Shown here piece by piece: positions 1 to 64,000 of a DNA stretch of 64,000 bases. The notes beneath the pieces were generated by a model, which was not told the origin of the DNA, did no database searches, and saw only the letters and a list, made by a program, of their open reading frames with translations. Origin of the DNA: Eledone cirrhosa (taxonomy: Eukaryota); contig OZ024740.1 of NCBI GenBank assembly GCA_964016885.1, positions 233,926,001 through 233,990,000 of the forward strand, in the 5' to 3' direction. Within the stretch, counting starts at the first letter, position 1. The number at the start of each line of letters is the position of its first letter. A program made the position numbers and the translations under genes.

Positions 1-326
1 GGATTCTAGGTTAGAGATAATGGTAAATTTTTCATTTAGGCAGAGATTACAGATTTTAGATAGAGAGCTGTTCAAGTATGAGGATGCAGAAGAAATCTTT
101 TTCCAAAAGATGCTATATTTAATGTTTTTGTCTTTTAAGGACCATATGAGTTCTGAGAGACACTGCTCTCTCAGAACTCATATGGTCCTTAAAAGAGTGA
201 GTGTGTTCTGTTATTAATTCTGGCAATATTGCACAAAAATGACCCTCCCCAAGTATATACACACACATATATGTATACATATAAATATATACATATATGT
301 ATATATATTTGATATTTCTATTTCAG

Positions 327-413
327 CTGTTACGTATACATTACATATTATTGGTTTTATGGTAGCTTTCCTTCTGGGAGGATATTTCAGTCAATTTTAT
401 GTTACACTTGAAG
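327..413 (+). CDS. SLCO: SLCO/OATP transporter, internal exon (TM5 region); upstream exons lie outside the window
   Basis: tttcag|...gaag|gtaagt boundaries; 87 nt, phase 1-1; encodes AVTYTLHIIGFMVAFLLGGYFSQFYVTLE, matching the OATP 'F-L-L-G-G...Y-V' segment. Confidence 0.85.
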
Positions 414-766
414 GTAAGTTTGATAATAATATCTCACACATAAGTGAATACTAAATTTCGAATTCTCTTACATCACGTTACTCTTAACAGAATACAATGG
501 GATTCATTCGCCTCTCTCAGCTTTAACTATATAAATGTCGTGTGAGGTAAAACGGAGTTTTCATTTCTATCATTGCGGATGAAGACGATAATTCAGGTGA
601 GGGTCAAAACCAACTCCATCACCACTAACTTAAAATACAAAATTATGTATTTACAATTTACAATAAATAATGTACCTTATGAAGATTAAGTTTTTGAAAA
701 TCCGTATGAGATTTATATGGGATTGGTTATATTATATATTCATGTATATAAAAATCATTGATGATG

Positions 767-882
<116 letters not shown>

Positions 883-1084
883 GTAAATTTTATATTTATA
901 TTTATATATATTTGATATAACTATAAATATGTAGGGTAGTACTAAGTACTAGCCTAAATGTTCTAAATGACTAGTTATACGTTTTCGACATTCCTTATGA
1001 TCCGATGAATCCAGACTTCCCTCTGGAAGAAACAATTGTCAGCTAATAAATGTTCTAAACTAAAATGTTATCGTTTTAACACTT

Positions 1085-1195
<111 letters not shown>

Positions 1196-1738
1196 TAGAG
1201 TATACACTCAAAGAGTCATTCACAATTAATTAGCTCAAAGAAAGAAGCATTTCTGAGCCGTGCAATACAAGTTAATATAAATTAATATATGATAAACACC
1301 TAAGTGTTTGTATTGTAAAAGACAAAAGTTAGCTAGAATGAAACAAACTAATTCAAATAAATATAGCCTGCCTGTATCGATTTAAAAAATAATAAATCAA
1401 TATGCACAAACTCATATTGGCAAATAGCCGTGGTACCTAGACAAATTTAAATTTCAAAATTCAAACCTATTCCACAGATCAATCTGAACCTCAAAATCCA
1501 AACATGTTTCGCAAACGATGGTATTAAAGTGAAATTATCGATTTTCTGTGCTTATCAATAGGTACCCAGAAAAATTAAGTTACTTCACCTCGAAAAGATG
1601 TTGAAGGTCTGGTTTACGAGCACGAACGCACGAGGTTTTGCACTCGGTTCTTCCAGCTCACTAGCTATCTCATACTCATGGCGCTAAAAATAACAGCCGT
1701 TTATATGTGATTAAAGATTAGCTCAACCGATATGAGTT

Positions 1739-1826
<88 letters not shown>

Positions 1827-2522
1827 TGGTGGTCATCAATCTGAAGGAAAACAAGAAGACGATACTTTGGTTCGTGAAGACGTTCCCTGGCAATGAACGG
1901 AAAAAAGCGAAGATAAAACGTCGTTATATGGACCGATGAGAACAAATACACGCAAAGACAAGACCACGTTGAAGTCGTAGACTAATATTCTATATAGGAA
2001 ACCGAATGATTCTCAGCTTCAGAGTTAAGGATAATGTAAATAAATTAGTAGAACAACAATGACAGAGGTTATCAAAATCAAATAATTAAATATACACATA
2101 CACGCATCTATATACGTACATACACAGGCATACGCAAAACACACGCCATGCATGCATGCATATACATGCACGTACACATAAACACGCGCACACATACATA
2201 AATCCGCGCTACACCTGTACCCGCACACATACGAACGTATACACCAAATACACGTTAAAAACATTTATATATATGTATGTGTGTGTCAGATAATATATTA
2301 TGGTTTACGTTTGCTCAGTTATTTTATTATCTACGGTTAATTTAGCTGTTTTTCTCCAATATTGATTTTCGATCAAATTTTCCAATAAATGCCTTCTAAT
2401 TCATACATAGTGTGATTTGTCAGATCATCTCTTGTAACTAAAATATCTAAAGATGATGTAATAATGACCGTACATTTTCTCTAAAATAATACCCACCGGT
2501 ATTGCATACAAGACATACATCA

Positions 2523-2780
2523 GGCGCAGGCATGATCACGTGTTTAACGTGTTTGCAATTAGGTAGCTCAGAGTTCATTCACATTGCGTGGCATCTTGGA
2601 CAAGTATCTTCTGCTATAGCTTCGATTGCTAATACTATCTACCAATCGCAAATCCCAGCAGAAGGAGCAACGTGAAATAAAGTGTCTTGTTCAAGGACAT
2701 AATGCATCACCCGGTCTAGGAATCGAGCTCACAACCTCACGATTGCGAATCCAATTCTCTAACCACTCAGCCACATGCCT
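2523..2780. mobile_element. Two opposed old tRNA/CORE-like SINE fragments
   Basis: ccttg(g/a)(g/a)caag core-like motif on both strands; B-box-like GCTCGATTCC on the minus strand. Confidence 0.5.
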
Positions 2781-2889
2781 TCGAAATGAATATACCACAC
2801 ATAAACTAAATCCAATATCGACATTAAATCACTTTATATATGATTCATGATATTCCTCTAGAATCTTTTATTGTTTTTATTTTTTTCAG

Positions 2890-3057
2890 AAACACATCTT
2901 ACTCCGATGAATCCTCTTTGGATTGGAGCTTGGTGGCTTGGATTTGCCGTATACGCCTGTTTTTCACTGCTAATGGCACTTCCTCTGTTTGCTTTCCCAC
3001 GCTCATTTAAACATAAAATTGTAGAGGAAGAAGAAATACCACGATTATCTATCAAAG
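2890..3057 (+). CDS. SLCO: SLCO/OATP exon carrying the OATP superfamily signature
   Basis: ttttcag|...aaag|gtaag; 168 nt; encodes NPLWIGAWWLGF...LFAFPRS (signature D-x-R-W-[IV]-G-A-W-W-x-G-[FL]-L). Confidence 0.95.
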
Positions 3058-3286
3058 GTAAGAAATACAGGAGAAAACTTTACATTTCTTTCTTCTGATT
3101 TGAATCTTTCAAATAAAGGACATTCTCCACAGAGTATTAACGATTGGATTTCTAAATAAGCATAAATAAATACTGGCGCAGTATAAGATGATTTTATGAA
3201 ATATTAAATTGTATGATTTCATTAATAGTAATAACATAAACATAATTGAGCGGTATGTAATAAAAACAATTAAATTGAACAAAAAG

Positions 3287-3467
3287 GGCGGTGGATTGGC
3301 AGTATCGGTAGAGGGTCGGACGCCATGCTATGCAGCACAGGGTTATGTCCCTTTACGGACTGAGTTCAAATCCCGCCGAGGTTAACATTGCCTTTCATCC
3401 TTACGGGGACGATAAAATAAATTACCAGTAATGTACTGGCCTTGTACCAAAATTAGAAACAATTATT
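3287..3467 (+). mobile_element. tRNA-derived SINE (main family), near full length
   Basis: A-box-like TGGCAGTATCGG, B-box GAGTTCAAATCCC, central GCCTTTCATCC..GATAAAAT block, AGAAACAATTATT tail. Confidence 0.85.
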
Positions 3468-4061
3468 AAAGGGAGAACAAAAATTAGACAAAAAAGGAAA
3501 TGGAAAGAAAAAAAAAGAAAAATGGATTAAGCAACGAAAGAAAAAGAGAGAGCGAGGAACAGATACTACAACCTTTCGGGGCGGTGCCTTGGTCGCGACC
3601 ATAGAACAAAATGGCAAATGCGGTACCACGAAGAATGGCCATGTACACCCATTACAACAGCCATCCCACCTCGTGGGCTCTTCCCTCAAGCGGGCCGCCA
3701 ATTTTACGGAAAAACAACAGCGCAGTGTGGGGATCAAGGACACCAGAGGTCTCGACGGAGACCGGTGCAAAGAGGAAGCAGTCGGTCAAGCTTCGGCATT
3801 TAACTATCTCCCTCTGCTCCACATTGCGGGAATCGGAGCCCAGATTTGTAGCCACAGTCACAAGGTTGAAGGCGGAGAACGAGACGCTGCACAAAAGCAA
3901 CCCCTAAAATAACTATGCACTAAGAGAAGATTATTAGTTGGTGATGAAAATATTTCTACCTTAGTATTTATGTTTAATAGAAAAAAAAGCTGCAAACTAT
4001 TTCCATTTATTACGATATTCTATCATATTACGAGATGTTAAATTCGTTATACCATTTAAAC

Positions 4062-4380
4062 CAGGAGTGTGCAACATATTCCATTGGCGGGCCTCTTTTG
4101 AACATTGGAACAACTATTAGGGCCAATCACTGTCAAAAATATGTAATCTAATGAAAACCACAACTTCGTTCCATAATATGGAACTGAGAAAATATAACAC
4201 ACATAACCCTATCAGTGAAGCCCTTTAGTAAAGGTCAACTAACAGAAAACTGTATTACGGTTATGAAAAATATTCTAAATAAGCCTACAAGGTAAAAATT
4301 TAAAACGGTCATCGCGGGCCATTCTGACTGGTCCGGTGGGCCGGATTGTGGCCCACAGGCCACCTGTTGCACGCCCCCAG
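4062..4380. mobile_element. hAT-type MITE
   Basis: TIRs caggagtgtgcaac / gttgcacgcccccag; degenerate 8-bp TSD atttaaac / tcttaaac. Confidence 0.7.
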
Positions 4381-4454
4381 TCTTAAACTATCAAAGGATA
4401 TTTTCTCAAAATATTTAATATTTTATTTTCTTCTTGTATTTTATTATTATTTAG

Positions 4455-4619
4455 ATATTGCTAAATCACTTCTACGAATGATTCGAAACCATTCTCTGAT
4501 GCTTCTTTCATTATTTGGGATTTTGTGTGTTTTTAATGTAACCGGAAAATTAACCTTTCTTCCCAAATATTACGAGATTCAATTCGGGTGGCCTGCGTGG
4601 AAAGCAAGTATTGTGATTG
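4455..4619 (+). CDS. SLCO: SLCO/OATP exon (TM7)
   Basis: ttag|...attg|gtaagt; 165 nt; DIAKSLLRMIRN...FLPKYYEIQFG matches the OATP 'FLPKYxExQF' motif. Confidence 0.93.
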
Positions 4620-5150
4620 GTAAGTACTGTTTAGACTTTATGAAAAAGAACGAGAATGCGAAAAAAAAAAGAGATGTTGCAGAAAGGACATCGAACTAAA
4701 GAGTTGATTACATTTGCTGAGTTTTTTTTAGTTAAAATCGCATCTATTTTACCTTTGTTTTCATCTGAACGGTGGCATCAGTGCCCTAGAAATATTTGCC
4801 TCGCACGCAGAATAAATCTGTATTTACTTTGTTCAAGTTTAATTAGTGGTAGCACTGATATAGTGTGGTTCATAATAACGGTGTATATGAAAACATATAC
4901 GATATGTTTATGTATAACGTAGCAAGTATCCCGCATTAAATATTTTAAGCTGATTTCATGTCAGCTATCTCATTAGCCATGTCAGAATGACAGACAAGTG
5001 TTTCTGGGGTTTATCCGTCATCAGTGACATTTATTCATTCGGTAATAAGACAAAACGAAGCTATAGCTTACATACTGTTTTATGTATGAGACATCGACTA
5101 GAGATTCCCATTTGGACTTATAAGACCGTATGAATTTATTTCCTGCACAG

Positions 5151-5343
5151 GTTCAACCTATATCGCAATGTTTATGTTTGGTATGATCATAAGTGGAGCA
5201 TTGACGAGCTACTTCAAAGTTGACATTCTGGGAAGCTACCGCATAAGTGTTTTGGTTCTCTTCTTCCACGTGTTTTTATCTTGGCTGTCGCTCACCATCT
5301 CCTGCACCAAAGATGACATAGCTAACACATATTTATCCAGCAA
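5151..5343 (+). CDS. SLCO: SLCO/OATP exon (TM8-TM9); not in the ORF track
   Basis: cacag|...caa|gtaagt; 193 nt, phase 1-2; open frame GSTYIAMFMFGMIISGALTSYFK...LTISCTKDDIA. Confidence 0.85.
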
Positions 5344-6023
5344 GTAAGTAATCTAATCTTTGTGTCTTTAGTTTTTGTTTTTTGATTCAAAATGAAAGAA
5401 AGTAAATTCAAAATGGTCGAAATCGTAGGATATTTGACTACTAGCTCATGGGAATAACTTCAAAAGCCTAGGTAGCTTTTATTGCTTTTGATTCTAAAGC
5501 ATCTAACAGAATATTGCATTTGTACTTTTATTTTGAGTAATAGATGCAATTTTGTTCGATGAAGTTGCTTACGTGATTTGTATTTCATTTGTTTATAGTT
5601 AACAATCTTAATGAAAAAGGTTGTAACAAATTGGTATTCTTATGCATAATTCCCTTTATATTATAAAAAGAGTCATCGATTTATAATTTCTCACATTCTT
5701 GGGAATAATTTTCGTCGTAAATATTAAAACGAGATTTAACACCTCGTTATATTGAATATTGGTAGAATATAATCAATTCTACTAATGTTAATGTCAGAGG
5801 AATTATCAGAGAAACAAGGTAGATATCTGAATATTCAATAAGGCAGTGAAATAGAAGACAAACTCATGTATTAAATAACGAAAATATAATCGCTAACCCA
5901 GTCGTTCTACAAAGAGATATAGATAGGATTAGTGTTTCGTCACTTGGCCTGCAGTTCTTTCCTGTCAAAAAACGGTTGATTAAGTATATATCAATTATAT
6001 CAAAATCGTAAACACTAATGCAT

Positions 6024-6083
<60 letters not shown>

Positions 6084-6088
<5 letters not shown>

Positions 6089-6767
6089 CTTGATCACCTT
6101 GACCGACCAGTCTGTCGGGCGTCCATTCAGCGCTGCTGGTCACAGTACGCCGTCCATTCATCTCTGGATCGTGCTTTCCTCATCCATGTATTCCCAATCG
6201 TATTCTTAAAATCGTAACTCCACCCTCGTGGAGGCCTTCCAAGTGGTCGTTTCCCCTTATCGGTGAACCGGGCGACGTCCACCGATTATCGGTGAACCGG
6301 GCGACGTGTCCAGCACATCTGAACTTGCTGCGCATATATTCCGTGATGACGTCCCTCAAGCCGGATTTCTGTCTGATGACTTCGCTCCTGATGTGCTCTC
6401 TCAACGAGATTCCTAGCATTGATCTCTCCATGACTCTTTGATGAAAACGAAGTTCATGCCGTCCGACAACGTACCAACCGGTCGAATGGTGGTTAGCGGT
6501 GATGAAATAGAGGAGGTAGAGGAATACGTCTACCTGGGACAAGAAGTGAACATGCGCTGAGACATTGAGAGGGAGATCTCGCGGAGAGTAAGGGCCGGAT
6601 GGAATGCGTTCAATGGCATAAAGGATATGCTCAAGGGGAGGTTGGACAAGACCACCCGCGCCAACCTCTTCAATAGCACAGTTTTACCTACAATGTTATA
6701 TGGCAGTGAAATTGGGCTACAACGAAGAGAGAAGAGCAGAGGCTGAAAACGGCTCAAAGAGACATGG

Positions 6768-6768
<1 letters not shown>
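6084..6768 (-). mobile_element. 5'-truncated RTE-clade LINE with 5' inversion, inserted in (TA)n
   Basis: Minus strand: QRVMERSMLGISLREHIR..AGHVARFTDNRW plus caaggtgat tail repeats. Plus strand 6441-6768: KTKFM..EEYVYLGQ..VLPTMLYGSE. Confidence 0.88.
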
Positions 6769-6786
<18 letters not shown>

Positions 6787-6800
<14 letters not shown>

Positions 6801-7687
6801 AAATTAAGTATGTGTGTGTATGTCTGTGTGTCTGTGTATTACCTATAGGGGGGCTACATCTTCCGACCAATTTTCATGAATCTTTACAGGCTCATAGATT
6901 AGCCATCGGTGAGTGTTTTCTATATATCAGCGTATCGTTTTTTCTATTCCGAGGTCATTCTGCAGATAAAAATCGATAGGGGGGCACCTTTTTTTAGGTA
7001 TCGAAAAATAAGATTTTTGGCTCTAGCTCCCAAATTTTGCCACCGATTTCGTTCAAATTTTAAAGCAAAATAGAATTTATCATTGCACATCCTGTAATGG
7101 CTTTATATTTTGCTTTTGTTGTTCAGGGACGGCGTAGCAATCGCTTAAATATTCAAAAATACCACTTTTAGACTCAAATTTACTTTGTTCAAATTTTACA
7201 CTACGCTAGATCTGATTATTTCACGTCTTAAAGTAGCTTTACATTTTGGACTTTTTGTTGAGGAACGGCGTGGCAGCCGCTTAAATATTCGAAAATACCA
7301 ACTTTTCGCTCAAATTTCCGCCTTTTCGGCTCTAGCTCCCACATTTTTCAACCGATTTCGTTCAAATTCGAAACTTCGGCTCCACCTCACACATAAATCA
7401 ATTTATTTGGTTCAACTTTTATACTACTATAGATCCTATCATTGCACATCTTATAGTAGCTTTACACTTTGTATTTTTTGTTCAGGGACGGCGTGGCAGC
7501 TGTTTAACTCTTTAAAATACGATGTTTCCACCTCCCACACATATTCCATACGATTTCACTCAACATTTAGCCATTTGCTACTCCTTACGATCAATTTTCA
7601 AGAAATTCGCAGTCGTTAAGATCAACACCTTTTCATCAAAGCAGATTTTATTTTACCTACCCAGGCAACGGTGGGTACTGCTGCTAG
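6787..7687 (+). mobile_element. Non-autonomous Helitron-like element
   Basis: 3' hairpin taccca..tgggta followed by CTAG|T; (TG)-rich 5' subterminus; internal imperfect repeats. Confidence 0.6.
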
Positions 7688-7718
<31 letters not shown>

Positions 7719-8687
7719 TTTTATTAAAATAATAGATTATATATGGTATTAGGTATTAGTATTGCTGCTCTGAAATAGCGATGTATACATGAATGTATGC
7801 ATAGTATATTTGGCAATATACCGTATGATTGAGCGATAGCCGGTCCTGCAAAAATTATTTGATAATTTATATACACCATCTCCTCTCCCAATCAGCATAA
7901 TCAATCATACAAAAAAAACAATTAAACCAGGCTATAATATTAAAAGGCACCTATGAAGAAATAATAGATAAATAAACGACAGCCATCTATTCGCGATCAA
8001 CAGCTATAGAATATTTACTCACCATTTCAATAACACGTGGAAATCGATTAAATATATCGTCAACCATACACAATTAGGTATAAAATCAAAGTTAGAAGAA
8101 AAAATGTATATACACATACCAAGATTACGTTTCTACCCCATGTAGAATTCTTCTTAAATGATCCCCACCAGAAATGAATTCAAAATGGCTAAGAACTGTG
8201 ACGTGGCAGTGGTCAAGTGAGAAAGAATGTGATTGGTGCCTAACGGCGAGTGGGCTGGTTGCTAGAAAGCGCAGCCTAATATTGCCTAAATTGCATCTCA
8301 ACCATATGGGAGATTATCAAATATAAAGATTTACATATACACAAACTAGACAAAGTCATAGATATATATATATATGTTTTTGGCAACCATTCACGATGTG
8401 CCTCAATGACGAATTAATTAATTAAATAATCAACAATCAGAGTAATATACAATAAAGTATGTCCATAGAATCATTTGATAAAATATATACACCATCTCCT
8501 CGCCCAATCTGATGATTTCGAAGCTCGTGAATTTATCCTTGATCGGATATTTCCAAAAGCGAATGAAACTCCATGGGGTAGAAACGTAATCTTGGTATGT
8601 TTATATACATTTTTTCTTCTAACTTTGATTTTATACCTAATTGTGTATGGTTGACGATATATTGACGATTGTGCACTAATCCCAAAG

Positions 8688-10540
8688 ATATATTGACGAT
8701 TGTGCACTAATCCCAAAGGAGGCAACATTTTTTGAGAACCAGAGCTTCGTGTGAGCTCTTGCTGATATTGCATATTGGTATCTCAGTTTTTACTAAATCC
8801 AAGGGGAGTTTAAAGGTTAAATGTGCTGTCCTGCAGCAAAGTAGCAGCGATCCCGGACGATGCAACGCCCAACGCAATTTCTTTCTCCTGGCGAATCTTA
8901 GCGGGAATCAATTTTGTTACAAAAGTTTTTCCGGTACCCCCAGGAGCATCGAGAAAGTAAACACCCCCAGTCTGATTTTGAACCGCGTCAATGATAGTTA
9001 AATAGGCCAACCTTTGGTCCGACAGACGTTTGGGCTCATTTTCCTCTAAGTATTGGGAAAGAGATTCGATGTCATATGCTGTTTCCCGCAACAAATCCGG
9101 TGCCAACGTGTTAGCTTCATCTGTGACGGTTGACGGCAAGCCATACGTCACCAATTCATTCCCACCCATGTCGAGGAGGGCGTCCTCGATATCAATGAGT
9201 GCCCTGTTGTAGATAATGCCGCTGTAAGCAACTTCCACTGAAGGATACTGCAGATGAGCCAGGCGGAGGAAATCCTCAGACATGAAGTCTCTGTACTTGA
9301 CCCATAAAGATTTGGGATCACCCAATTCACACTTTTGAAGGAAAATGGCAAAGAGTTCCCGTAGACCTTTAGGTAATTTCAACAAAACACCCTCTGATAA
9401 AGTGGAATCCCATTGCAAATCATCTTCCAAAAGACCACGCTTAAAGCAGGCTTCCCGGTACGTATCACATATTTCTCCATCAACAGTTTTGAGGTCCTGA
9501 AAATTTTGTGGGTCTACAACTTCATGCAGAAGAAGGCGGAGATGAAAGCACTCATGCTGACTTCGGGGCACAGTGTAAACCCTTCCAAGACAGCTGTCAA
9601 ATTTTACACCAGGATGTCTTTCAACAGCCTGACCTGACTTTCTTCGCACCCAAGTGTTTTTCGACCATATAAACTCGGATGGAACCTGGGGGTACACAAT
9701 TGTTTGCGCAAATATATCGAACTGGCAAAGTTTGAAGAAACCTGTCAGAGTGGTCTCTTTCGGCTCGGCGGCCAGCTTGGCGGCGGTTTGGTCCGTATAG
9801 TAAACCCTTTGCTCATTTTCCAAATGTACCGCAAGCTGTACGATGGTGGGGTGCCGTTGGTGTAGGGGGAAACCAAATAGGCGCCAAAAAGCTTAATTGC
9901 TACTGATGTACCGCCCAGCCAGGTATTCCGTGACCTCATCAGAGCCCTTATTTACATATTTGCATATGTATTTTATAGACTTGACGGAGTTGCAAAACTC
10001 AACGTTGATGTGGGCGTTTAACATCTTCAAGAGAAGCGAGCAGTAAGGGACCACCCATCTATTGTCGACTTGACCTCCCTTTACTGTTGTGGTGAAGCCA
10101 CCGTTCTCGTGCCGTCTCCGCCTGTACAGAGGGTACCCATCGCCACCAGTCTGAGTCTGGTCAACAAATTTTTGGGGGTATCACTTACTGCACGACCCCA
10201 CTTTCAGACACGTGTGATGCTCATTAGGACCCTATGCACACGGACCATGTTAGCTTTGACGATGTCATGTAATTCCTGATCAGTTGCTGGGTTAGGAATT
10301 TCAGCCGAAATGAAGCTGTCTATGGCATTTGAATTGATTTTATCAGCTAACCAAATCAAAATGTGAGCATGTGGCAGCCCACGTGTTTGCCATTAGACGG
10401 TGAACATGTCACATTTTACAGCCCCAAATACCTGACCTTTTTGATTAAAGCCATGAGTTTAGCCAGTTTCATTCTGAACACTCTGGCAATGAGGTCATGT
10501 CTGTTCGAATAATTTTGCCCAGGAAAAAGTTCACGGGTTA
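8688..10540 (-). mobile_element. Helitron Rep-helicase pseudogene fragment
   Basis: HUH motif FTV*WQTRGLPHAHILIW near 10360-10410; KSIKYICKYVNKG; PIF1 Walker A DAPGGTGKTF and VASSGIAATLL. Confidence 0.92.
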
Positions 10541-10599
10541 CATTCCGATTCATATGTCTATAGCATTAATCTGTTAAATGAAGTGTTATTTTGCATGCA

Positions 10600-11700
10600 T
10601 ACATATCTACCTAGTTGATGTTGTGTAAATTCCAATGAGAGAGTCTTGTGTCTATGTTAGAAATCGACTCTCTCTCGATTGGGAAAACTTTGTGAAATTA
10701 TAAAACCAGAAGAACATACATACGTACATACATATATACATACATAATATGAAAGAGGAAGACATACACATACATAATATGAAAGAGTACTGGTGGAATA
10801 TTCCAGTTAAAACCCCAATAAAATGCAAGCATAATAGATCAGATATAATGATATTTGATAGGGAAAAGAAAGCATGCAATGTAGTGGTAGTTAGCTGCCC
10901 AACAGATGCCAATATAATTTTTAAGATTAGCAAAAAGAAGAATAACTATGCAGAACTAATGAGAAATCTACAGATACTCCACCCTGATTACACCTTCAGA
11001 TTTATGCCTGTGATTATTGGGACACTGTGACATGTTAGTAACTGTCTCAATACAAATCTTGAGAAGCTAGGCTTAATAGGAACAGAAAGAACACAACTAG
11101 TTAAGAAATTACAAGTATAATCCATTAATGGAACAGTAAAAATATGTAAAACATTCCAAAAATGTTGCATCTAATAACTGCATATACACACGTACAGATA
11201 CAAAGCGAATGCACATACACACATAAAACTCAAAACATGCATACATCTCTACCTAGTTGATGTTGTGTAAATTCCAATGAGAGAGACTTGTATCTATATT
11301 AGAAACTGGCTCTCTCTCTATTGGTAAACATTAATAAAACTATAAAACCAGAAGAACATACATACATAAATGTTGCATCTAATAACTGCATATACACATG
11401 TACAGATACAAAGCATATACACATGCACACATACAACTCAAAACATACACATCCATATCTACACATGCATGCATGCAGTCATACCTACATATCTACCTAG
11501 TTGATGTTGTGTAAATTCCAATGAGAAAGTCTTGTGTCTGTGTTAGAAACCGACTCTCTCTCTAGTGGTAAAAATTTGTGAAATTATAAAACCAGAAGAA
11601 CATACATACACACATACATACATATGAAATTATAAAACCAGAAGAACATACACACATACATACATATGAAATTATAAAACCAGAAGAACATACATACACA
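10600..11700 (+). mobile_element. R4/Dong-like non-LTR 3' fragments: restriction-like endonuclease plus repeated 3'UTRs with (CATA)n tails
   Basis: HNRSDIMIFD..VVSCPTDAN..KKNNYAEL..MPVIIGTL is the R4-type PD-(D/E)xK domain; 3'UTR repeated three times in full and twice in part. Confidence 0.8.
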
Positions 11701-11789
11701 TTTCTGTATGTGTGAGCATGTGCCAATTACATGTAATCTCCTTATGATAGTGTCAATTCCCGTATATTTTTGTTTGTTTGTTTTTGTAG

Positions 11790-11943
11790 CAGTCAACTAG
11801 ATGTCAATGGAATTGGTTATAACCCGGAGTCATACTGTTTGGATTGTGAATGTTCTGATTACAGTTTAACCTGTGGTGGTGATGGTCGAACCTACAGATC
11901 CCCGTGTCATGCTGGTTGTCAACTATTTGATATGAGCACTTTT
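11790..11943 (+). CDS. SLCO: SLCO/OATP exon, extracellular Kazal-like domain (NAGNAG acceptor, start 11790 or 11793)
   Basis: tag-cag acceptor, ttt|gtaagt donor; CLDCECSDYSLTCGGDGRTYRSPCHAGC is the OATP Kazal-type motif. Confidence 0.93.
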
Positions 11944-12109
11944 GTAAGTTTTCAAACATTTCTGTTACTTATACTATCCTATAAAGCAGAGGTTCTCAAA
12001 TATTTGGTCCCTGTCCCCTCACGGCCACGTAATACCCTTACTGCTTCCCTATTTCCAGAGAGACCAAATTGTAAATAATATATAAATAAAATCGTTAATT
12101 TATATATAA

Positions 12110-12299
12110 CTAGACCACCCGTGACCCGTTGGGTCACGTTCACATCAAAATATTTTATATAATGTGAAATTAAACTGGAAGGCAAAATACATATACGTGC
12201 GTGTATGTATATGTATATATATAAATCTGTGTGTGTATACATATACGTGCGTGTATGTATATATATATATAAATCTGTGTGTGTATACATATATATATG

Positions 12300-12356
<57 letters not shown>

Positions 12357-12493
12357 CTGTGTGTGTATACATATATGTGTGTGTATATATTTATATGGGG
12401 GTGTATGTGATCTATATACTATACACTGGTCATAGGCACACACACATATGTATATACACACGCACTCACATATATATACACAACAACACCAGC

Positions 12494-12531
<38 letters not shown>

Positions 12532-12829
12532 ATTCTCCTTCTCTGTCTCCTTTCCCTCTCTCTATGTCTCTCTCTTTCAATATACTCTCTCACAACCACT
12601 ATCTTTCTCACTCTCTTTCTATCTCTCTCTCTCTCTCTGATTATGAAGGTACCCGGAAAACCCCATATCTCGGGAACACGTGCTCGGATTTACGCGAAAC
12701 TTATTTTATTTCATTTGTATTCCCATTTCAGGGTCAACTTCCTTTCAAAGTATTTGCCCATTATGCGCCCTTTTGGTTGCATTACATTACAGACAAGCAA
12801 GCAATTATTGAGTTTTAGTAGTATATAGA
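12110..12829 (-). mobile_element. Non-autonomous Helitron
   Basis: On the minus strand A|TC...hairpin cgtgaccc-aac-gggtcacg...CTAG|T, canonical termini at an AT target. Confidence 0.85.
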
Positions 12830-12831
12830 TA

Positions 12832-12956
12832 AATAATTGTTTCTACTTTTGGCACAAGGCCAGCAATTACCCAGTGGATTACTGGTACTTCATTTTATCG
12901 ACCCCATAAGGATGAAAGGCAAAGTTAACCTCGGCGGGATTTGAACTCAGAATGGC
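12832..12956 (-). mobile_element. 5'-truncated SINE with TSD agtatatagataaataat
   Basis: Same family; 18-bp direct repeat on both sides. Confidence 0.8.
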
Positions 12957-13094
12957 AGTATATAGATAAATAATATAATAAAATTAGAATTTATTTCTCG
13001 CCCTAGCACAGCTGGTACATAAATGTAAGTATGCACACGTACACACATATATATGTGTGTAAAGTATATATGTGTGTACATGTGCATACTTACA

Positions 13095-13236
13095 AATAAT
13101 TGTTTCTACTTTTGGCACAAGGCCAGCAATAATCCAGTACATTACTGGTACTTTATTTTATCGACCCCGTAAGGCAAAGTTAACTCTATGCGTCAAAGCA
13201 TGGCGTCCGACCCTCTACCGATACTACCAATCCACC
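13095..13236 (-). mobile_element. SINE, internally deleted
   Basis: Head and tail match the family. Confidence 0.75.
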
Positions 13237-13519
13237 TATAATATATACTATGTATAAATATGTATTATATATATTTTATTTTACTGTATATATATATAAT
13301 ATGTATCACTAGATATTTAATATACTATTAGATCTCTACTGGCCCGTTAGGCCACAGAAATTTGTAGAAAAGAAAACAAATTTCTACAAATTTCATACTT
13401 GACGACCCAATATTTTGTTATTATCTACTTATATAGATTTTTGTTTGTTTTAGTAGCTCCATTTATAGATACATATAAGTGAAAAGGTTTACATATTAAT
13501 CAGCCTTTCTTATTTTCAG

Positions 13520-13677
13520 CAATATTCCAATTGCTCTTGCATTGGTGGGATGGGCACAGCTACTTACGGCGCATGTCCAGCAGACTGTAATGGTGGTTTG
13601 TACATAACGATTCTCTCTTCATTACATTCATTATTAGTAGGAATCACAGCCAGTCCACATACGATCATTATACTAAG
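13520..13677 (+). CDS. SLCO: SLCO/OATP exon (end of Cys-rich loop, TM10)
   Basis: ttttcag|...ctaag|gtatg; 158 nt; QYSNCSCIGG...GACPADC...IIILR. Confidence 0.92.
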
Positions 13678-13717
13678 GTATGTTATCTTGTTTTCTTTCT
13701 TTTTGCTTTACGTCGCA

Positions 13718-13804
<87 letters not shown>

Positions 13805-13810
<6 letters not shown>

Positions 13811-14335
13811 GACGTAAAATAAGAAAATATTAAAAATTAAAATTTAACTTACTAAAATTTTCACTCCAACTAATTAGTTTCTGTAATGGGATATACCATC
13901 CCACTCCTTCTGACTAGCCTCAGTGTCACGTGATTGATTCTTTAGAATCTGCCACTTGTCCAGAGATAGTGAACTTTTTCAGTGCTATGGAATTTAGTCC
14001 TCGCTAGCTGTTCCATCCACCGAATTATTATTTTTATATGAGTCCCTAGTGTCCGCGCATTGCCTGGAGACTTAGCTGAGAATAGACTCCCTGATGACGG
14101 AATGAATTCTCGATGGTTACATTGCGTAACTATCTTTATCCCATTACAGAAACTAATTAGTTGGAGTGAAAATTTTAGTAAGTAAGTTAATTTTTAATTT
14201 TTAAAATTTTCTTATTTTACGTCTTTCATATAATTGTTCTGCATCCTCCTGCATTGAACCACCTGGGTACTATGACATAACTTGTGTATTTGCTAGCATT
14301 AGTGTATATCTGTACGCATATGTTGGTAAATATAC
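13805..14335 (+). mobile_element. Penelope-like non-coding element with 5' inverted segment (homologue at ~36640-37047)
   Basis: 13805-13893 is the reverse complement of ~14138-14231; (TA)n flanks; clear homology to 36730-37047. Confidence 0.6.
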
Positions 14336-14876
14336 TAATTCTCTCTCTCTCTATATATATATATATGAATGAAAATAGACCGTGGTCTGCTGATTATCAT
14401 TGGTATTTCTTCGCATTAAAGACCAGATACCTCAAAATCAGTGCGAGCGATAACTAAAATAAGTTATCGTGACAGAGCGAATTGGAAGGGAAAAGTAAAC
14501 AAACAACATGGTAGTAATGCAACGTAAAGAGAGGAAAAGAGAGACGAGTCAATGAGTCTTGTGGACTTAAGTCCGAACAAATCAATCGACGAGAAGAGAC
14601 AGACACGTCCGAACCACGCGACAAGTGAGAGAGAAGAGGATTTCACACAGGTCAGATGGGAGGAAGTGAGGGAGGGGGAGTAGCAGAGAGTGAGTGAGTG
14701 AAAGTGTGAGGAAGAGGACAGCCGAGAGAGTTTGTGACCAACAGCGGGGGTGAAGGGAAGCAAGAGGTACAAGGAGAGAGAAAGAGGATAGCAGTAAGGT
14801 GATAGAAAAAATACGAACCACAGCGAGGGGAAAAAATTATATGTGAATGAAAAACTGGCATGCTGCGTTAATGCGA

Positions 14877-14986
<110 letters not shown>

Positions 14987-15182
14987 GTTCAAGATCAAAA
15001 ATGACAAACGTAGAACGCTCAGAATTACATATTGCAGCGAATATGAATAAACGAAATTAATTTTAACCTGTTGACTTACACTTCTTGTTTTAAATTACTC
15101 CGGAGGAGACAGACTCACCTTCGTTGAGTGCTTTAACCTGCACACAGAAGTTTCGGTAAGCAACCAACCCAAACTCAAATTT

Positions 15183-15219
<37 letters not shown>

Positions 15220-15278
15220 AAATTAAATTAAGGGTGTCATGCCTGAGAGATATGCGCCATATATATATATATATATAT

Positions 15279-15938
15279 AAATGTAAGTATGCATGTATGT
15301 ATATGTACATACATATATGTATACAAACGTACAGTAGTATGTACATATATACACACATGCACACACATATATATATATGCACGTATCGGTTTACCGAACA
15401 TTTATTATAATGCTCGGTGTGTTTGCTTGTAAACAAACAAACAGACCGAACTACGCCGTACAGCGTTTAGGCAACCACGTCACCTTTCTGTTCAACACTG
15501 ACTCAGGAACGATGTACTAGTTTCAAGCCCATTAGCCATCGTCAGCATCGTATACCGTCCTGCCAGATGGTTGAACGTCTGAAAGTATATACTTTCCTTA
15601 TGCATATTAACGGCTGAGCAGTCTAATTTGCATATCGAGTGAGTTCAGTCGGCCGGGCGCACCGAAAACGATAAATGGAATAGAATGAAACGAAATTTCA
15701 TTTCTCACTCTTAGTACGGCACTTACTTAAATGTAAATATGTATGTATACGTACATACATATATATATACAGACGTACAGTAGTATGTATATATATATAC
15801 ACACATGCACACACATATATATATGCACGTATCGGTTTACCGAACATTTATTATAATGCTCGGTTTGTTTGCTTGTAAACATTTAAGTAAGTGCCGTACT
15901 AAGAGTGAGAAATGAAATTTCGTTTCATTCTATTCCAT
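15279..15938 (-). mobile_element. ORF-less hammerhead-bearing element (about 450-nt unit, 1.3 copies, plus inverted end)
   Basis: Direct repeat 15281-15434 / 15731-15880; inverted repeat ~15675-15734 / 15879-15938; HHR inside; (TA)n flanks. Confidence 0.7.
15509..15551 (-). ncRNA. Minimal type I hammerhead ribozyme
   Basis: acgatg-CTGACGA-tggctaatgggctt-GAAA-ctag-TA-catcgt: 6-bp stem I, intact core, palindromic stem III. Confidence 0.85.
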
Positions 15939-16065
15939 ATATATATATAGATATAGATATCTCAAGTTAAGTATGTTTTGAAAACAGTGAGCGAGTTTGA
16001 AAATTAGAAATATAAGCTTTCACCGTATTTTCGACTATCAAAAATACGGTGAAAGCTTATATTTC

Positions 16066-16139
<74 letters not shown>

Positions 16140-16322
16140 AGTTTTGTTGGTTTACCACTGGATAGAACTGGTAATTCCGTATGGTCAACCTCGATGTAAT
16201 ATTATGGAGAGCACTCAACGTAATACAACTCACCCGTCTTCGTTTAAGTAGTTGGTGGTGCGAGTACGGAGTTAATTATTATAAAATAACAGGAGGCTGG
16301 ACTGGTGTAAATCCTTGGAAGG

Positions 16323-19300
16323 TTTCTGTCCGTCTGGAGGTCTGGACCGAACCAGACCCCTAGCAATTTAATCGGTTCGTCCGTCCAGCACCCGACGACG
16401 CTGTTGGACGGCACAGACCTGCTTCTCCAAGTTGCTGAGCTGCAGGCCCACCGACTTTGTCTGGTAGATCATCTCTCCTGTCACCGCCTTGTATTCTCTT
16501 AGTGTATTGCCGATCGCCTCGATGTGTTTGGCGTTCGACACCACTATGGTGACATCGTCTGCATATGCTGACACGGATCTTCCGCATCCCAGTTCACGCG
16601 GGACCCCCTCAACGCCTCCAGTTTGTGCAGTAATGACTCGAGAGTTAATACGTACAACAGGGACGGGAGGGGAAATCCTTGGAGAACCGAGCGCATGATG
16701 TTTAACGGTTCCGAAAGGTGACCGTTTACTCTCACCACAGAGCAGATGTCGCTGTACATGGCAGCGATCCAGGCTCTGAAGACGGGCCCAAGGCCAGCCG
16801 CCTACAGGACTGCCGCCAGATAACGATGGTCGATCCTATTGAAAGCTTTTGACTGATCTAAATTGACCAAGGACCCACCCGTACCAGGTTCCCTAGCTAC
16901 CCTCTCCACGATGTATCGCATGAGGTGTAGGTTGTCGTGGATGGATCTGTCTGGAATGGCGAATGTCTGCGCCTCTCCTACCAGACCACCAACGACAAGC
17001 AACAACCTCTTTGCTAGAACCTTGGCCAAAATCTTGAACTCTGTGTTTAGCAGGGCCTGGAATTATATATGTTATCCCCCTTGTTCGGATCCTTTCTCAG
17101 CAGCGCCACTGCTCCTCGGCGCACAGAGCTGGGAACTCTCCCGTTCTGTTGACAGTTGCAGTAGAGGTCCGCCAAGATGTCTCCGAACAAGTCTGGCATG
17201 TGTACGTAAAATTCGTAGAGCAGTCCATCCAAACCAGACGATTTACCCCTTGTGCAGCCAGTCATTGCCTCCCGTACTTCAGCGGTTGTTATCGGCTTTT
17301 TGCAATACTCCGCCTCAGTGGCCGAGAGCCGCGGCAACCGTCGAGGTAGGCACTAAAATCCTACCCGCGATCCGGCCCGCCGCTGCCCCCGAACAGCTGA
17401 GCGAAGTGTCGCTGAAAAGCTTCACACATTTGCCCAGGATCGAGTAGCATGCGCCTGTCGTGGTCCATCAAAAACCGGATCGTTGCTTTGTTGCCATGAC
17501 GCGCCTCCGCCACTCGGGCCCATTGAACGGCTTTCGTCCCCTCGTGTCTGAGAGCACGTATCCTAGCTCTGACAACGCAGCCTTCGTACTTTGCATTGAA
17601 GAATTGGTGGAGGGATAATTTAGCCGCAAGCAAGTCGGTCACGAAGCCTTTACTAAGCGCCTCGTCTAATTTTCCAACTAGTTCTCCCTCTGCTCTATTT
17701 TTCTCTATTTGTAACGACTTGCTAAACCTAATGGATTCTATTCTAATCGCTCTTTTCAGAGCAAACCACCATTTGTTGTTGACGTTGGCCCCGTCAACGC
17801 CCGCTTAACTAGTTCGGTAATCCGGTCTCTGTAGGCCTTGCACGATGTTAACGACGGGTTTAGCTTCCAGTAGCCGGCTCCCTGTCTATGAAGCTTATCT
17901 AAGTTAACCTCACAGATCACGAATTTGTGGTCTGTGTAGTCGACTATTTTGAATTGTGGACAGCCTATGCTAGACCTATTTATTTCCCTACAAAATACCC
18001 TATCTAGATATGATCTGGATGACCTGATACGGTTTGTCCATGTTCACGTTGGCACATTCGGGAAATCCAGACAGCTGAAAACGTCTGAGCAGGTTTGCGA
18101 GGCTTTTACACCCTCCTCCCCTATCCACTAATCCCACACAGTCCCAGCGTGCATCTAAGATCCCGTTCCAGTCGCCCACTAACACTAAAGAGCGAGACGT
18201 TCCAAGAAAAGTCTCCAGACGCCGGAAGAAATCTGGCCGCTCTGCTCCTGTCGGTAGACGACCACTAGCCTGAAAGCTTGCCTTTCTCCGCTGGTCACGT
18301 CCAGCACCACCAACTTACCTTCTGCTCCAGGAAGATGGCCCGTATAGTGAGATCCAAGCCTCTCCGAAAAAGTACAGCAACTGCTCCCTCCGATCCTGGA
18401 CGGCTGGGAGATGCGTATACATCGTAGCCGCCGAAGATCGGTGCGAAGGCTCGTGCTTCAGAGATTCTGGTCTTGCTGATGGCCACCACATCTATGTTTA
18501 GTGACCTGAAGTCGTTGAGAAGGTGGCCCTGCTTCCATGACGACCCCAGACCACGCGCATTTATGCTGCCTATTCTGAGTAAGGTGGTGTTGAAATGGCG
18601 TGGAAATAGATGGGAAAGACCACTTACCTCGCTTCTTGTGGAGGGAGGATGGTTTTTCCGTCCTTCACACTGTTTGTGGCCCCCTCCGGCAGGATGTCTT
18701 TATAAATCGTGTTTGTGGGAAGTCTCCGATATCTTTTGGGAATTTTAATTTTAGTGTCGTGTAAGTTTTCTGTGTGATGCGAGTGATTTGTATGTGTGGG
18801 TGGTGTGAATTTTTGGGGTGTTGTATAGTCTTTTTCTGAGATCCTGGTGTTGTATTGGATGTAGTGTAATAATTGGTTGTTGTATTTCCCATTATGCGCC
18901 CTTTTGGTTGCATTACATTACAGACAAGCAAGCAATCATAGAGTTTTAGTAGTATATAGATAAATAATTGTTTCTACTTTTGGCACAAGGCCAGCAATTA
19001 CCTAGTACATTACTGGTACTTTATTTTATCGACCCCGTAAGGATGAAAGGCAAAGTAAACCTCGGCGGTTGTTGTTCAAATTTAATGCTGTGTAGTGTGT
19101 ATCGTTTTGGTTGCTTTGTTTTGTTTGCGTTTGTTGTAGGTTTGTTTCTCTTTCGCTTGTTGGTGATTTTTGTGGTGTTGGATTTTTGTTGTTGTTGGTT
19201 GAACTTTTTTGTTAGTTTGTTTGTTTGTTTCGCCCTGCATCATTTTGTTTTTTTGGAGGGTGAAGGAAGGGGAATTTTTTCTTTTCTAGTTTTTCTTTTT

Positions 19301-20782
19301 TTTTCTTTTTTCCAGATACAATTTCCCACTCCTCCTCATCGTCACAGTCTGTCTCCAGTCGTGGGAGGTCAGGGAGTGGAAAATCCTCCACATGCGTTGG
19401 TTTTGGTTGTGGAGACGCTGGTGCTAATTCTGGCGCGATGGGTGGTGGTGGTGTTGGTTTTGCTACTATGCTGCTACAGTTGCTGCTGTTGTTGTTGCTA
19501 CAGTTGTTGCTGCCATTTCTGCTGCTGGTTTTGATGGTTGAGTTACTGGGGTTGGCAGGAGAGGTGGCGTCAACTTTTTGGCCTGAGGGCAGAAGGCCTT
19601 TAGATGGGTCCCTTCGCCACAAACGACACGCCTATGCCTTCTACCCTCAACGATTACGGTGAGGTGGCTGCCGTCATTGAGATCTATCACCTCTGGAATT
19701 TCCTGTATGTTTTTTTTGGTCCGCTTCGATCAGGAGCTCCATTCCAGATCCGGACCAGTTCTCCTGTTTTATTTTGAGCACCTCGATTACTTTTGTGTCG
19801 GCCTCGATCTCGGTGAAGACGGCAGCCATTAGCCAGGGAATTTCAATGGCCGGAGAAACCTGGGTCACCCTGATCCTTACCATCCTCTGACCACAATAGC
19901 TAGAGACGAGTGTGAACTCGTCACTTTTTTAATGGGGCCATGGAGTGCTCTCTGGCTTCCTGTGGGGTTCCAAAGAACACGTCCACAGTTCCATATATTT
20001 GCACACGTCTGATGTGGGTTTTTTGATCCCACACATGTCCCAAAGCTTTTTGTATCTGGGACTCAGATGCCCGTTCCACTCGGCGTGTTTTAATATTTAT
20101 TGTGCGATATGATACGGTGCATAGGCGCCGATGATTCATGGTATTAGATCGGTGGGGGGAGGCTGACCCTGTAACCATATTTTTTTACCATTCGCTTGGC
20201 TTCATTCAATTCTTCCTGGCTTACCTCAACCTTTTCGTTTTTGTTTGCCGCTTTAGCAAACGACACATTTGGTTTTGCACTGGTGTTGATGTTCTTGTTG
20301 TTATTCTTATTGTTGCTGTTGTTGCTGTTGTTATTTTTGTTATTATTATTTTTAGTTTCAGTTGTGGTGGTGGTGGTGATGGTCGTGGTGGTGGTGGTGT
20401 CACTGGCGTTCGGCGTGGAAGAGTCGATTTTGGGAGAATCCATTTCGCTATCACGAGATAATAATTTATTTTTTGTTTCAGTTGTTGCTGTGTTGGTGGT
20501 GGTGGTGGCGGTAGATGTTAGTCTGTTAGAAACGCTGTCAGTAGATTTGGGTAGCTGAATGCCGTACATATTTTTTTTTGCATAGAAATTTTTGTTTGAT
20601 AAAAGGAAGTTTAAATTATGGGCTCAAGCCCCAATATTATTGAGTGTCCTTTTCAGAAAGCAATATATATGAACTTATAAACACTTAACAACAAAAATGT
20701 TCCATAACTGGTAATTTGAAACAACTGAAAACAACAAACCTTTGTGGAGGTCACGATAATACGATTTCCTACGTAGGTCGCC
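16323..20782 (-). mobile_element. L1-Tx1 clade LINE copy E1 (intact 5' end, 3'-truncated, frameshifted), in SLCO intron
   Basis: ORF1 remnants (N/T-rich N-terminus, CGEGTHLKAFCP knuckle); ORF2 AP-endonuclease (GDWNGILD) and RT (LDQSKAFNRIDH, SAYADDVT); 5' end abuts (TTA)n. Confidence 0.9.
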
Positions 20783-20880
20783 AATAATAATAATGCTTTC
20801 GTTATTTATTTATTTTTTTTATTATTATTATTTTTTATTTTTTTATTTATTCATAAATAAATAAAAAAAAATAAAATAAA

Positions 20881-23800
20881 TAATAATGATGATTTTTATT
20901 GGCCTCAAGGGCTGACATCAAGAAAAACATTACAGAGGGTACAGGACGGTACGATGTGGGTTTTGTGCGTGTAAAGATTTTTATTATTTATATAAGAAAA
21001 GAAAAAAAGACAGAAACATATATATATACTCAAGGGCGGTGCCCCAGCATGGCCTCAGCCGGATGGCTGAAACAGGTAAAAGAGGTAAAAGAGATATATA
21101 AACAATAAAAATGAAAATTGAAACAATAAAACATTCCCTAATAGGGGGTAAACCTTCGAGGGTTACTCGTGGCGAAAACAACACAGAGACCACGGCCAAG
21201 CGCCCTCTCTCAATTTTTTCCAATTCCTCAAACTACAAGCGTATATTCAGAGCGGTCCCGTTCACTCGGACCATTCTCGCTACATTCACCCACCTTTCAA
21301 CAAACTTGCTAGAAGACAGCACTTGCCTTTCACTCTGATTTTCCTCTTCAAGTGAAACTTGAAAAAGTTAATCAGGGATTCGCCAAAGAGGAAAGTGTTT
21401 GTCTTTAACCCTTTTAACCTTCTCCACCACACAATCTCTTTTGCCATGGCCACCAGGCAGATGAAAACTGCCTGCCCTTCCTCCTCGAAGGAAGACGGCG
21501 AGACCATCTGCACAATGGACTCAGTTGATAACCGGATCCGTCCTAAACGCGACAGCAACTGTTCGACAAGTCAGCAATCCTCGGGCACTGAACGAGTGCG
21601 TGCAGGACGGTTTCATCGTCCTGCGCGCATCTCGGACAGGCTCGGCTGACAACACCTCCGTGCCTGTAGAGCTTATCCCGAACCGGCAACGCTCCCCGGT
21701 AGCACTGACAGGCCAGGGATTTCTGGAAATTGTCCATAGGCCCTGGGCTGATAGTTCTCTTGAAGAGAGCAAACAGCTGCTCGGCTTCGACGCCCATGGT
21801 TTTACTGAGAACGTCGTCGCTCTTCCCTTCTTCGGTCTTTTTCTGATCCGGGACTGCAGCTCCGTCAAGAAGACGAACTAGGGAAAAGTGCGTCTGGCAA
21901 ACGGCGACCACACCTGTTCACCGTCAAAGAAGCACCAGAGATGTCGTAGCCTCAGCGCATGTTTGCGCATCATCAGTTACGGCATGCCCAGTCCTCCACG
22001 CAACGGGCGCTGACAGCAGATGGATCGTTTGACCATGGGAGCACGTCCCTTCCACAAAAAATGGAAGAGAAGGCGTTCCATTTTGCTCAGAGTTGGACGG
22101 GGGAAAGGTACGACGGTCAGGCGGTAGCAGATGACGGACGCGATGTACGCATTTGCCACCTCCGACCGACCTTTCAGAGACAGCCTCCTCGCAGCCCATT
22201 TCTGGGTGAGAGCAGCCACTCTGCTCGTCACCTCGCGCCAGTTTTTCTCCATCTGGAGGTCCGGACCGAACCAGACCCCGAGCAATTTAACCAGTCCTTC
22301 CATCCAGCGCACCACGACGCAGTCGGACGGCATGGACTTGCCTCTCCAGGTGCCGAGCTGCAAGCCTACCGCTTTTCCTGGTTTACCTTTGACCCTGTCA
22401 CCGCTTCGTATTCCTTGAGAGCGGTGCTGAGCATCTGGACGTGTTCGGTGCTCGACACCACCACGGTGACGTCGTCGGCGTAAGCCGACACGGATCTCCC
22501 GCATCCCAGTTCGCGAGGGACCCCTCCTCATTTTCTCCAATTTGTGCAGTAATGGCTCGAGGGCCAGTATGTACAAGAGGGCGGATCGAGCGCATGATGC
22601 TGAACGGCTGCGACAGGTGACCATTCACCCTCACAATCGATCAGATGTTGCTGTGTATCGCAGCGATCCAGCCTCTAAAAACGGGCCCGAAGCCGGCCGC
22701 CTCGAGGACAGCAGCCAGGGACCGATGGTCGACCGTATCAAATGCTTCAGATTGATCCAAGTTGTTCAGGGCCCCACCCGTGCCAGGTTCCTTAACCACA
22801 CTCTCTATGATGTATCGCATGAGATGGAGGTTGTCGTGGATGGATCTGTCCGGAATGACGCATGTATTCGCCTCTCCCACCAGATCATCGACGACAAGCG
22901 CCAATCTCTTTGCTAACACCTTGGCCAAAATCTTGAACTCTGTGTTTAGCAGAGTTAGGGGCCTGAAGTTGTCTATAGCGTCCCCTTTGTACAGGTTTTT
23001 TCTCAGCAGCACCACCACTCCTCGGCTCACAAAATTGGGAATGTTCCCGTTCTGCTTCCAGTTGCAGTAGACGTCTGCCAAGCGGTCGCCGAACAAGTTT
23101 GGCATGTACGCATAAAGCTTGTAGTGTAGACCATCCAAACCTGGCGATTTACCACACGTGCAGTTAGACATCGCTTCCCGTATTTCACCTGCTGTTATCG
23201 GCCTTTCGCACAACTGCGCTGCGGTCGCCGAAAGCTGCGGCAGTCCGTCAAGGTATGCATACTCCGATCCTGCCCACCGCCGCCCCCGAACAATCGAGCA
23301 AAGTGCTGTTGAAAAGCTGCACACATCTGCTCGGGTTCGAGCAACAAGCACCCGTTTTGATCAGGCAAAGACCGTATTGTGGATTTGTTGCCACGTCGCG
23401 CCTCCACCACCCGGGCCCATTGAACGGCTTTCGTCCCCTCGTGTCTCAGAGCATGCGCTCTAGCTCTGACAACGCATCCTTCATGCTTTGCGTTGAAGAA
23501 TTGGTCGAGTGCCAATCACGCCAATCTTAAATTGTGGACTACCTATACTAGCCTTATCTGTTTCCCTACAGAATACTCTATCTAAATACGACCTGGATGA
23601 CCCGCCCGATGCGGTTTGCCCATGTCCACATTGGTACATTCGGTTAATCCAGTCTATACCTTTCAAGAAGTTCAAAACGTCTGAGCAGGTTGTTGAGGCT
23701 TTTATACCCTCCTATTCTGTCTACTAGCCCCGCATAATCCCACCGTGCATTTAAGATACCGTTCCAGTGGCCCACTAATACTAAGGAGCGGGACGTTCCA

Positions 23801-26459
23801 AGAAAGGTCTCTAGACGTCTGAAGAAATCTGGCAGTCCTGCCCTGTTGGGGCGTAGGCGGCCACTAGTCTGAAAGCATTGCCTTCGCTGCCGCCCACGTC
23901 CAGCACCACCAACTTACCTTCTGTGTCCAGGAAGATGGCCCGTATGGCGAGATCCAAGCCTCTCCGAAAAAACACAGTAACCCCCCCCCCCCCCCCGATC
24001 CTGGACGGCTGGGAGATGCGTATACATCGTAGCCGCCAAAGATCGGTGCGGAGGCTCGTGCTTCGGAGATTCTGGTCTTGTTGATGGCCACCACGTCTAT
24101 GTTTAGTGATCTGAGGTCGTTGAGCAGGTGACCCTGCTTCCAAGATGACCCCAAGCCACGTGCATTTATGCTGCCTATTCTAAGTACGGCCATGTTGGAT
24201 GAGGAACGGGGCAAGTGAGAAAGGGTCACTTACCTTGATCGTGTGGGGAACGGACAGAGGATCTTCCCCTCGGTTGGTCATGGGTGTCTCCAAGACGATA
24301 TCTTTGTAGATTCATTTGGAGTGTGACCCTCTGAAAGCCCCAACTGCGTTGGGGAATTTTTGTTTTAATTGTTGGTAGTTTTCGAGTTCAATTCCTACAA
24401 TGTTAATGATTTTGATAATGTTCTTGGTGTTGGTGGTGTGTGGTTATTTACGTCTGAAATATCGGTGTGATGTTTTATGTGTTCCATTAGTCCTTGGGGT
24501 GCAATGTTTATGGCTGTGTACTTTTTGGGGGAAGGGGTGGTTTTATTGTTGTTTTCTTGTTGTTGCTGTTGGGTATGTGTGCTTTGTTGTTGCTGTTGGG
24601 TATGTGTGCTTTGTTGTGTTTGTGATGTTGGTGTTTTTGGTGATGTTGGTGGAGGTGTGGTTGTTGTTGGTGATGATGGTGATTTTGGTGGTGTTGCTGC
24701 AAGTCTCCTTGCAGTCTTTATTCTTCTTTCTTTGCCTTCGCTTTTGGAGGGAGGAGCTGTGGTGTTTTTTCGTTTGTTTTTTTTTCCTTTTTGTTTTTGT
24801 TAACAACCGTTTTCCACTCCTCAGCCGCTTTATACTCCATATCCGACTGTGAGAGGTCGGGGAGGGGTATGAGTTCTACCCTCTCATTTGTCTTTGTAGT
24901 TGTTGGTGGTGGAGTCTGGTTTGCTGCTTCTGGCACAAGTGCAGCTAGTGCAACTGTTACTGTTGTTGCAGCTGCCGTCGCTGTTTTTGTTGTCCGTGGC
25001 TTTGGTGTGGGTACCACGGACGTTGTTTTCTTATTCTCTGTAGAAGCTTTCAATGTTTTCGTTGACTGCTCTGTTTCTGATGGCAGTGGTTCCGGCATTG
25101 GAAGGAGGGTGACATTGGCCTTTGTTATTTTCTGTGGGCAGAAAGCCCCGAAGTGAGACTTTGATCCACAGTTAAAGAACTTTGGGCGCCTTCCTTCAAC
25201 GGATATGGGAAGTTGGGAGCCATTCCCGAGATCTATTACGTCAGGAATAGCGCTGATGCAGTCCAGGTCGGTTTGGATGAGCATCTCCATTCCAATACCG
25301 GACCAGTCCTCTCTCCCCAACTTCTGTAACTGCAGAATGGTTGTTTTACCTTCGATGCCCGCTAGAAAAGACACGAGTAGCCAAGGAACGGGTACGTAGG
25401 GCGGGATCTGGGTTACATTGACCTTTGCAATTTTTTCCCGCAGTAAAACGGGATAAACGTTATGTCATCACTCCGTAGGGTCCTCAGTGAGTCCGATGTT
25501 GCTTCCTGGGTGGTAGCAAAAAGGACGTCCACAGTAGCATATTTCTAGCCACGGGTGATGTGGGTTTTCCGTGCCCACACAGTTCCCAAGGCCTTCTGGA
25601 TTTGGGCCTCCAAGGCTTTCTCCACACGACGCGATTTCGTGGCAATCGTGCGGTACGACACTGTGCGTCGCTCTTGTTCCTCCAGGAAGTCGGTTGGTGG
25701 TTTCAAGGATATTGAAAATTCAGTTCTGGTTACCATGTGTCTTGCGACCACCATCTCCTCCTCTGTGATGATGATTGTTTCTACGTTGTGAGTTACCTTT
25801 GCAAAAGAGGTGGTCTCTTTTTCAGTGACGTCATTGTTGCCGCCGCTACTGCTGATACTGGTCTTGTTGTTGGTGCTGTTGCTGTTGCCACTACTACAAA
25901 CGGTGTTGTTGGTGTTGTTGCTGTTATCACCTTTGCAGTTGGTTGTGTTATTGGTACCGCCGTTGTTGTTTTTCTCGGTGCAATTTGTATTGTTGCTGTT
26001 GGTGTTGTCGCTATTTGTTTTCATGTTATTGTTGTTGCATTTGTTGTCATTTTTTCTGTTGTCAGTTACTGTTGTAGTTGGTGTGGTCATTTTTTTTCAA
26101 AATTAGTGTTCTCAGTGTGTTGTCATTGCTGTCTTTGTTCACGTTGTGTGTGGTGGTGTTTGTTGTATCAATTTCTGTGTTCACCGTAAACCTCCTCTCA
26201 ACTTTTACGTCATTGTCACACGACAGCAGACATATCACTGGGAGGCGTGGCTCAGCTATGATTTTTTTTACGATAATTTTTAAATCTAAAAAGTTCAAAT
26301 ATTTGGGCCATAAGGTCCAAACATTATACTTTCCCCTTCACAGGGCAAAGTCCAAGGGCTTATATCCCTTATTCAACAACAGAAATTTTACAATAAATAA
26401 TTCATGACAGGTAAATAAAGAGACTTACGAGAGCGAGCAAAAAGCCGTCCGATCAGACC
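20881..26459 (-). mobile_element. L1-Tx1 clade LINE copy E2, full span but mutated
   Basis: 5'UTR; ORF1 (NCGSKSHFGAFCP); ORF2 with EN (INARGL), RT (RPLTLLNTEFKILAKVLAKRL) and zf-RVT (LPVRDKL...CPRC); AATAAA and (ATT)n tail. Confidence 0.92.
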
Positions 26460-26560
26460 AATAATAATAATAATAATTGTTTCTACTTTTTTAGCACAAG
26501 GCCAGCAATTATCCCATTGCATTACTAGTACTTACAAGGACGAATGGTAACTCTGCGTTA
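26460..26560 (-). mobile_element. SINE remnant whose (ATT)n tail adjoins the 5' end of E2
   Basis: aataattgtttctact..gcacaaggccagcaatt. Confidence 0.7.
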
Positions 26561-27231
26561 CACTCCCTGGATATATATATATAGGAACAAGTAAGACCCC
26601 GACGGCTGAGCTCAAGCCGTTTCGACGGCTAATTCTGGACTGAGTCCAGAATTAGCCGTCGAAACGGTTTGAGCTCAGCCGTCGGGGTCTTACTTGTTCC
26701 TATTACCCACTCTACTACCCTAAGTATTGAGTACTTTGGTGCGTTATGGTCCACCTGGTTCCTTACCACATTTCCTTCGTTATATATATATATATATACT
26801 AGTAGGAAAGGTGCTATTGGATTGCGTTCACAGGTGGTGTGCCAAGATGAGCACTCGATGCTATTGGGGAGCAAAGTATCAATAATAATAATTAGTGAAC
26901 AAAGAATCATTATTGTATCATATACATATTTAATTACATATTACATATGTTTCACTGCCGATCAACAGCTCTAGGAACGATCGATTATGTTCGTTCCTGA
27001 CTCCGGAAACGAAAGCTCCTCAGATATGTGTTCTCACAGGTAGACTCACGATCGTTCCTTGAACTGATCGGCAGTGAAACGTATGTAATATGTAATTAAA
27101 TATGTACATGATGCAATTCTGCATACTTCTTGTTTTAAAATTACTTTGGGGTAAACAGACCCACCTGCGCACTTTGTTGAGTGCTCTACCCTGCATAATG
27201 AAGTGTAGGTAACCAACCAAAACATACTCAA

Positions 27232-27666
<435 letters not shown>

Positions 27667-27685
27667 TGTATATGTAAAAATTACC

Positions 27686-29300
27686 ATGAATATACCACCA
27701 ATACATCAAACTAACCATAATACTAAAATAAACCACAGCAAACCACCATCTCATTCACATACAAGTCGTGAAAATTCCACACCTAATTTGACTATCTCCT
27801 CTGATACAACAGTCACGAAAGGTTGTAACTGTAGAAACAAAGCAAATTGCCCATTAAAAGGAAATTGCCTTATTAATAACATAGTATATAAATGTAAAAT
27901 TAACACTAAGGACTCAACTTATTCATATATAGGAGCTACTTCTAACCAATTTAAAGTAGGATTTAATACCCACAAACACAGTTTTAAAAATGCCGCATTA
28001 GCTAATACAACATCCTTTGCTGAAATAATTAATAATTATAGAAAAAGGAATATAGATTATAACCTGACCTGGAGTGTGCTCAAAAGGGCCACCCTTATCA
28101 AAATAATAGATATGAATGTAGATTATGTTCCCAGGAACTTTTTGAAATAATGAAATCTAAGGATATCCTATTAAATAAGCGACAGGAATTAATTATATCA
28201 TGTAATCATAAAATGAGAAGAACTTTTAAATATTATAAACCTAATTAATATACACTTTACAAATTATTATAATAACACTTTTTTTTAATTAGTTAACCTA
28301 TAATTAATATTCTACTACTAATGAACTGCATAATTTTATTTCCCTTTTACAGCTATCTTTTCCTAAAATTTATACCAATAAGTATACATATAAACTATTT
28401 TAATTTCAGGTTATGAATCTATATTCCTTATAATCTATATCAATTTGTTATTTCTCACTAATACATTTACCCCCCCCCCCCCCCCAATAATTATTATAAT
28501 ATTATTATTTTTTTATTTTCCCTTCGTTTTTAACAGCATTCTTCAATTACATCTAACTCTTATTTATCATATCTATGTGAATTAATATAAATTTATCAAT
28601 ATAAATATACCTATCAATTTAATTAATTTATTTCCTTTTATAGATGTAAATTCCTTATGTTTTAAATAAGACTGATATTTTTCACTAACACATTTATCGT
28701 AAAATGTTATTCTCCTTAGATATTTACATTAGCATTATTCTTTTATAACATCAAATTTTCGTGTACCTTTTACCGACTTGACCTATTTTCATCCCCAAAA
28801 TAATCTTTTCATTTAATATACTCTTTCCATTCAAAACTGAAATCTGCTTTCCTCTACCCCTAAATTAAAGTACCATTACTACTATTATACCATCCTGATC
28901 ACTTACTACCTTTCTATTGGTCAATTCAAAACCTGTTCCCAAACAGAGATATTATATTAAATCTTTGTTGGGTTTTTTCAATAGACAAATATCATTATTT
29001 CTGAAGACAGCATATATATGTGTAGTTATGTATATTCCCTCTGATAGTTTGTAAAAATTTTACATAGATCTATATGATATACATACCAACACACACATAT
29101 ATATCCTAGAAACGATCGTAAAATGATGAATTTTTTAATATAAGGAACTGTTTCTTTATTTTTATTCATTATTTTTATTAATTTATCTTGACTCTGTTTT
29201 CCTGTATTTTTCATCGAAAAAAAGTTTTGAATACATCTTCTCTTTTCATGATATTCGGATTACATTGAGTTCTTCATACGGATTGGACACTACCGTACAT
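27686..29300 (+). mobile_element. 5'-truncated Penelope-like element: GIY-YIG endonuclease fragment plus AT-rich 3' region
   Basis: [33 protein letters not shown]; homologous to 62622-63191; (TA)n flanks; right boundary approximate. Confidence 0.8.
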
Positions 29301-29313
29301 TTTGGTAGATTTA

Positions 29314-29371
<58 letters not shown>

Positions 29372-29376
29372 CATAC

Positions 29377-29997
29377 ATACAATACAGAGAAGAAAATACA
29401 CCAGAGAGAGTGCGTGTTTATCAAGCTCATGAATTACAGGGACTAACACGAGTTTCTGACTCCGTTACTTCATTTCGATACATTGTTCCTAACAACGGTT
29501 CTCTCTCTCACTGTTTTGTCGAGTACCTTAATTTAAGTCGTTTTGGGCTGCCATTTCCAGCGGCTCATCCCATCGAAACCACTGGTCTATTGTCTCATAC
29601 ACGCATTTCCCTCTCCCACGCGTTGCAAGGCAGTTACTTTAAGTTCTCTTAGAGTTATTTGGAATGTATTCACTTACCACACGCTGATGAACCTGGGTGA
29701 GTTCAATCCAAACACTGATTTTCTGGCGAAACAATCTCTCTCAGTTTGTACGTTTGTGATATATAGTTATAAAGGTGGGTTCTTTTATTTTAATATATAT
29801 CTTTAATTATAATGTATCTGCCTCACCTTCCTTGGTTTATGGGTTCCATACGCTAGTAGTATTCCCTGGAACTTGATAAACACACACTCTCTCTAGTGTG
29901 TTTTCTTCTCTGTACTGTATTTGAAGAGCCCGGGATCCTTTTTCCTTTGAGCACATGAATTACAGGGACTAACGCGAGTTTCTAACTCCGTTACTTC

Positions 29998-30001
<4 letters not shown>
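29377..30001 (+). mobile_element. ORF-less hammerhead-bearing element (526-nt unit, 48-nt terminal redundancy, 5' inverted segment)
   Basis: Direct repeat 29428-29475 / 29954-30001; inverted repeat 29377-29425 / 29872-29920; (TA)n flanks. Confidence 0.75.
29678..29756 (+). ncRNA. Type I hammerhead ribozyme, stems partly mismatched
   Basis: cacacg-CTGATGA-acctgg...tctggc-GAAA-caa...ttg-TA-cgtttg. Confidence 0.7.
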
Positions 30002-30033
<32 letters not shown>

Positions 30034-30094
30034 TAATAATATAATATATAGCGTTGTAAAAAGAAGTTTATTTTGAAATTAAATTAATTTTCAG

Positions 30095-30159
30095 GTCTGT
30101 TTTAGAATCGGATAAAGGCTTAGCCGTTGCTGCCGTCTCATTTTTCTGTTCAATTTTTG
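30095..30159 (+). CDS. SLCO: SLCO/OATP short 65-nt exon (TM11)
   Basis: tttcag|...tttg|gtaagt; phase 2-1; RSVLESDKGLAVAAVSFFCSIFG matches OATP 'R-x-V...K-x-x-A'. Confidence 0.9.
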
Positions 30160-30232
30160 GTAAGTACTTATAATTCTTCTTCTCTAGATATTTTTTTAGT
30201 TCGCTTGGTTACACTTTTGTGGGTGCTTCTCA

Positions 30233-30452
30233 TAATGGTTTCTTATATAGGCACAATGCCAGCAATTTTGGGTGAGGGGAAAGTCGATTCAACCGACTCC
30301 AGTGCGTGACTGGTACTTTATTTTATCGACCCCGTAAGGATGAAAGGAAAAGTTAACCTCGGCGGGATTTGAACTCAGATCATAAAGAGCCGTAACTCTA
30401 TGCTGCAAAGCTTGGCGTCCAACCATCTACCGATACTGCTAATGCACCGCCC
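30233..30452 (-). mobile_element. SINE (longer subfamily) with TSD tgtgggtgcttct
   Basis: Full head, body and tail; flanking direct repeat. Confidence 0.85.
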
Positions 30453-30918
30453 GTGTGGGTGCTTCTAAAATAACAGCGAATTGGCAGAGTTAGATGTTTC
30501 AACATTGGATAGAATGGTTTGTGATATTCGTTCCGGCTGTCTGCACTCTGAGTTCAAATCCTGCTAAGTCCAGCTTAACTTATCCTTTCCAGATCTCCAG
30601 ATCGCTAAATGAAGTATCTGTCCAGTACTGGGGTTTCTTACTTTCTTCTTCATGCTTGTTCTGTGAGGCATTTTATAGATTCAAATGTTATTCGCACATA
30701 CACATATAAATACCCCCACTCACACACATGGCAATTAGTTTACCCAGCTATGGGTTAAATATCCTCACCAACCCAAAATTGCCCAAGAGTCGTGACTACG
30801 GATACACCCTAGCATGAGCAAGACCAAACAGAAAGCGGTGGAGATCAATCAGGGAGGGATTACTCCGGTAGGGGTGAAAAGGCCCTGGATTGAATACGTA
30901 TATATATAATATATATAT

Positions 30919-30949
<31 letters not shown>

Positions 30950-31270
30950 ACGTTTAACGTCCGTGTTCCACGCTTGCATGGGTTTGGACGGGAGTTTTCC
31001 CACTTGAGGCAAGAGTGATTGTCTTGCTCGCATAGGACTGTCTGGCGGGTTTTCTACAGCTGGATGCCCTTCCTAACACCAACCACATTTACAGTGTGGG
31101 GCTGGGAGGTTTTTACCGTGTTGCCTACACGGCCACATTACAGCGTGGACTGTGTGTTTTTTGTCGTGACACCTACACAATCTCATTTGTTTCGGCCTGG
31201 ATGTTGTGGCACCAACATAACTTTACATAGTTGGAGTTATGTTAGCCATCCGCGGCCGAAACAAGGAGGC

Positions 31271-31502
<232 letters not shown>

Positions 31503-31780
31503 GAATTTCGTAAAAGATGTTATATTCAAAGTTCGCAGGGCACTCAGTCCGAGGAGCAAGTTATACAAAATTAGGTAAAATTCACATTTTCATTTATCGA
31601 ATACGCGTGTTTAGCTGTGAAAATAATCCCACTGCGAAATGCGCGAATTTGATAGATGAAAATGTTGTGAATTTCACCTCCATTTCCTGAAGAACGACTT
31701 ACGTCCGGAGCGCCAAACCCTCCTCTACTTCCTCCTGGGCGTGATGCTAATAAGACATTGTGTTGTCATTTCTTTAAAAA

Positions 31781-31860
<80 letters not shown>

Positions 31861-32026
31861 CAATATGAAAAGGTAACACACCAGAGAGAGATATACAGTG
31901 CGCTATCAATAAAACAGGGAAAAAACCACCAGTGTATGGAATCTATAATCTATGAAAGGCAGACTATAGACACGATAATTAAAAATATAAATTAAAGCGT
32001 AAATAAATACCTCTATAACTATATAA

Positions 32027-32106
32027 CACACGTACAAATCCAAAGAGATCTGTTTCGCCAGTAAGTTGTTGACAGAAATGGAATAACCCCGGTTCATCAG
32101 CGTGTG
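32027..32106 (-). ncRNA. Type I hammerhead ribozyme in a homologue (31855-32245) of the 29.4-30.0 kb element
   Basis: cacacg-CTGATGA-accgg...ctggc-GAAA-cagatc-tctttg-gatttg-TA-cgtgtg; perfect stem I and 7-bp stem III. Confidence 0.85.
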
Positions 32107-32260
32107 TAAGGCTATACATTTCAGGCAACACTAACGAGAATTTTAAAAGTGACTGTCCAGCTGCACGTGGGAGAGAGAAGTCACAGCGTGAATGGGCGAG
32201 AAGTCACAGAGAATGGCGAGGCTCTATGGCTCCGTTAATTTATCGTATATATATATATAT

Positions 32261-32355
<95 letters not shown>

Positions 32356-32401
32356 CACATATCCCATTTAATTCTTTTTCTTTATTTTTTTCTTTCTACA
32401 G

Positions 32402-32652
32402 GTTTTTTCCCAGCTCCACCTTTGTTCGGGACCATAATTGATCATACCTGCATTATCTGGAATTATCTACCATGTGGTGGGGGAAGAAGTTCTTGTAAAA
32501 CCTATGATAATGATAAATTTAGAATTCGCTACTTCTCTGTTTTGGGCACTATTGACATATTTGCGTTCCTTGCTGTCTTGATAGGAGCGATACTTAGTTT
32601 TCGTGCAAGTAAGAAGACAAAGAAGTCTGAAACTCGAGCAATCAAGAATTGA
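32402..32652 (+). CDS. SLCO: SLCO/OATP terminal coding exon (TM12, stop TGA)
   Basis: polypyrimidine tract + cag|; FFPAPPLFGTIIDHTCIIW...C...SCKTYDNDKFR is the OATP C-terminal motif. Confidence 0.93.
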
Positions 32653-32831
32653 CATCGAATCGTTTTATTTATTTTCATAATCTAATCTATAATCTAATCT
32701 ATAATGGTAAAGAATTCAGTGAAATTAGAGAAATTCTCTGCCGTATATTTGTTTACTGTGAAACAATTACCGCTATAAATTAAATAATACCACATTAATA
32801 TTTTATAAAGTTTTGTGTTATTGTCTTGGTA

Positions 32832-32837
32832 AATAAA
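32832..32837 (+). terminator. Candidate polyadenylation signal of SLCO (alternatives ATTAAA 32779, AATAAA 32974)
   Basis: AATAAA about 180 nt after the stop codon, followed by T/GT-rich sequence. Confidence 0.4.
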
Positions 32838-33779
32838 GGGAGTTGACAAATCTATAAAGTATGTGTTCCTTGTGTTATTAAGACTTTGCGTCTAATCTAA
32901 CATTAAATAATTTTTTTTTTTAAACTGATAACTTACCTAAAAGAAATATTATAAGCGGGCATCTACGCATGCCAATAAACTTCATCGGCATTATTGATGC
33001 AAAGATACTGTGAACTACAGTGTCTATAGTCTGTAATGTGAAAAAATGTAGATACTACCAAACACTCGTTCTCCCCTATATACACATATATACACCAGGT
33101 CCGATCACACAAGAACCAAACTCCCTGTCATCGCCTCCGTCTCTTCCGCTCTCCCCATCTCTCACTATTGTGAGCAAATGGGGGCCCACGCACTGGCCGC
33201 CCAGTGGCCCCGCGGCCCCATCGGACAGAAACAGAATAGAGAAGGCGTTTCCCGGAGGATGGTGAGGATACTTGAAGAGCTATTCCAGCTCGCGAGGCTC
33301 ACACCTGTTCTCGTGTTAACTTAAATTGTTCTCGTGTTAACTTATCTTATCAAGTAGTTGAATTGAATATAGTAGCAATCAATATATTCTGGAGATTATT
33401 TCAAATAGATACATATGACTGTTTATAGTTATTTATCGTTATAACGGCCTGAGTACATGTGGCTGTGAAGAGCAGATACATATGGTCTTTGTTAACATTC
33501 TTGGTACTTCGCAAAAATGTCTACTATGATGTAATATGACAGTTTATCCCAGTGCAGCTGCTAACTATCAATGAGACGAACGTATCGATCTCACATTAAA
33601 CTACACTTCTTCAAATTACTTAATATAACATAGTGAAATTCATCAAAACAAACTTTAGAAATCCAGTGTATTACAACACAATCTAGCAACTACAGTTGAT
33701 CCAAATATATTCATATATAATTGACATTAATGCCCCACGTGTTAATAGTATTAAGAGTTGGTTCCAGATGAAGGAGAAT

Positions 33780-34520
33780 TGGGGACAAATATCAATAATT
33801 GATTTGGCTATTGTCTCTGATCTCTTCCATTCTGTGCTGGATGTTCGTGTTAAGAGAGGGGCCGAGTTGTCAATTGATCACCATCTAGTTAACTGCAGCC
33901 TAAGGCTAGCTGAAGCCAAGGAACCCCTGGTGAACTTACAGAATAAACTGGGAGGCGCTGGCGAATAAGGAAGTCGGGACCAGGTATGCCATTACTGTAG
34001 CATCCACATTCAGAGAACTCCCTCAGAAAACTGAGGACGTTGAAACGGAATGGAGACTGTTCAGCCCAGCAGTTTCTGCTTCAGTTGTTAAATGCTGCGG
34101 ACGAAAACCGCTTGGTGTGCTGTCAAGTGGCAGGATGACTATTTGGAGCAATCAAGTAGTCGAAGATACCATCCGAGCAAAGAAGAAACTTACGAAGCTT
34201 AACTTCGAAATAAGTCCTCCTTCATGCACTTCTGGCACAAGTAGGCGCGAAAAGTCGCAACAGAGATAGTAAAGGCGTTTAAAGTTAAAACATGGGAGGA
34301 CTTTGGGGTTAAGCTGGAATCCGACTTCAGATCAGCAAATAAAGTAGTCTGGCAGGCCATCTGTCAAATTCGTAATAAGAAGTCCTCCTCCACACCTGCT
34401 ATCAGGAATGCGCTTGGAGTTCTTCTCTCTTCAGAGAGGTCCATTTTCGCGAGGTGGAGAATACTTTGTTGATCTCCTAAACCCGGTGACCACAGCACCT
34501 TCTAATGTATACGAGGTGCA
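33780..34520 (+). mobile_element. Decayed RTE-clade (Expander/Rex3-like) LINE fragment
   Basis: SIIDLAIVSDL..VLDVRVKRGAELSIDHHLV, the C-terminus of the endonuclease domain. Confidence 0.75.
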
Positions 34521-34929
34521 TGAAAATGTAGCCGGTCAAACATAAACTTGAAATTAAGAGAAAGAGACAAAACACATATTTCTAGTCTGTTATAAATTAT
34601 TAGACAATACGTTAGTGGAATTGAGATTAAAAACGTCGACTGGCTTTCTTAATATAGCCCTAGTATTATATCAAATCTAACCCAAAATTTAAGATGTTAT
34701 CAAACTTTACCTAAGATCTAACAGTCCAGTGATTGGAAGTAGTAAAACAATAAATCGTTTAGACATGATAAACTCTAACAATGTGTTTTGGGGAAGCCAT
34801 ATACTTATCAGAAAGTTTATAAAGAAAAGGGAATTTCTGTCGTCCATTGTGCAATCGTTTATCCTTTGAATCTTAAGAATGTTTTACGGATACTGAATGG
34901 TCCAAACACCCTGGCCATTTGTAACTTAT

Positions 34930-36600
34930 GAATTAAGGAGTTGCGTTCTTTCTCCGAGAATCCAAGTTCAACCATACTTTGCTCCAGGCAGGCTGGTGTA
35001 CATATCCTGCAGCTCTAGTAATAGTAGGTATGACACTGAACGTAGTTGTGGATACAGGATATCATCCTTTTCTCATATCTGTCTTATATTAACATCGAGT
35101 GTGTTGCTAACTTCTACAACAAAGCATGTTTTCAAACAACAATATCAAGCTGGTCGTGTAATAAACATGGTTGTGGTTCTTTAGGTTTAGGTTCCACCAA
35201 TATTCCTTTGAACCATAAATCTCTATTCATTCCTTTCTATCTGTTCTTATTTACGTCTTCCGTAACGCATTTTAGATAGTTCTGGTTATCACATCATGTC
35301 TTATACGAAGGTAGTAATAAGACAACATTATTCTCCTGGTGGAGAAAGGTGGTAGATTGGCAGTATCGGTAGAGGGTCGGACGCCATGCTTTGACGCATA
35401 GAGTTACGGTCCTTGCCATTCTGAGTTCAAATCCCGCCGAGGTTAACTTTTCCTTTCATCCTTATAGGGTCGATAAAATAAAGTACCAGTCACGCACTGG
35501 GGTCGATTTAATCGAATTTCCCCTCCCCCAAATTACGGGCCTTGTGCCTATATAAGAAACCATTATTCTCCTGGTGGTGATAATGTAAAACCAACATTCG
35601 TTGTCAGCTAATAGCTTTCCTCTTTTCTGTAATAAGCATATGATGGGAATTTCTTGTTGCTGGATTCAATGGAAGAATCATTCAAGGAGGGGTGTTATGA
35701 ACTTTTCAGAACTCCATATCAGGCTTTTACTGTCGCTCGTCCCTTCTATGGTCTGTGTTTATCGTTTCATGTTCGCATATACAACATTCTCAGTGAACAA
35801 ACTTATTTTGCTTGCGTATTGAACATTTTCAAATGTTCTTGGCAGAGAGATCTATGTCAGCTCTAATTTCATGTTTCTTCTCTATTTCAATTGATATCTA
35901 AACAATATTGTTATTTCCATCGTTGTAAACCACGGCAAGATGGATTATAACTTTTTCTTCTGTTTCTTCACCGCTAAAATCCGGCTAATGTCCGATATTG
36001 ATATGCATTTTAGATCCTGGCTATCCTGCTAATATGGGAAATATATCTTATTCACATTCCAATTCTTGTTAAAATTTCCAACAACACTGAGCAGCTTGCG
36101 AAGCCTTATATCCAGCTCATTCAGTTCTTGCATTGCTTCTTATCCCCTCCAATAAGCAATGTGGTGTACAATGCTTTGGTCAGGCGTTGGATAGCAGCTA
36201 CTAGTGGTTATGGGACTTTAGCTAACTATAAAGCCCCTATAATCCACCCATGGTTGTCCAGCCAAGCTATTGAAAAGATTATTTGGTTCTTTGCTGTATT
36301 TCCTGGGATCATTTTGTTATTTAGTAGCTGCTTCATACAGCATTATATGTCCTTCTTTCTTGCTCAAGTGTTATGATGTTATTGGTGGCATAATAATCCT
36401 GCGAGAACAGATTGAGGCACCCACTGTATAATTTGTACTGACTGTTCTGGCAGGCTAAAATCCTGTATCTACAAACTGTCTCTCTAAATTTTCTCTTAAG
36501 TGTTTCTGTTGATGTATAAAAGTGTTATCTGTTTTGCATTTCATAATCATAATTACATACACGCATGGTATCTGGATGCATTTTGTCTTGACAATTTCTT
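34930..36600 (-). mobile_element. Highly decayed R4/Dong-like LINE, interrupted by a SINE
   Basis: Minus-strand remnants IQQQEIP..KR..EC, HDQLDIVV, RKLLSVVGNF; boundaries approximate. Confidence 0.5.
35348..35567 (+). mobile_element. SINE (longer subfamily) with TSD cattattctcctggtgg
   Basis: Full element; flanking direct repeat begins with ATTATT. Confidence 0.88.
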
Positions 36601-37041
36601 ACCCTTGAATTAGTGTATATATATATATATATATATATATATTAATTCTTTATAATTATTTGTTGAGCAAAATATGCCGAAATTACTACTGTGACTGATA
36701 GTAGTGGCTAGGCTCTGTCTTAATAGCACCCCCACTCCAAGCTGATTAACCTCAGTGTCACGTGATTGATTCTTTTGAATTTGCCACTTGACCAAGAAGG
36801 CAGTGAATTTTTCAATGGCTTGGAATCTAGCCCCGCTCGCTTTTTCCATCCACTGAATTATTTTTATATAAGTTCCCAGTGTCCCCGCATTGCCTGGAAG
36901 CTTAGCTGAGAATAGACTCCCTGATGACGTAAGGCTTCTCTATAGTTATTACGTAACTATATTTATCCCCTTACAGAAACTAATTAGTTGGAGTGAAATT
37001 TTAGTAAGTAAGTCGATTTTCATAACTTTCTTATTTACGTC

Positions 37042-37098
<57 letters not shown>

Positions 37099-39060
37099 TA
37101 TGTATTTCTTTAGTAAGATTCTTGATGTGAAATCGTGTGTTGAAATCGATATTGTCATATTTGAGGATGGTCATGTTGCCAGTATTACCAAAATAAAAGT
37201 CTTCATTGTGTTGCTTGATTTGCCGGTTGTTTGCTTGTTTTTTTTTTTGTTAGTCAGTTGGTAGGTTGGTTGGTAGATAGGTTAGTTGGCTGGCTGGCTG
37301 GCTGATTTCTTGCTTGCTTGATTAATTGATTGGTTGATTGGTTGATTGGTTGATTGGTTGATGTTTATCTACCTACAATGCACCGATTTGATTTCGTCAC
37401 TGCATGTTTCGAATCACTTCAGTTATAAAATATTTTCTCCGCTTGTAGATTCGAAATAAATTTCTCCGTGGTATCTATTGACGATAAATAAGCTAACTCC
37501 CCAATGTCACTCTATATTGTAGCTATTTATAAGTAAGTGAAATGTAGCTCATTCCAGCAATGATGTCTCTTTACAACAGTATTATGTGTGCTGCCTTATA
37601 TAGAGAATTGAATGAACAGTTTAAATCAGTGAACCATCTCCATATAGAAAGTATCTCTTATGAAAGATAAGATACCTTCCTAAAATGCATGAGATCTGTT
37701 TAATATATACTTCAATATTTCATTTGTTTATAATAGAGACCACAAAGGAGCCCCTAAGTGGCTGCTCGACCTGCTGGAAATAGCAGCTAAATCACTAACT
37801 AAAGTACATAGTATTGATTTAAAAAGGGGAGGGGGAAAAAGTCAATTTTGATAGTGTACTCCTAGATACACAAAGCAAAAAAAAATGCAGGGTTATGATG
37901 AAATAGTTTTAATCACATGTCTGCTCAGTCATCGTTGACTATAGGTCGAAACAACACAAAACAATTACGGCATTATATATTAGTTGGTTAGCACTTTCCA
38001 ACAGTTCGTCTTTACACAAAGTTACTCTGCATCAATCCATAGTAGTTATTTACAAAATAGTGTATTACTTCTGTACCGGTACGCGGATAGGTACACAGAG
38101 GCATGGGAAAATAAATATATTTCATCTCCCCATAATTGAGTGTATTTCTGATGGTGTGAAATCTCGACTTTTTGTTAGGTAAACAGAAACATTTCAAATC
38201 GTTAAAGTCAACTATACGATTACCTTTCTGAGTTTTGAATCATTTCACTGCAGTTTTGCCAACACTGATCTTCGTTAAAGTATAAAAGTCAATATGTAAT
38301 TAGAATATACTTGCTATCAAAAGAATTTTATTTCCCAAACACCTCATTTTACCAATACATGGGAAATAATTCATATAGGCAAAGGGAGATAACTTTTATT
38401 CAAGGGAGAAAATTCTGGCTTTTTTTTTTTACCCATTTCTAGGCAAATTGTTACAGTTTGAGTTGGCGAATAGTAAATCATGCATTTGTAACAGTGAAAT
38501 ATATTTTATACCGTAAGAAAAATTACTCTAACAAATTAAGTAGAACCATTCGTCAGAGAGATGCGTTGTTTTATAGATGTTGCAGAAGACTTTGTACTTT
38601 CTTGGTGATTATATTGACCAATGAATTGATTCTAAACCTTGATAGTTACTTAACTTACCGATTCTGTAAAGATAAATGATTAGGGCATTATTATGTGAGA
38701 TTCGATCTTTTATATAACACAAACATACAAGAGTCGGATCAACAGAACAGCCCGCTTGGGAAATTAAGTTGCAAGTGACTGAGAAATCTACACACACGTG
38801 TACCATTAACGTAGTTCTTAGGAAGAATCATCGGGACACCCGGTGTGACAATGTTGACCATTTGAAATACGAGAGCAATATATTTTTGTCAGCTGAGTGA
38901 ACTGGGTCAACATGAAAAAAAATGTCTTGCTCAAGGCGGCAACCATTTCATGTACTCTTAAATAGAAGTCTATACTTGCTGCCCTCCCTTGTGTTCACCA
39001 ATAGGCATCAATTTTGCAGCTGACGAATGTACTATGCATACGAATATTAATAGATAAGAG

Positions 39061-40148
39061 TAATAATTGTTTCTACTTTTGGCACAAGGCCAGCAATTAT
39101 CCAGTACATTACTGGTACTTTATTTTATCGACCCCCCGTAAGGATGAAAGGCAAAGTTAACCTCGGTGGGATTTGAACTGAGACCATAAAGGGCCATAAC
39201 TCTTTGCTGCAAAGCATGGCGTCCGACCCTCTACCGATACTGCCAATCCACCGCCCTAGATAAGAGTAATAATGATTTGTTGATATTTTAATAATAGACA
39301 ATAACGTATCTTTTATCGCAACAACATCATCGTCGTCTTCGTCCTAGACATTGTTTCTAACATAGGAAAGAAGTTAGAAATGTTTTAAGAGTTTGTAGTC
39401 GATTAAATCGACTCAGTACTTGACTGGTATTTTATTTTATCATCCCCAGAAGGATGGCGGACAGAGATGACCTTGGTGGGATTTGAATTCACAAAATAAA
39501 CGAATGTAACTAAATGCCACACAGTAACTTGTCTGCCACTCTACCGATGTTGCTATTTATCTTAGTAATATTGTCTCTACCTTTTAGCAGCAATTACCCC
39601 AGTGCATTACTGGTGTTTTATTTTATCGACCCGGTAAGGATGAAAGGCAAAGTTAACCTCGGCAGGATTTGAACTCAGAACATAAAAGGACATAACTATG
39701 CTGGAAAGCATAGTGTTCGCCTCTCTACCGATACTGCCAATCTACCCCCTAAACCATGTTAATAATAATAATTTCTTGTACGAGAATAAAGCTAGAAATG
39801 TTGAGGTGTTGAGGTAAGTAGACTAAATCAGCCACACTACTTGAGTGCTGCTATATTTTCTCGACCCCGAAAAGTTGAAAGACAAAGTTGATCTCAGTTA
39901 GATTTGAACACAGAACGTAGAAAGCTGTAACAAACACCACAAGACATAATAGTTTCTTATATAGGCACACGACCAGCAATTTTGGAGGAGGCGAAAGTCG
40001 ATTAAATCGCTCCCAGTGCGTGACTGGTACTTTATTTTATCGACCCCGTAAGGATGAAAGGCAAAGTTAACCTCGGCGGGATTTGAACTCAAACCGTAAA
40101 GGGGCGTAACTCAATGATGCAAAGCATGGTGTCCGACCCTCTACCGAT
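39061..40148 (-). mobile_element. Head-to-tail cluster of five SINE copies of different divergence
   Basis: Five tail-to-head units starting near 39061, 39350, 39565, 39770 and 39947; the first has TSD tagataagagtaataat. Confidence 0.85.
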
Positions 40149-40149
40149 T

Positions 40150-43100
40150 AATAATAATAATAATGATTTCATTTATTGGCCACACGGGCCGACATATAGG
40201 GGACAATACAAAAGACTGGGACAGTGGGGTTTTACAGAAAAATCGAGTAAACAATATGAATCACAATAACAAAGTAACAATAACAAAGTAACAATAAAGT
40301 ACCAGTAAAATTACAAGAAAAAATTTCCCCAATAGGGGGGATGACCACCTAGGGTTCGCTCAGGTACCCACCAGTCCTGAACGACCCGACGCTTCGAGAG
40401 CACCCTGGAAGGGCAGCCCTCTCCTCCTCAAATTTACCTACCTACAGCCGCATGACCAGAGTAGGCCCACTCACACGGGCCATTCTCGCCACATTCACCC
40501 ACCTTTCAGCAAATGTACTGTGGGAGGGGGGTGCAACACTTCTCTCTCCACCCTCACCTTCCTTTCCAAGTGAAACTTGAAAAAGTTGATGAGGGATTGG
40601 CCGAAGAGAAAAGTGTCTGTCTTCAGTCCTTTCAACCTCGTCCACCATACAACCTCTTTCGCTACTGCCACCAGACAGAGGAAAATTGCCTGCCCTTCCT
40701 GACCAAAAGAAGGCGGCGGGTCGATCTTCACTATGGACTCGGCCAATAGCCGGATCCGTTCTACACGCGACAACAGCTGTTCAACATAACTCCACAAGTC
40801 AGTAATGCACGGACACTGGACGAGTGCGTGCAGAACGGTTTCGTCGCTCTTCGCGCATCTCGTGCCTGTAGAGTTTATCTCGAACCTGCAGTGCCCCCCG
40901 GTAGCACTGCCAAGCGAGGGAATTTTGGAAATTATCCATCGTCCTCAGCTCGAAAGTCCTCCGGTACAGACTGGTTAGTTCGACTTCGTCGCACTTGCCC
41001 ACCACTAATCCTCTATAGAACTCGAGAGTGGAAGTCCCACTGACCGCATTGCCCGCCTGGTAGAAGGCAGTGAGTGCCTGGCAACATTCCAGATGCCAGT
41101 CACCCAGTCTCGGTCTCTTCTTGACCCAGGACTGCAGCTTAGTCAAAGAAACGAGCTGCGGAAAGGCCCATATGACAAACGGCGACCACACCTTTTTGCC
41201 GTTTAGGCAGAATATCTGGAGATGCCGCAGCCTCAGCACGTGCCTGCGCATCATTAGCCACGGCATGCCCAGCCCTCCACGTAGAGGGTGCTGGCAGCAG
41301 ATGGACCGCCTCACCAGCGGAACCTGACCCCTCCACAAGAATTTGAAGAGGAGCCACTCCAAGATTTCTTGGAGTGAACGGGGGCGCGAGGCGCGAACGG
41401 GGGCAAGGGACGACAGTCAGACGGTAGTAGATGACGGACGCGATGTACGCGTTCGCCACCTCCGCCCGACCTTTCAGTGATATCTTCATCCCAGCCCATT
41501 TCTGGGTGAGACTGGCTACCCTGCCCGTCACCTGGTCCCAATTCTTATCCACCTGGAGGTCTGGCCCGAACGAAACCCCTAGCAATTTTACGGGTCCGTC
41601 CGTCCAGCGCCTAACGACGCTGTTGGACGGCATGCACTTGCCTCTCCAGGTGCCGAGTTGCAAGCCCACTGACTTTTCCGGGTTAAGTTTTGCTCCAATC
41701 AACCTTTAATATTGCTCCAATAAGTTGGCGACTACCTCGATTTCTGAGGTGTCCGACACCATCACAGTGATAAGCCGACACTGTGATAAGCCGACACTGT
41801 GATAAGCCGACACAGCCTTTCCGCGTCCCGGTTCGAGCGGGATGCCCTGCAACAGCTCCAGCTCTAGCTACCCTCTCTATGATGTATCGCATTAGGTGGA
41901 GGTTGTCGTGTATGGTCCTGGTTGGGATTATGCAAGTTTGCGCCTCCCCAACCAAATGCCCGACGACAAGCGCCAACCTCTTCGCTAACACCCTGGCCAA
42001 AATCTTAAACTCTGTGTTGAGCAGAGTTATGGGCCTGAAATTGTCTAATGTGTCCCTCTTGTTCTCGTCTTTCCTTATCAGCGTTTCTACGCCCGGCTCA
42101 CAGAACTGGGAATACTCCCATTTTGCTGCCAGTTGCAGTAGAGGGCTTCCAGGAGATTGGAGAACAAGTCTGGCATATTTACGTAAAGCTCGTAGGGCAG
42201 ACCATCCCAACCGGGTGACTTGCGCCTCATGCAGCCGACAAGGGCATCCTGAATCTCGGCTGAAGTAATTGGCTTTTCGCAGCGCCCAGCGTCAGCCGTC
42301 GAGAGTTGCGGCAAGCCATCGAAGTAGGGACTGAAGTCCGGCACCATCTCTGACCCGCCACTTCCCCCGAACAACCGAGCAAAATGATGGCGAAAGGCCT
42401 CACACATCCTCTTGGAATCGCTCAGCTCGTGCCCGTCTCGGTCCGTCAAAAATCGAATCGTGGTTTTATTACCACGCTGCGCCTCTGCCACGCGGGCCCA
42501 TCGAACATCTTTGGTTCCCTCGTTTCTTAGAGCACGCGCCTCAGCTCTGACAATGCAACCTTTGTGTTTCGCATTGAAGAAATGGTCTAATGCCATTCTC
42601 GCCGCTAGCACGTCAGTTGCAATGCCACTACCAATAGCCTCGTCTCACTTATCTACCCCCCCCCCTCCTTTCTATTTTTCTCTAACGCTACTTCTTTGCT
42701 AAACTCTATCGACATTACTCTAATCTCTCTTTTGAGAGCCCCCCCCCCCCCCGACTATCTATTGTTGACGACTCCCCCGTCAACTTTTTCTTAACTAAAT
42801 TGTTGTTTAGCTTCCAGTAACCAGGTCCTAACCTACGCGTCTTATCTAGGTCGACCATACAGAACACAAACTTGTGATCTGCATAGGCGACCGTTTCAAA
42901 ACGTGGACAGCTTACACTATTTCTGTCTATTTTCCTAATGAATATCCTGTCTATATACGATTTAGATGACCCTATGCGGTTAGCCCAGGTCCACACTGGC
43001 GCATTAGGGAAATCTAGTCGGTACCTGTCAGACAGTTGGAACTGGCTGATCAGGTTCTTGAGGCTTTTGCACCCCCCGCTCCTATCGGATACTCCCACAC

Positions 43101-45728
43101 AGTCCCAGCGTGCGTCTAAGATACCGTTCCAGTCCCCCGCTAACAGTAAAGGGCGAGACGTACCCAGAAAGGCTTCCAGGCGTCTAAAGAAGTCCGGCGT
43201 CCTGCCCAAGTAGGGGCATAGACGGCCACCAGTCTAAAGGCACCACCTTCTTTATTGTTCACGTCCAGGACCACCAGCTTCCCGTCCGGGTCCCGGAAGA
43301 TCGACCTTACCTCGAGATCCAGGCCTTTCCTAAACAGCACTGCGACCCCCCCCCCATTCCGACCGGCTAACAGATGCAAAGATCTGATAGTCGTCGAAAA
43401 TGGGGGCTAGTGCGCGCGTGTCGGAAATCCTCGTCTCGCTGACGGCAATTACATCCATTTCTATAGACCTGAGGTCGTTGAGCAGGTGACCCTGCTTCCA
43501 GGACGATCCCAGGCCTCGAACATTCAAACATCCTACTCTTAATACGGCCATGTTGGCAGGTTAAAAAGAGAGAGAGGAAGGTTTACTTATCTTCCGGGCT
43601 CTTGTGAAGGTCGGGTTGTTCGACCTCCATAGTTGGTGGGGTTTCTTTTGGGAACCCCTTTAAAAGTCTTGAAGTGGATTTTACGTTCGGTGTTCCCACG
43701 TCCCGAGGAAAGCTGTCTCGTACTTCTTTGAATATATCGATCGACATTCACACCAGAACCAAATCTTCCAGCACGCGAAATGTGCTCGATTTAAAAATTT
43801 CCCCCTCTTTTTGTATATTTTCACTTCGTGCTACGAGGGCCATCAGTTCCTTGTTGGACCCCCTGACGAGCACGAAGTTTTGTATGTCTTGTTGGTGTGA
43901 TTTTATTTGTTTGCGTGGCTGTAGTGGTTTTGATGGTGTTGTTTCGGTTGTGTCTGTGTTTGTTGTGAGTGCGGTGTCTGTGGTTTCAGATGTTTGTGTG
44001 TATATTTGTTCTTGCGTCTGTTTAGGTTGTTTGCGTTTGGGGGATTCTGGTGATGGTGATGGTGGTGTTGATGTTGGTATTATTGGAGAGATGTTTGCGT
44101 GGGTGGTGTCTGCGTTTTTTATTGGGGGTGATTTTGTGCTTTGTTGAGTTTTTTTTTCTTTTTGTGTTTCCCTTTTTGTATTTTTGGGGATTTTGGTTTT
44201 CCCTCATCTTCACTACTGGTAGATGAGGGGTCTGTGTCTGTAAGTGTGTCTGTATGTATGTTTATGGTTTTATTGGTGTGTGTATTTTGGGGGGAGGGGG
44301 AATTTGACAGCTTTCCTCGTTTCCCCCCTGGGTGATCAATGTTGGTGGTGGTTTTGCCGGTGCTGGTGTTGGTTGTGGTCCTCTCCCCGGCGTCGGCAGC
44401 AGTGGAGCCTTTCGACCCCTTGCCTCTTTCAGCAGTTGAGGGCAGAAGGCTCGCAAATGGGTTTTTTCCCCCACAAACAAAACACTGCGGCCTTTTGCCT
44501 TCGGTCATAATGTGAATGACCGTCCCATTCTGAAGGCAGATTGTCTTCACATTCTCGGGCCTGATCTGGAGAAGGATCTCCAGGTCAACCCCGGACCAGG
44601 CCTCTCTGGTCGTTCTGGTCACTTCTATAGGGACGGTATCCGTCCCCTCCACAATCACACATCCCAGAAGCCACCACATGTCAAGTACTGGTGGGATTCT
44701 GGGAATGCGGAGACGGGCCGTTCTTTTTCCCATGTGGGAGGGGTACATTATGACCTTGCTGGTTTTGCAAGGAGTCATAGCGTGTTTCATAGCGAGGGCT
44801 TCTGACTTGAACAACACCGAAATGGTGCCGTACTGTCTGCCCCTCGCTATGTATTCGGTGTCTTCTCTGATGCACCTCAGCGCGACTTCGACATCTGCTG
44901 CCCAGTTGGTTTGTGCTGCCCAGTTGGTTTGTGCTGAGATGCATCTATAATGCACCGTTCTGCGCTCCACTGCCTCAATAGCTTCTACCGGGACAGTTAA
45001 GTTGGTCCAGGTTTGTTCTTGCTTAATCAGCTTCCATGCCTGGGCCAATTTTTCGTCTTTGTTTGAGAGGTCCATGTTGAAGCATGGCCTCTTTTTTGCT
45101 GCTGCCGCAGCGAAAGTGTTCTTTTTGTTTTCGTTGGAGGTGTTGTTGTTGTCGTTGTCGTTGTTCTTGTTGGTGTTGTTGTTATCACTGTCGCTGTTAT
45201 CAGTGTTGTCTTTGTTGCCACCGTTGTTCTCGGTGCAGTTGGTATTGTTGGTGTTGGTGCTATTTGTTTTCATGTTAGTGGCATTGATATTGTTGCATTT
45301 GTCATTTTTTTTTTTTTGTTATCTGTATTTTCGTTGTCGCTGTTACTGTCATTTTTTTTTAAAATTAGAGTTCTCATTGGTATCATTGGTGTCTTTGTTT
45401 ACATTGTTTTTGGTGGTGTTTGTGTTATCATTGTGTGTTAATTTCGCTGTAGCGCTCCTCTCAACTTCTACGTCGTTGTCGCACGACAGGAGACATATCG
45501 CTGGGGGGCGTGGCTCAGCCATGTTATTTTTTTCTTCTTAAATTTTTTAACATGTAAAAAAAGTTCAAATATTTGGGCCAAAAGGCCCAAATATTATACT
45601 TTCCCCTTCACGGGGCAAAGTCTAAGGGCTTATATCCCTTACACAACAAGAAATATTTAACATCAAATAATTTTAACAGGCAAATAAAGCGACTTACTGG
45701 GAGCGAGCAAAATACGTCCGCTTAGACC
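40150..45728 (-). mobile_element. L1-Tx1 clade LINE copy E3, full span, internal RT deletion
   Basis: ORF1 44119-45273 with CFVCG..HLRAFCP; ORF2 MAVLRVGCLNVRGL, GDWNG, GPGYWKLN; both ends flanked by (AAT)n. Confidence 0.92.
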
Positions 45729-45873
45729 AATAATAATAATAATAATTGTTTCTACTTTAGGCACAAGGCCAGCAATTACCCAGTACATTACTGGTACTTT
45801 ATTTTATCGACCCCGTAAGGATGAAAGGCAAAGTTATCCTCGGCGGGATTTGAACTCAGATCGTAAAGGGACG
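45729..45873 (-). mobile_element. SINE whose (ATT)n tail adjoins the 5' end of E3
   Basis: Tail, body and B-box match the family; head replaced by a templated insertion. Confidence 0.85.
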
Positions 45874-45931
45874 AAAACAAAAAGAACACTTTCGCTGCGG
45901 CAGCAGCAAAAAAGAGGCCATGCTTCAACAT

Positions 45932-48900
45932 AATAATAATAATGCTTTCTTTATTAACCACAAGGGTTTACACAAAGTAAGACATTAAGGACAGTACAGG
46001 ACAATACAGGACGGTACAAATTGGCATTTATGCGTGTAAAAAAAAAAAAAACAGAGGATGTAACAAAAAAAGAAACAACGAAAAATCCCCCAATAGGGGG
46101 GGGCGGGTCTTCCGTGGGACATTAGTGGAGAAAGCCCATTAAAAAAGCTACGGTGACCCTGACCACCAGGGCAAGTGCCCTCTCCCAGTTTTCCACCTTT
46201 AATTTACAGGCACATACTCAGAGTAGGCCTATTCACTCGGGCCATTCTAGCCTCTCTCACCCATCTTTCAACAAAATGCTGGGAAGAGAGCACTTCCCTC
46301 TCTACCCTGATTTTCCTTTTCGAATGAAATTTGAAAAAGTTAATCAGGGCATCACCGTAGAGGTAAGTGCTCGTCTTCAGCCCTTTCAAACGTGGCTAAA
46401 GGAAGAGGGCGGGGCAATCCTCACGATGGACTCAGCTGATAGCCGGATCCATCCTACACACGACAGCAGGTGTCCGACATAAACCCACAAGTCAGCAATG
46501 CTCGGACACTGGACGAGTGCGCGCAGGACGGTTTCGTCGCCCTGCACGCATCTCAGACATGTCCGGCTGACGACACCTCCATGCCTGTAGAGTTTATCCC
46601 GAACTGGCAAAGCTCCTCAGTAGCACTGCCAGGCCAGGGATTTCTGGAAGTTGTCCATGAAAGTTCTTCCGAAGAGAATGGCTAATTGATTTTCGTCGAC
46701 GCCTAGAGTTTCCCCAAGTACGTCGTCGCTCTTCCCCTCCATTAATCCTCTATAGAACGCCAAGGTGGAGTTTCCACCGATCACATTGCCCGATTGGTCG
46801 AGGGCTGTGAGCGTCTAAAGACATTCCAGTATCCAAGCACTCCCTCTCGGTCTTCGCTTGACCCAGGTCTGCAGCTCCGTCAAGGAGACGAGCTGGGGAA
46901 AGACGTGTCTAGCAAACGGCGACCACACCTGATCACCGTCGAGGAAGAGGTGGAGATGTCGTAGCCTGAGCGCGTGTCTGCGCATCATCAGCCACGGCAT
47001 GCCCAGCCTTCCACGTAGCGAGTGTTGACAGCAGATGGACCACCTGACCATCGGAGCGCGTCCCTTCCACAAAAAGCGAAAGAGCAAACGCTCCAGCGCA
47101 GTCAGGCGAGGCTTAGGACAAGGTACGACGGTCAGGCGGTAGTAGATGACGGATGCGATGTACGCATTCGCCACCTCCGCTCGAACTTTCAGGGATAGCT
47201 TCCTCTCTGCCCATTTCTGGGTGAGAGAAGCCACCCTACTCGTCACCTCGTCCCAGTTTTTGTCCGTCTGTAGGTCCGGACCGAAACAGACCCCCAGCAA
47301 TTTAACCGTTCCGTCCGTCCAGCGCCCGACAACGCTGTTGGACGGCATGGACCTGCCTCTCCAGGTGCCGAGCTGCAGACCCACCAACTTTTCCTGGTTG
47401 ATCATTGCTCCTGTCACCGCTTCGTATTCTCTTAGTGTAGTGCCGATCGCCTCGATGTGTTTGGCGTTCGACACTACTACGGTGACATCGTTCGCATATG
47501 CTGACACGGATCTTCCGCATCCTAGTTCGCGCGGGATCCCCCTCAACGTCTCCAGTTTGTGCAGTAATGACTCGAGAGTCAATACGTACGAGAGGGACGA
47601 GAGGGAACATCCTTGGCGGACCGAGCGCATGATGTTGAACGGTTCCGAAAGGTGACCGTTGACTCTCACCACAGAGCAGATGTCGCTGTGTATGTCAGCG
47701 ATCCAGCCTCTGAAGACGGGCCCAAAGCCAGCCGCCCTCAGGGATTCCGCCAGATAACGATAGTCGACCCTATCGAAAGCTTTCGACTGATCTAAATTGA
47801 TGAAGGACCCACCGTGCCAGGTTCCCTAGCTACCCTCTCCACGATGTATCGCATGAGGTGGAGGTTGTTGTGGATGGATATGTCTGGAATGGCGCATGTC
47901 TGTGCTTCTCCCACCAGACCACCAACGACAAGCGCCAACTTCTTTGCTAGCACCTTGGCCAAAATCTTGAACTCTGTGTTTAGCAGAGTTATGGGCCTGA
48001 AATTATCTATGTTATCCCCCTTGTTTGGATCCTTTCTCAGCAGCGCCACCGCTCCTCGGCTCACAGAGCTGTGAATTCTCCCGTTCTGTTGCCAGTTGCA
48101 GTAAACGTCCGCCAAGAGGCCTCCGAACAAGTCTGGCATCTGTATGTAAAGTTCATAGGGCAGACCATCCAAACCAGGCGATTTACCCCTTGTGCAGCCA
48201 GTCATTGTCTCCCGTACTTCAGCGGCTGTTATCGACTTTTCGCAATACTCCGCCTCAGTAGCCGAGAGCCGCGGCAGTCCGTCGAGGTAGGCACTAAAAT
48301 CCATCCCTCGATCCGGCGCGCCGTTGCCCCCGAATAGCTGAGCGAAGTGTCGCTGAAAAGCTTCACACATTTGCCCGGGATCGAGTAGCATGCGCCCGTT
48401 GTGGTCCACCAAAGACCGGATCGTGACTTTATTGCCACGACGCGCCTCCGCCACTCGGGCCCATTGAACGGCTTTCGTCCCCTCGTGTCTGAGAGCACGC
48501 ATCCTAGCTGTGACAACGCAGCCTTCGTGCTTTGCATTGAAGAATTGGTCAAGGGCCAATTTCGCCGCAAGTACGTCGGTCGCGAAGCCTTTACTAAGCG
48601 CCTCGTCTAATTTTCTAACTAGTTCTCCCTCTGCTCCATTTTTCTCTATTGCTAAAGCCTTACTAAACCTAATGGACTCTATTCTAATCGCTCTTTTCAG
48701 AGCAAACCACCATTTTGTTGTTGACGATGGCCCCAGTCAACGCCTGCTTAACTAATTCGCTAATCCGGTCTCTGTAGACCTTGCGCACTGTTAATGATGC
48801 GTTTAGCTCCCAGTACCCGGGTCCCTGTCTATGAAGCCTATCTAAGTCAACCTCACAGATCACGAATTTGTGGTCTGTGTAGTCGACTATTTTGAAATGT

Positions 48901-51552
48901 GGACAGTCTAAGCTAGACCTATCTATTTCCCTACAAAATACCCTATCTAGATATGATCTGGATGACCCGATGCGTTTTATCCATGTCCACATTGGCACAT
49001 TCGGGAAATTCAGACGGTACCTGTCAGACAGTTGAAACCGTCTGAGAAGGTTTGCGAGGATTTTACACCCTCCTCCCCTATCCGTTAATCCCACACAGTC
49101 CCAGCGTGCATCTATGATCCCGTTCCAGTCGCCCACTAACACTAAAGAGCGGGACGTTCAAAGAAAGGTCTCCAGACGCCGGAAGAAATCAGGCCGCCCT
49201 GCTCTTGACGGGGCATAGACGGCCACTAGCCTGAAAGCTGCTCGTCTCCACTGGTCACGTCCAGCACCACCAACTTACCTTCTGGGTCCAGGAAGATGGC
49301 CCGTATGACGAGATTCAAACCTCACCGAAAAACCACATGAACTCCTCCCCCCGATCCAGGACGGCTGGGAGATGAGTACACATCGTAGCCGCCGAAGATC
49401 AGTGCTTCGGAGATTCTGGTCTCGCTAATGGCCACCACATCTATGTTTAGAGACCTGAGGTCGTTGAGCAGGTGGCCCTGCTTCCATGCCGACCCCAGGC
49501 CACGCGCATTTATGCTGCCTATTCTGAATGAGGTCATGTTGAAAAGGAATGGAAAAAGATTGGAAAGACCACTTACCTTACTTCTCGTAGAGAAGGATGG
49601 TTTCTCCATCCTTCTCACAGCTTGTGGCCTTCTCCGGAAGGATGACCTTATAAATCCTCCTGGGGAGTGTTTGTCGGAAGTCTCCGATGTCCTTGGGGAA
49701 TTTTTGTTTTAGTGTCGTGTACGTTTTCTGTGTGATGCGAGTGATTTGTATGTGTGGAGGTGGTGTGAATTTTTGGGGTGTTGTGTAGTCTTTTTCTGAG
49801 ATGCTGGTGTTGTGTTAGATGTAGTGTAATAATTGGGTTTTTGTTCAAATTTAATACTGTGTAGTGTGTATCATTTTGGTTGTTTTGTTTTGTTTGCGTT
49901 TGTTGTGGGTTTGTTTCTGTTTCGCTTTTTAGTGATTTTTGTGGTGTTGGTCATGGTGGTTGTGGGGTTAATGATGGTGTTTGTGGTGATGGGGCTGGTG
50001 ATGCTGGTGTGGGTGGTGGCATAGCTGTCTTAGCGTTTTTATTTGTTTGCTTATTTGTTTCCCCCTGCATTTTGTTTTTGGAGGGTGAAGGAAGAGGATT
50101 TTTTTCTTTTTGGGGTTCTTTTTTCTTTTTCATTTTTCCTGATACCATTTCCCATTCCTCGTCGTCACAATCTGTCTCCAGTTGGGATAGGTCGGGGAGT
50201 GGAAAATCCTCCACAGGCGTTGGTTTTGGATGTGGCCTGGTGGATGGTGGAGGCGCTGGTGCTAATTCTGGCGCGGTGGGTGGTGGTGGTGTTGGTTTTG
50301 ATACTGTTGCTTCTGTTGTTGCTGCTACAGTTGTTGCTGCCATTTCTGCTACTGGTGGTTTTGATGGTTGAGTCACTGGGGTGGGTAGGAGAGGTGACCT
50401 CAACTTTTTAGCCTGAGGGCAGAAAGCCTTTAGGTGGGTTCCTTCACCACAACGACACACCTAGGCCTTCTACCCTCAATGATTACGGTTAGGTGGCTGC
50501 CGTTATAGAGGTCTATCACCTCCGGAATTTCCTCAATGTTGTTTTGGTCCGATTGGATCAGGAGTTCCATCCCATATCCGGACCAGTTCTCCTGCTTTTC
50601 TTTTGTTACCTCAATTATTTTCGTGTTGGCCTAGATGCCGGCGAGGACGGCAGCCATTAGCCAGGGAATTTCAATGGCCGGCGGAACGTGGGTCACCCTG
50701 ATTTTCACGAGTCTCTGACCACAATAGCTTGGGACGAGTGTGAACTCGTCACTTCTTAATGGAGCCATGGAGTGCTCTTTGGCTTCCTGTGGGGTTCCAA
50801 AGAACACGTCCACGGTTCCATATTTCTGCCTACATCTGATGTCAGTTTTTTTCGCCCACACATGTCCCAAAGCTTTTTGTATCTGGGACTCGGATGCCCA
50901 TTCCAGTCGGCGCGATTTTGTGTTTATCGTCCGATATAACACGGTGCATAGGCGCCGATGTTCCCTTTTATTAGAAGGGGGTGAGGCTGACCCTGTACCC
51001 ATCGATCTTTATACCATTTTCTTGGCTTCATTTAATTCATCCTGGCTTACCTCGATTTATTTGCTTTTCTTGGTTGCTTTGGCAAAGACGCATTTTGTTT
51101 TGAGCTGGTGTTTATGTTGTTGTTGTTATTCTCATTGTTGTTGTTGTTGCTGTTGTTGCTATTGTTATTTTTAGTTTCAGTTGTGGTGGAGGTGGTGGTG
51201 GTATCAGTGGTGTTCGGCATGGAAGAGTCGATTCTGGGTGAATCCATTTCGATGTCACGAGATAATAATTTATTTTTTTCTTTTGTTTCTGTTGTCGCTG
51301 TGGTGGTGGTGTGGATGGCGGCTTTAACACCTGCAGTTTTTGGTAATGGCAGGAAATGAATGTCAGCATGAGACAAATTTAAATTATTGCTAGTGCTTAT
51401 ATTTTTAGTGTTGGCAAACGTAGTAATATTTACAATGGTGGTGTTGGTGTGAGGTGTTAGTTTGCGAGGAAGGCTGTCAGCTTGGTGTGGCTGTGATTTG
51501 TCCATGATTTTTTCAAAGAAAATTTTTGTTTGATAATTATAAAAGTTTAAAT
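45932..51552 (-). mobile_element. L1-Tx1 clade LINE copy E4 (same subfamily as E1), 5'UTR clipped
   Basis: ORF1 51505 to ~49575; ORF2 EN/RT fragments (RSVRQGC, SAYANDV); 3' AATAAAGAAAGC(ATT)n. Confidence 0.92.
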
Positions 51553-54282
51553 CACAACATGCCCAGCCCTGCGCATAGAGGGTACTGGCAGCAGATGGGC
51601 CGCCTCATGAACGGAAACTGACCCCTGCGCAAGAATTTGATGGGGCCGGTCCAATTTGCTGAGGCGCGAACGGGGGCAAGGCACGAGGGTCAAGCAGTAG
51701 TAGATGACGGATACGATGTACGCGTTCACCACATCCACGCGACCTTTCATGGACAGCTTCCGCTTTGCCCATTTCTGGGTGAGAGTGGCTACCCTGATCG
51801 TAACCTCGTCCGAATTCTTATTCACTCAGAAGTCTAGTCCAAACCAGTCCCCGAGCAACTTTACCGGTCCGTCCGTCGAGCATGTGACGACGCTGTTGGA
51901 CGGCGTTTAGTTGCCTCTCCAGGTGCCGAGCTGCAAGCCCACCGACTTTTCCGGGTTAAATTTCGACCCCCTCAACTTTTCATATTCTTCCAAGAAGATG
52001 CCGACCACCTCGATTCCCAAGTCTTCCACACCATCACAATGATGTCGTCTGCATATACCGACAGCCCTTTCGCGTTCCGGTTCGATTGCGATGCCCTGCA
52101 ACAGCTCCAGATTCCACAGTAAAGGCTCGAATTTCGGCTGACGTTATCAGCCTTTCGCAGCGCTCAGCATCGGCTATCGAAAGATATGGTAGGCCGTCGA
52201 AAGCGTAGGGGCTGAAGTCTGCCACCTTTTTTCGACCCACCACTCCCCCCCCCCCGAACAGCCGGGAAAAGTGCTGGCGAAAAGCCTCATAATCTGCCTA
52301 GAATCTTTCAGCTCGCATCCGAATTGTGGTTTTGTTACCCCGCGGGTCCATCAAACAGTCTTGGTTCCCTCGTTTCTTAGAGCACGAACCTTAGCTCTGA
52401 CAATGCAGCCCTAGTGTTTGGCATTGAAGAAATGGTCTAATGCCATTCTCACCGGTAGCACGCCAGATGCAATGCCACTACAAATAGCCTCGTCTAATTT
52501 TGCTATCAGCTACCCTCCTTTCTATTTTTCTTTAACGCTACTTCTTTAACGCTACCTATGTATCTTACTCTAATCTCTCTTTTGAGAGCTCCCCACCACC
52601 TGTTGTTGACGACCCACGCACCCCTGTCAACGTTTGCTTAACTAAATTGTTGATCTGGTCCCTGTAAGCCTATATGCCCAAAATGTTCAGCTTCCACTAA
52701 CTAGATCCTAACCTGCGCGACTTAGAAATTACGAACTTGTGATCTGAATAGGTGACCGTTTGAAAGTGTGGACAGCCAACACTATTCCTATCTACTGTCC
52801 TAATGAATAACCTATCTATATACAATCTAGATGACTCTATGCGGTTGGTCCAGGTCCACACTGGCGCATTAGGGAAATTAGATGGTACTTGTCACACAGT
52901 TGGAACTGGCTGATACTTGAGGCTTTTGCACCCCTCGCTCCTATCAGTTACCCCCACACAATCCCAGCGTGCGTCTAAGATGTTGATCCGGTCCCCTGGT
53001 AGCAGTAAAAAGCGAGACATTCCCAGAAAAGCTTCCAGGTGCCTAAGAAGTCCGACCGTCCGGCCCCAGTCGGGGCGTAGACGGCCACCTGTCTAAAAGC
53101 AACACCTCCACTATTGATTCACGTCCAAAATCAACAACTTACCGTCCGGGTCCCGAAAGCTCGATCTTACCTTAAGATACAGGCCTTCCCTACATAGCAC
53201 TGCCACCCCACTTCCCATTCTCGGCCGACTAATATATGCAAAAGTCTGATAGTCGTCGAAAATGTGGGCAAGTGTAGGCATGTCGGAATTCCTGGTCTCG
53301 CTAACGGCAATCACATCCATATCTCGTGACCTGAGGTCGTTAAGCAGGCAACGCTGCTTCAGGCGCTGAACATTTATACATGCTACTCTTAGGATTACCT
53401 TGTTGGCAGGCTAAACGAGAGAGAGGAAAGTTTTACTGACCTTCCGGGAGCTTGTGGAGGTCGGGTGGTTTGAACTCCATGGTTGGTGGGGTTTCCCTTG
53501 TGAACTCCTTTAACAATCTTAAAGTGGATTTCATATTAGGGGTTCCCACGTCCCGAGGAAAGCTCTTCCTAATTTCGTTGTATGCACCGAGCAACATATG
53601 TACCATCGTTACGTCCTCAAGTATGTAGTGTTGGTGTTGTTGCGGAAGTGTTTGTATGGCGTCTGTGGTTTCAGATGTTTGTATCTGTGTGTGTATTTTT
53701 TGGGAGGCGGGGGAATGGGAGAACATTCCTCGTTTTCCCCTTGTGTTGGTCTTGCTGGTGGTGGTGGTGGTTCGAGTGGTGTTGCTGCTGTTTGTGGTGC
53801 TGCCGCTGTCGATGCTGGTTGAACTCTTCGTCTCGGCACTGACGTTTGCAGCAACGGATGCTTGTGACATCCTGCATTTTTGAGCTGAGGGCAGAAGAAT
53901 CTCCAAATCCATCCCGTGTCACTACTTTCTATCTGTTTTTAACGTCTATTAGGGTACTGCCGGTACCCTTCTCACCCACGCACCCCAGGAGCTACCATAG
54001 ATTCAGTCTTGGTGGGATCCTGAGAATGCGAACCATTACATTCCTTTTGCCCACGTGGGGCAAGTACATCAAAATGAGGTCCATTCTACAGGGGCCACCG
54101 AGTTTTTAATAGCAAAGGGCTCGATTTTGAATAGCACCGAGATGGTGCCGAATTGCTTGGCTCTTGCTTTGTCCTCTTTTGTTGTTGTCGCTGTTGGTGT
54201 TGTTCTTGGTGTTGTTGTTGTTGTTGTTCTCGTTGTTGGTGTTGTTTTTAATTACGTTGTGGCTCTTGGAGTTGTTGTTGGC
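51553..54282 (-). mobile_element. L1-Tx1 clade LINE copy E5 (same subfamily as E3), heavily deleted
   Basis: MDVIAVSETR EN fragment; RT fragments (KSVGLQLGTWRG); ORF1 C-terminus FPRDVGTPN shared with E3. Confidence 0.85.
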
Positions 54283-54494
54283 TACCGATACTGCCAATTC
54301 ACCGCCCTTATAATAATAATTGTTTCTACTTTAGGCACAAGGCCAGCAATTAACCAGTGCATTACTGGTACTTTATTTTATCGACCTCGTAAGGATGAAA
54401 GGCAAAGTCAACCTCGGCGGGATTTGAACTCAGATCGTAAAGGGACGTAACTATGCTGGAAAGCATGGCGTCAAACCCTCTACCGATACTGCCA
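54283..54494 (-). mobile_element. SINE head remnant plus a complete tandem SINE
   Basis: ctaccgatactgccaattcaccgccc followed by (AAT)n and a full copy. Confidence 0.8.
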
Positions 54495-55139
54495 AACAAC
54501 AATGATGATGATGATGATGATACAAAAATGAATTACGAAGGGCCCAAGATGTTGATGACAATACAAGAACGAATTACAACTTAAGGTTAGGTTTACATCG
54601 AGTAAAAATTGGCCACGCACAAAGGCTTCCCTCACTCAAAAATGTTTCAAGCACAGGCATCTCTTGATATGGAACATATTTCTTTGTGTGTGTGTGTGTG
54701 TGATGCATAGCATAGCTGCCTATGGGCAGGTTCCTGTCGAGATGAAGGGCCAGTGGGAGTGAAGGACCCCTAGCCTTTGTCAGGGCATTCTTCTATGAGA
54801 AGGCAACTCAGGAAACTGGGATAACTCCGACATAAAACCTGCGGCTCAGTAGTTACCGATAATGTTGATCTTTTCTTCTTTTCGTGTTATAGCTACTGTC
54901 GCTCAGAGAGTGCGATTGGCTCGGTGCACAGTCTTTCCTCACTTTAAAAATAAATCTTCACGCACAGGCATTGCACGATAGCATTAATTGATTATTAATA
55001 ATGTTATATCGTGCAATGGCCATACTCGATAACGAGCGGACCGACATCATTGATGTATGTATGTATGTATGTATGTATGTATGTATGTATGTATGTATGT
55101 ATGTATGAATGGGCGCCTGGCACCTAGAGTATGCTCAGG

Positions 55140-55340
55140 GGCTCAGGGCCCTCTACCAAGCAGAAACGGGGGATTGGTGGACGATACGTGCGCCGACGTT
55201 CTCAGGGAGATTCTGAGCGTTGAAGAGGACAAACTGGCCAGTCTGTTCGGGAGTACATTCCGTTCAGGGCCTATAGACAACGTCCAAACATCTCTGGCCT
55301 AACAGTGCTCTACCAGTTCGAGACAAAATCTATAGACATT
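55140..55340 (+). mobile_element. Orphan internal fragment of Tx1 ORF2 (region just before zf-RVT)
   Basis: GLVDDTCADVLREILSVEEDKLASLFGSTF..PIDNVQTSLA is homologous to the C-terminal ORF2 of E2/E4. Confidence 0.7.
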
Positions 55341-55348
55341 TGTTCTTC

Positions 55349-55413
<65 letters not shown>

Positions 55414-55581
55414 ATACTTGGGGAGGGTCATATTTGTGTAATATTGCCAGAATTAATAACAGAACACACTCACTGTTTGGTTGGTTTTCGCTTTTCGCTT
55501 CTGTGTCTTTTATATCGGTAATCTAATATAATAAAATATACTCGGTCCTCAATGTTGCTATTGACCCGACCGAGGGTCAAA

Positions 55582-55742
55582 AATAATTGTTTCTACGTTT
55601 GGCACAAGGCCAGCAATTACCCAGTGCATTACTGGTACTTTATTTTATCGACCCCGTAAGGATGAAAGGCAAAGTTAACCTCGGCGGAATTTGAACTCAG
55701 AATGGCAAGGGTCGTAACTTTATACATCAAATATGGCGTCCG
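55582..55742 (-). mobile_element. SINE, 5'-truncated
   Basis: Family match. Confidence 0.8.
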
Positions 55743-56326
55743 AATACAGATACAATATAGACACAAACACATATATATAGTTTATCATAAATCTTTCGTT
55801 GCACATCTGCAACATCGTCAGTGGTTCTATTGTTTCCTCCTGTTGAATTGTATGGCTACGCCATTTTTATTCAGTCTGTCTATATATTTATTTATTTATT
55901 TGATTGTTTGTTTATTTTATTTTGTCTTCTTTTCGCATGCGTTTGCGTGTGTGTATAGTGTTTTGTTTGCGTGTGTGATGTGTGTTCGTGATTGGGTAAC
56001 TAATGTTTGTTTATGTGTTTGTTGTTATTGTGCTTGTGTATGTATTTATTTATCTATTTATTTATTTATTTTATTTTATTTTATTTTATTTACTTATTTA
56101 TACTTCTCTTAGGTCAGTGTTGTTTGTTTGGGTGTTGTTGTTATTCCATTCATTCTTTCTGTTTAGCCTTGGTCTTCTAATTTCTATTTCACTGGCCTCT
56201 CTGATTTGCCTATCTGCTGGGTCATTTCTATGTTTAGATATTATTCTAATTCTATGTTGTCTATGTTATCGTCATGTTGTTGTCTGGCATGTTTCGACAC
56301 ACGATTTCATATAATAAACCTCGCAA

Positions 56327-56385
<59 letters not shown>

Positions 56386-57446
56386 GAAGAACAAAAAAAA
56401 ACAAAACGAGGTTTCACATTGAGGTTTTCGTTGATTAGGTTCAGGTAGGAACATTTCACAGATGGGTGGTTCAGGTTCCCTATTAATGTTATAGACTCAA
56501 CTCCAGCCACAAACTGATAATCAGACTTGTTAATCAAGCAAAGCCAGGATCAATCTTAGATTGTGGCTGTAGTCGGGTCTATAACATTAATATGGATCCT
56601 GAGCCATTCATCTGTGAAACGTTTGTAACTGAGCCTAATCAATAAAAACCTCAATGTGAAACCTCGTTTTGTTCTTAATGTATACATTCTGTTATAGCAT
56701 ATTGGTACCATACTCAGTAAACCATAAAATCTAACGAATCACCTTCACCCCCCCCCCCACACACACACACACGCACACGCGCACACACACACACACACAT
56801 GTTTGGTCTTTTATATATACACTCCCACACTCTCTAAAACCATATTCCAAAAATAGAATTTCTTTTACAACACTATTGTTGCTAATCCCATAGAATTTGT
56901 CTCTAGCTTACAACCTCCCTCCCCCTCGCCACCACCATCTGAACTCTTGACCAGTCCATTAACACAATTGAGATACACACACATATTTACAGAATATTTC
57001 CTTTGTACCTAAAAACAATTTTGTTCTATGTGAAAAAAACACACCTACCAACACTACTGCTGGTACTACCATGACTACACCATTCTCTATACACAAGAAT
57101 TCCTTTTTCAGCCTCCTTCTCAAGGAAGATGAAAAAACTTACCTCAACACTTAATTTCAAATCTTTAATTTTTAGTTTTTAATTCTTATCAATTCCTTTT
57201 AATTGTAATATATTTGATTAGATGAATTTTACTAATACATCGAAACCGGTAATACTTTATATACATTATATACATTATAAAACTCTTTTTTAAAAGAACT
57301 GTCCCTCTCATTTTTTCAATAATGTCACTTTGACGAATTAAAGAAAGGATAAAAAAGAAAAGCAGTCCCTTAAATATATTTTCCGTGCTATTTCCAATTT
57401 CACCTTCTCTCTCTCTCTATATATATATATATATAAATATATCATT

Positions 57447-57631
57447 GTGGATTGGCAGTATCGGTAGAGAGTCGGATGCCATGCTTTCCAGCATAGTTAC
57501 GTCCCTTTGCGGTCTGAGTTCAAATCCCGCCGAGGTTAACTTTGCCTTTCATCCTTACGGGGTCGATAAAATAAAGTACCAGTAATGTACTGAGTAATTG
57601 ATGGCCTTGTGCCAAAAGTAGAAACAATTAT
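57447..57631 (+). mobile_element. SINE, near full length
   Basis: Family match, with TGGC-CTTGT-GCCA hairpin and tail. Confidence 0.85.
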
Positions 57632-58019
57632 CTATAAAAGGCAGATTGTTGGTGTTGTGTGTGTGTGTGCATGTTCCATGTTTATACATTTGCACAATTC
57701 CAAACCGATTCGACTCAAAGCCTGTAAGAATGTTGTAAATGGTTTAACTTAGGTCAACGACTATTTATTTCATTCAAACTCACCCACAATTACGGAAATA
57801 ATCGATAAAACTAAATACATGACGCTTTACTCCCCCCTAATACCATGTGATTACCTCTCTCTACTCCCCTTCAAATTCCATAAAACTACATACATGCTTA
57901 CAAACTTCCTTTAGGAACGCTGAAGAGAGAGAGATAGAGAGAGAGAGCGTGAGAGAGAGAAAGAGAACGTTTGTTTTTTGAGTGTGGAACGGTCAAACAT
58001 TTATTTACTTCAATGACAA

Positions 58020-59310
58020 AGAGAACTTATTGTGTTGTATCAGATGAAAGAATGGTATTTAACTCATGTATTGGTACGTGATAGGGCCCACCCACAGCCC
58101 CGGCGGACAGAATGGAGAAGGCGTTTCCCCGGAGGACGGTAAGGGAGACGCGCTTGAAATGTCACTCCAACTCGCGGGGCTCACACCTGCGGCTGGCCAG
58201 CTCAGTGCCGATTCGCAGGCTATGGTTGTCTAGCTGCGTGCCAGTAGAGAAAGAGGGCAGAGCATAGAACCAGGCACCACTGTGGGGTTTGGAGGCCGCA
58301 CGAAAACAAGCAAGACGGTGCTGGTCGAGCTGGCGCGTGAGCCTGTCTGAGGCCAGGCTACACTGGATGGCATCCCAAGTGCGTTGGGGGGGACTTGACG
58401 TCAACAGGGGGAGTAGGAGGAGGGAGTCTACTGGGCTAAGTCCCGGCTGGTCCCACGTCTCACAGGCGGCCTCACGTTCTCTGAACACAGAGGGTTCTGT
58501 TGTGTTTTGAAGAACACTGCTGACGAGGACGCGGCACGAGGTTACCGACGAAAGATACGCTGGCAAAGCTAGTGAGATCGGGATCTGGAGGCCTAGGCCG
58601 CCATACCTGACCGGTAAAGTGGCCTTTTGCCACCCTATGTCGTCAAACTTGACGTTGCATATCCCCTCGGCTGCTGTTCGGATACAAGTATCGAGGTCAG
58701 CGAGGAGAGATGTATTGGTGTAGCATGGAGCGCTGCGGATTGTATAGAGGAGCTTGGGCATGGTGAAGGAGTTCCTCAGCAGAAAGAGAGCTGGGTGGCC
58801 GTCAATCAAACCCAGTCGGCTCGTGAGAGTCTGGAGCTGTTGAAGCCTAGAGCTGATGGTGGAGCGGATGGCCGGCGGGTGGATCGGTGACCCGACGATG
58901 AGGACATCCTCTTTGGGGGTCACCTGAACCTGGCGGAGAATGGACCGCACGTCCAAGACGGAGGCTGCAAAGCTCGCAGCATCGAGGCTGACGTTCACCA
59001 CCTCCGACTTGGCCAGGGCAGGAATCACCGATTGAAGGTCTTGGCAGACCGCCCAACGTATCATCATCCAGATACCAAACGTTGAGAGGGGCCGTGATAC
59101 TCCGAGCGATGTGGTCAATACCAAGGGCGAACAGGATGGGTCCCAAAGGGTCGCCCTGTTGGACCCCAGTAGCCGAGGGTATGACCGTATCAGCAGCTAG
59201 GAGCGTGCTCGGGGCTCCATATGACAGATAGGCCAGCAGGTAGGCAGAGGGGGCTCGGCTGAGGCAGGCCTCGAGCAGATGTTCCCAGCGTAAAGAGTTA
59301 AAGGCATTCC
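58020..59310 (-). mobile_element. CRE-clade non-LTR retrotransposon fragment (RT plus C-terminus, internally deleted); smaller 3' piece at 33170-33307
   Basis: AFNSLR, TGVQQGDPLGPILF, WYLDD, ATLPVRYGGLGL, GAWFYALPS, RVSLTVLRGNA. Confidence 0.85.
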
Positions 59311-59444
59311 TCATACATTTCATACGAAACAACAATTATTCAAAAGCAATAGATTAATTTATTCAACAACAAAAAAAATAGCGATAAATCTTTTTTAAAA
59401 CCTCTCAACGAACGTGGAAGAAAGTTTATTTACTATACACAATA

Positions 59445-60002
59445 ATATCCTCTATGAGGTCACTAAACCTGCTAGAAACAGCAGCTAACTCTCCCCCATA
59501 TCACACCCCTCCCTACTGTCTTAAATTTAGAAAACATATCCTCTATGAGGTCACTAAACCTGCTAGAAACAGCAGCTAACTCTCCCCCATATCACACCAC
59601 TCCCTACTGTCTTAAATTTAGAAAACACATATCATCTATGAGGTCACTAAACCTGCTAGAAACAGCAGCTAACTCTCCCCCATATCACACCACTCCCTAC
59701 TGTCTTAAATTTAGAAAACACATATCATCTATGAGGTCACTAAACCTGCTAGAAACAGCAGCTAACTCTCCCCCATATCACACCCCTCCCTACTGTCTTA
59801 AATTTAGAAAACATATCCTCTATGAGGTGACTAAACCTGCTAGAAACAGCAGCTAACTCTCCCCCATATCACACCCCTCCCTACTGTCTTAAATTTAAAA
59901 ATCACATATCCTCTATGAGGTCACTAAACCTGCTAGAAACAACAGCTAACTCTCCCCCATATCACACCCCTCCCTACTGTCTTAAATTTAGAAAACACAT
60001 AT
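59445..60002 (+). repeat. Minisatellite, six copies of a 91-93 bp unit
   Basis: Units start at 59445, 59536, 59629, 59722, 59813 and 59906 and are nearly identical. Confidence 0.95.
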
Positions 60003-60267
60003 TAGACAACCATGCAGAACAACTCCATCGCAGCTCTGTTGTTCGGCTGGTATCGTCTACGCGCGTGTTGCGCAGGAACTCTGAAACAATAAATTTCAAC
60101 ACTTCTTTGCACTGAGATAATATCCATAGGCGAAACTACAATTGTCACTGCTGGCGCAGCTCCTGCTCCGGCAGTCCAGGTCTGCAATTCATTCACCCAG
60201 TGCCTGGCAGACAAAAAAGTGCTGCCATAAAATGAGTGGTGCAACCTAACTTTGATAACTTACTGAC

Positions 60268-60295
60268 CCCGAGCAACGCCGGGCTTTAATGCTAG
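60268..60295 (+). mobile_element. Helitron 3' terminus
   Basis: cccgagcaacgccggg hairpin followed by CTAG|T. Confidence 0.7.
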
Positions 60296-60299
60296 TATA

Positions 60300-63200
60300 T
60301 ATATATATTAATTCAAAATATTAACAAAATAGATATTCTTGTGATCAAGTATATTTTATTATACATATTTCAGAGGTACTGTGTTAACTTCAACAGTAAG
60401 TCCTCATCAGATAAAATAAGATGATGCATCACATACCCTGACATAGTAGATGGTTAAGATTCAGTCATGGTAGTGAGTAATATATGATAAAATCCAATAT
60501 TTATATACCTTAATATTGAAAACATGAGAAAAACACATAATACATAAAATAGAGAGGGTACGTGTGAGAAAGTTAAAAAAATACATGGTAGCAAAATAAC
60601 TGTTAAATAATTTAAATTACTGAAGAAGGGGGAAAGAAAAGAAAGGCATAGAGGAAGAAACAGATGAGGGGATAATATAGCTAGTAGGAGCCTAGAAAAC
60701 AAAGCAGAGTTGACTACAGAGAGAGAGATAAAGAGGAATAACTTATACAATGTAATATTATAAGGAGATATTAAACTAAAACAATATTTGTGCTTAGCTT
60801 TAGGAAAAGGAAAAAAAAACTCAATTTATTGAATTATTGAAATATCCAAAAATATTTAAAAGTATTCATCAATCGGAATTTTAAATATAATTGTCTTTAT
60901 TCATATGAAGGTTAATATCAAGTCCTTAGACAACTATCCATATATACAATATATATCCAAACATATCTGGTTGACCGTTAACATTCAAAACATTTAATTT
61001 AAGTTAGTTCAGAGAAATGAATAATATTTTAGGTTATAAAAGTTAATAAATATCTGTATTAATATTAAAGTATACTATCAAGTTTAATTTCTAAAAACAA
61101 ATTTTACGAAATCAAATTGAAAGGATTTACAAACACGAGAAAGAAAACATAATGTTTTTACAACCTCACGAAGGTAAACTTTACTAAATTTATTATATAA
61201 TATTAAATTATTAATATAATTTAGAAAATAATTACAGTTGTAATTTTTAAAGAATTTTAATATTAACAATTTGAATGCCTAAAGGATCAACAGGCCTTAT
61301 AATTAAACTTAAAAAAGTCTGATTATTAAATTACATATTTGCGTTTATCAAAAAAATACACACAGATTATATTGTCTAAAGACTTAAGATGATACCTCTC
61401 AAATAGTCATAACATAATACCATACAATAAATAAGTTACTGGAAATATTGTTAAAATTAATGTTTTAGATCAATTATTGTAATAGGATCATTTAATAGAT
61501 ATATACTATAAATATAGAAGTCAAAACTTCATGAGTCCTAAGGATAAGGACCAGATACAAAATAACAAGTGAAAAAAGTAAAAATAATGAATTGTTTGCG
61601 AACATAAGAGTACCCAATATTTAAAAAATATATAGTTTAAAATGCTAGTGGTTTTTTTAAAATTTATTTATATAATAGACAAAGAACACTTCTAAAGTGT
61701 CCACGAAGATGATAGAAAGAGGAGCTAACGATTTGAATGACCCGAAGGTAACCCGAATTTAATTAAAATAAATTAAATTAAATTAAGTAATAATCGTTAT
61801 ATAATTTAGAACATTAAGAAAATATCTAACAATTATAACAATAAAGAGTAATTTGAGTATCCAAATTACTTATAAAAGTAACTAGGAGCATGTTATTATA
61901 CTAGATAAACAAGTTTGTTTAAATATATAGAGAGAGTATTATAGGTATTAATGAAACGATATACATATAATAAATAAATAATTACAATCATTATTAGTAA
62001 TGTTATAATTGTAGTTTTACCTCCAGTTCAGTAGAAAGAAAGACCAATATTTGTCGACTAGTATGATTTGTGACATTTATACCTAAATATATATAAAAAT
62101 ATATATGTACAAATCTAACTTTCTGAATCCCAAAACATACTCAAAATGAGTAAAATATATAAATGCATGAATGATTTACGGTTCAATTATAACCGGTAAT
62201 CTTACAAGTTATATATCCAAATTATATGTTTAAAACAAATACAAATATATAAGGATCCCAATCTAACTTATATATATCTAAAATAATCCAAAGGGGTGCA
62301 TATTCATCAAGAAAACAAGTTAACAAATAATATGTTTATATACCTAAACAGGACCCTTCAGTCTAACATTAATTCCATCATAAATGAATAGAAAATAAAA
62401 GTTTTAAACAGTTGATAAGAGACATCAAAACCTGTTTATTTAGTGTTTTTTTCCTGACTTTTTGCGAGGCTTGGAAAGTAGACAAAGCTTTATGAAAGCA
62501 GTTTGAGAATAATTCACTTTTTTTGTTAATTAAGTTTTCATAATTAGTAATTATTAATAGGGTCTCCTTAGTACAGAGGTTGCAGTTAGATGATATAGAC
62601 GAATTCGAGTAGATTCTATTATTACATAGCTAGCTTCGTCCAAAGAATCGAGTATTTTAAATTTTTGTCTTTTAGTGACCATATAAGTTGTGATAAAGAA
62701 GTCGAAGACTTCCTATTAGGATTCGAAAAAGAGCATTTGTAATTCCCAAATCTCGATTTAAATGTCCAAGAAGTTGCACCTATGTAGTTGTATGTGATGT
62801 TATTTGCTTTTACGGTGCATTTATACACCAAATTTCTATCCAGACAATTATTTTGCAGAAAACAATCTGGTTTATTTCTACAATTACATTTCGATTTATT
62901 ATTATTATAATTTATATTAACACTATTATTAACACTATTATGCTGATTCTGGTTTAGAATTCTACTATTTAGTTTAGCGATGTTTTGGGCCATATTCATA
63001 GTTGTAGAATAAGAAAGCTTAATTGTGTGTCTATTAAATATGAAACGGTATTTATGATGAATAGGGAAGGAATTATCTAAAGCTTTAAAGAATAGATTAG
63101 CTAGTGGTGTTTTTATTGATACAGAAGCAGGGGGGGGGGGCAAACCATATAACTGATTTAGTTCTGGGTTTTTTTTCAAAGATTTATTCACAGTACAGGT

Positions 63201-64000
63201 GTTTGAATACAGGTGTCAGTCATATTATTATTTTTATCAGGATTAAGATTCGAATTATTATTGTCTATATATTCTATATTATTTTTATAACCTGCCTTTC
63301 TTAGCGCATCATTGTAATATCCTGCTTTTTCATCAAATATGGATTTATTAGCAGATATTCTAGTTATGCGTTTCTGTACACTATTGACAATTGCATTTTT
63401 CACAGATTTGGGGTGATTAGAGTAATAACTAACGTAATTTAAGTTTTCATTGGGCTTATGGAAAGGGTAATAAAAACCAGAGTTTAAGTTAAGAGTAACA
63501 TCAAGGAAATGAACTATTTTGGTACCACTTTCTACCTCTAATTAAAGTTCGTAATTTTTAAAGAATTCAATTATATTTTTCTTAACCCTATTTAGTTCTG
63601 TATTGCTGTGTTTGACAACCGTAAATAAAATATCGTCCCTATATAAACCACCGGTAATCTCCGGCAGTTTTCTATTTACCATATTTCAGATGAAAATCCC
63701 CAGAAGATCCGTGACTTGCGCTGGGTCCGATGATCCCATGGTAATGTCAAAGTTTCTATTTCTATCCGGGCGGGTCCAATACTCATTGTTGGAATTAATT
63801 AGAGTTATTCTAGCAGTTAATATGATATCGATTTCATCCGTAGTTAGATCTGTATGTTTGTAAGCGTAGGATAAAGCTTTATTTAATAGGTTAGGCGTAA
63901 TGTAATAGTAATAGCTTGCTATGTCCATTTGGATGAATTTGTAGTTTTTCTTATCATCTATATTTTTAAACCAATCAATCACTTCATTGGTGTCCCTTCC
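60300..64000 (-). mobile_element. Penelope-like element (RT + GIY-YIG, Neptune/Nematis-like), frameshifted, with ~2.1-kb AT-rich 3' region; runs off the window
   Basis: FIQMDIASYY, FDITMGS, GGLYRDD, VHFLDVTLNL, CNCRNKPDCFL, NLVYKC..YIGAT; HHR near the 3' end. Confidence 0.9.
60352..60418 (-). ncRNA. Minimal type I hammerhead ribozyme at the 3' end of the Penelope-like element
   Basis: tattttat-CTGATGA-gga..tactgt..acagta..tct-GAAA-tatgta-TA-ataaaata; 8-bp stem I. Confidence 0.85.

Follow-up and report, generated by a model that had tools for sequence, protein, structure and literature searches.

The Tx1 group has Xenopus Tx1L as its type element, a LINE whose two ORFs are a CCHC ORF1 and an endonuclease-RT ORF2, and Tx1 elements are known for site-specific insertion. 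In two-ORF LINEs such as silkworm SART1, ORF2 translation is coupled to that of ORF1 by a stop-start arrangement in which the two frames overlap as UAAUG or AUGA. Ty1/Copia elements (Arabidopsis EVD and its relatives) have an shGAG expression strategy with a conserved U1-like donor near the end of GAG; the donor has a dual role, U1 being proposed to allow splicing to a capsid-only mRNA and, when the RNA stays unspliced, production of the full-length RNA (PMC5580714). Human LINE-1 RNAs also carry working splice donors, which lie in the 5'UTR and give intra-5'UTR or 5'UTR/ORF1 splices; such splicing is reported to inhibit retrotransposition, and the spliced RNAs that are copied back, called SpIREs, to be dead ends (PMC5860796). 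Finally, chimeras of LINE-1 with cellular RNAs, some with donor or acceptor sites at the junction, are described in a preprint by Law and Burns (10.1101/2025.02.02.635956).

Here we describe a donor-like nine-mer, AAGGTAAGT, that sits on the ORF1 stop in thousands of Tx1-like LINE copies. Judging from its pattern of conservation, we give a probability of about 0.45 to the reading that it is a selected nucleotide element matching a U1-type 5' splice site, which would make it a U1-binding or splice-donor signal on the RNA.

The nine-mer in the window and across the genome

The window, that is, the whole stretch of 64,000 nt that was analysed, contains three diverged subfamilies, A (E1, E4), B (E3 and the old E5) and C (E2). 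E4 adjoins the truncated E5, which lies upstream of it, and is itself placed ~185 bp upstream of E3 (Table 1). Same-strand stacks at a spacing of 5.5-6 kb are common among the element copies, and by analogy with Tx1 such head-to-tail stacks might reflect site-specific insertion. Contigs of two other organisms, close relatives, carry the same lineages, and in them no listed variant falls between positions 2707 and 2744 of the full-length copy L091.

Table 1 Elements, donor-like motifs and spacers in the window (a slash in the text marks the putative exon/intron boundary)
Feature	Position	Strand	Remarks
E1, A-type element	16322..20793	(-)	approximate ends; 3' part missing
E2, C-type element	21122..26478	(-)	approximate ends; head-to-tail ~330 bp upstream of E1
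E3, whole B-type element	40014..45747	(-)	aligned to full-length copy L093
E4, whole A-type element	45932..51552	(-)	aligned to full-length copy L091
E5, old B-type element	51558..53897	(-)	truncated inside ORF2
E1 motif GAGGTAAGT	18622..18630	(-)	subfamily A; internal TAA is the subfamily's ORF1 stop (AGG TAA)
E2 motif AAGGTAAGT	24228..24236	(-)	subfamily C; subfamily's ORF1 end is GGT AAG TGA
E3 motif AAGATAAGT	43585..43593	(-)	subfamily B; G>A at +1; subfamily's ORF1 end is GGT AAG TAA
E4 motif AAGGTAAGT	49571..49579	(-)	subfamily A, full-length copy
E5 motif AAGGTCAGT	53435..53443	(-)	old B-type copy; A>C at +3
E1 spacer	18589..18621	(-)	ORF2 start position 18586-18588, ATG -> ACC
E2 spacer	24194..24227	(-)	ORF2 ATG 24191-24193
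E3 spacer	43552..43584	(-)	ORF2 ATG 43549-43551
E4 spacer, GTAAGT to ORF2 ATG	49538..49570	(-)	pyrimidine-rich, AG-free; ORF2 ATG 49535-49537
E5 spacer	53402..53434	(-)	ORF2 start position 53399-53401, ATG -> AAG

The preliminary description had listed the motif in all five copies, and its letters and positions proved correct at 5/5 sites, all on the minus strand, as did the distances from AAG to the ORF2 start (39, 40, 39, 39 and 39 nt in E1 to E5), the CAAC before the start position and the mutated ATG in E1 and E5. The deviant letters it reported for E3 (GA) and E5 (GTC) are also present, but they are private mutations of these copies; their subfamilies read AAGGTAAGT, and GGTAAGT is retained in L277 and L287, two old copies related to E5. 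Private 1-nt deletions are found ~30 nt upstream of the motif in E2 and 22 nt upstream of it in E4.

To obtain an unbiased sample we took the first 100 of 6,539 matches to an ORF2 peptide anchor that is independent of the motif. Exact AAGGTAAGT was present in 69/100 of these copies and GGTAAGT in 93/100, the copies without exact AAGGTAAGT having ACGGTAAGT (23/100), one-base variants (3), small deletions (2) or older-lineage forms (3). In an alignment of three real copies each of A, B and C that covered 300 columns before the ORF2 ATG, the nine-mer was the longest invariant run, the next longest being 3 nt, and the other columns were 27% invariant; a run of at least nine arose in only 41 of 20,000 column shuffles. 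The donor consensus MAG/GTRAGT is matched exactly in the majority of A, B and C copies. The spacing, first given as a fixed 39-40 nt, is 37-40 nt in A, B and C types but 52-54 nt in lineage D. This lineage (2,894 first-look candidates; 60 copies compared) reads CAG/GTAATT and is without the +5 G in both sub-branches (TT in 38/60, AT or AG in 11/60); a perfect site is dispensable, as lineage D thrives without this base and a large sub-branch of the chimeric subfamily A' described below has ACG/GT instead. Among 18 distant metagenomic relatives checked, the motif was absent from 17, and on these sequences it is not a deep feature.

The reading frame over the nine-mer is not constant. ORF1 ends as AGG TAA in A (open for up to 465 codons in near-intact copies) and as CAC AGG TAA in D, whereas it ends as GGT AAG TAA in B (up to 501 codons) and GGT AAG TGA in C, so that one nine-mer is read in two registers, Arg-stop in A and D and Gly-Lys-stop (GGT AAG TRA) in B and C. 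The earlier statement that the ORF1 stop lies in different registers therefore stands between these pairs of lineages, but the AGG TAA ascribed to E2 is not the ending of its subfamily. As a control we considered a Gly-Lys site inside ORF2, which reads GGT AAG in A, C and D and GGG or GGA AAG in B; its drift in B shows that synonymous change does occur at this depth, and yet B has none at the GGT AAG that ends ORF1. Coding alone, which had been dismissed as the cause of the conservation, is indeed a poor fit, since the motif is kept independently of frame and the control site drifted; on the other hand, the motif always overlaps the ORF1 stop and the last codons, so a part of the conservation must belong to coding or termination.

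Since the nine-mer stayed intact in two frames amid drifting surroundings, we consider it likely to serve the RNA as a U1 or splice-donor signal. After it comes a stretch of 75-80% pyrimidine without any AG in A, B and C; counted from the GT to the first AG, this unit measures 47-54 nt in most lineages. The U1 snRNP would pair with it at 8/9 positions in A, B and C, and the predicted pairing in D is also 8/9 positions of the full U1 complement, because -3 became C while the +5 G was lost. U1 binding, or occasional splicing, could then set the amount of full-length bicistronic RNA relative to ORF1-only RNA. The proposal of such a signal, made in the preliminary description, gains from conservation at the nucleotide level that is not tied to one frame and from the exact consensus in A, B and C, and it is weakened by the loss of the +5 G in D and by the lack of processed copies considered below.

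Chimeric subfamily A' and the search for splicing products

There is one hint that the donor has been used. Subfamily A', which accounts for 26/100 sampled copies, consists of a C-type ORF1 joined exactly at AAG/ to an A-type tail that starts exactly after an AG, and a single junction, ...ACGATCAAG/TGAAAAGG, is found without variation in 26/26 sampled A' copies. At this point C-type copies continue GTAAGT, and A-type copies have AAGCAG/ immediately before TGAAAAGG. When the A' copy L130 was compared with 7 A and 8 C copies in 100-nt windows, all windows wholly downstream of the junction were 96-100% identical to A, while the part upstream had no match to A and was 88-96% identical to C for ~370 nt. 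The fused ORF1 has an open frame of 470 codons. Such a structure would result from splicing between elements stacked head-to-tail, and the required order, C and then A, is present in the window as E2 followed by E1. We therefore suppose that at least one splice from this donor probably took place between two such elements, linking the C-type ORF1 at AAG/ to the A-type ORF1 tail after AG/ and founding what became an abundant subfamily. Still, A' is a single event, the pyrimidine tract of the A-side acceptor is poor, and the junction contains a 2-nt AG microhomology. In addition, A, A' and D differ in ORF2 by no more than 0.01-0.03 substitutions per site, and these lineages are mosaics, showing that recombination by other routes is frequent.

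Processed copies lacking ORF2 from the motif onward, another product that might be expected of splicing, were not found. In B, 448 copies preserved the 22 nt before the motif exactly, and none of them was processed (junctions starting AT, CT or TT being left out); GT was kept in 438, and the other 10 had point changes or very small indels that left the spacer whole. The non-GT copies of A numbered six, all small deletions and none processed, and in D 0/60 copies were processed. The C-type context gave 50 matches, namely 46 A' copies with one changed base (assigned from the matched letters), one A' copy with a deletion and three from an unrelated satellite. No sequencing run recorded as RNA contained the element, and runs that behaved like DNA contained no joint starting at the motif. 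Downstream of the motif we found neither a conserved premature poly(A) site nor a strong acceptor, and the sense strand has only 4-7 AATAAA/ATTAAA signals against ~3.7 expected, which disfavors the earlier suggestion that the motif protects against premature polyadenylation.

Alternative explanations

The block could instead be a module for ORF1 termination and ORF2 translation, made of stops in two frames (TAA, and TRA four bases later) with their context; the pyrimidine spacer and CAAC-AUG would give ribosomes access to ORF2, either through reinitiation or through internal entry, and the likeness to a donor would be a side effect. We consider this unlikely, although many features agree with it. 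ORF1 ends within the block in every lineage, by TAA at +2 to +4 in A and D and by TRA at +6 to +8 in B and C; D keeps only AGGTAA (Arg-stop) and the T at +6, the non-coding +5 having changed; and the change of AAG to ACG in a large A' sub-branch (ACG/GT, 23/100) is synonymous for Arg (AGG>CGG). Moreover, the stop-to-AUG distance is narrow in A, B and C (31-34 nt), CAACATG is invariant, and the spacer, which had been described as pyrimidine-rich and diverged, is indeed 75-80% pyrimidine in all four lineages despite its differing sequence. However, A retains G and T at +5 and +6 and AAG at -3 to -1, none of which is needed for Arg-stop, and has lost the second stop (TGG), meaning that a two-frame safety stop is not maintained. 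The stop-to-AUG distance is 48-50 nt in D, and the distant relatives differ, 5/18 having an overlapping ATGA and most others spacers of 2-124 nt. Nor would a translation module predict the A' breakpoint exactly at AAG/GT.

Somewhat more doubtful is the view that descent and coding suffice, the block being the inherited last codons and stop of ORF1 and its likeness to a donor being chance. A one-base frame change in the low-complexity ORF1 tail would have put an existing GGTAAGT in a new register with TAA as the stop, and A' would have come from template switching by the reverse transcriptase or through deletion of DNA between copies in a stack. In B and C each of the nine letters belongs to a codon or to the stop. 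The first ~15 spacer bases past the block are also fairly similar among A, B and C, and part of the identity can therefore be put down to relatedness. The mosaic lineages show how frequent recombination is, the AG microhomology fits template switching or end joining as well, and no processed copy among those examined in B and D contradicts this view. Against it, the rest of the ORF1 tail has drifted around the block without keeping any other run above 3 nt, and so has the comparable Gly codon in ORF2. MAGGTRAGT covers 4 of 262,144 nine-mers, and even given a Gly-Lys-stop ending we estimate a full consensus match at ~1 in 64 by chance; a random breakpoint would rarely fall exactly on the exon/intron boundary of the motif.

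We think it improbable that the block begins a true mini-intron of ~50 nt, consisting of GT, an AG-free pyrimidine stretch and the first downstream AG, whose removal would take out the ORF1 stop, together with the ORF2 AUG in A, B and C, leaving an ORF1-only output or an ORF1-ORF2 fusion. The distance from GT to the first AG is 52 nt in A, 52-53 in A', 53-54 in B, 54 in C and 47-49 in D, against a mean AG spacing of 14 nt in the element; in E4 the last letter of this AG is at 49524, a distance of 53 nt from the G of GT. An RNA spliced in this way would have no ORF2 protein in cis, which would explain the absence of processed copies. A conserved acceptor had been reported missing from the spacer; this is correct for A, B and C, but D shows a branch-like CTCAC together with a pyrimidine tract and ...CCTAG/ right before CCAACATG. 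Even so, CAG/CCAACATG was read in 0/60 D copies, the unit is only 36 nt in B', and AG-free gaps of 60-112 nt occur elsewhere in the element. The spacer of E5, like that of other old B-type copies, contains an AG (TTTAG). The coding outcome would also vary, with an in-frame fusion only in A, a TAG met at once in B and C, and D out of frame, and functional vertebrate introns are usually longer than ~50 nt. Least probable is a conserved RNA hairpin holding the ORF1 stop, as modeled by pairing of the purine-rich block with the start of the pyrimidine spacer: the block can pair with ACCUUCC in B (7 bp) and with UCACUUGCC in C (9 bp), but partners and registers differ between the two, pairings are weak or missing in A and D, and z-scores against shuffles are -0.93 (A), -2.25 (B), -0.27 (C) and -0.19 (D).

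Comparison with known systems

The elements share the overall two-ORF plan of Xenopus Tx1L, but the link to Tx1 is loose, the best named relative being a coral record annotated 'Transposon TX1 149 kDa protein' at 31% identity. Stop-start coupling concerns the same question of how ORF2 is reached after ORF1, and overlapping ATGA occurs among the distant relatives; in the present lineages, by contrast, stop and AUG stand well apart without overlap.

The reading of the nine-mer as a U1-type donor signal finds its nearest likeness in Ty1/Copia, where a conserved donor resembling the canonical U1 site also lies close to where the capsid-like gene ends, and both kinds of element need far more structural protein than polymerase (PMC5580714). 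Those, however, are plant LTR elements in which GAG and POL share one frame, an intron of a few hundred nt is proven, and both the acceptor and a premature terminator have been mapped (PMC5580714), whereas the Tx1-like LINE, in a genome of vertebrate size, has two ORFs, places its putative donor on the ORF1 stop and conserves neither acceptor nor terminator.

Unlike the donors of human LINE-1, the Tx1-like site lies where ORF1 gives way to ORF2, and the subfamilies have it in common. Copies resembling SpIREs were not seen (0/448 in B, 0/60 in D), and the sole candidate product, A', is a thriving subfamily. Its proposed origin fits the LINE-1 chimeras of the preprint, in which a splice-site junction links an exon of another RNA to a near full-length LINE and supplies a new 5' part, the exons being first exons of host genes (10.1101/2025.02.02.635956). 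In A', however, both partners are LINE subfamilies, the putative donor is the element's own conserved motif, and most of ORF1 has been replaced.

The motif in the window and in its subfamilies

In this 3.0-Gb genome the window holds five two-ORF LINE copies (E1–E5), all on the minus strand. A 9-mer resembling a splice donor had been described upstream of ORF2 in each of them, and its letters, coordinates and distance from the ORF2 start were recovered exactly as described (see the table). The ORF2 of a full-length copy (L091), an open frame of 1,138 aa, matched the Pfam families Exo_endo_phos (1.7e-10), RVT_1 (1.6e-28) and zf-RVT (3e-07). A putative CCHC zinc knuckle (C-x2-C-x4-H-x4-C), without a Pfam match, was recognized by eye in the ORF1 translations (L094 1359-2783 and A-type copies), and the tail that follows it (~270 aa) is of low complexity, rich in P, T, K and Q, and differs greatly between subfamilies. 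Pfam did not match this tail, the protein collection contained no relatives of it, and a protein search with ORF1 found none among candidates of 261-832 residues. Among the 120 protein relatives listed for the element, the only informative names were "Transposon TX1 uncharacterized 149 kDa protein" (31% identity) and an ascidian "Pol-like protein"; since the TX1 protein stands among them, "Tx1-like" seems a loose but reasonable label for the element.

The copies are stacked head to tail on the same strand in two parts of the window, with gaps of only ~190-330 bp, and matches to an ORF2 anchor along contig 1 included many same-strand pairs and triplets 5.5-6 kb apart, often of mixed subfamilies. 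Such stacking suggests that new copies go into a preferred target at, or close to, the ends of those already present. The window also contains a PIF1-like helicase frame and fragments of ~150-215 bp on both strands that resemble the last part of a B-type element (~6440-6660 of L093, a full-length B copy).

Features of the window, with motif letters in element sense and the distance from AAG to CAAC plus the ORF2 start position
Feature	Position	Strand	Description
PIF1-like helicase frame	8810-9823	minus	337-aa open frame; Pfam PF05970, E 1.2e-15; probably part of a Helitron-type element
Stacked copies	16322-26478	minus	head to tail
Stacked copies	40014-53897	minus	head to tail
Motif of E1	18622-18630	minus	GAGGTAAGT; 39 nt
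Motif of E2	24228-24236	minus	AAGGTAAGT; 40 nt
Motif of E3	43585-43593	minus	AAGATAAGT; 39 nt
Motif of E4	49571-49579	minus	AAGGTAAGT; 39 nt
Motif of E5	53435-53443	minus	AAGGTCAGT; 39 nt
B-type 3' fragments	3285-3468, 30300-30452, 35348-35499, 39061-39276, 39588-39772, 54311-54495, 57447-57631	both	match to L093; probably heavily 5'-truncated copies

The junctions of E4, E3 and E2, used as queries against the genome, returned 4,054, 2,979 and 2,523 first-look candidates, 40 of which were scored in each case, and on this basis we defined subfamilies A (E1, E4), B (E3, with E5 as an old B-type copy) and C (E2). ORF1 ends GAA GTA AGG TAA in A, GAA GGT AAG TAA in B and CAA GGT AAG TGA in C, and the longest open ORF1 upstream is 465, 501 and 192 codons, respectively; the ORF2 N-termini of A and B are about 71% identical as protein. 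The majority form of the motif is the same in each of the three, AAGGTAAGT (AAG/GTAAGT), and it matches MAG/GURAGU, the consensus of U1-type (GT-AG) 5' splice sites and the complement of the U1 5' end. The preliminary description had also placed the ORF1 stop in different registers relative to the motif. Two registers do exist for the same nine letters, but not in the way read from E2: both E2 and E4 carry private 1-nt deletions a short way upstream of the motif, and the one in E2 had misled the reading of its frame.

Conservation of the nine letters and its possible causes

We aligned three real copies each of A, B and C over the spacer together with 240 nt of ORF1 tail and 260 nt of ORF2. 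Before the ORF2 ATG no invariant run was longer than the 9-mer itself, the next was 3 nt long, and 27% of the other columns were invariant; the only longer invariant block, of 11 nt, lay inside ORF2. When the columns were shuffled, a run of at least 9 appeared in 41 of 20,000 trials. For an unbiased sample we took the first 100 places on contig 1 among 6,539 matches to a degenerate ORF2-peptide anchor that does not touch the motif. The exact AAGGTAAGT was present in 69 copies and ACGGTAAGT in 23, the rest being one-base variants (3), small deletions (2) and the older forms CAGGTAATT, CAGGTAGAT and GAGGTTAGT (3 together). Old B-type copies (L277, L287) keep GGTAAGT, which marks GTCAGT in E5 and GTTAGT in another copy (L179) as private changes.

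Further lineages came out of this sample. In B' the spacer is a different one, the motif is intact and the ATG lies 37 nt away. Lineage D (2,894 first-look candidates) ends its ORF1 in CAC AGG TAA, and among 60 D copies picked by the upstream 22 nt alone the site reads CAGGTAATT (CAG/GTAATT) in 38, CAGGTAAAT or CAGGTAAAG in 10 and CAGGTAAAA in one, with GT kept in 55. In contigs of two other organisms, close relatives of this one, none of the variants listed fell between positions 2707 and 2744 of L091, and C, D, B' and A' forms recurred at the loose ends of these contigs, A' being a chimeric subfamily with a C-type ORF1 joined to an A-type tail and ORF2.

A comparable site 309 nt downstream in ORF2, where E-G-K is encoded, served as a control. 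It reads GAR GGT AAG in A, C and D and GAC followed by GGG or GGA AAG in B; the GT was thus lost by synonymous drift in B, and drift spared the GT at the ORF1 end while it did not at this site. In A copies the control site (L091 3025-3033) forms a second exact AAGGTAAGT, encoding E-G-K-L; we take this for coding drift, not for another signal, because the GGTAAG of A, C and D is GGGAAG or GGAAAG in B. The ORF1 of B also ends in P-E-G-K.

More distant relatives were sought in metagenomes with a distant protein relative (P0007); the first scan gave no match, and the second, which used an alignment, gave 70 loci whose identity in ORF2 is mostly 22-33%, with values as high as 48% where the matched segment is short. 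An ORF2 start with upstream DNA was available in 18 of them, and 17 of these 18 lack a donor-like motif near the ORF1 stop, so that the motif is, as far as these sequences go, a feature of this genome's group and not of the wider clade. In 5 of the 18 distant relatives the junction is an overlapping ATGA; in most of the rest a spacer of 2-124 nt separates the two ORFs. One metagenome contig (L371) has a 524-codon ORF1 ending in GGT GAG TAA, donor-like and in the B/C register, ~69 nt before the ORF2 ATG.

We consider it close to an even bet (roughly 45%) that the motif is a U1-type or splice-donor signal. The exact consensus, the island of conservation, the two reading registers and the control site favor such a signal, as do the boundary of A' and the fact that D retains an 8/9 match through a change at -3. 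On the other hand, no run recorded as RNA contains the element, the motif overlaps the ORF1 stop in every lineage, the perfect site can be dispensed with (in D and in an ACG sub-branch), distant relatives do not have it, and hunting for motifs turns up some by chance. The overlap with the stop could also mean that the nine letters belong to a module for translation and termination, which we regard as unlikely but not negligible. Unlike in termination-reinitiation coupling, stop and start neither overlap nor adjoin in A, B, C and D; the distance from the ORF1 stop to the ORF2 start is 31-34 nt in A, B and C and 48-50 nt in D. Plain descent combined with coding would account for the letters by inheritance and protein constraint; the fate of the control GT in B speaks against it, and we rate it as rather improbable.

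The spacer and the search for donor use

Pyrimidines make up 75-80% of the spacer that follows GTAAGT in A, B, C and D. An AG inside it was found in 0 of 22 copies of A, 0 of 24 of B, 2 of 18 of C and 20 of 21 of D, and the stretch between the G of GT and the first AG measures 52 nt in A, 52-53 in A', 53-54 in B, 54 in C, 47-49 in D and 36 in B'; the mean AG spacing in the element is 14 nt, and AG-free gaps of 60-112 nt occur elsewhere. These distances raise the idea that the spacer is itself a mini-intron, and D looks most like one, with CTCAC, a pyrimidine tract and then TAG/CCAACATG. We give this little credence, because a unit of ~50 nt is very short for a vertebrate intron and the predicted coding outcome is not conserved: its removal would leave A in frame, bring B and C to an immediate TAG and put D out of frame. 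In-frame fusion of ORF1 to ORF2 by a mini-intron was rejected, as only A is in frame. Frameshift fusion was rejected as a general mechanism: the ORF2 frame of A is open from the motif on (its stop-to-stop frame starts at L091 2718), whereas that of B starts 33 nt after the motif (L093), with a stop just upstream in the spacer. That the letters are held by RNA folding is scarcely credible, since no hairpin is common to the lineages.

Simple scans for U1-like motifs and poly(A) signals found no conserved distant acceptor. The earlier suggestion that the motif protects against premature polyadenylation is not favored: AATAAA/ATTAAA occurs 4-7 times on the sense strand against ~3.7 expected, none is conserved near the motif, and the copies do not have the downstream ones in common (+694 in one A copy of the two, +1157 or +1158 in both B copies). 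A sense-strand enrichment of U1-like sites was likewise rejected, as the only ones beyond the junction are the +309 coding site, specific to A, C and D, and a single AAGGTGAGG in B.

No sequencing run recorded as RNA contained the element, and the runs examined for use of the donor were four on the full-length A copy and three on the junction. They are represented by contigs whose depth rises toward the 3' end, and their records are very short and numerous; we infer that the runs containing the element are low-coverage DNA and thus uninformative on expression. Among the joints listed from these DNA-like contigs (15 of 464; 12 at the junction), none started at L091 2718. Processed copies lacking the sequence from the GT onward had been proposed as a trace of splicing, and our search gave no spliced retro-copy among 448 of B or 60 of D. 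With the exact 22-nt upstream context of B, the search covered junctions that begin GT, a non-G/non-T pair or G with a non-T, and these followed in 438, 3 and 7 copies, respectively; each of the 10 non-GT copies showed a point change or a very small indel, and its spacer ran on. All six non-GT copies of A were deletions of a few bases, and two of the 60 D copies had internal deletions, neither starting at the GT. This absence argues against any spliced RNA from which ORF2 protein is still produced in cis. For RNAs in which ORF2 expression is lost it is hardly informative, since LINE proteins act preferentially on their own encoding RNA, a property established for L1 and assumed here.

The A' chimera and known systems

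One identical junction, ...ACGATCAAG/TGAAAAGGGATG, was found in 26 of 100 sampled copies (L104-L203), which constitute A'. We compared one of them (L130, junction ~1,367 nt into the oriented locus) in 100-nt windows with 7 A and 8 C copies. Up to CAAG it is C-like, with 88-96% identity to C over ~370 nt and no match to A copies, and in the windows wholly downstream of the junction, over 1.5 kb, its identity to A is 96-100%. At the point of departure C copies continue with GTAAGT, and A copies read ...AAGCAG directly before TGAAAAGG; the missing material would thus begin with GT and end with AG. Across the junction the chimeric ORF1 stays open for 470 codons, and one additional G shortly past the junction restores the frame of the A-type tail peptide.

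Within the window the C copy E2 lies ~330 bp upstream of the A copy E1, and elsewhere there are many same-strand stacks 5.5-6 kb apart. A read-through transcript in which a C donor was spliced to the A-side AG of the next stacked element would yield A', and we regard an origin by splicing as having somewhat better than even odds. Against it, the event is a single one, 2 nt of microhomology (AG) are present at the junction, the pyrimidine tract of the A-side acceptor is poor, and the lineages are mosaic anyway. In an ORF2 tree of 20 chosen copies (A_L024, Ap_L112 and C_L063 were left out by the anchor pattern), A, A' and D are nearly identical (0.01-0.03 substitutions per site) and their ORF1 tails and spacers are unrelated; the ORF1/ORF2 boundary is a module boundary in this LINE group. 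An A' copy and a C copy (Ap_L117 and C_L066) share a long branch in this tree. A junction search for further chimeras at C-type donors gave none and brought up variants of A', a single A' copy with a deletion and a satellite unrelated to the element. A tandem satellite with a unit of roughly 70-75 bp (L235 and L236; contig 28, ~106.69 and 112.52 Mb) was matched by chance.

It is only partly understood how a single RNA of a two-ORF LINE yields much ORF1 protein and so little of ORF2, and mammalian L1 is regarded as being damaged when its RNA is spliced. We tentatively suggest a wider scenario, which as a whole we put well short of even: this LINE group would have evolved and kept a U1 donor on its ORF1 stop. 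The splicing machinery, by reading the donor, would set the balance between full-length bicistronic and ORF1-only RNA, in parallel to the GAG-only strategy of Ty1/Copia elements. Head-to-tail stacking would in addition allow read-through transcripts to be spliced from element to element, so that ORF1 and ORF2 modules are shuffled like exons; such shuffling may have founded A', about a quarter of the junction-bearing copies. If the donor is kept by selection, some LINEs would build the host splicing or U1 machinery into their expression, much like plant Ty1/Copia elements, and if A' was made by splicing between stacked copies, there is a concrete route for module exchange between LINE subfamilies, which would bear on the origin of new active lineages.

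With most subscription journals outside the scope of our literature search, we found no description of LINEs that conserve a donor between ORF1 and ORF2. Human L1 has splice sites in its 5'UTR and ORF1, and splicing is reported to be harmful (PMC5860796); the motif described here differs in lying at the ORF1/ORF2 junction. Junctions at splice sites have been reported in chimeras of LINE-1 with host RNAs, which offers a precedent for A' (10.1101/2025.02.02.635956). The closest logic among known systems is that of plant Ty1/Copia elements, which conserve a U1-like donor where GAG ends (PMC5580714). As in their shGAG, a conserved U1-like donor stands here at the end of a capsid-like ORF, with ORF1 taking the place of GAG by analogy, but unlike shGAG the LINE copies share no premature poly(A) site shortly after the junction.

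Follow-up and report, generated by a model that had tools for sequence, protein, structure and literature searches.

Same-strand LINE and SINE arrays at (ATT)n runs in the genome of Eledone cirrhosa

Repeat-seeking elements and the E. cirrhosa LINE

Stacks grown head to tail through successive insertions in or on a repeat are familiar from the telomeric elements SART/TRAS and HeT-A/TART, and Dong elements (R4 clade) insert into (TAA)n. The LINE analysed here, represented by copies E1 to E5, resembles Dong in using the same microsatellite and probably regenerating it with its tail, whereas Dong has a restriction-like endonuclease and a single ORF and is unrelated to E1-E5. Unlike the telomeric elements, which are telomere-bound and belong to other clades, it forms arrays at 1,500 or more scattered sites. 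Like Kibi, Koshi and the crocodilian (TTCC/TTTC)n Tx1 elements, it is a LINE of the L1/Tx1 kind with an AP endonuclease, and it inserts into a simple repeat (PMC4494074, in excerpt). Microsatellite-targeting Tx1 elements are already known, and the present LINE, a candidate Tx1 element, is a new variation on this theme. It differs in its mollusc host, in its long same-strand stacks and in having a SINE partner with a common 3' end, and may differ in that its (ATT)n target is also its own tail; the pairing of crocodilian Tx1 with SINEU rests, in the available part of PMC4494074, on common targets. As with mammalian L1 and Alu, the tail resembles the target; there, slippage lengthens tails and tandem Alus occur (PMC3415434, excerpt). 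In contrast to mammalian L1, the present LINE lacks poly(A), is much stricter in its target and has an ORF1 with a CCHC knuckle. A literature search found no (ATT)n-targeting Tx1 and no such target in cephalopods; Repbase and Dfam, where an entry is possible, lay outside its coverage.

A young, intact, high-copy LINE whose target equals its tail repeat is of interest because feedback between insertion and microsatellite supply becomes directly measurable; as a strict AP-endonuclease LINE it can also serve as a useful reference in studies of how targets are chosen. An intact sister copy matched PF03372, PF00078 and PF13966 (endonuclease, RT and zf-RVT) in Pfam, and E1-E5 carry fragments of the ORF2 domains. 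ORF2 begins with the AP-type endonuclease, followed by the RT, as in the L1 group, and its best solved relative is human L1 ORF2p (E 2e-52; R2 only E 1e-21) among RT references without RTE, CR1 or I-group proteins. From these predicted proteins, we class the element as an L1-group non-LTR retrotransposon with two ORFs and a putative AP-type endonuclease. The ORF1 translation contains a Cx2Cx4Hx4C motif, with Atlas neighbours carrying zf-CCHC at 0.90-0.93, and was scored as the RRM/CCHC-knuckle type of the Tx1 clade, not Transposase_22; Pfam detected neither domain in ORF1. The RRM/CCHC type has been tied to Tx1 in non-mammalian animals (PMC5203782, excerpt). Protein searches returned no named Tx1 protein among their matches, the nearest named ones being proteins of unnamed function from Argonauta and Acanthosepion; a search among relatives outside the cephalopods yielded no confirmed locus. 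The "TX1" of PMC4176376 denotes mutants in the part available and is irrelevant to the clade.

Layout of the window arrays

The window is the whole 64,000-nt stretch that was analysed. Element order and strand between 39061 and 54495 are as originally described, and the array is real. The features of this array, of a second one and of isolated SINEs are as follows.

12820..12973, minus: isolated SINE fragment, 18-bp target duplication starting ATTATT
16322..20782, minus: E1, LINE of subfamily B, 5' end intact, 3' part missing
18969-19068: SINE fragment inside E1
20783..20850, minus: (ATT)4 before E1; ahead of it, a tiny LINE 3' end and an inverted AT-rich piece
20884..26459, minus: E2, broken LINE, A-like front end, ORF1/ORF2 more C-like, internal deletions
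26460..26533, minus: (ATT)6 run and SINE 3' fragment before E2
35327..35576, plus: isolated SINE, 16-bp target duplication starting ATTATT
39066..39257, minus: near full-length SINE, 17-bp unique target duplication (39051-39067 and 39257-39273) starting ATTATT
39352..39548, minus: old, diverged SINE, mismatch to family sample about 27%
39570..39750, minus: SINE, 3' end with two ATT units
39772..39945, minus: diverged SINE, then (ATT)4 at 39760-39771
39955..40148, minus: 5'-truncated SINE of a second subfamily, immediately after the E3 tail
40149..40163, minus: E3 tail, an (ATT)5 run
40164..45728, minus: E3, L1-group LINE of subfamily A, both ends intact, ORF1 and ORF2 broken, internal deletion in the RT region
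45729..45746, minus: (ATT)6 run before the E3 5' end
45747..45870, minus: 5'-truncated SINE between E3 and E4
45871..45931, plus: inverted 61-bp copy of E3 ORF1 (source 45074-45134), 100% identical to resident E3
45930..45941, minus: E4 tail, an (ATT)4 run
45942..51557, minus: E4, broken LINE, subfamily B front, first ~110 bp lost, ORF2 about 93-95% identical to young subfamily C
51558..54281, minus: E5, older LINE fragment without 5' end or tail, internal deletions, joint to E4 without ATT
54282..54307, minus: 26-bp SINE head fragment
54310..54495, minus: SINE at the end of the array, (ATT)3 at 54310-54318

All five LINE copies are broken. The original observation that the elements are joined mostly by (AAT)n holds in part: of ten array junctions read by eye, five have at least three ATT units, but three have one or two and two have none. 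One of the latter joins the SINE fragment to E5, which is 5'-truncated; the other, between E5 and E4, is a deletion joint, E5 having no tail and E4 lacking its first bases. The three intact LINE 5' ends (20782, 26459 and 45728) do all read (ATT)n followed directly by GG, two are preceded by a SINE 3' end, and the SINE target duplications at 12820, 35327 and 39051 all start with ATTATT in element sense. The location of a LINE in a SINE tail fails, however, to fix the order of insertion, since most such SINEs are flanked by ATT on both sides. The earlier description had also overlooked the tiny LINE tail before E1, the SINE within E1 and the inverted ORF1 copy, which is a templated insertion made once E3 was already in place. 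About 87 kb and 110 kb away lie paralogs of parts of both arrays, with 94-99% identity.

Target runs, tails and the elements sharing them

Strict targeting of (ATT)n by the LINE, proposed from the window, is seen genome-wide. A perfect in-phase (ATT)3 precedes 1,539 of the 1,577 exact 5' ends of young subfamily C, sister to the window copies and present as at least 1,577 near-identical heads; this is far above the threshold for target specificity in PMC4494074, one target type in >20% of flanks. Random positions lie behind (ATT)4, with one mismatch allowed, in only 153 of 799,040 cases (about 2 in 10,000), which bears out the predicted ATT enrichment. In samples of three subfamilies, taken apart from the window copies and one chimeric paralog, a script test found at least three in-phase ATT units before 86 of 87 loci, the run at the remaining one being interrupted. 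AAT runs are scarcer in the background sample than AT, ACC, AC, AG, ATC and ACAT runs, the longest ATT run there having 12 units; the LINE family makes up about 5% of 400 kb sampled at random. Of 9 young copies whose 5' break falls within the sequence retrieved, only 3 carry ATT at that joint, two further breaks having been set aside as internal deletions. Since no unique-sequence duplication outside ATT runs was found in the LINE copies examined, the runs predate insertion. Interruptions near the 5' junction were uninformative as a sign of target duplication, their rate being near that of later mutation. A search for the empty site of one young insertion in contigs of four public runs found no joint across the element; these contigs skip repeat runs.

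The tails read are (ATT)n, not the poly(A) of mammalian-type L1. In young copies (n=36) the median run length is 15 units at the 3' end and 7.5 at the 5' end (p=9e-6), and in older subfamily A copies (n=15) the 3' median is 5. A pattern search of the genome yielded 2,596 young 3' ends, 1,923 of which (74%) have at least six ATT units; in 3 of 30 tails a single unit is followed by other repeats or by unique DNA. Selection of long targets could account in part for the long 3' runs. The claim that each insertion adds an (ATT)n tail accords with the long tails of young LINE copies but fails for the SINE, only about 4% of whose ends have six or more units. A LINE or SINE end lies before 52 of 87 heads compared with 5 of 22 background runs (p=0.003), LINE tails alone showing no significant enrichment (29/87 versus 3/22, p=0.11). 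Insertions of young copies into young ones number 6 of 67, and young tails are estimated to make up 5.8% of long runs (range 2.7-16%, on a background of only 22 and 6 runs); the LINE's own tails are thus targeted about as often as their share predicts. The positive feedback originally predicted is present, but it is roughly proportional to target supply and common to a second retroposon.

This second element lies on the opposite strand, ends in (TAA)n and supplies many of the same ATT runs. It has C-terminal motifs and weak R2 matches (E 0.002-0.004); its relatives are proteins of about 1,130 aa with an RT and no AP endonuclease listed. It is predicted to be of the restriction-like-endonuclease type, unrelated to E1-E5, and may belong to R4/Dong.

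The SINE, with more than 126,000 exact ends, is a passenger that inserts at short ATTATT sites and leaves hardly any tail. SINE and LINE insertions both begin at ATT; the SINE accepts one or two units, and its 10-20-bp duplications extend into unique DNA. In a comparison confined to E3 and two other repeat-tailed elements, the last 45 nt of the SINE align with the E3 end (equally well in 4 of 2,000 shuffles) and with neither of the others. SINE and LINE can form a 3' stem-loop with the same five-base loop and swapped, covarying stem pairs, although folding z-scores are mostly not significant. These features suggest that the LINE protein likely moves the SINE through the common stem-loop, and they make the LINE the likely driver of an octopod SINE of very high abundance. 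As in stringent-type LINE/SINE pairs (PMC3747384 and PMC4176376, excerpts), the two have their last ~25 bases in common, with a short stem-loop before the repeat tail; as far as the excerpt of PMC3747384 goes, such pairs lie mostly outside the L1 group, with one monocot lineage within it. ARAGORN and Rfam gave no tRNA-like SINE head within the window.

Origin of the stacks

Same-strand adjacency, which the original prediction called for, is complete at short range: pairs within 7.5 kb agree in strand in 11 of 11 cases for tails and 17 of 17 for heads, against 36 of 69 tail pairs and 34 of 66 head pairs beyond 100 kb. Whole duplicates, which would have pointed to segmental duplication, are absent from the 21 adjacent full-length young pairs, each of which has 22-76 mismatches (median for non-neighbours, 56). 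These 21 come from 24 fetched pairs; in the other three the second copy was incomplete in the sequence retrieved. Over the first 3 kb these three pairs match at 98.5, 97.3 and 82.8%, and none gives a hint of a long identical tract. Most young copies in stacks are independent insertions. Together, the junction sequences, the strand bias, the independence of most neighbours and the long young tails are observed facts, and it is probable that the stacks were built by a LINE that sits in phase in (ATT)n and ends in (ATT)n, later copies landing in the same orientation. Such insertion is a likely cause of local repeat pile-ups.

Two other origins of the stacks appear improbable, to nearly the same degree. 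Tandem or segmental duplication by unequal exchange, or assembly artefacts, might have multiplied a few insertions. The window does lie inside local duplications, one paralog lacking four of the array SINEs and another holding a doubled unit of SINE plus duplication; six young arrays repeat the upstream flank ahead of every head, and SINE arrays of this kind are known from a bivalve (PMC11481361, excerpt). Yet neighbours in the window belong to different subfamilies, 5-25% apart, and adjacent young pairs are never identical throughout: a long identical tract is absent from 17 of 21, and in the other four identity spans 1.4-3.1 kb, starting at the 5' end and confined to that side. Unequal exchange predicts 3'-identical partners as well, and there are none (0/21), so that duplication as the main route is largely refuted. 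Slightly less probable still is a single event in which the RT jumps from a finished RNA to the 3' end of another, pairs being co-inserted chimeras. At all joints a tail is followed by a head in a single orientation, the outcome expected of a template jump, and template switching by L1 has been described (PMC4494074, in the part available); but young intact copies stand behind tails of older subfamilies, these tails being 78-95% identical to the reference, and behind antisense retroposon fragments or plain repeats, all of which must have been DNA targets.

With insertion into pre-existing runs as the preferred explanation, the LINE endonuclease would nick the (AAT)n strand, the freed DNA end would pair with the 3'-terminal AUU repeats of the RNA, priming reverse transcription, and slippage would lengthen the tail. 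Each insertion would likely leave usable target on both sides, where later copies could land in the same orientation. The SINE would borrow the LINE protein at its short sites, and the antisense retroposon would feed the same pool of runs. The same outcome could be reached by another mechanism, which we consider unlikely but worth weighing, in which pairing, not cutting, sets the target: the endonuclease would be loose, or breaks would arise by chance, and only nicks in (AAT)n would pair with an AUU-ended RNA, an AUU leader at its 5' end fixing the in-phase 5' junction. That junction could indeed come from pairing rather than cutting. The SINE, likely served by the same protein, takes one or two ATT units with unique-DNA duplications, while LINE junctions are pure repeat; heads without a perfect (ATT)3 amount to 2.4%, near the 1.5% expected from later mutation alone, which suits a pairing-made junction. 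Against this, the runs pre-existed, and the specificity of related Tx1 elements comes mainly from the endonuclease (PMC4494074, as excerpted).

Beyond insertion, neighbour copying and local duplication also shape the arrays, and old arrays such as that of the window would later have been reshaped by deletion and local duplication. Private mutations gave no significant direction of growth: among 18 untied pairs, the upstream copy carried the smaller number in 12 (p=0.24). One-sided 5' identity combined with recurring upstream flanks points to a cDNA that copied a resident neighbour; this is likely how some insertions next to a resident copy are completed. We tentatively entertain, at a little below even chances, a fuller scheme in which tails act as landing pads and neighbours as repair templates, the SINE is driven by the LINE and the microsatellite is contested with the antisense retroposon. 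A new copy would prime in the ATT run beside a resident one, and its unfinished cDNA would switch to the resident DNA and copy its 5' part and flank as far as the nick, giving a full-length insertion without a second-strand cut. Promoters and ORF1s would thereby be swapped between subfamilies inside stacks, a possible route to the front-end swaps seen among them, and the abundant SINE would be driven through a stringent-type stem-loop. The one-sided identity then documents, in natural copies, how LINE insertions complete their 5' ends, an open mechanistic step. L1 cDNA is able to copy nearby DNA over less than 250 bp (bioRxiv 10.1101/2024.08.27.596794, excerpt), whereas the tracts here comprise 1.4-3.1 kb of the neighbour and up to 885 bp of its flank.

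Target specificity of the LINE

The five LINE copies in the window (E1 to E5) belong to a single family, and every copy is broken. A search with the neighbour of one A-type copy identified a young subfamily, C, whose reading frames are open (ORF1, 698 aa; ORF2, about 1,140 aa). ORF2 carries AP-type endonuclease, RT and zf-RVT domains and is closest, among solved structures, to human L1 ORF2p; ORF1 has a CCHC knuckle. Among named proteins, the closest come from Argonauta and Acanthosepion. Judged by sequence, the element fits a Tx1-like member of the L1 group. ORF2 divergence from subfamily C is about 5% in E4, 7% in E1 and 16% in E2, while E3 differs from subfamily A by 4%. The subfamilies look modular (E1-E4 and genomic locus L151): E4 combines a B front with a C-like ORF2 and tail, and E2 has an A-like head (5' end) on a more C-like body.

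Flanks were read for the best 30 genome matches to each of three different LINE 5' ends. Matches were picked on head similarity, not on flank, and the two copies from the window and a chimeric paralog were left out, giving 87 loci. In 86 of these a script test found at least three in-phase ATT units before the head; the 87th has an interrupted run. Exact counts across the genome (3.0 Gb) place a perfect (ATT)3 before 1,539 of 1,577 subfamily C heads, against 153 of 799,040 positions lying behind such a run in 40 evenly chosen 10-kb stretches, where several other microsatellites are commoner than ATT runs. The 5' flank enrichment and the same-strand adjacency anticipated by the original prediction are thus both borne out for the LINE: in a sample of the first 100 places listed for contig 1, neighbours no more than 7.5 kb apart share a strand in 11/11 tail pairs and 17/17 head pairs. 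Young 5'-truncated copies are less strict, with ATT at the 5' joint in 3/9 (two internal deletions set aside). Microsatellite-specific Tx1 families include Kibi, Koshi and crocodilian ones (PMC4494074, PMC4640811); searches of the accessible literature, outside Repbase, Dfam and several subscription papers, turned up no comparable (ATT)n-targeting element.

Probable target renewal and the source of ATT runs

In 36 young copies the median run is 15 units on the 3' side and 7.5 on the 5' side, a twofold difference; in older subfamily A copies the 3' median is 5. At least six units are present in 1,923 of 2,596 young tails. These values, all from occupied sites, suggest that LINE insertion probably renews its own target. 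The SINE behaves otherwise: 55 of 56 SINE ends, taken from 60 stretches that were selected without regard to SINEs, have three ATT units or fewer. Upstream matches of 10-20 bp accompany 35 of the 56, and 26 of these begin with ATTATT, some matches being paralogous or off the junction. Across the genome, no more than 5,109 of 126,072 SINE ends have six units, an upper estimate because the first search pattern was shorter. The core of the original prediction holds for the LINE; for the SINE, the proposal that each insertion adds an (ATT)n tail fails. Tail-like targets, slipping tails and tandem copies are described for L1/Alu (PMC3415434).

By our own reading of the loci, the sequence upstream of the head is a LINE tail in 29/87 cases and a SINE end in 23/87, versus 3/22 and 2/22 background runs (combined p=0.003; LINE alone, p=0.11). 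Young heads lie in young tails in 6/67 cases, close to the proportion of long runs that such tails are estimated to make up. Thus the LINE supplies a genuine share of the sites it uses, without extra preference for them. The envisaged positive feedback stands insofar as targets are really made, but young tails are used at about their expected share and other targets come from elsewhere. Many derive from a retroposon in antisense orientation that carries a restriction-like endonuclease, ends in (TAA)n and may be of the Dong/R4 type, whose target is TAA; 10/30 young LINE tails run into motifs of this kind, only one of the motif families being tied to the retroposon's ORF by translation. In octopus, Dong-R4 and L1-Tx1 are given as abundant or active in the available portions of two papers, where targets are not mentioned (PMC13282606, PMC8967140). 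A further repeat ending in ATT runs, its end unlike that of the SINE, also serves as target (loci L100, L101, L215, L217).

That the LINE sits in SINE tails is only partly upheld. A SINE end does precede 23/87 heads, but the order of arrival is ambiguous: of 22 SINEs located by script in front of heads, about 15 have ATT on the 5' side too (by eye), so that they may have been inserted there either earlier or later than the LINE. SINEs precede 23/57 older heads and 0/30 young heads (L052-L110; p=2e-5); perhaps the SINE has fallen silent, or perhaps it entered older-head runs later.

The last 45 SINE bases align with LINE ends (4, 22, 27 and 73 of 2,000 shuffles equally good) and gave no alignment with two other repeat-tailed elements. 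On folding, SINE and LINE ends both form a short stem around an identical five-base loop, with weak z-scores. Stem pair 2 is G-C in 172/191 SINE ends and C-G in 73/78 LINE ends, and pair 3 is G-C for the SINE, with A-T or G-C among the LINE subfamilies, these counts being copies from three or four lineages rather than independent events. A set of 1.96 Mb of overlapping, LINE-enriched sequence, containing 254 distinct ends, yielded no other LINE with this end. Stem-loops common to SINE and LINE have precedents (PMC3747384, PMC3472496); for octopus SINEs, the accessible part of PMC4758252 does not give the partner.

One-sided identity between neighbours

Selecting adjacent young pairs by spacing alone yielded 21 full-length pairs, none identical throughout. 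This agrees with the view that the arrays are unlikely to be segmental duplications, but the window itself lies inside local duplications. Four of the 21 pairs (two from one array) are identical from the 5' end over 1,356-3,082 columns, beyond which they diverge at the family rate, a pattern found in 5/2,819 non-neighbour pairs (p=3e-7); no long identical 3' tract occurs in the 21. Moreover, six arrays carry an upstream landmark or spacer that is repeated before each head and absent behind the last tail. In three of them it is a small interruption; in the other three it is a spacer, 286 and 885 bp long in two (100% identity) and at least 421 bp in the third (99.8%).

Ordinary target duplication could explain the short landmarks, but is ruled out for the long spacers and 5' tracts. 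The simplest reading of these sequences is that a new cDNA, primed in the ATT run beside a resident LINE copy, would switch to that copy's DNA and copy back to the nick. One-sided identity may also come from multi-step recombination or polishing error. Unequal exchange is known to give SINE arrays (PMC11481361). A process similar to copying of the resident neighbour, much shorter in extent, is described for human L1 (bioRxiv 10.1101/2024.08.27.596794); one-sided copying is the more unusual part of the present findings. A stack of five young full-length copies lies on contig 1 at 55422001-55458000 (L255-L258), with no rare variants common to its adjacent copies.

Arrays and other features of the window

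Self-comparison and reading of the arrays at 39061-54495 and 16323-26560 confirmed the predicted element order and strand, the in-phase ATT runs before all three intact LINE 5' ends, and ATTATT as the start of the duplication at all three isolated SINEs. Joining by ATT was partly confirmed: by eye, the ten joints at 39061-54495 have at least three units in five cases, one or two in three and none in two; the last two are truncation or deletion joints at E5. An inverted 61-bp piece at 45871 shows that the junction there changed after E3 arrived. Deletions set the window's paralogs apart, as do other elements preceding E1; hence, old arrays are remodelled too. Segments 35594-42788 and 1816-34520 are locally duplicated, with 93-99% identity to stretches some 87 kb upstream and 100-112 kb downstream.

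The SINE within E1 has one ATT, and its 20-bp duplication is seen in a paralog. Beside it stands a copy of the flank of the SINE at 12820 (18882-18962 and 12750-12830; 95% identity across 188 bp), in place of part of that duplication; this looks like conversion between SINE copies 6 kb apart. Other features are:

8037-8676, 13802-14232, 15671-15942, 26581-26703, 26898-27134 and 56397-56676: long inverted repeats or hairpins, MITE-like
8810-9892 (-): reading frame of 360 aa matching a PIF1-like helicase (E 1e-15), probably a Helitron fragment
10740-11072: weak similarity in translation (28%) to the antisense retroposon with the restriction-like endonuclease; an older relative
55171-55339 (+): short fragment belonging to the E1-E5 LINE family, in opposite orientation
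58162-59196: GC-rich 344-aa frame with no Pfam match, adjoining the next feature
59428-60002: 93-bp tandem repeat, six copies, 96%
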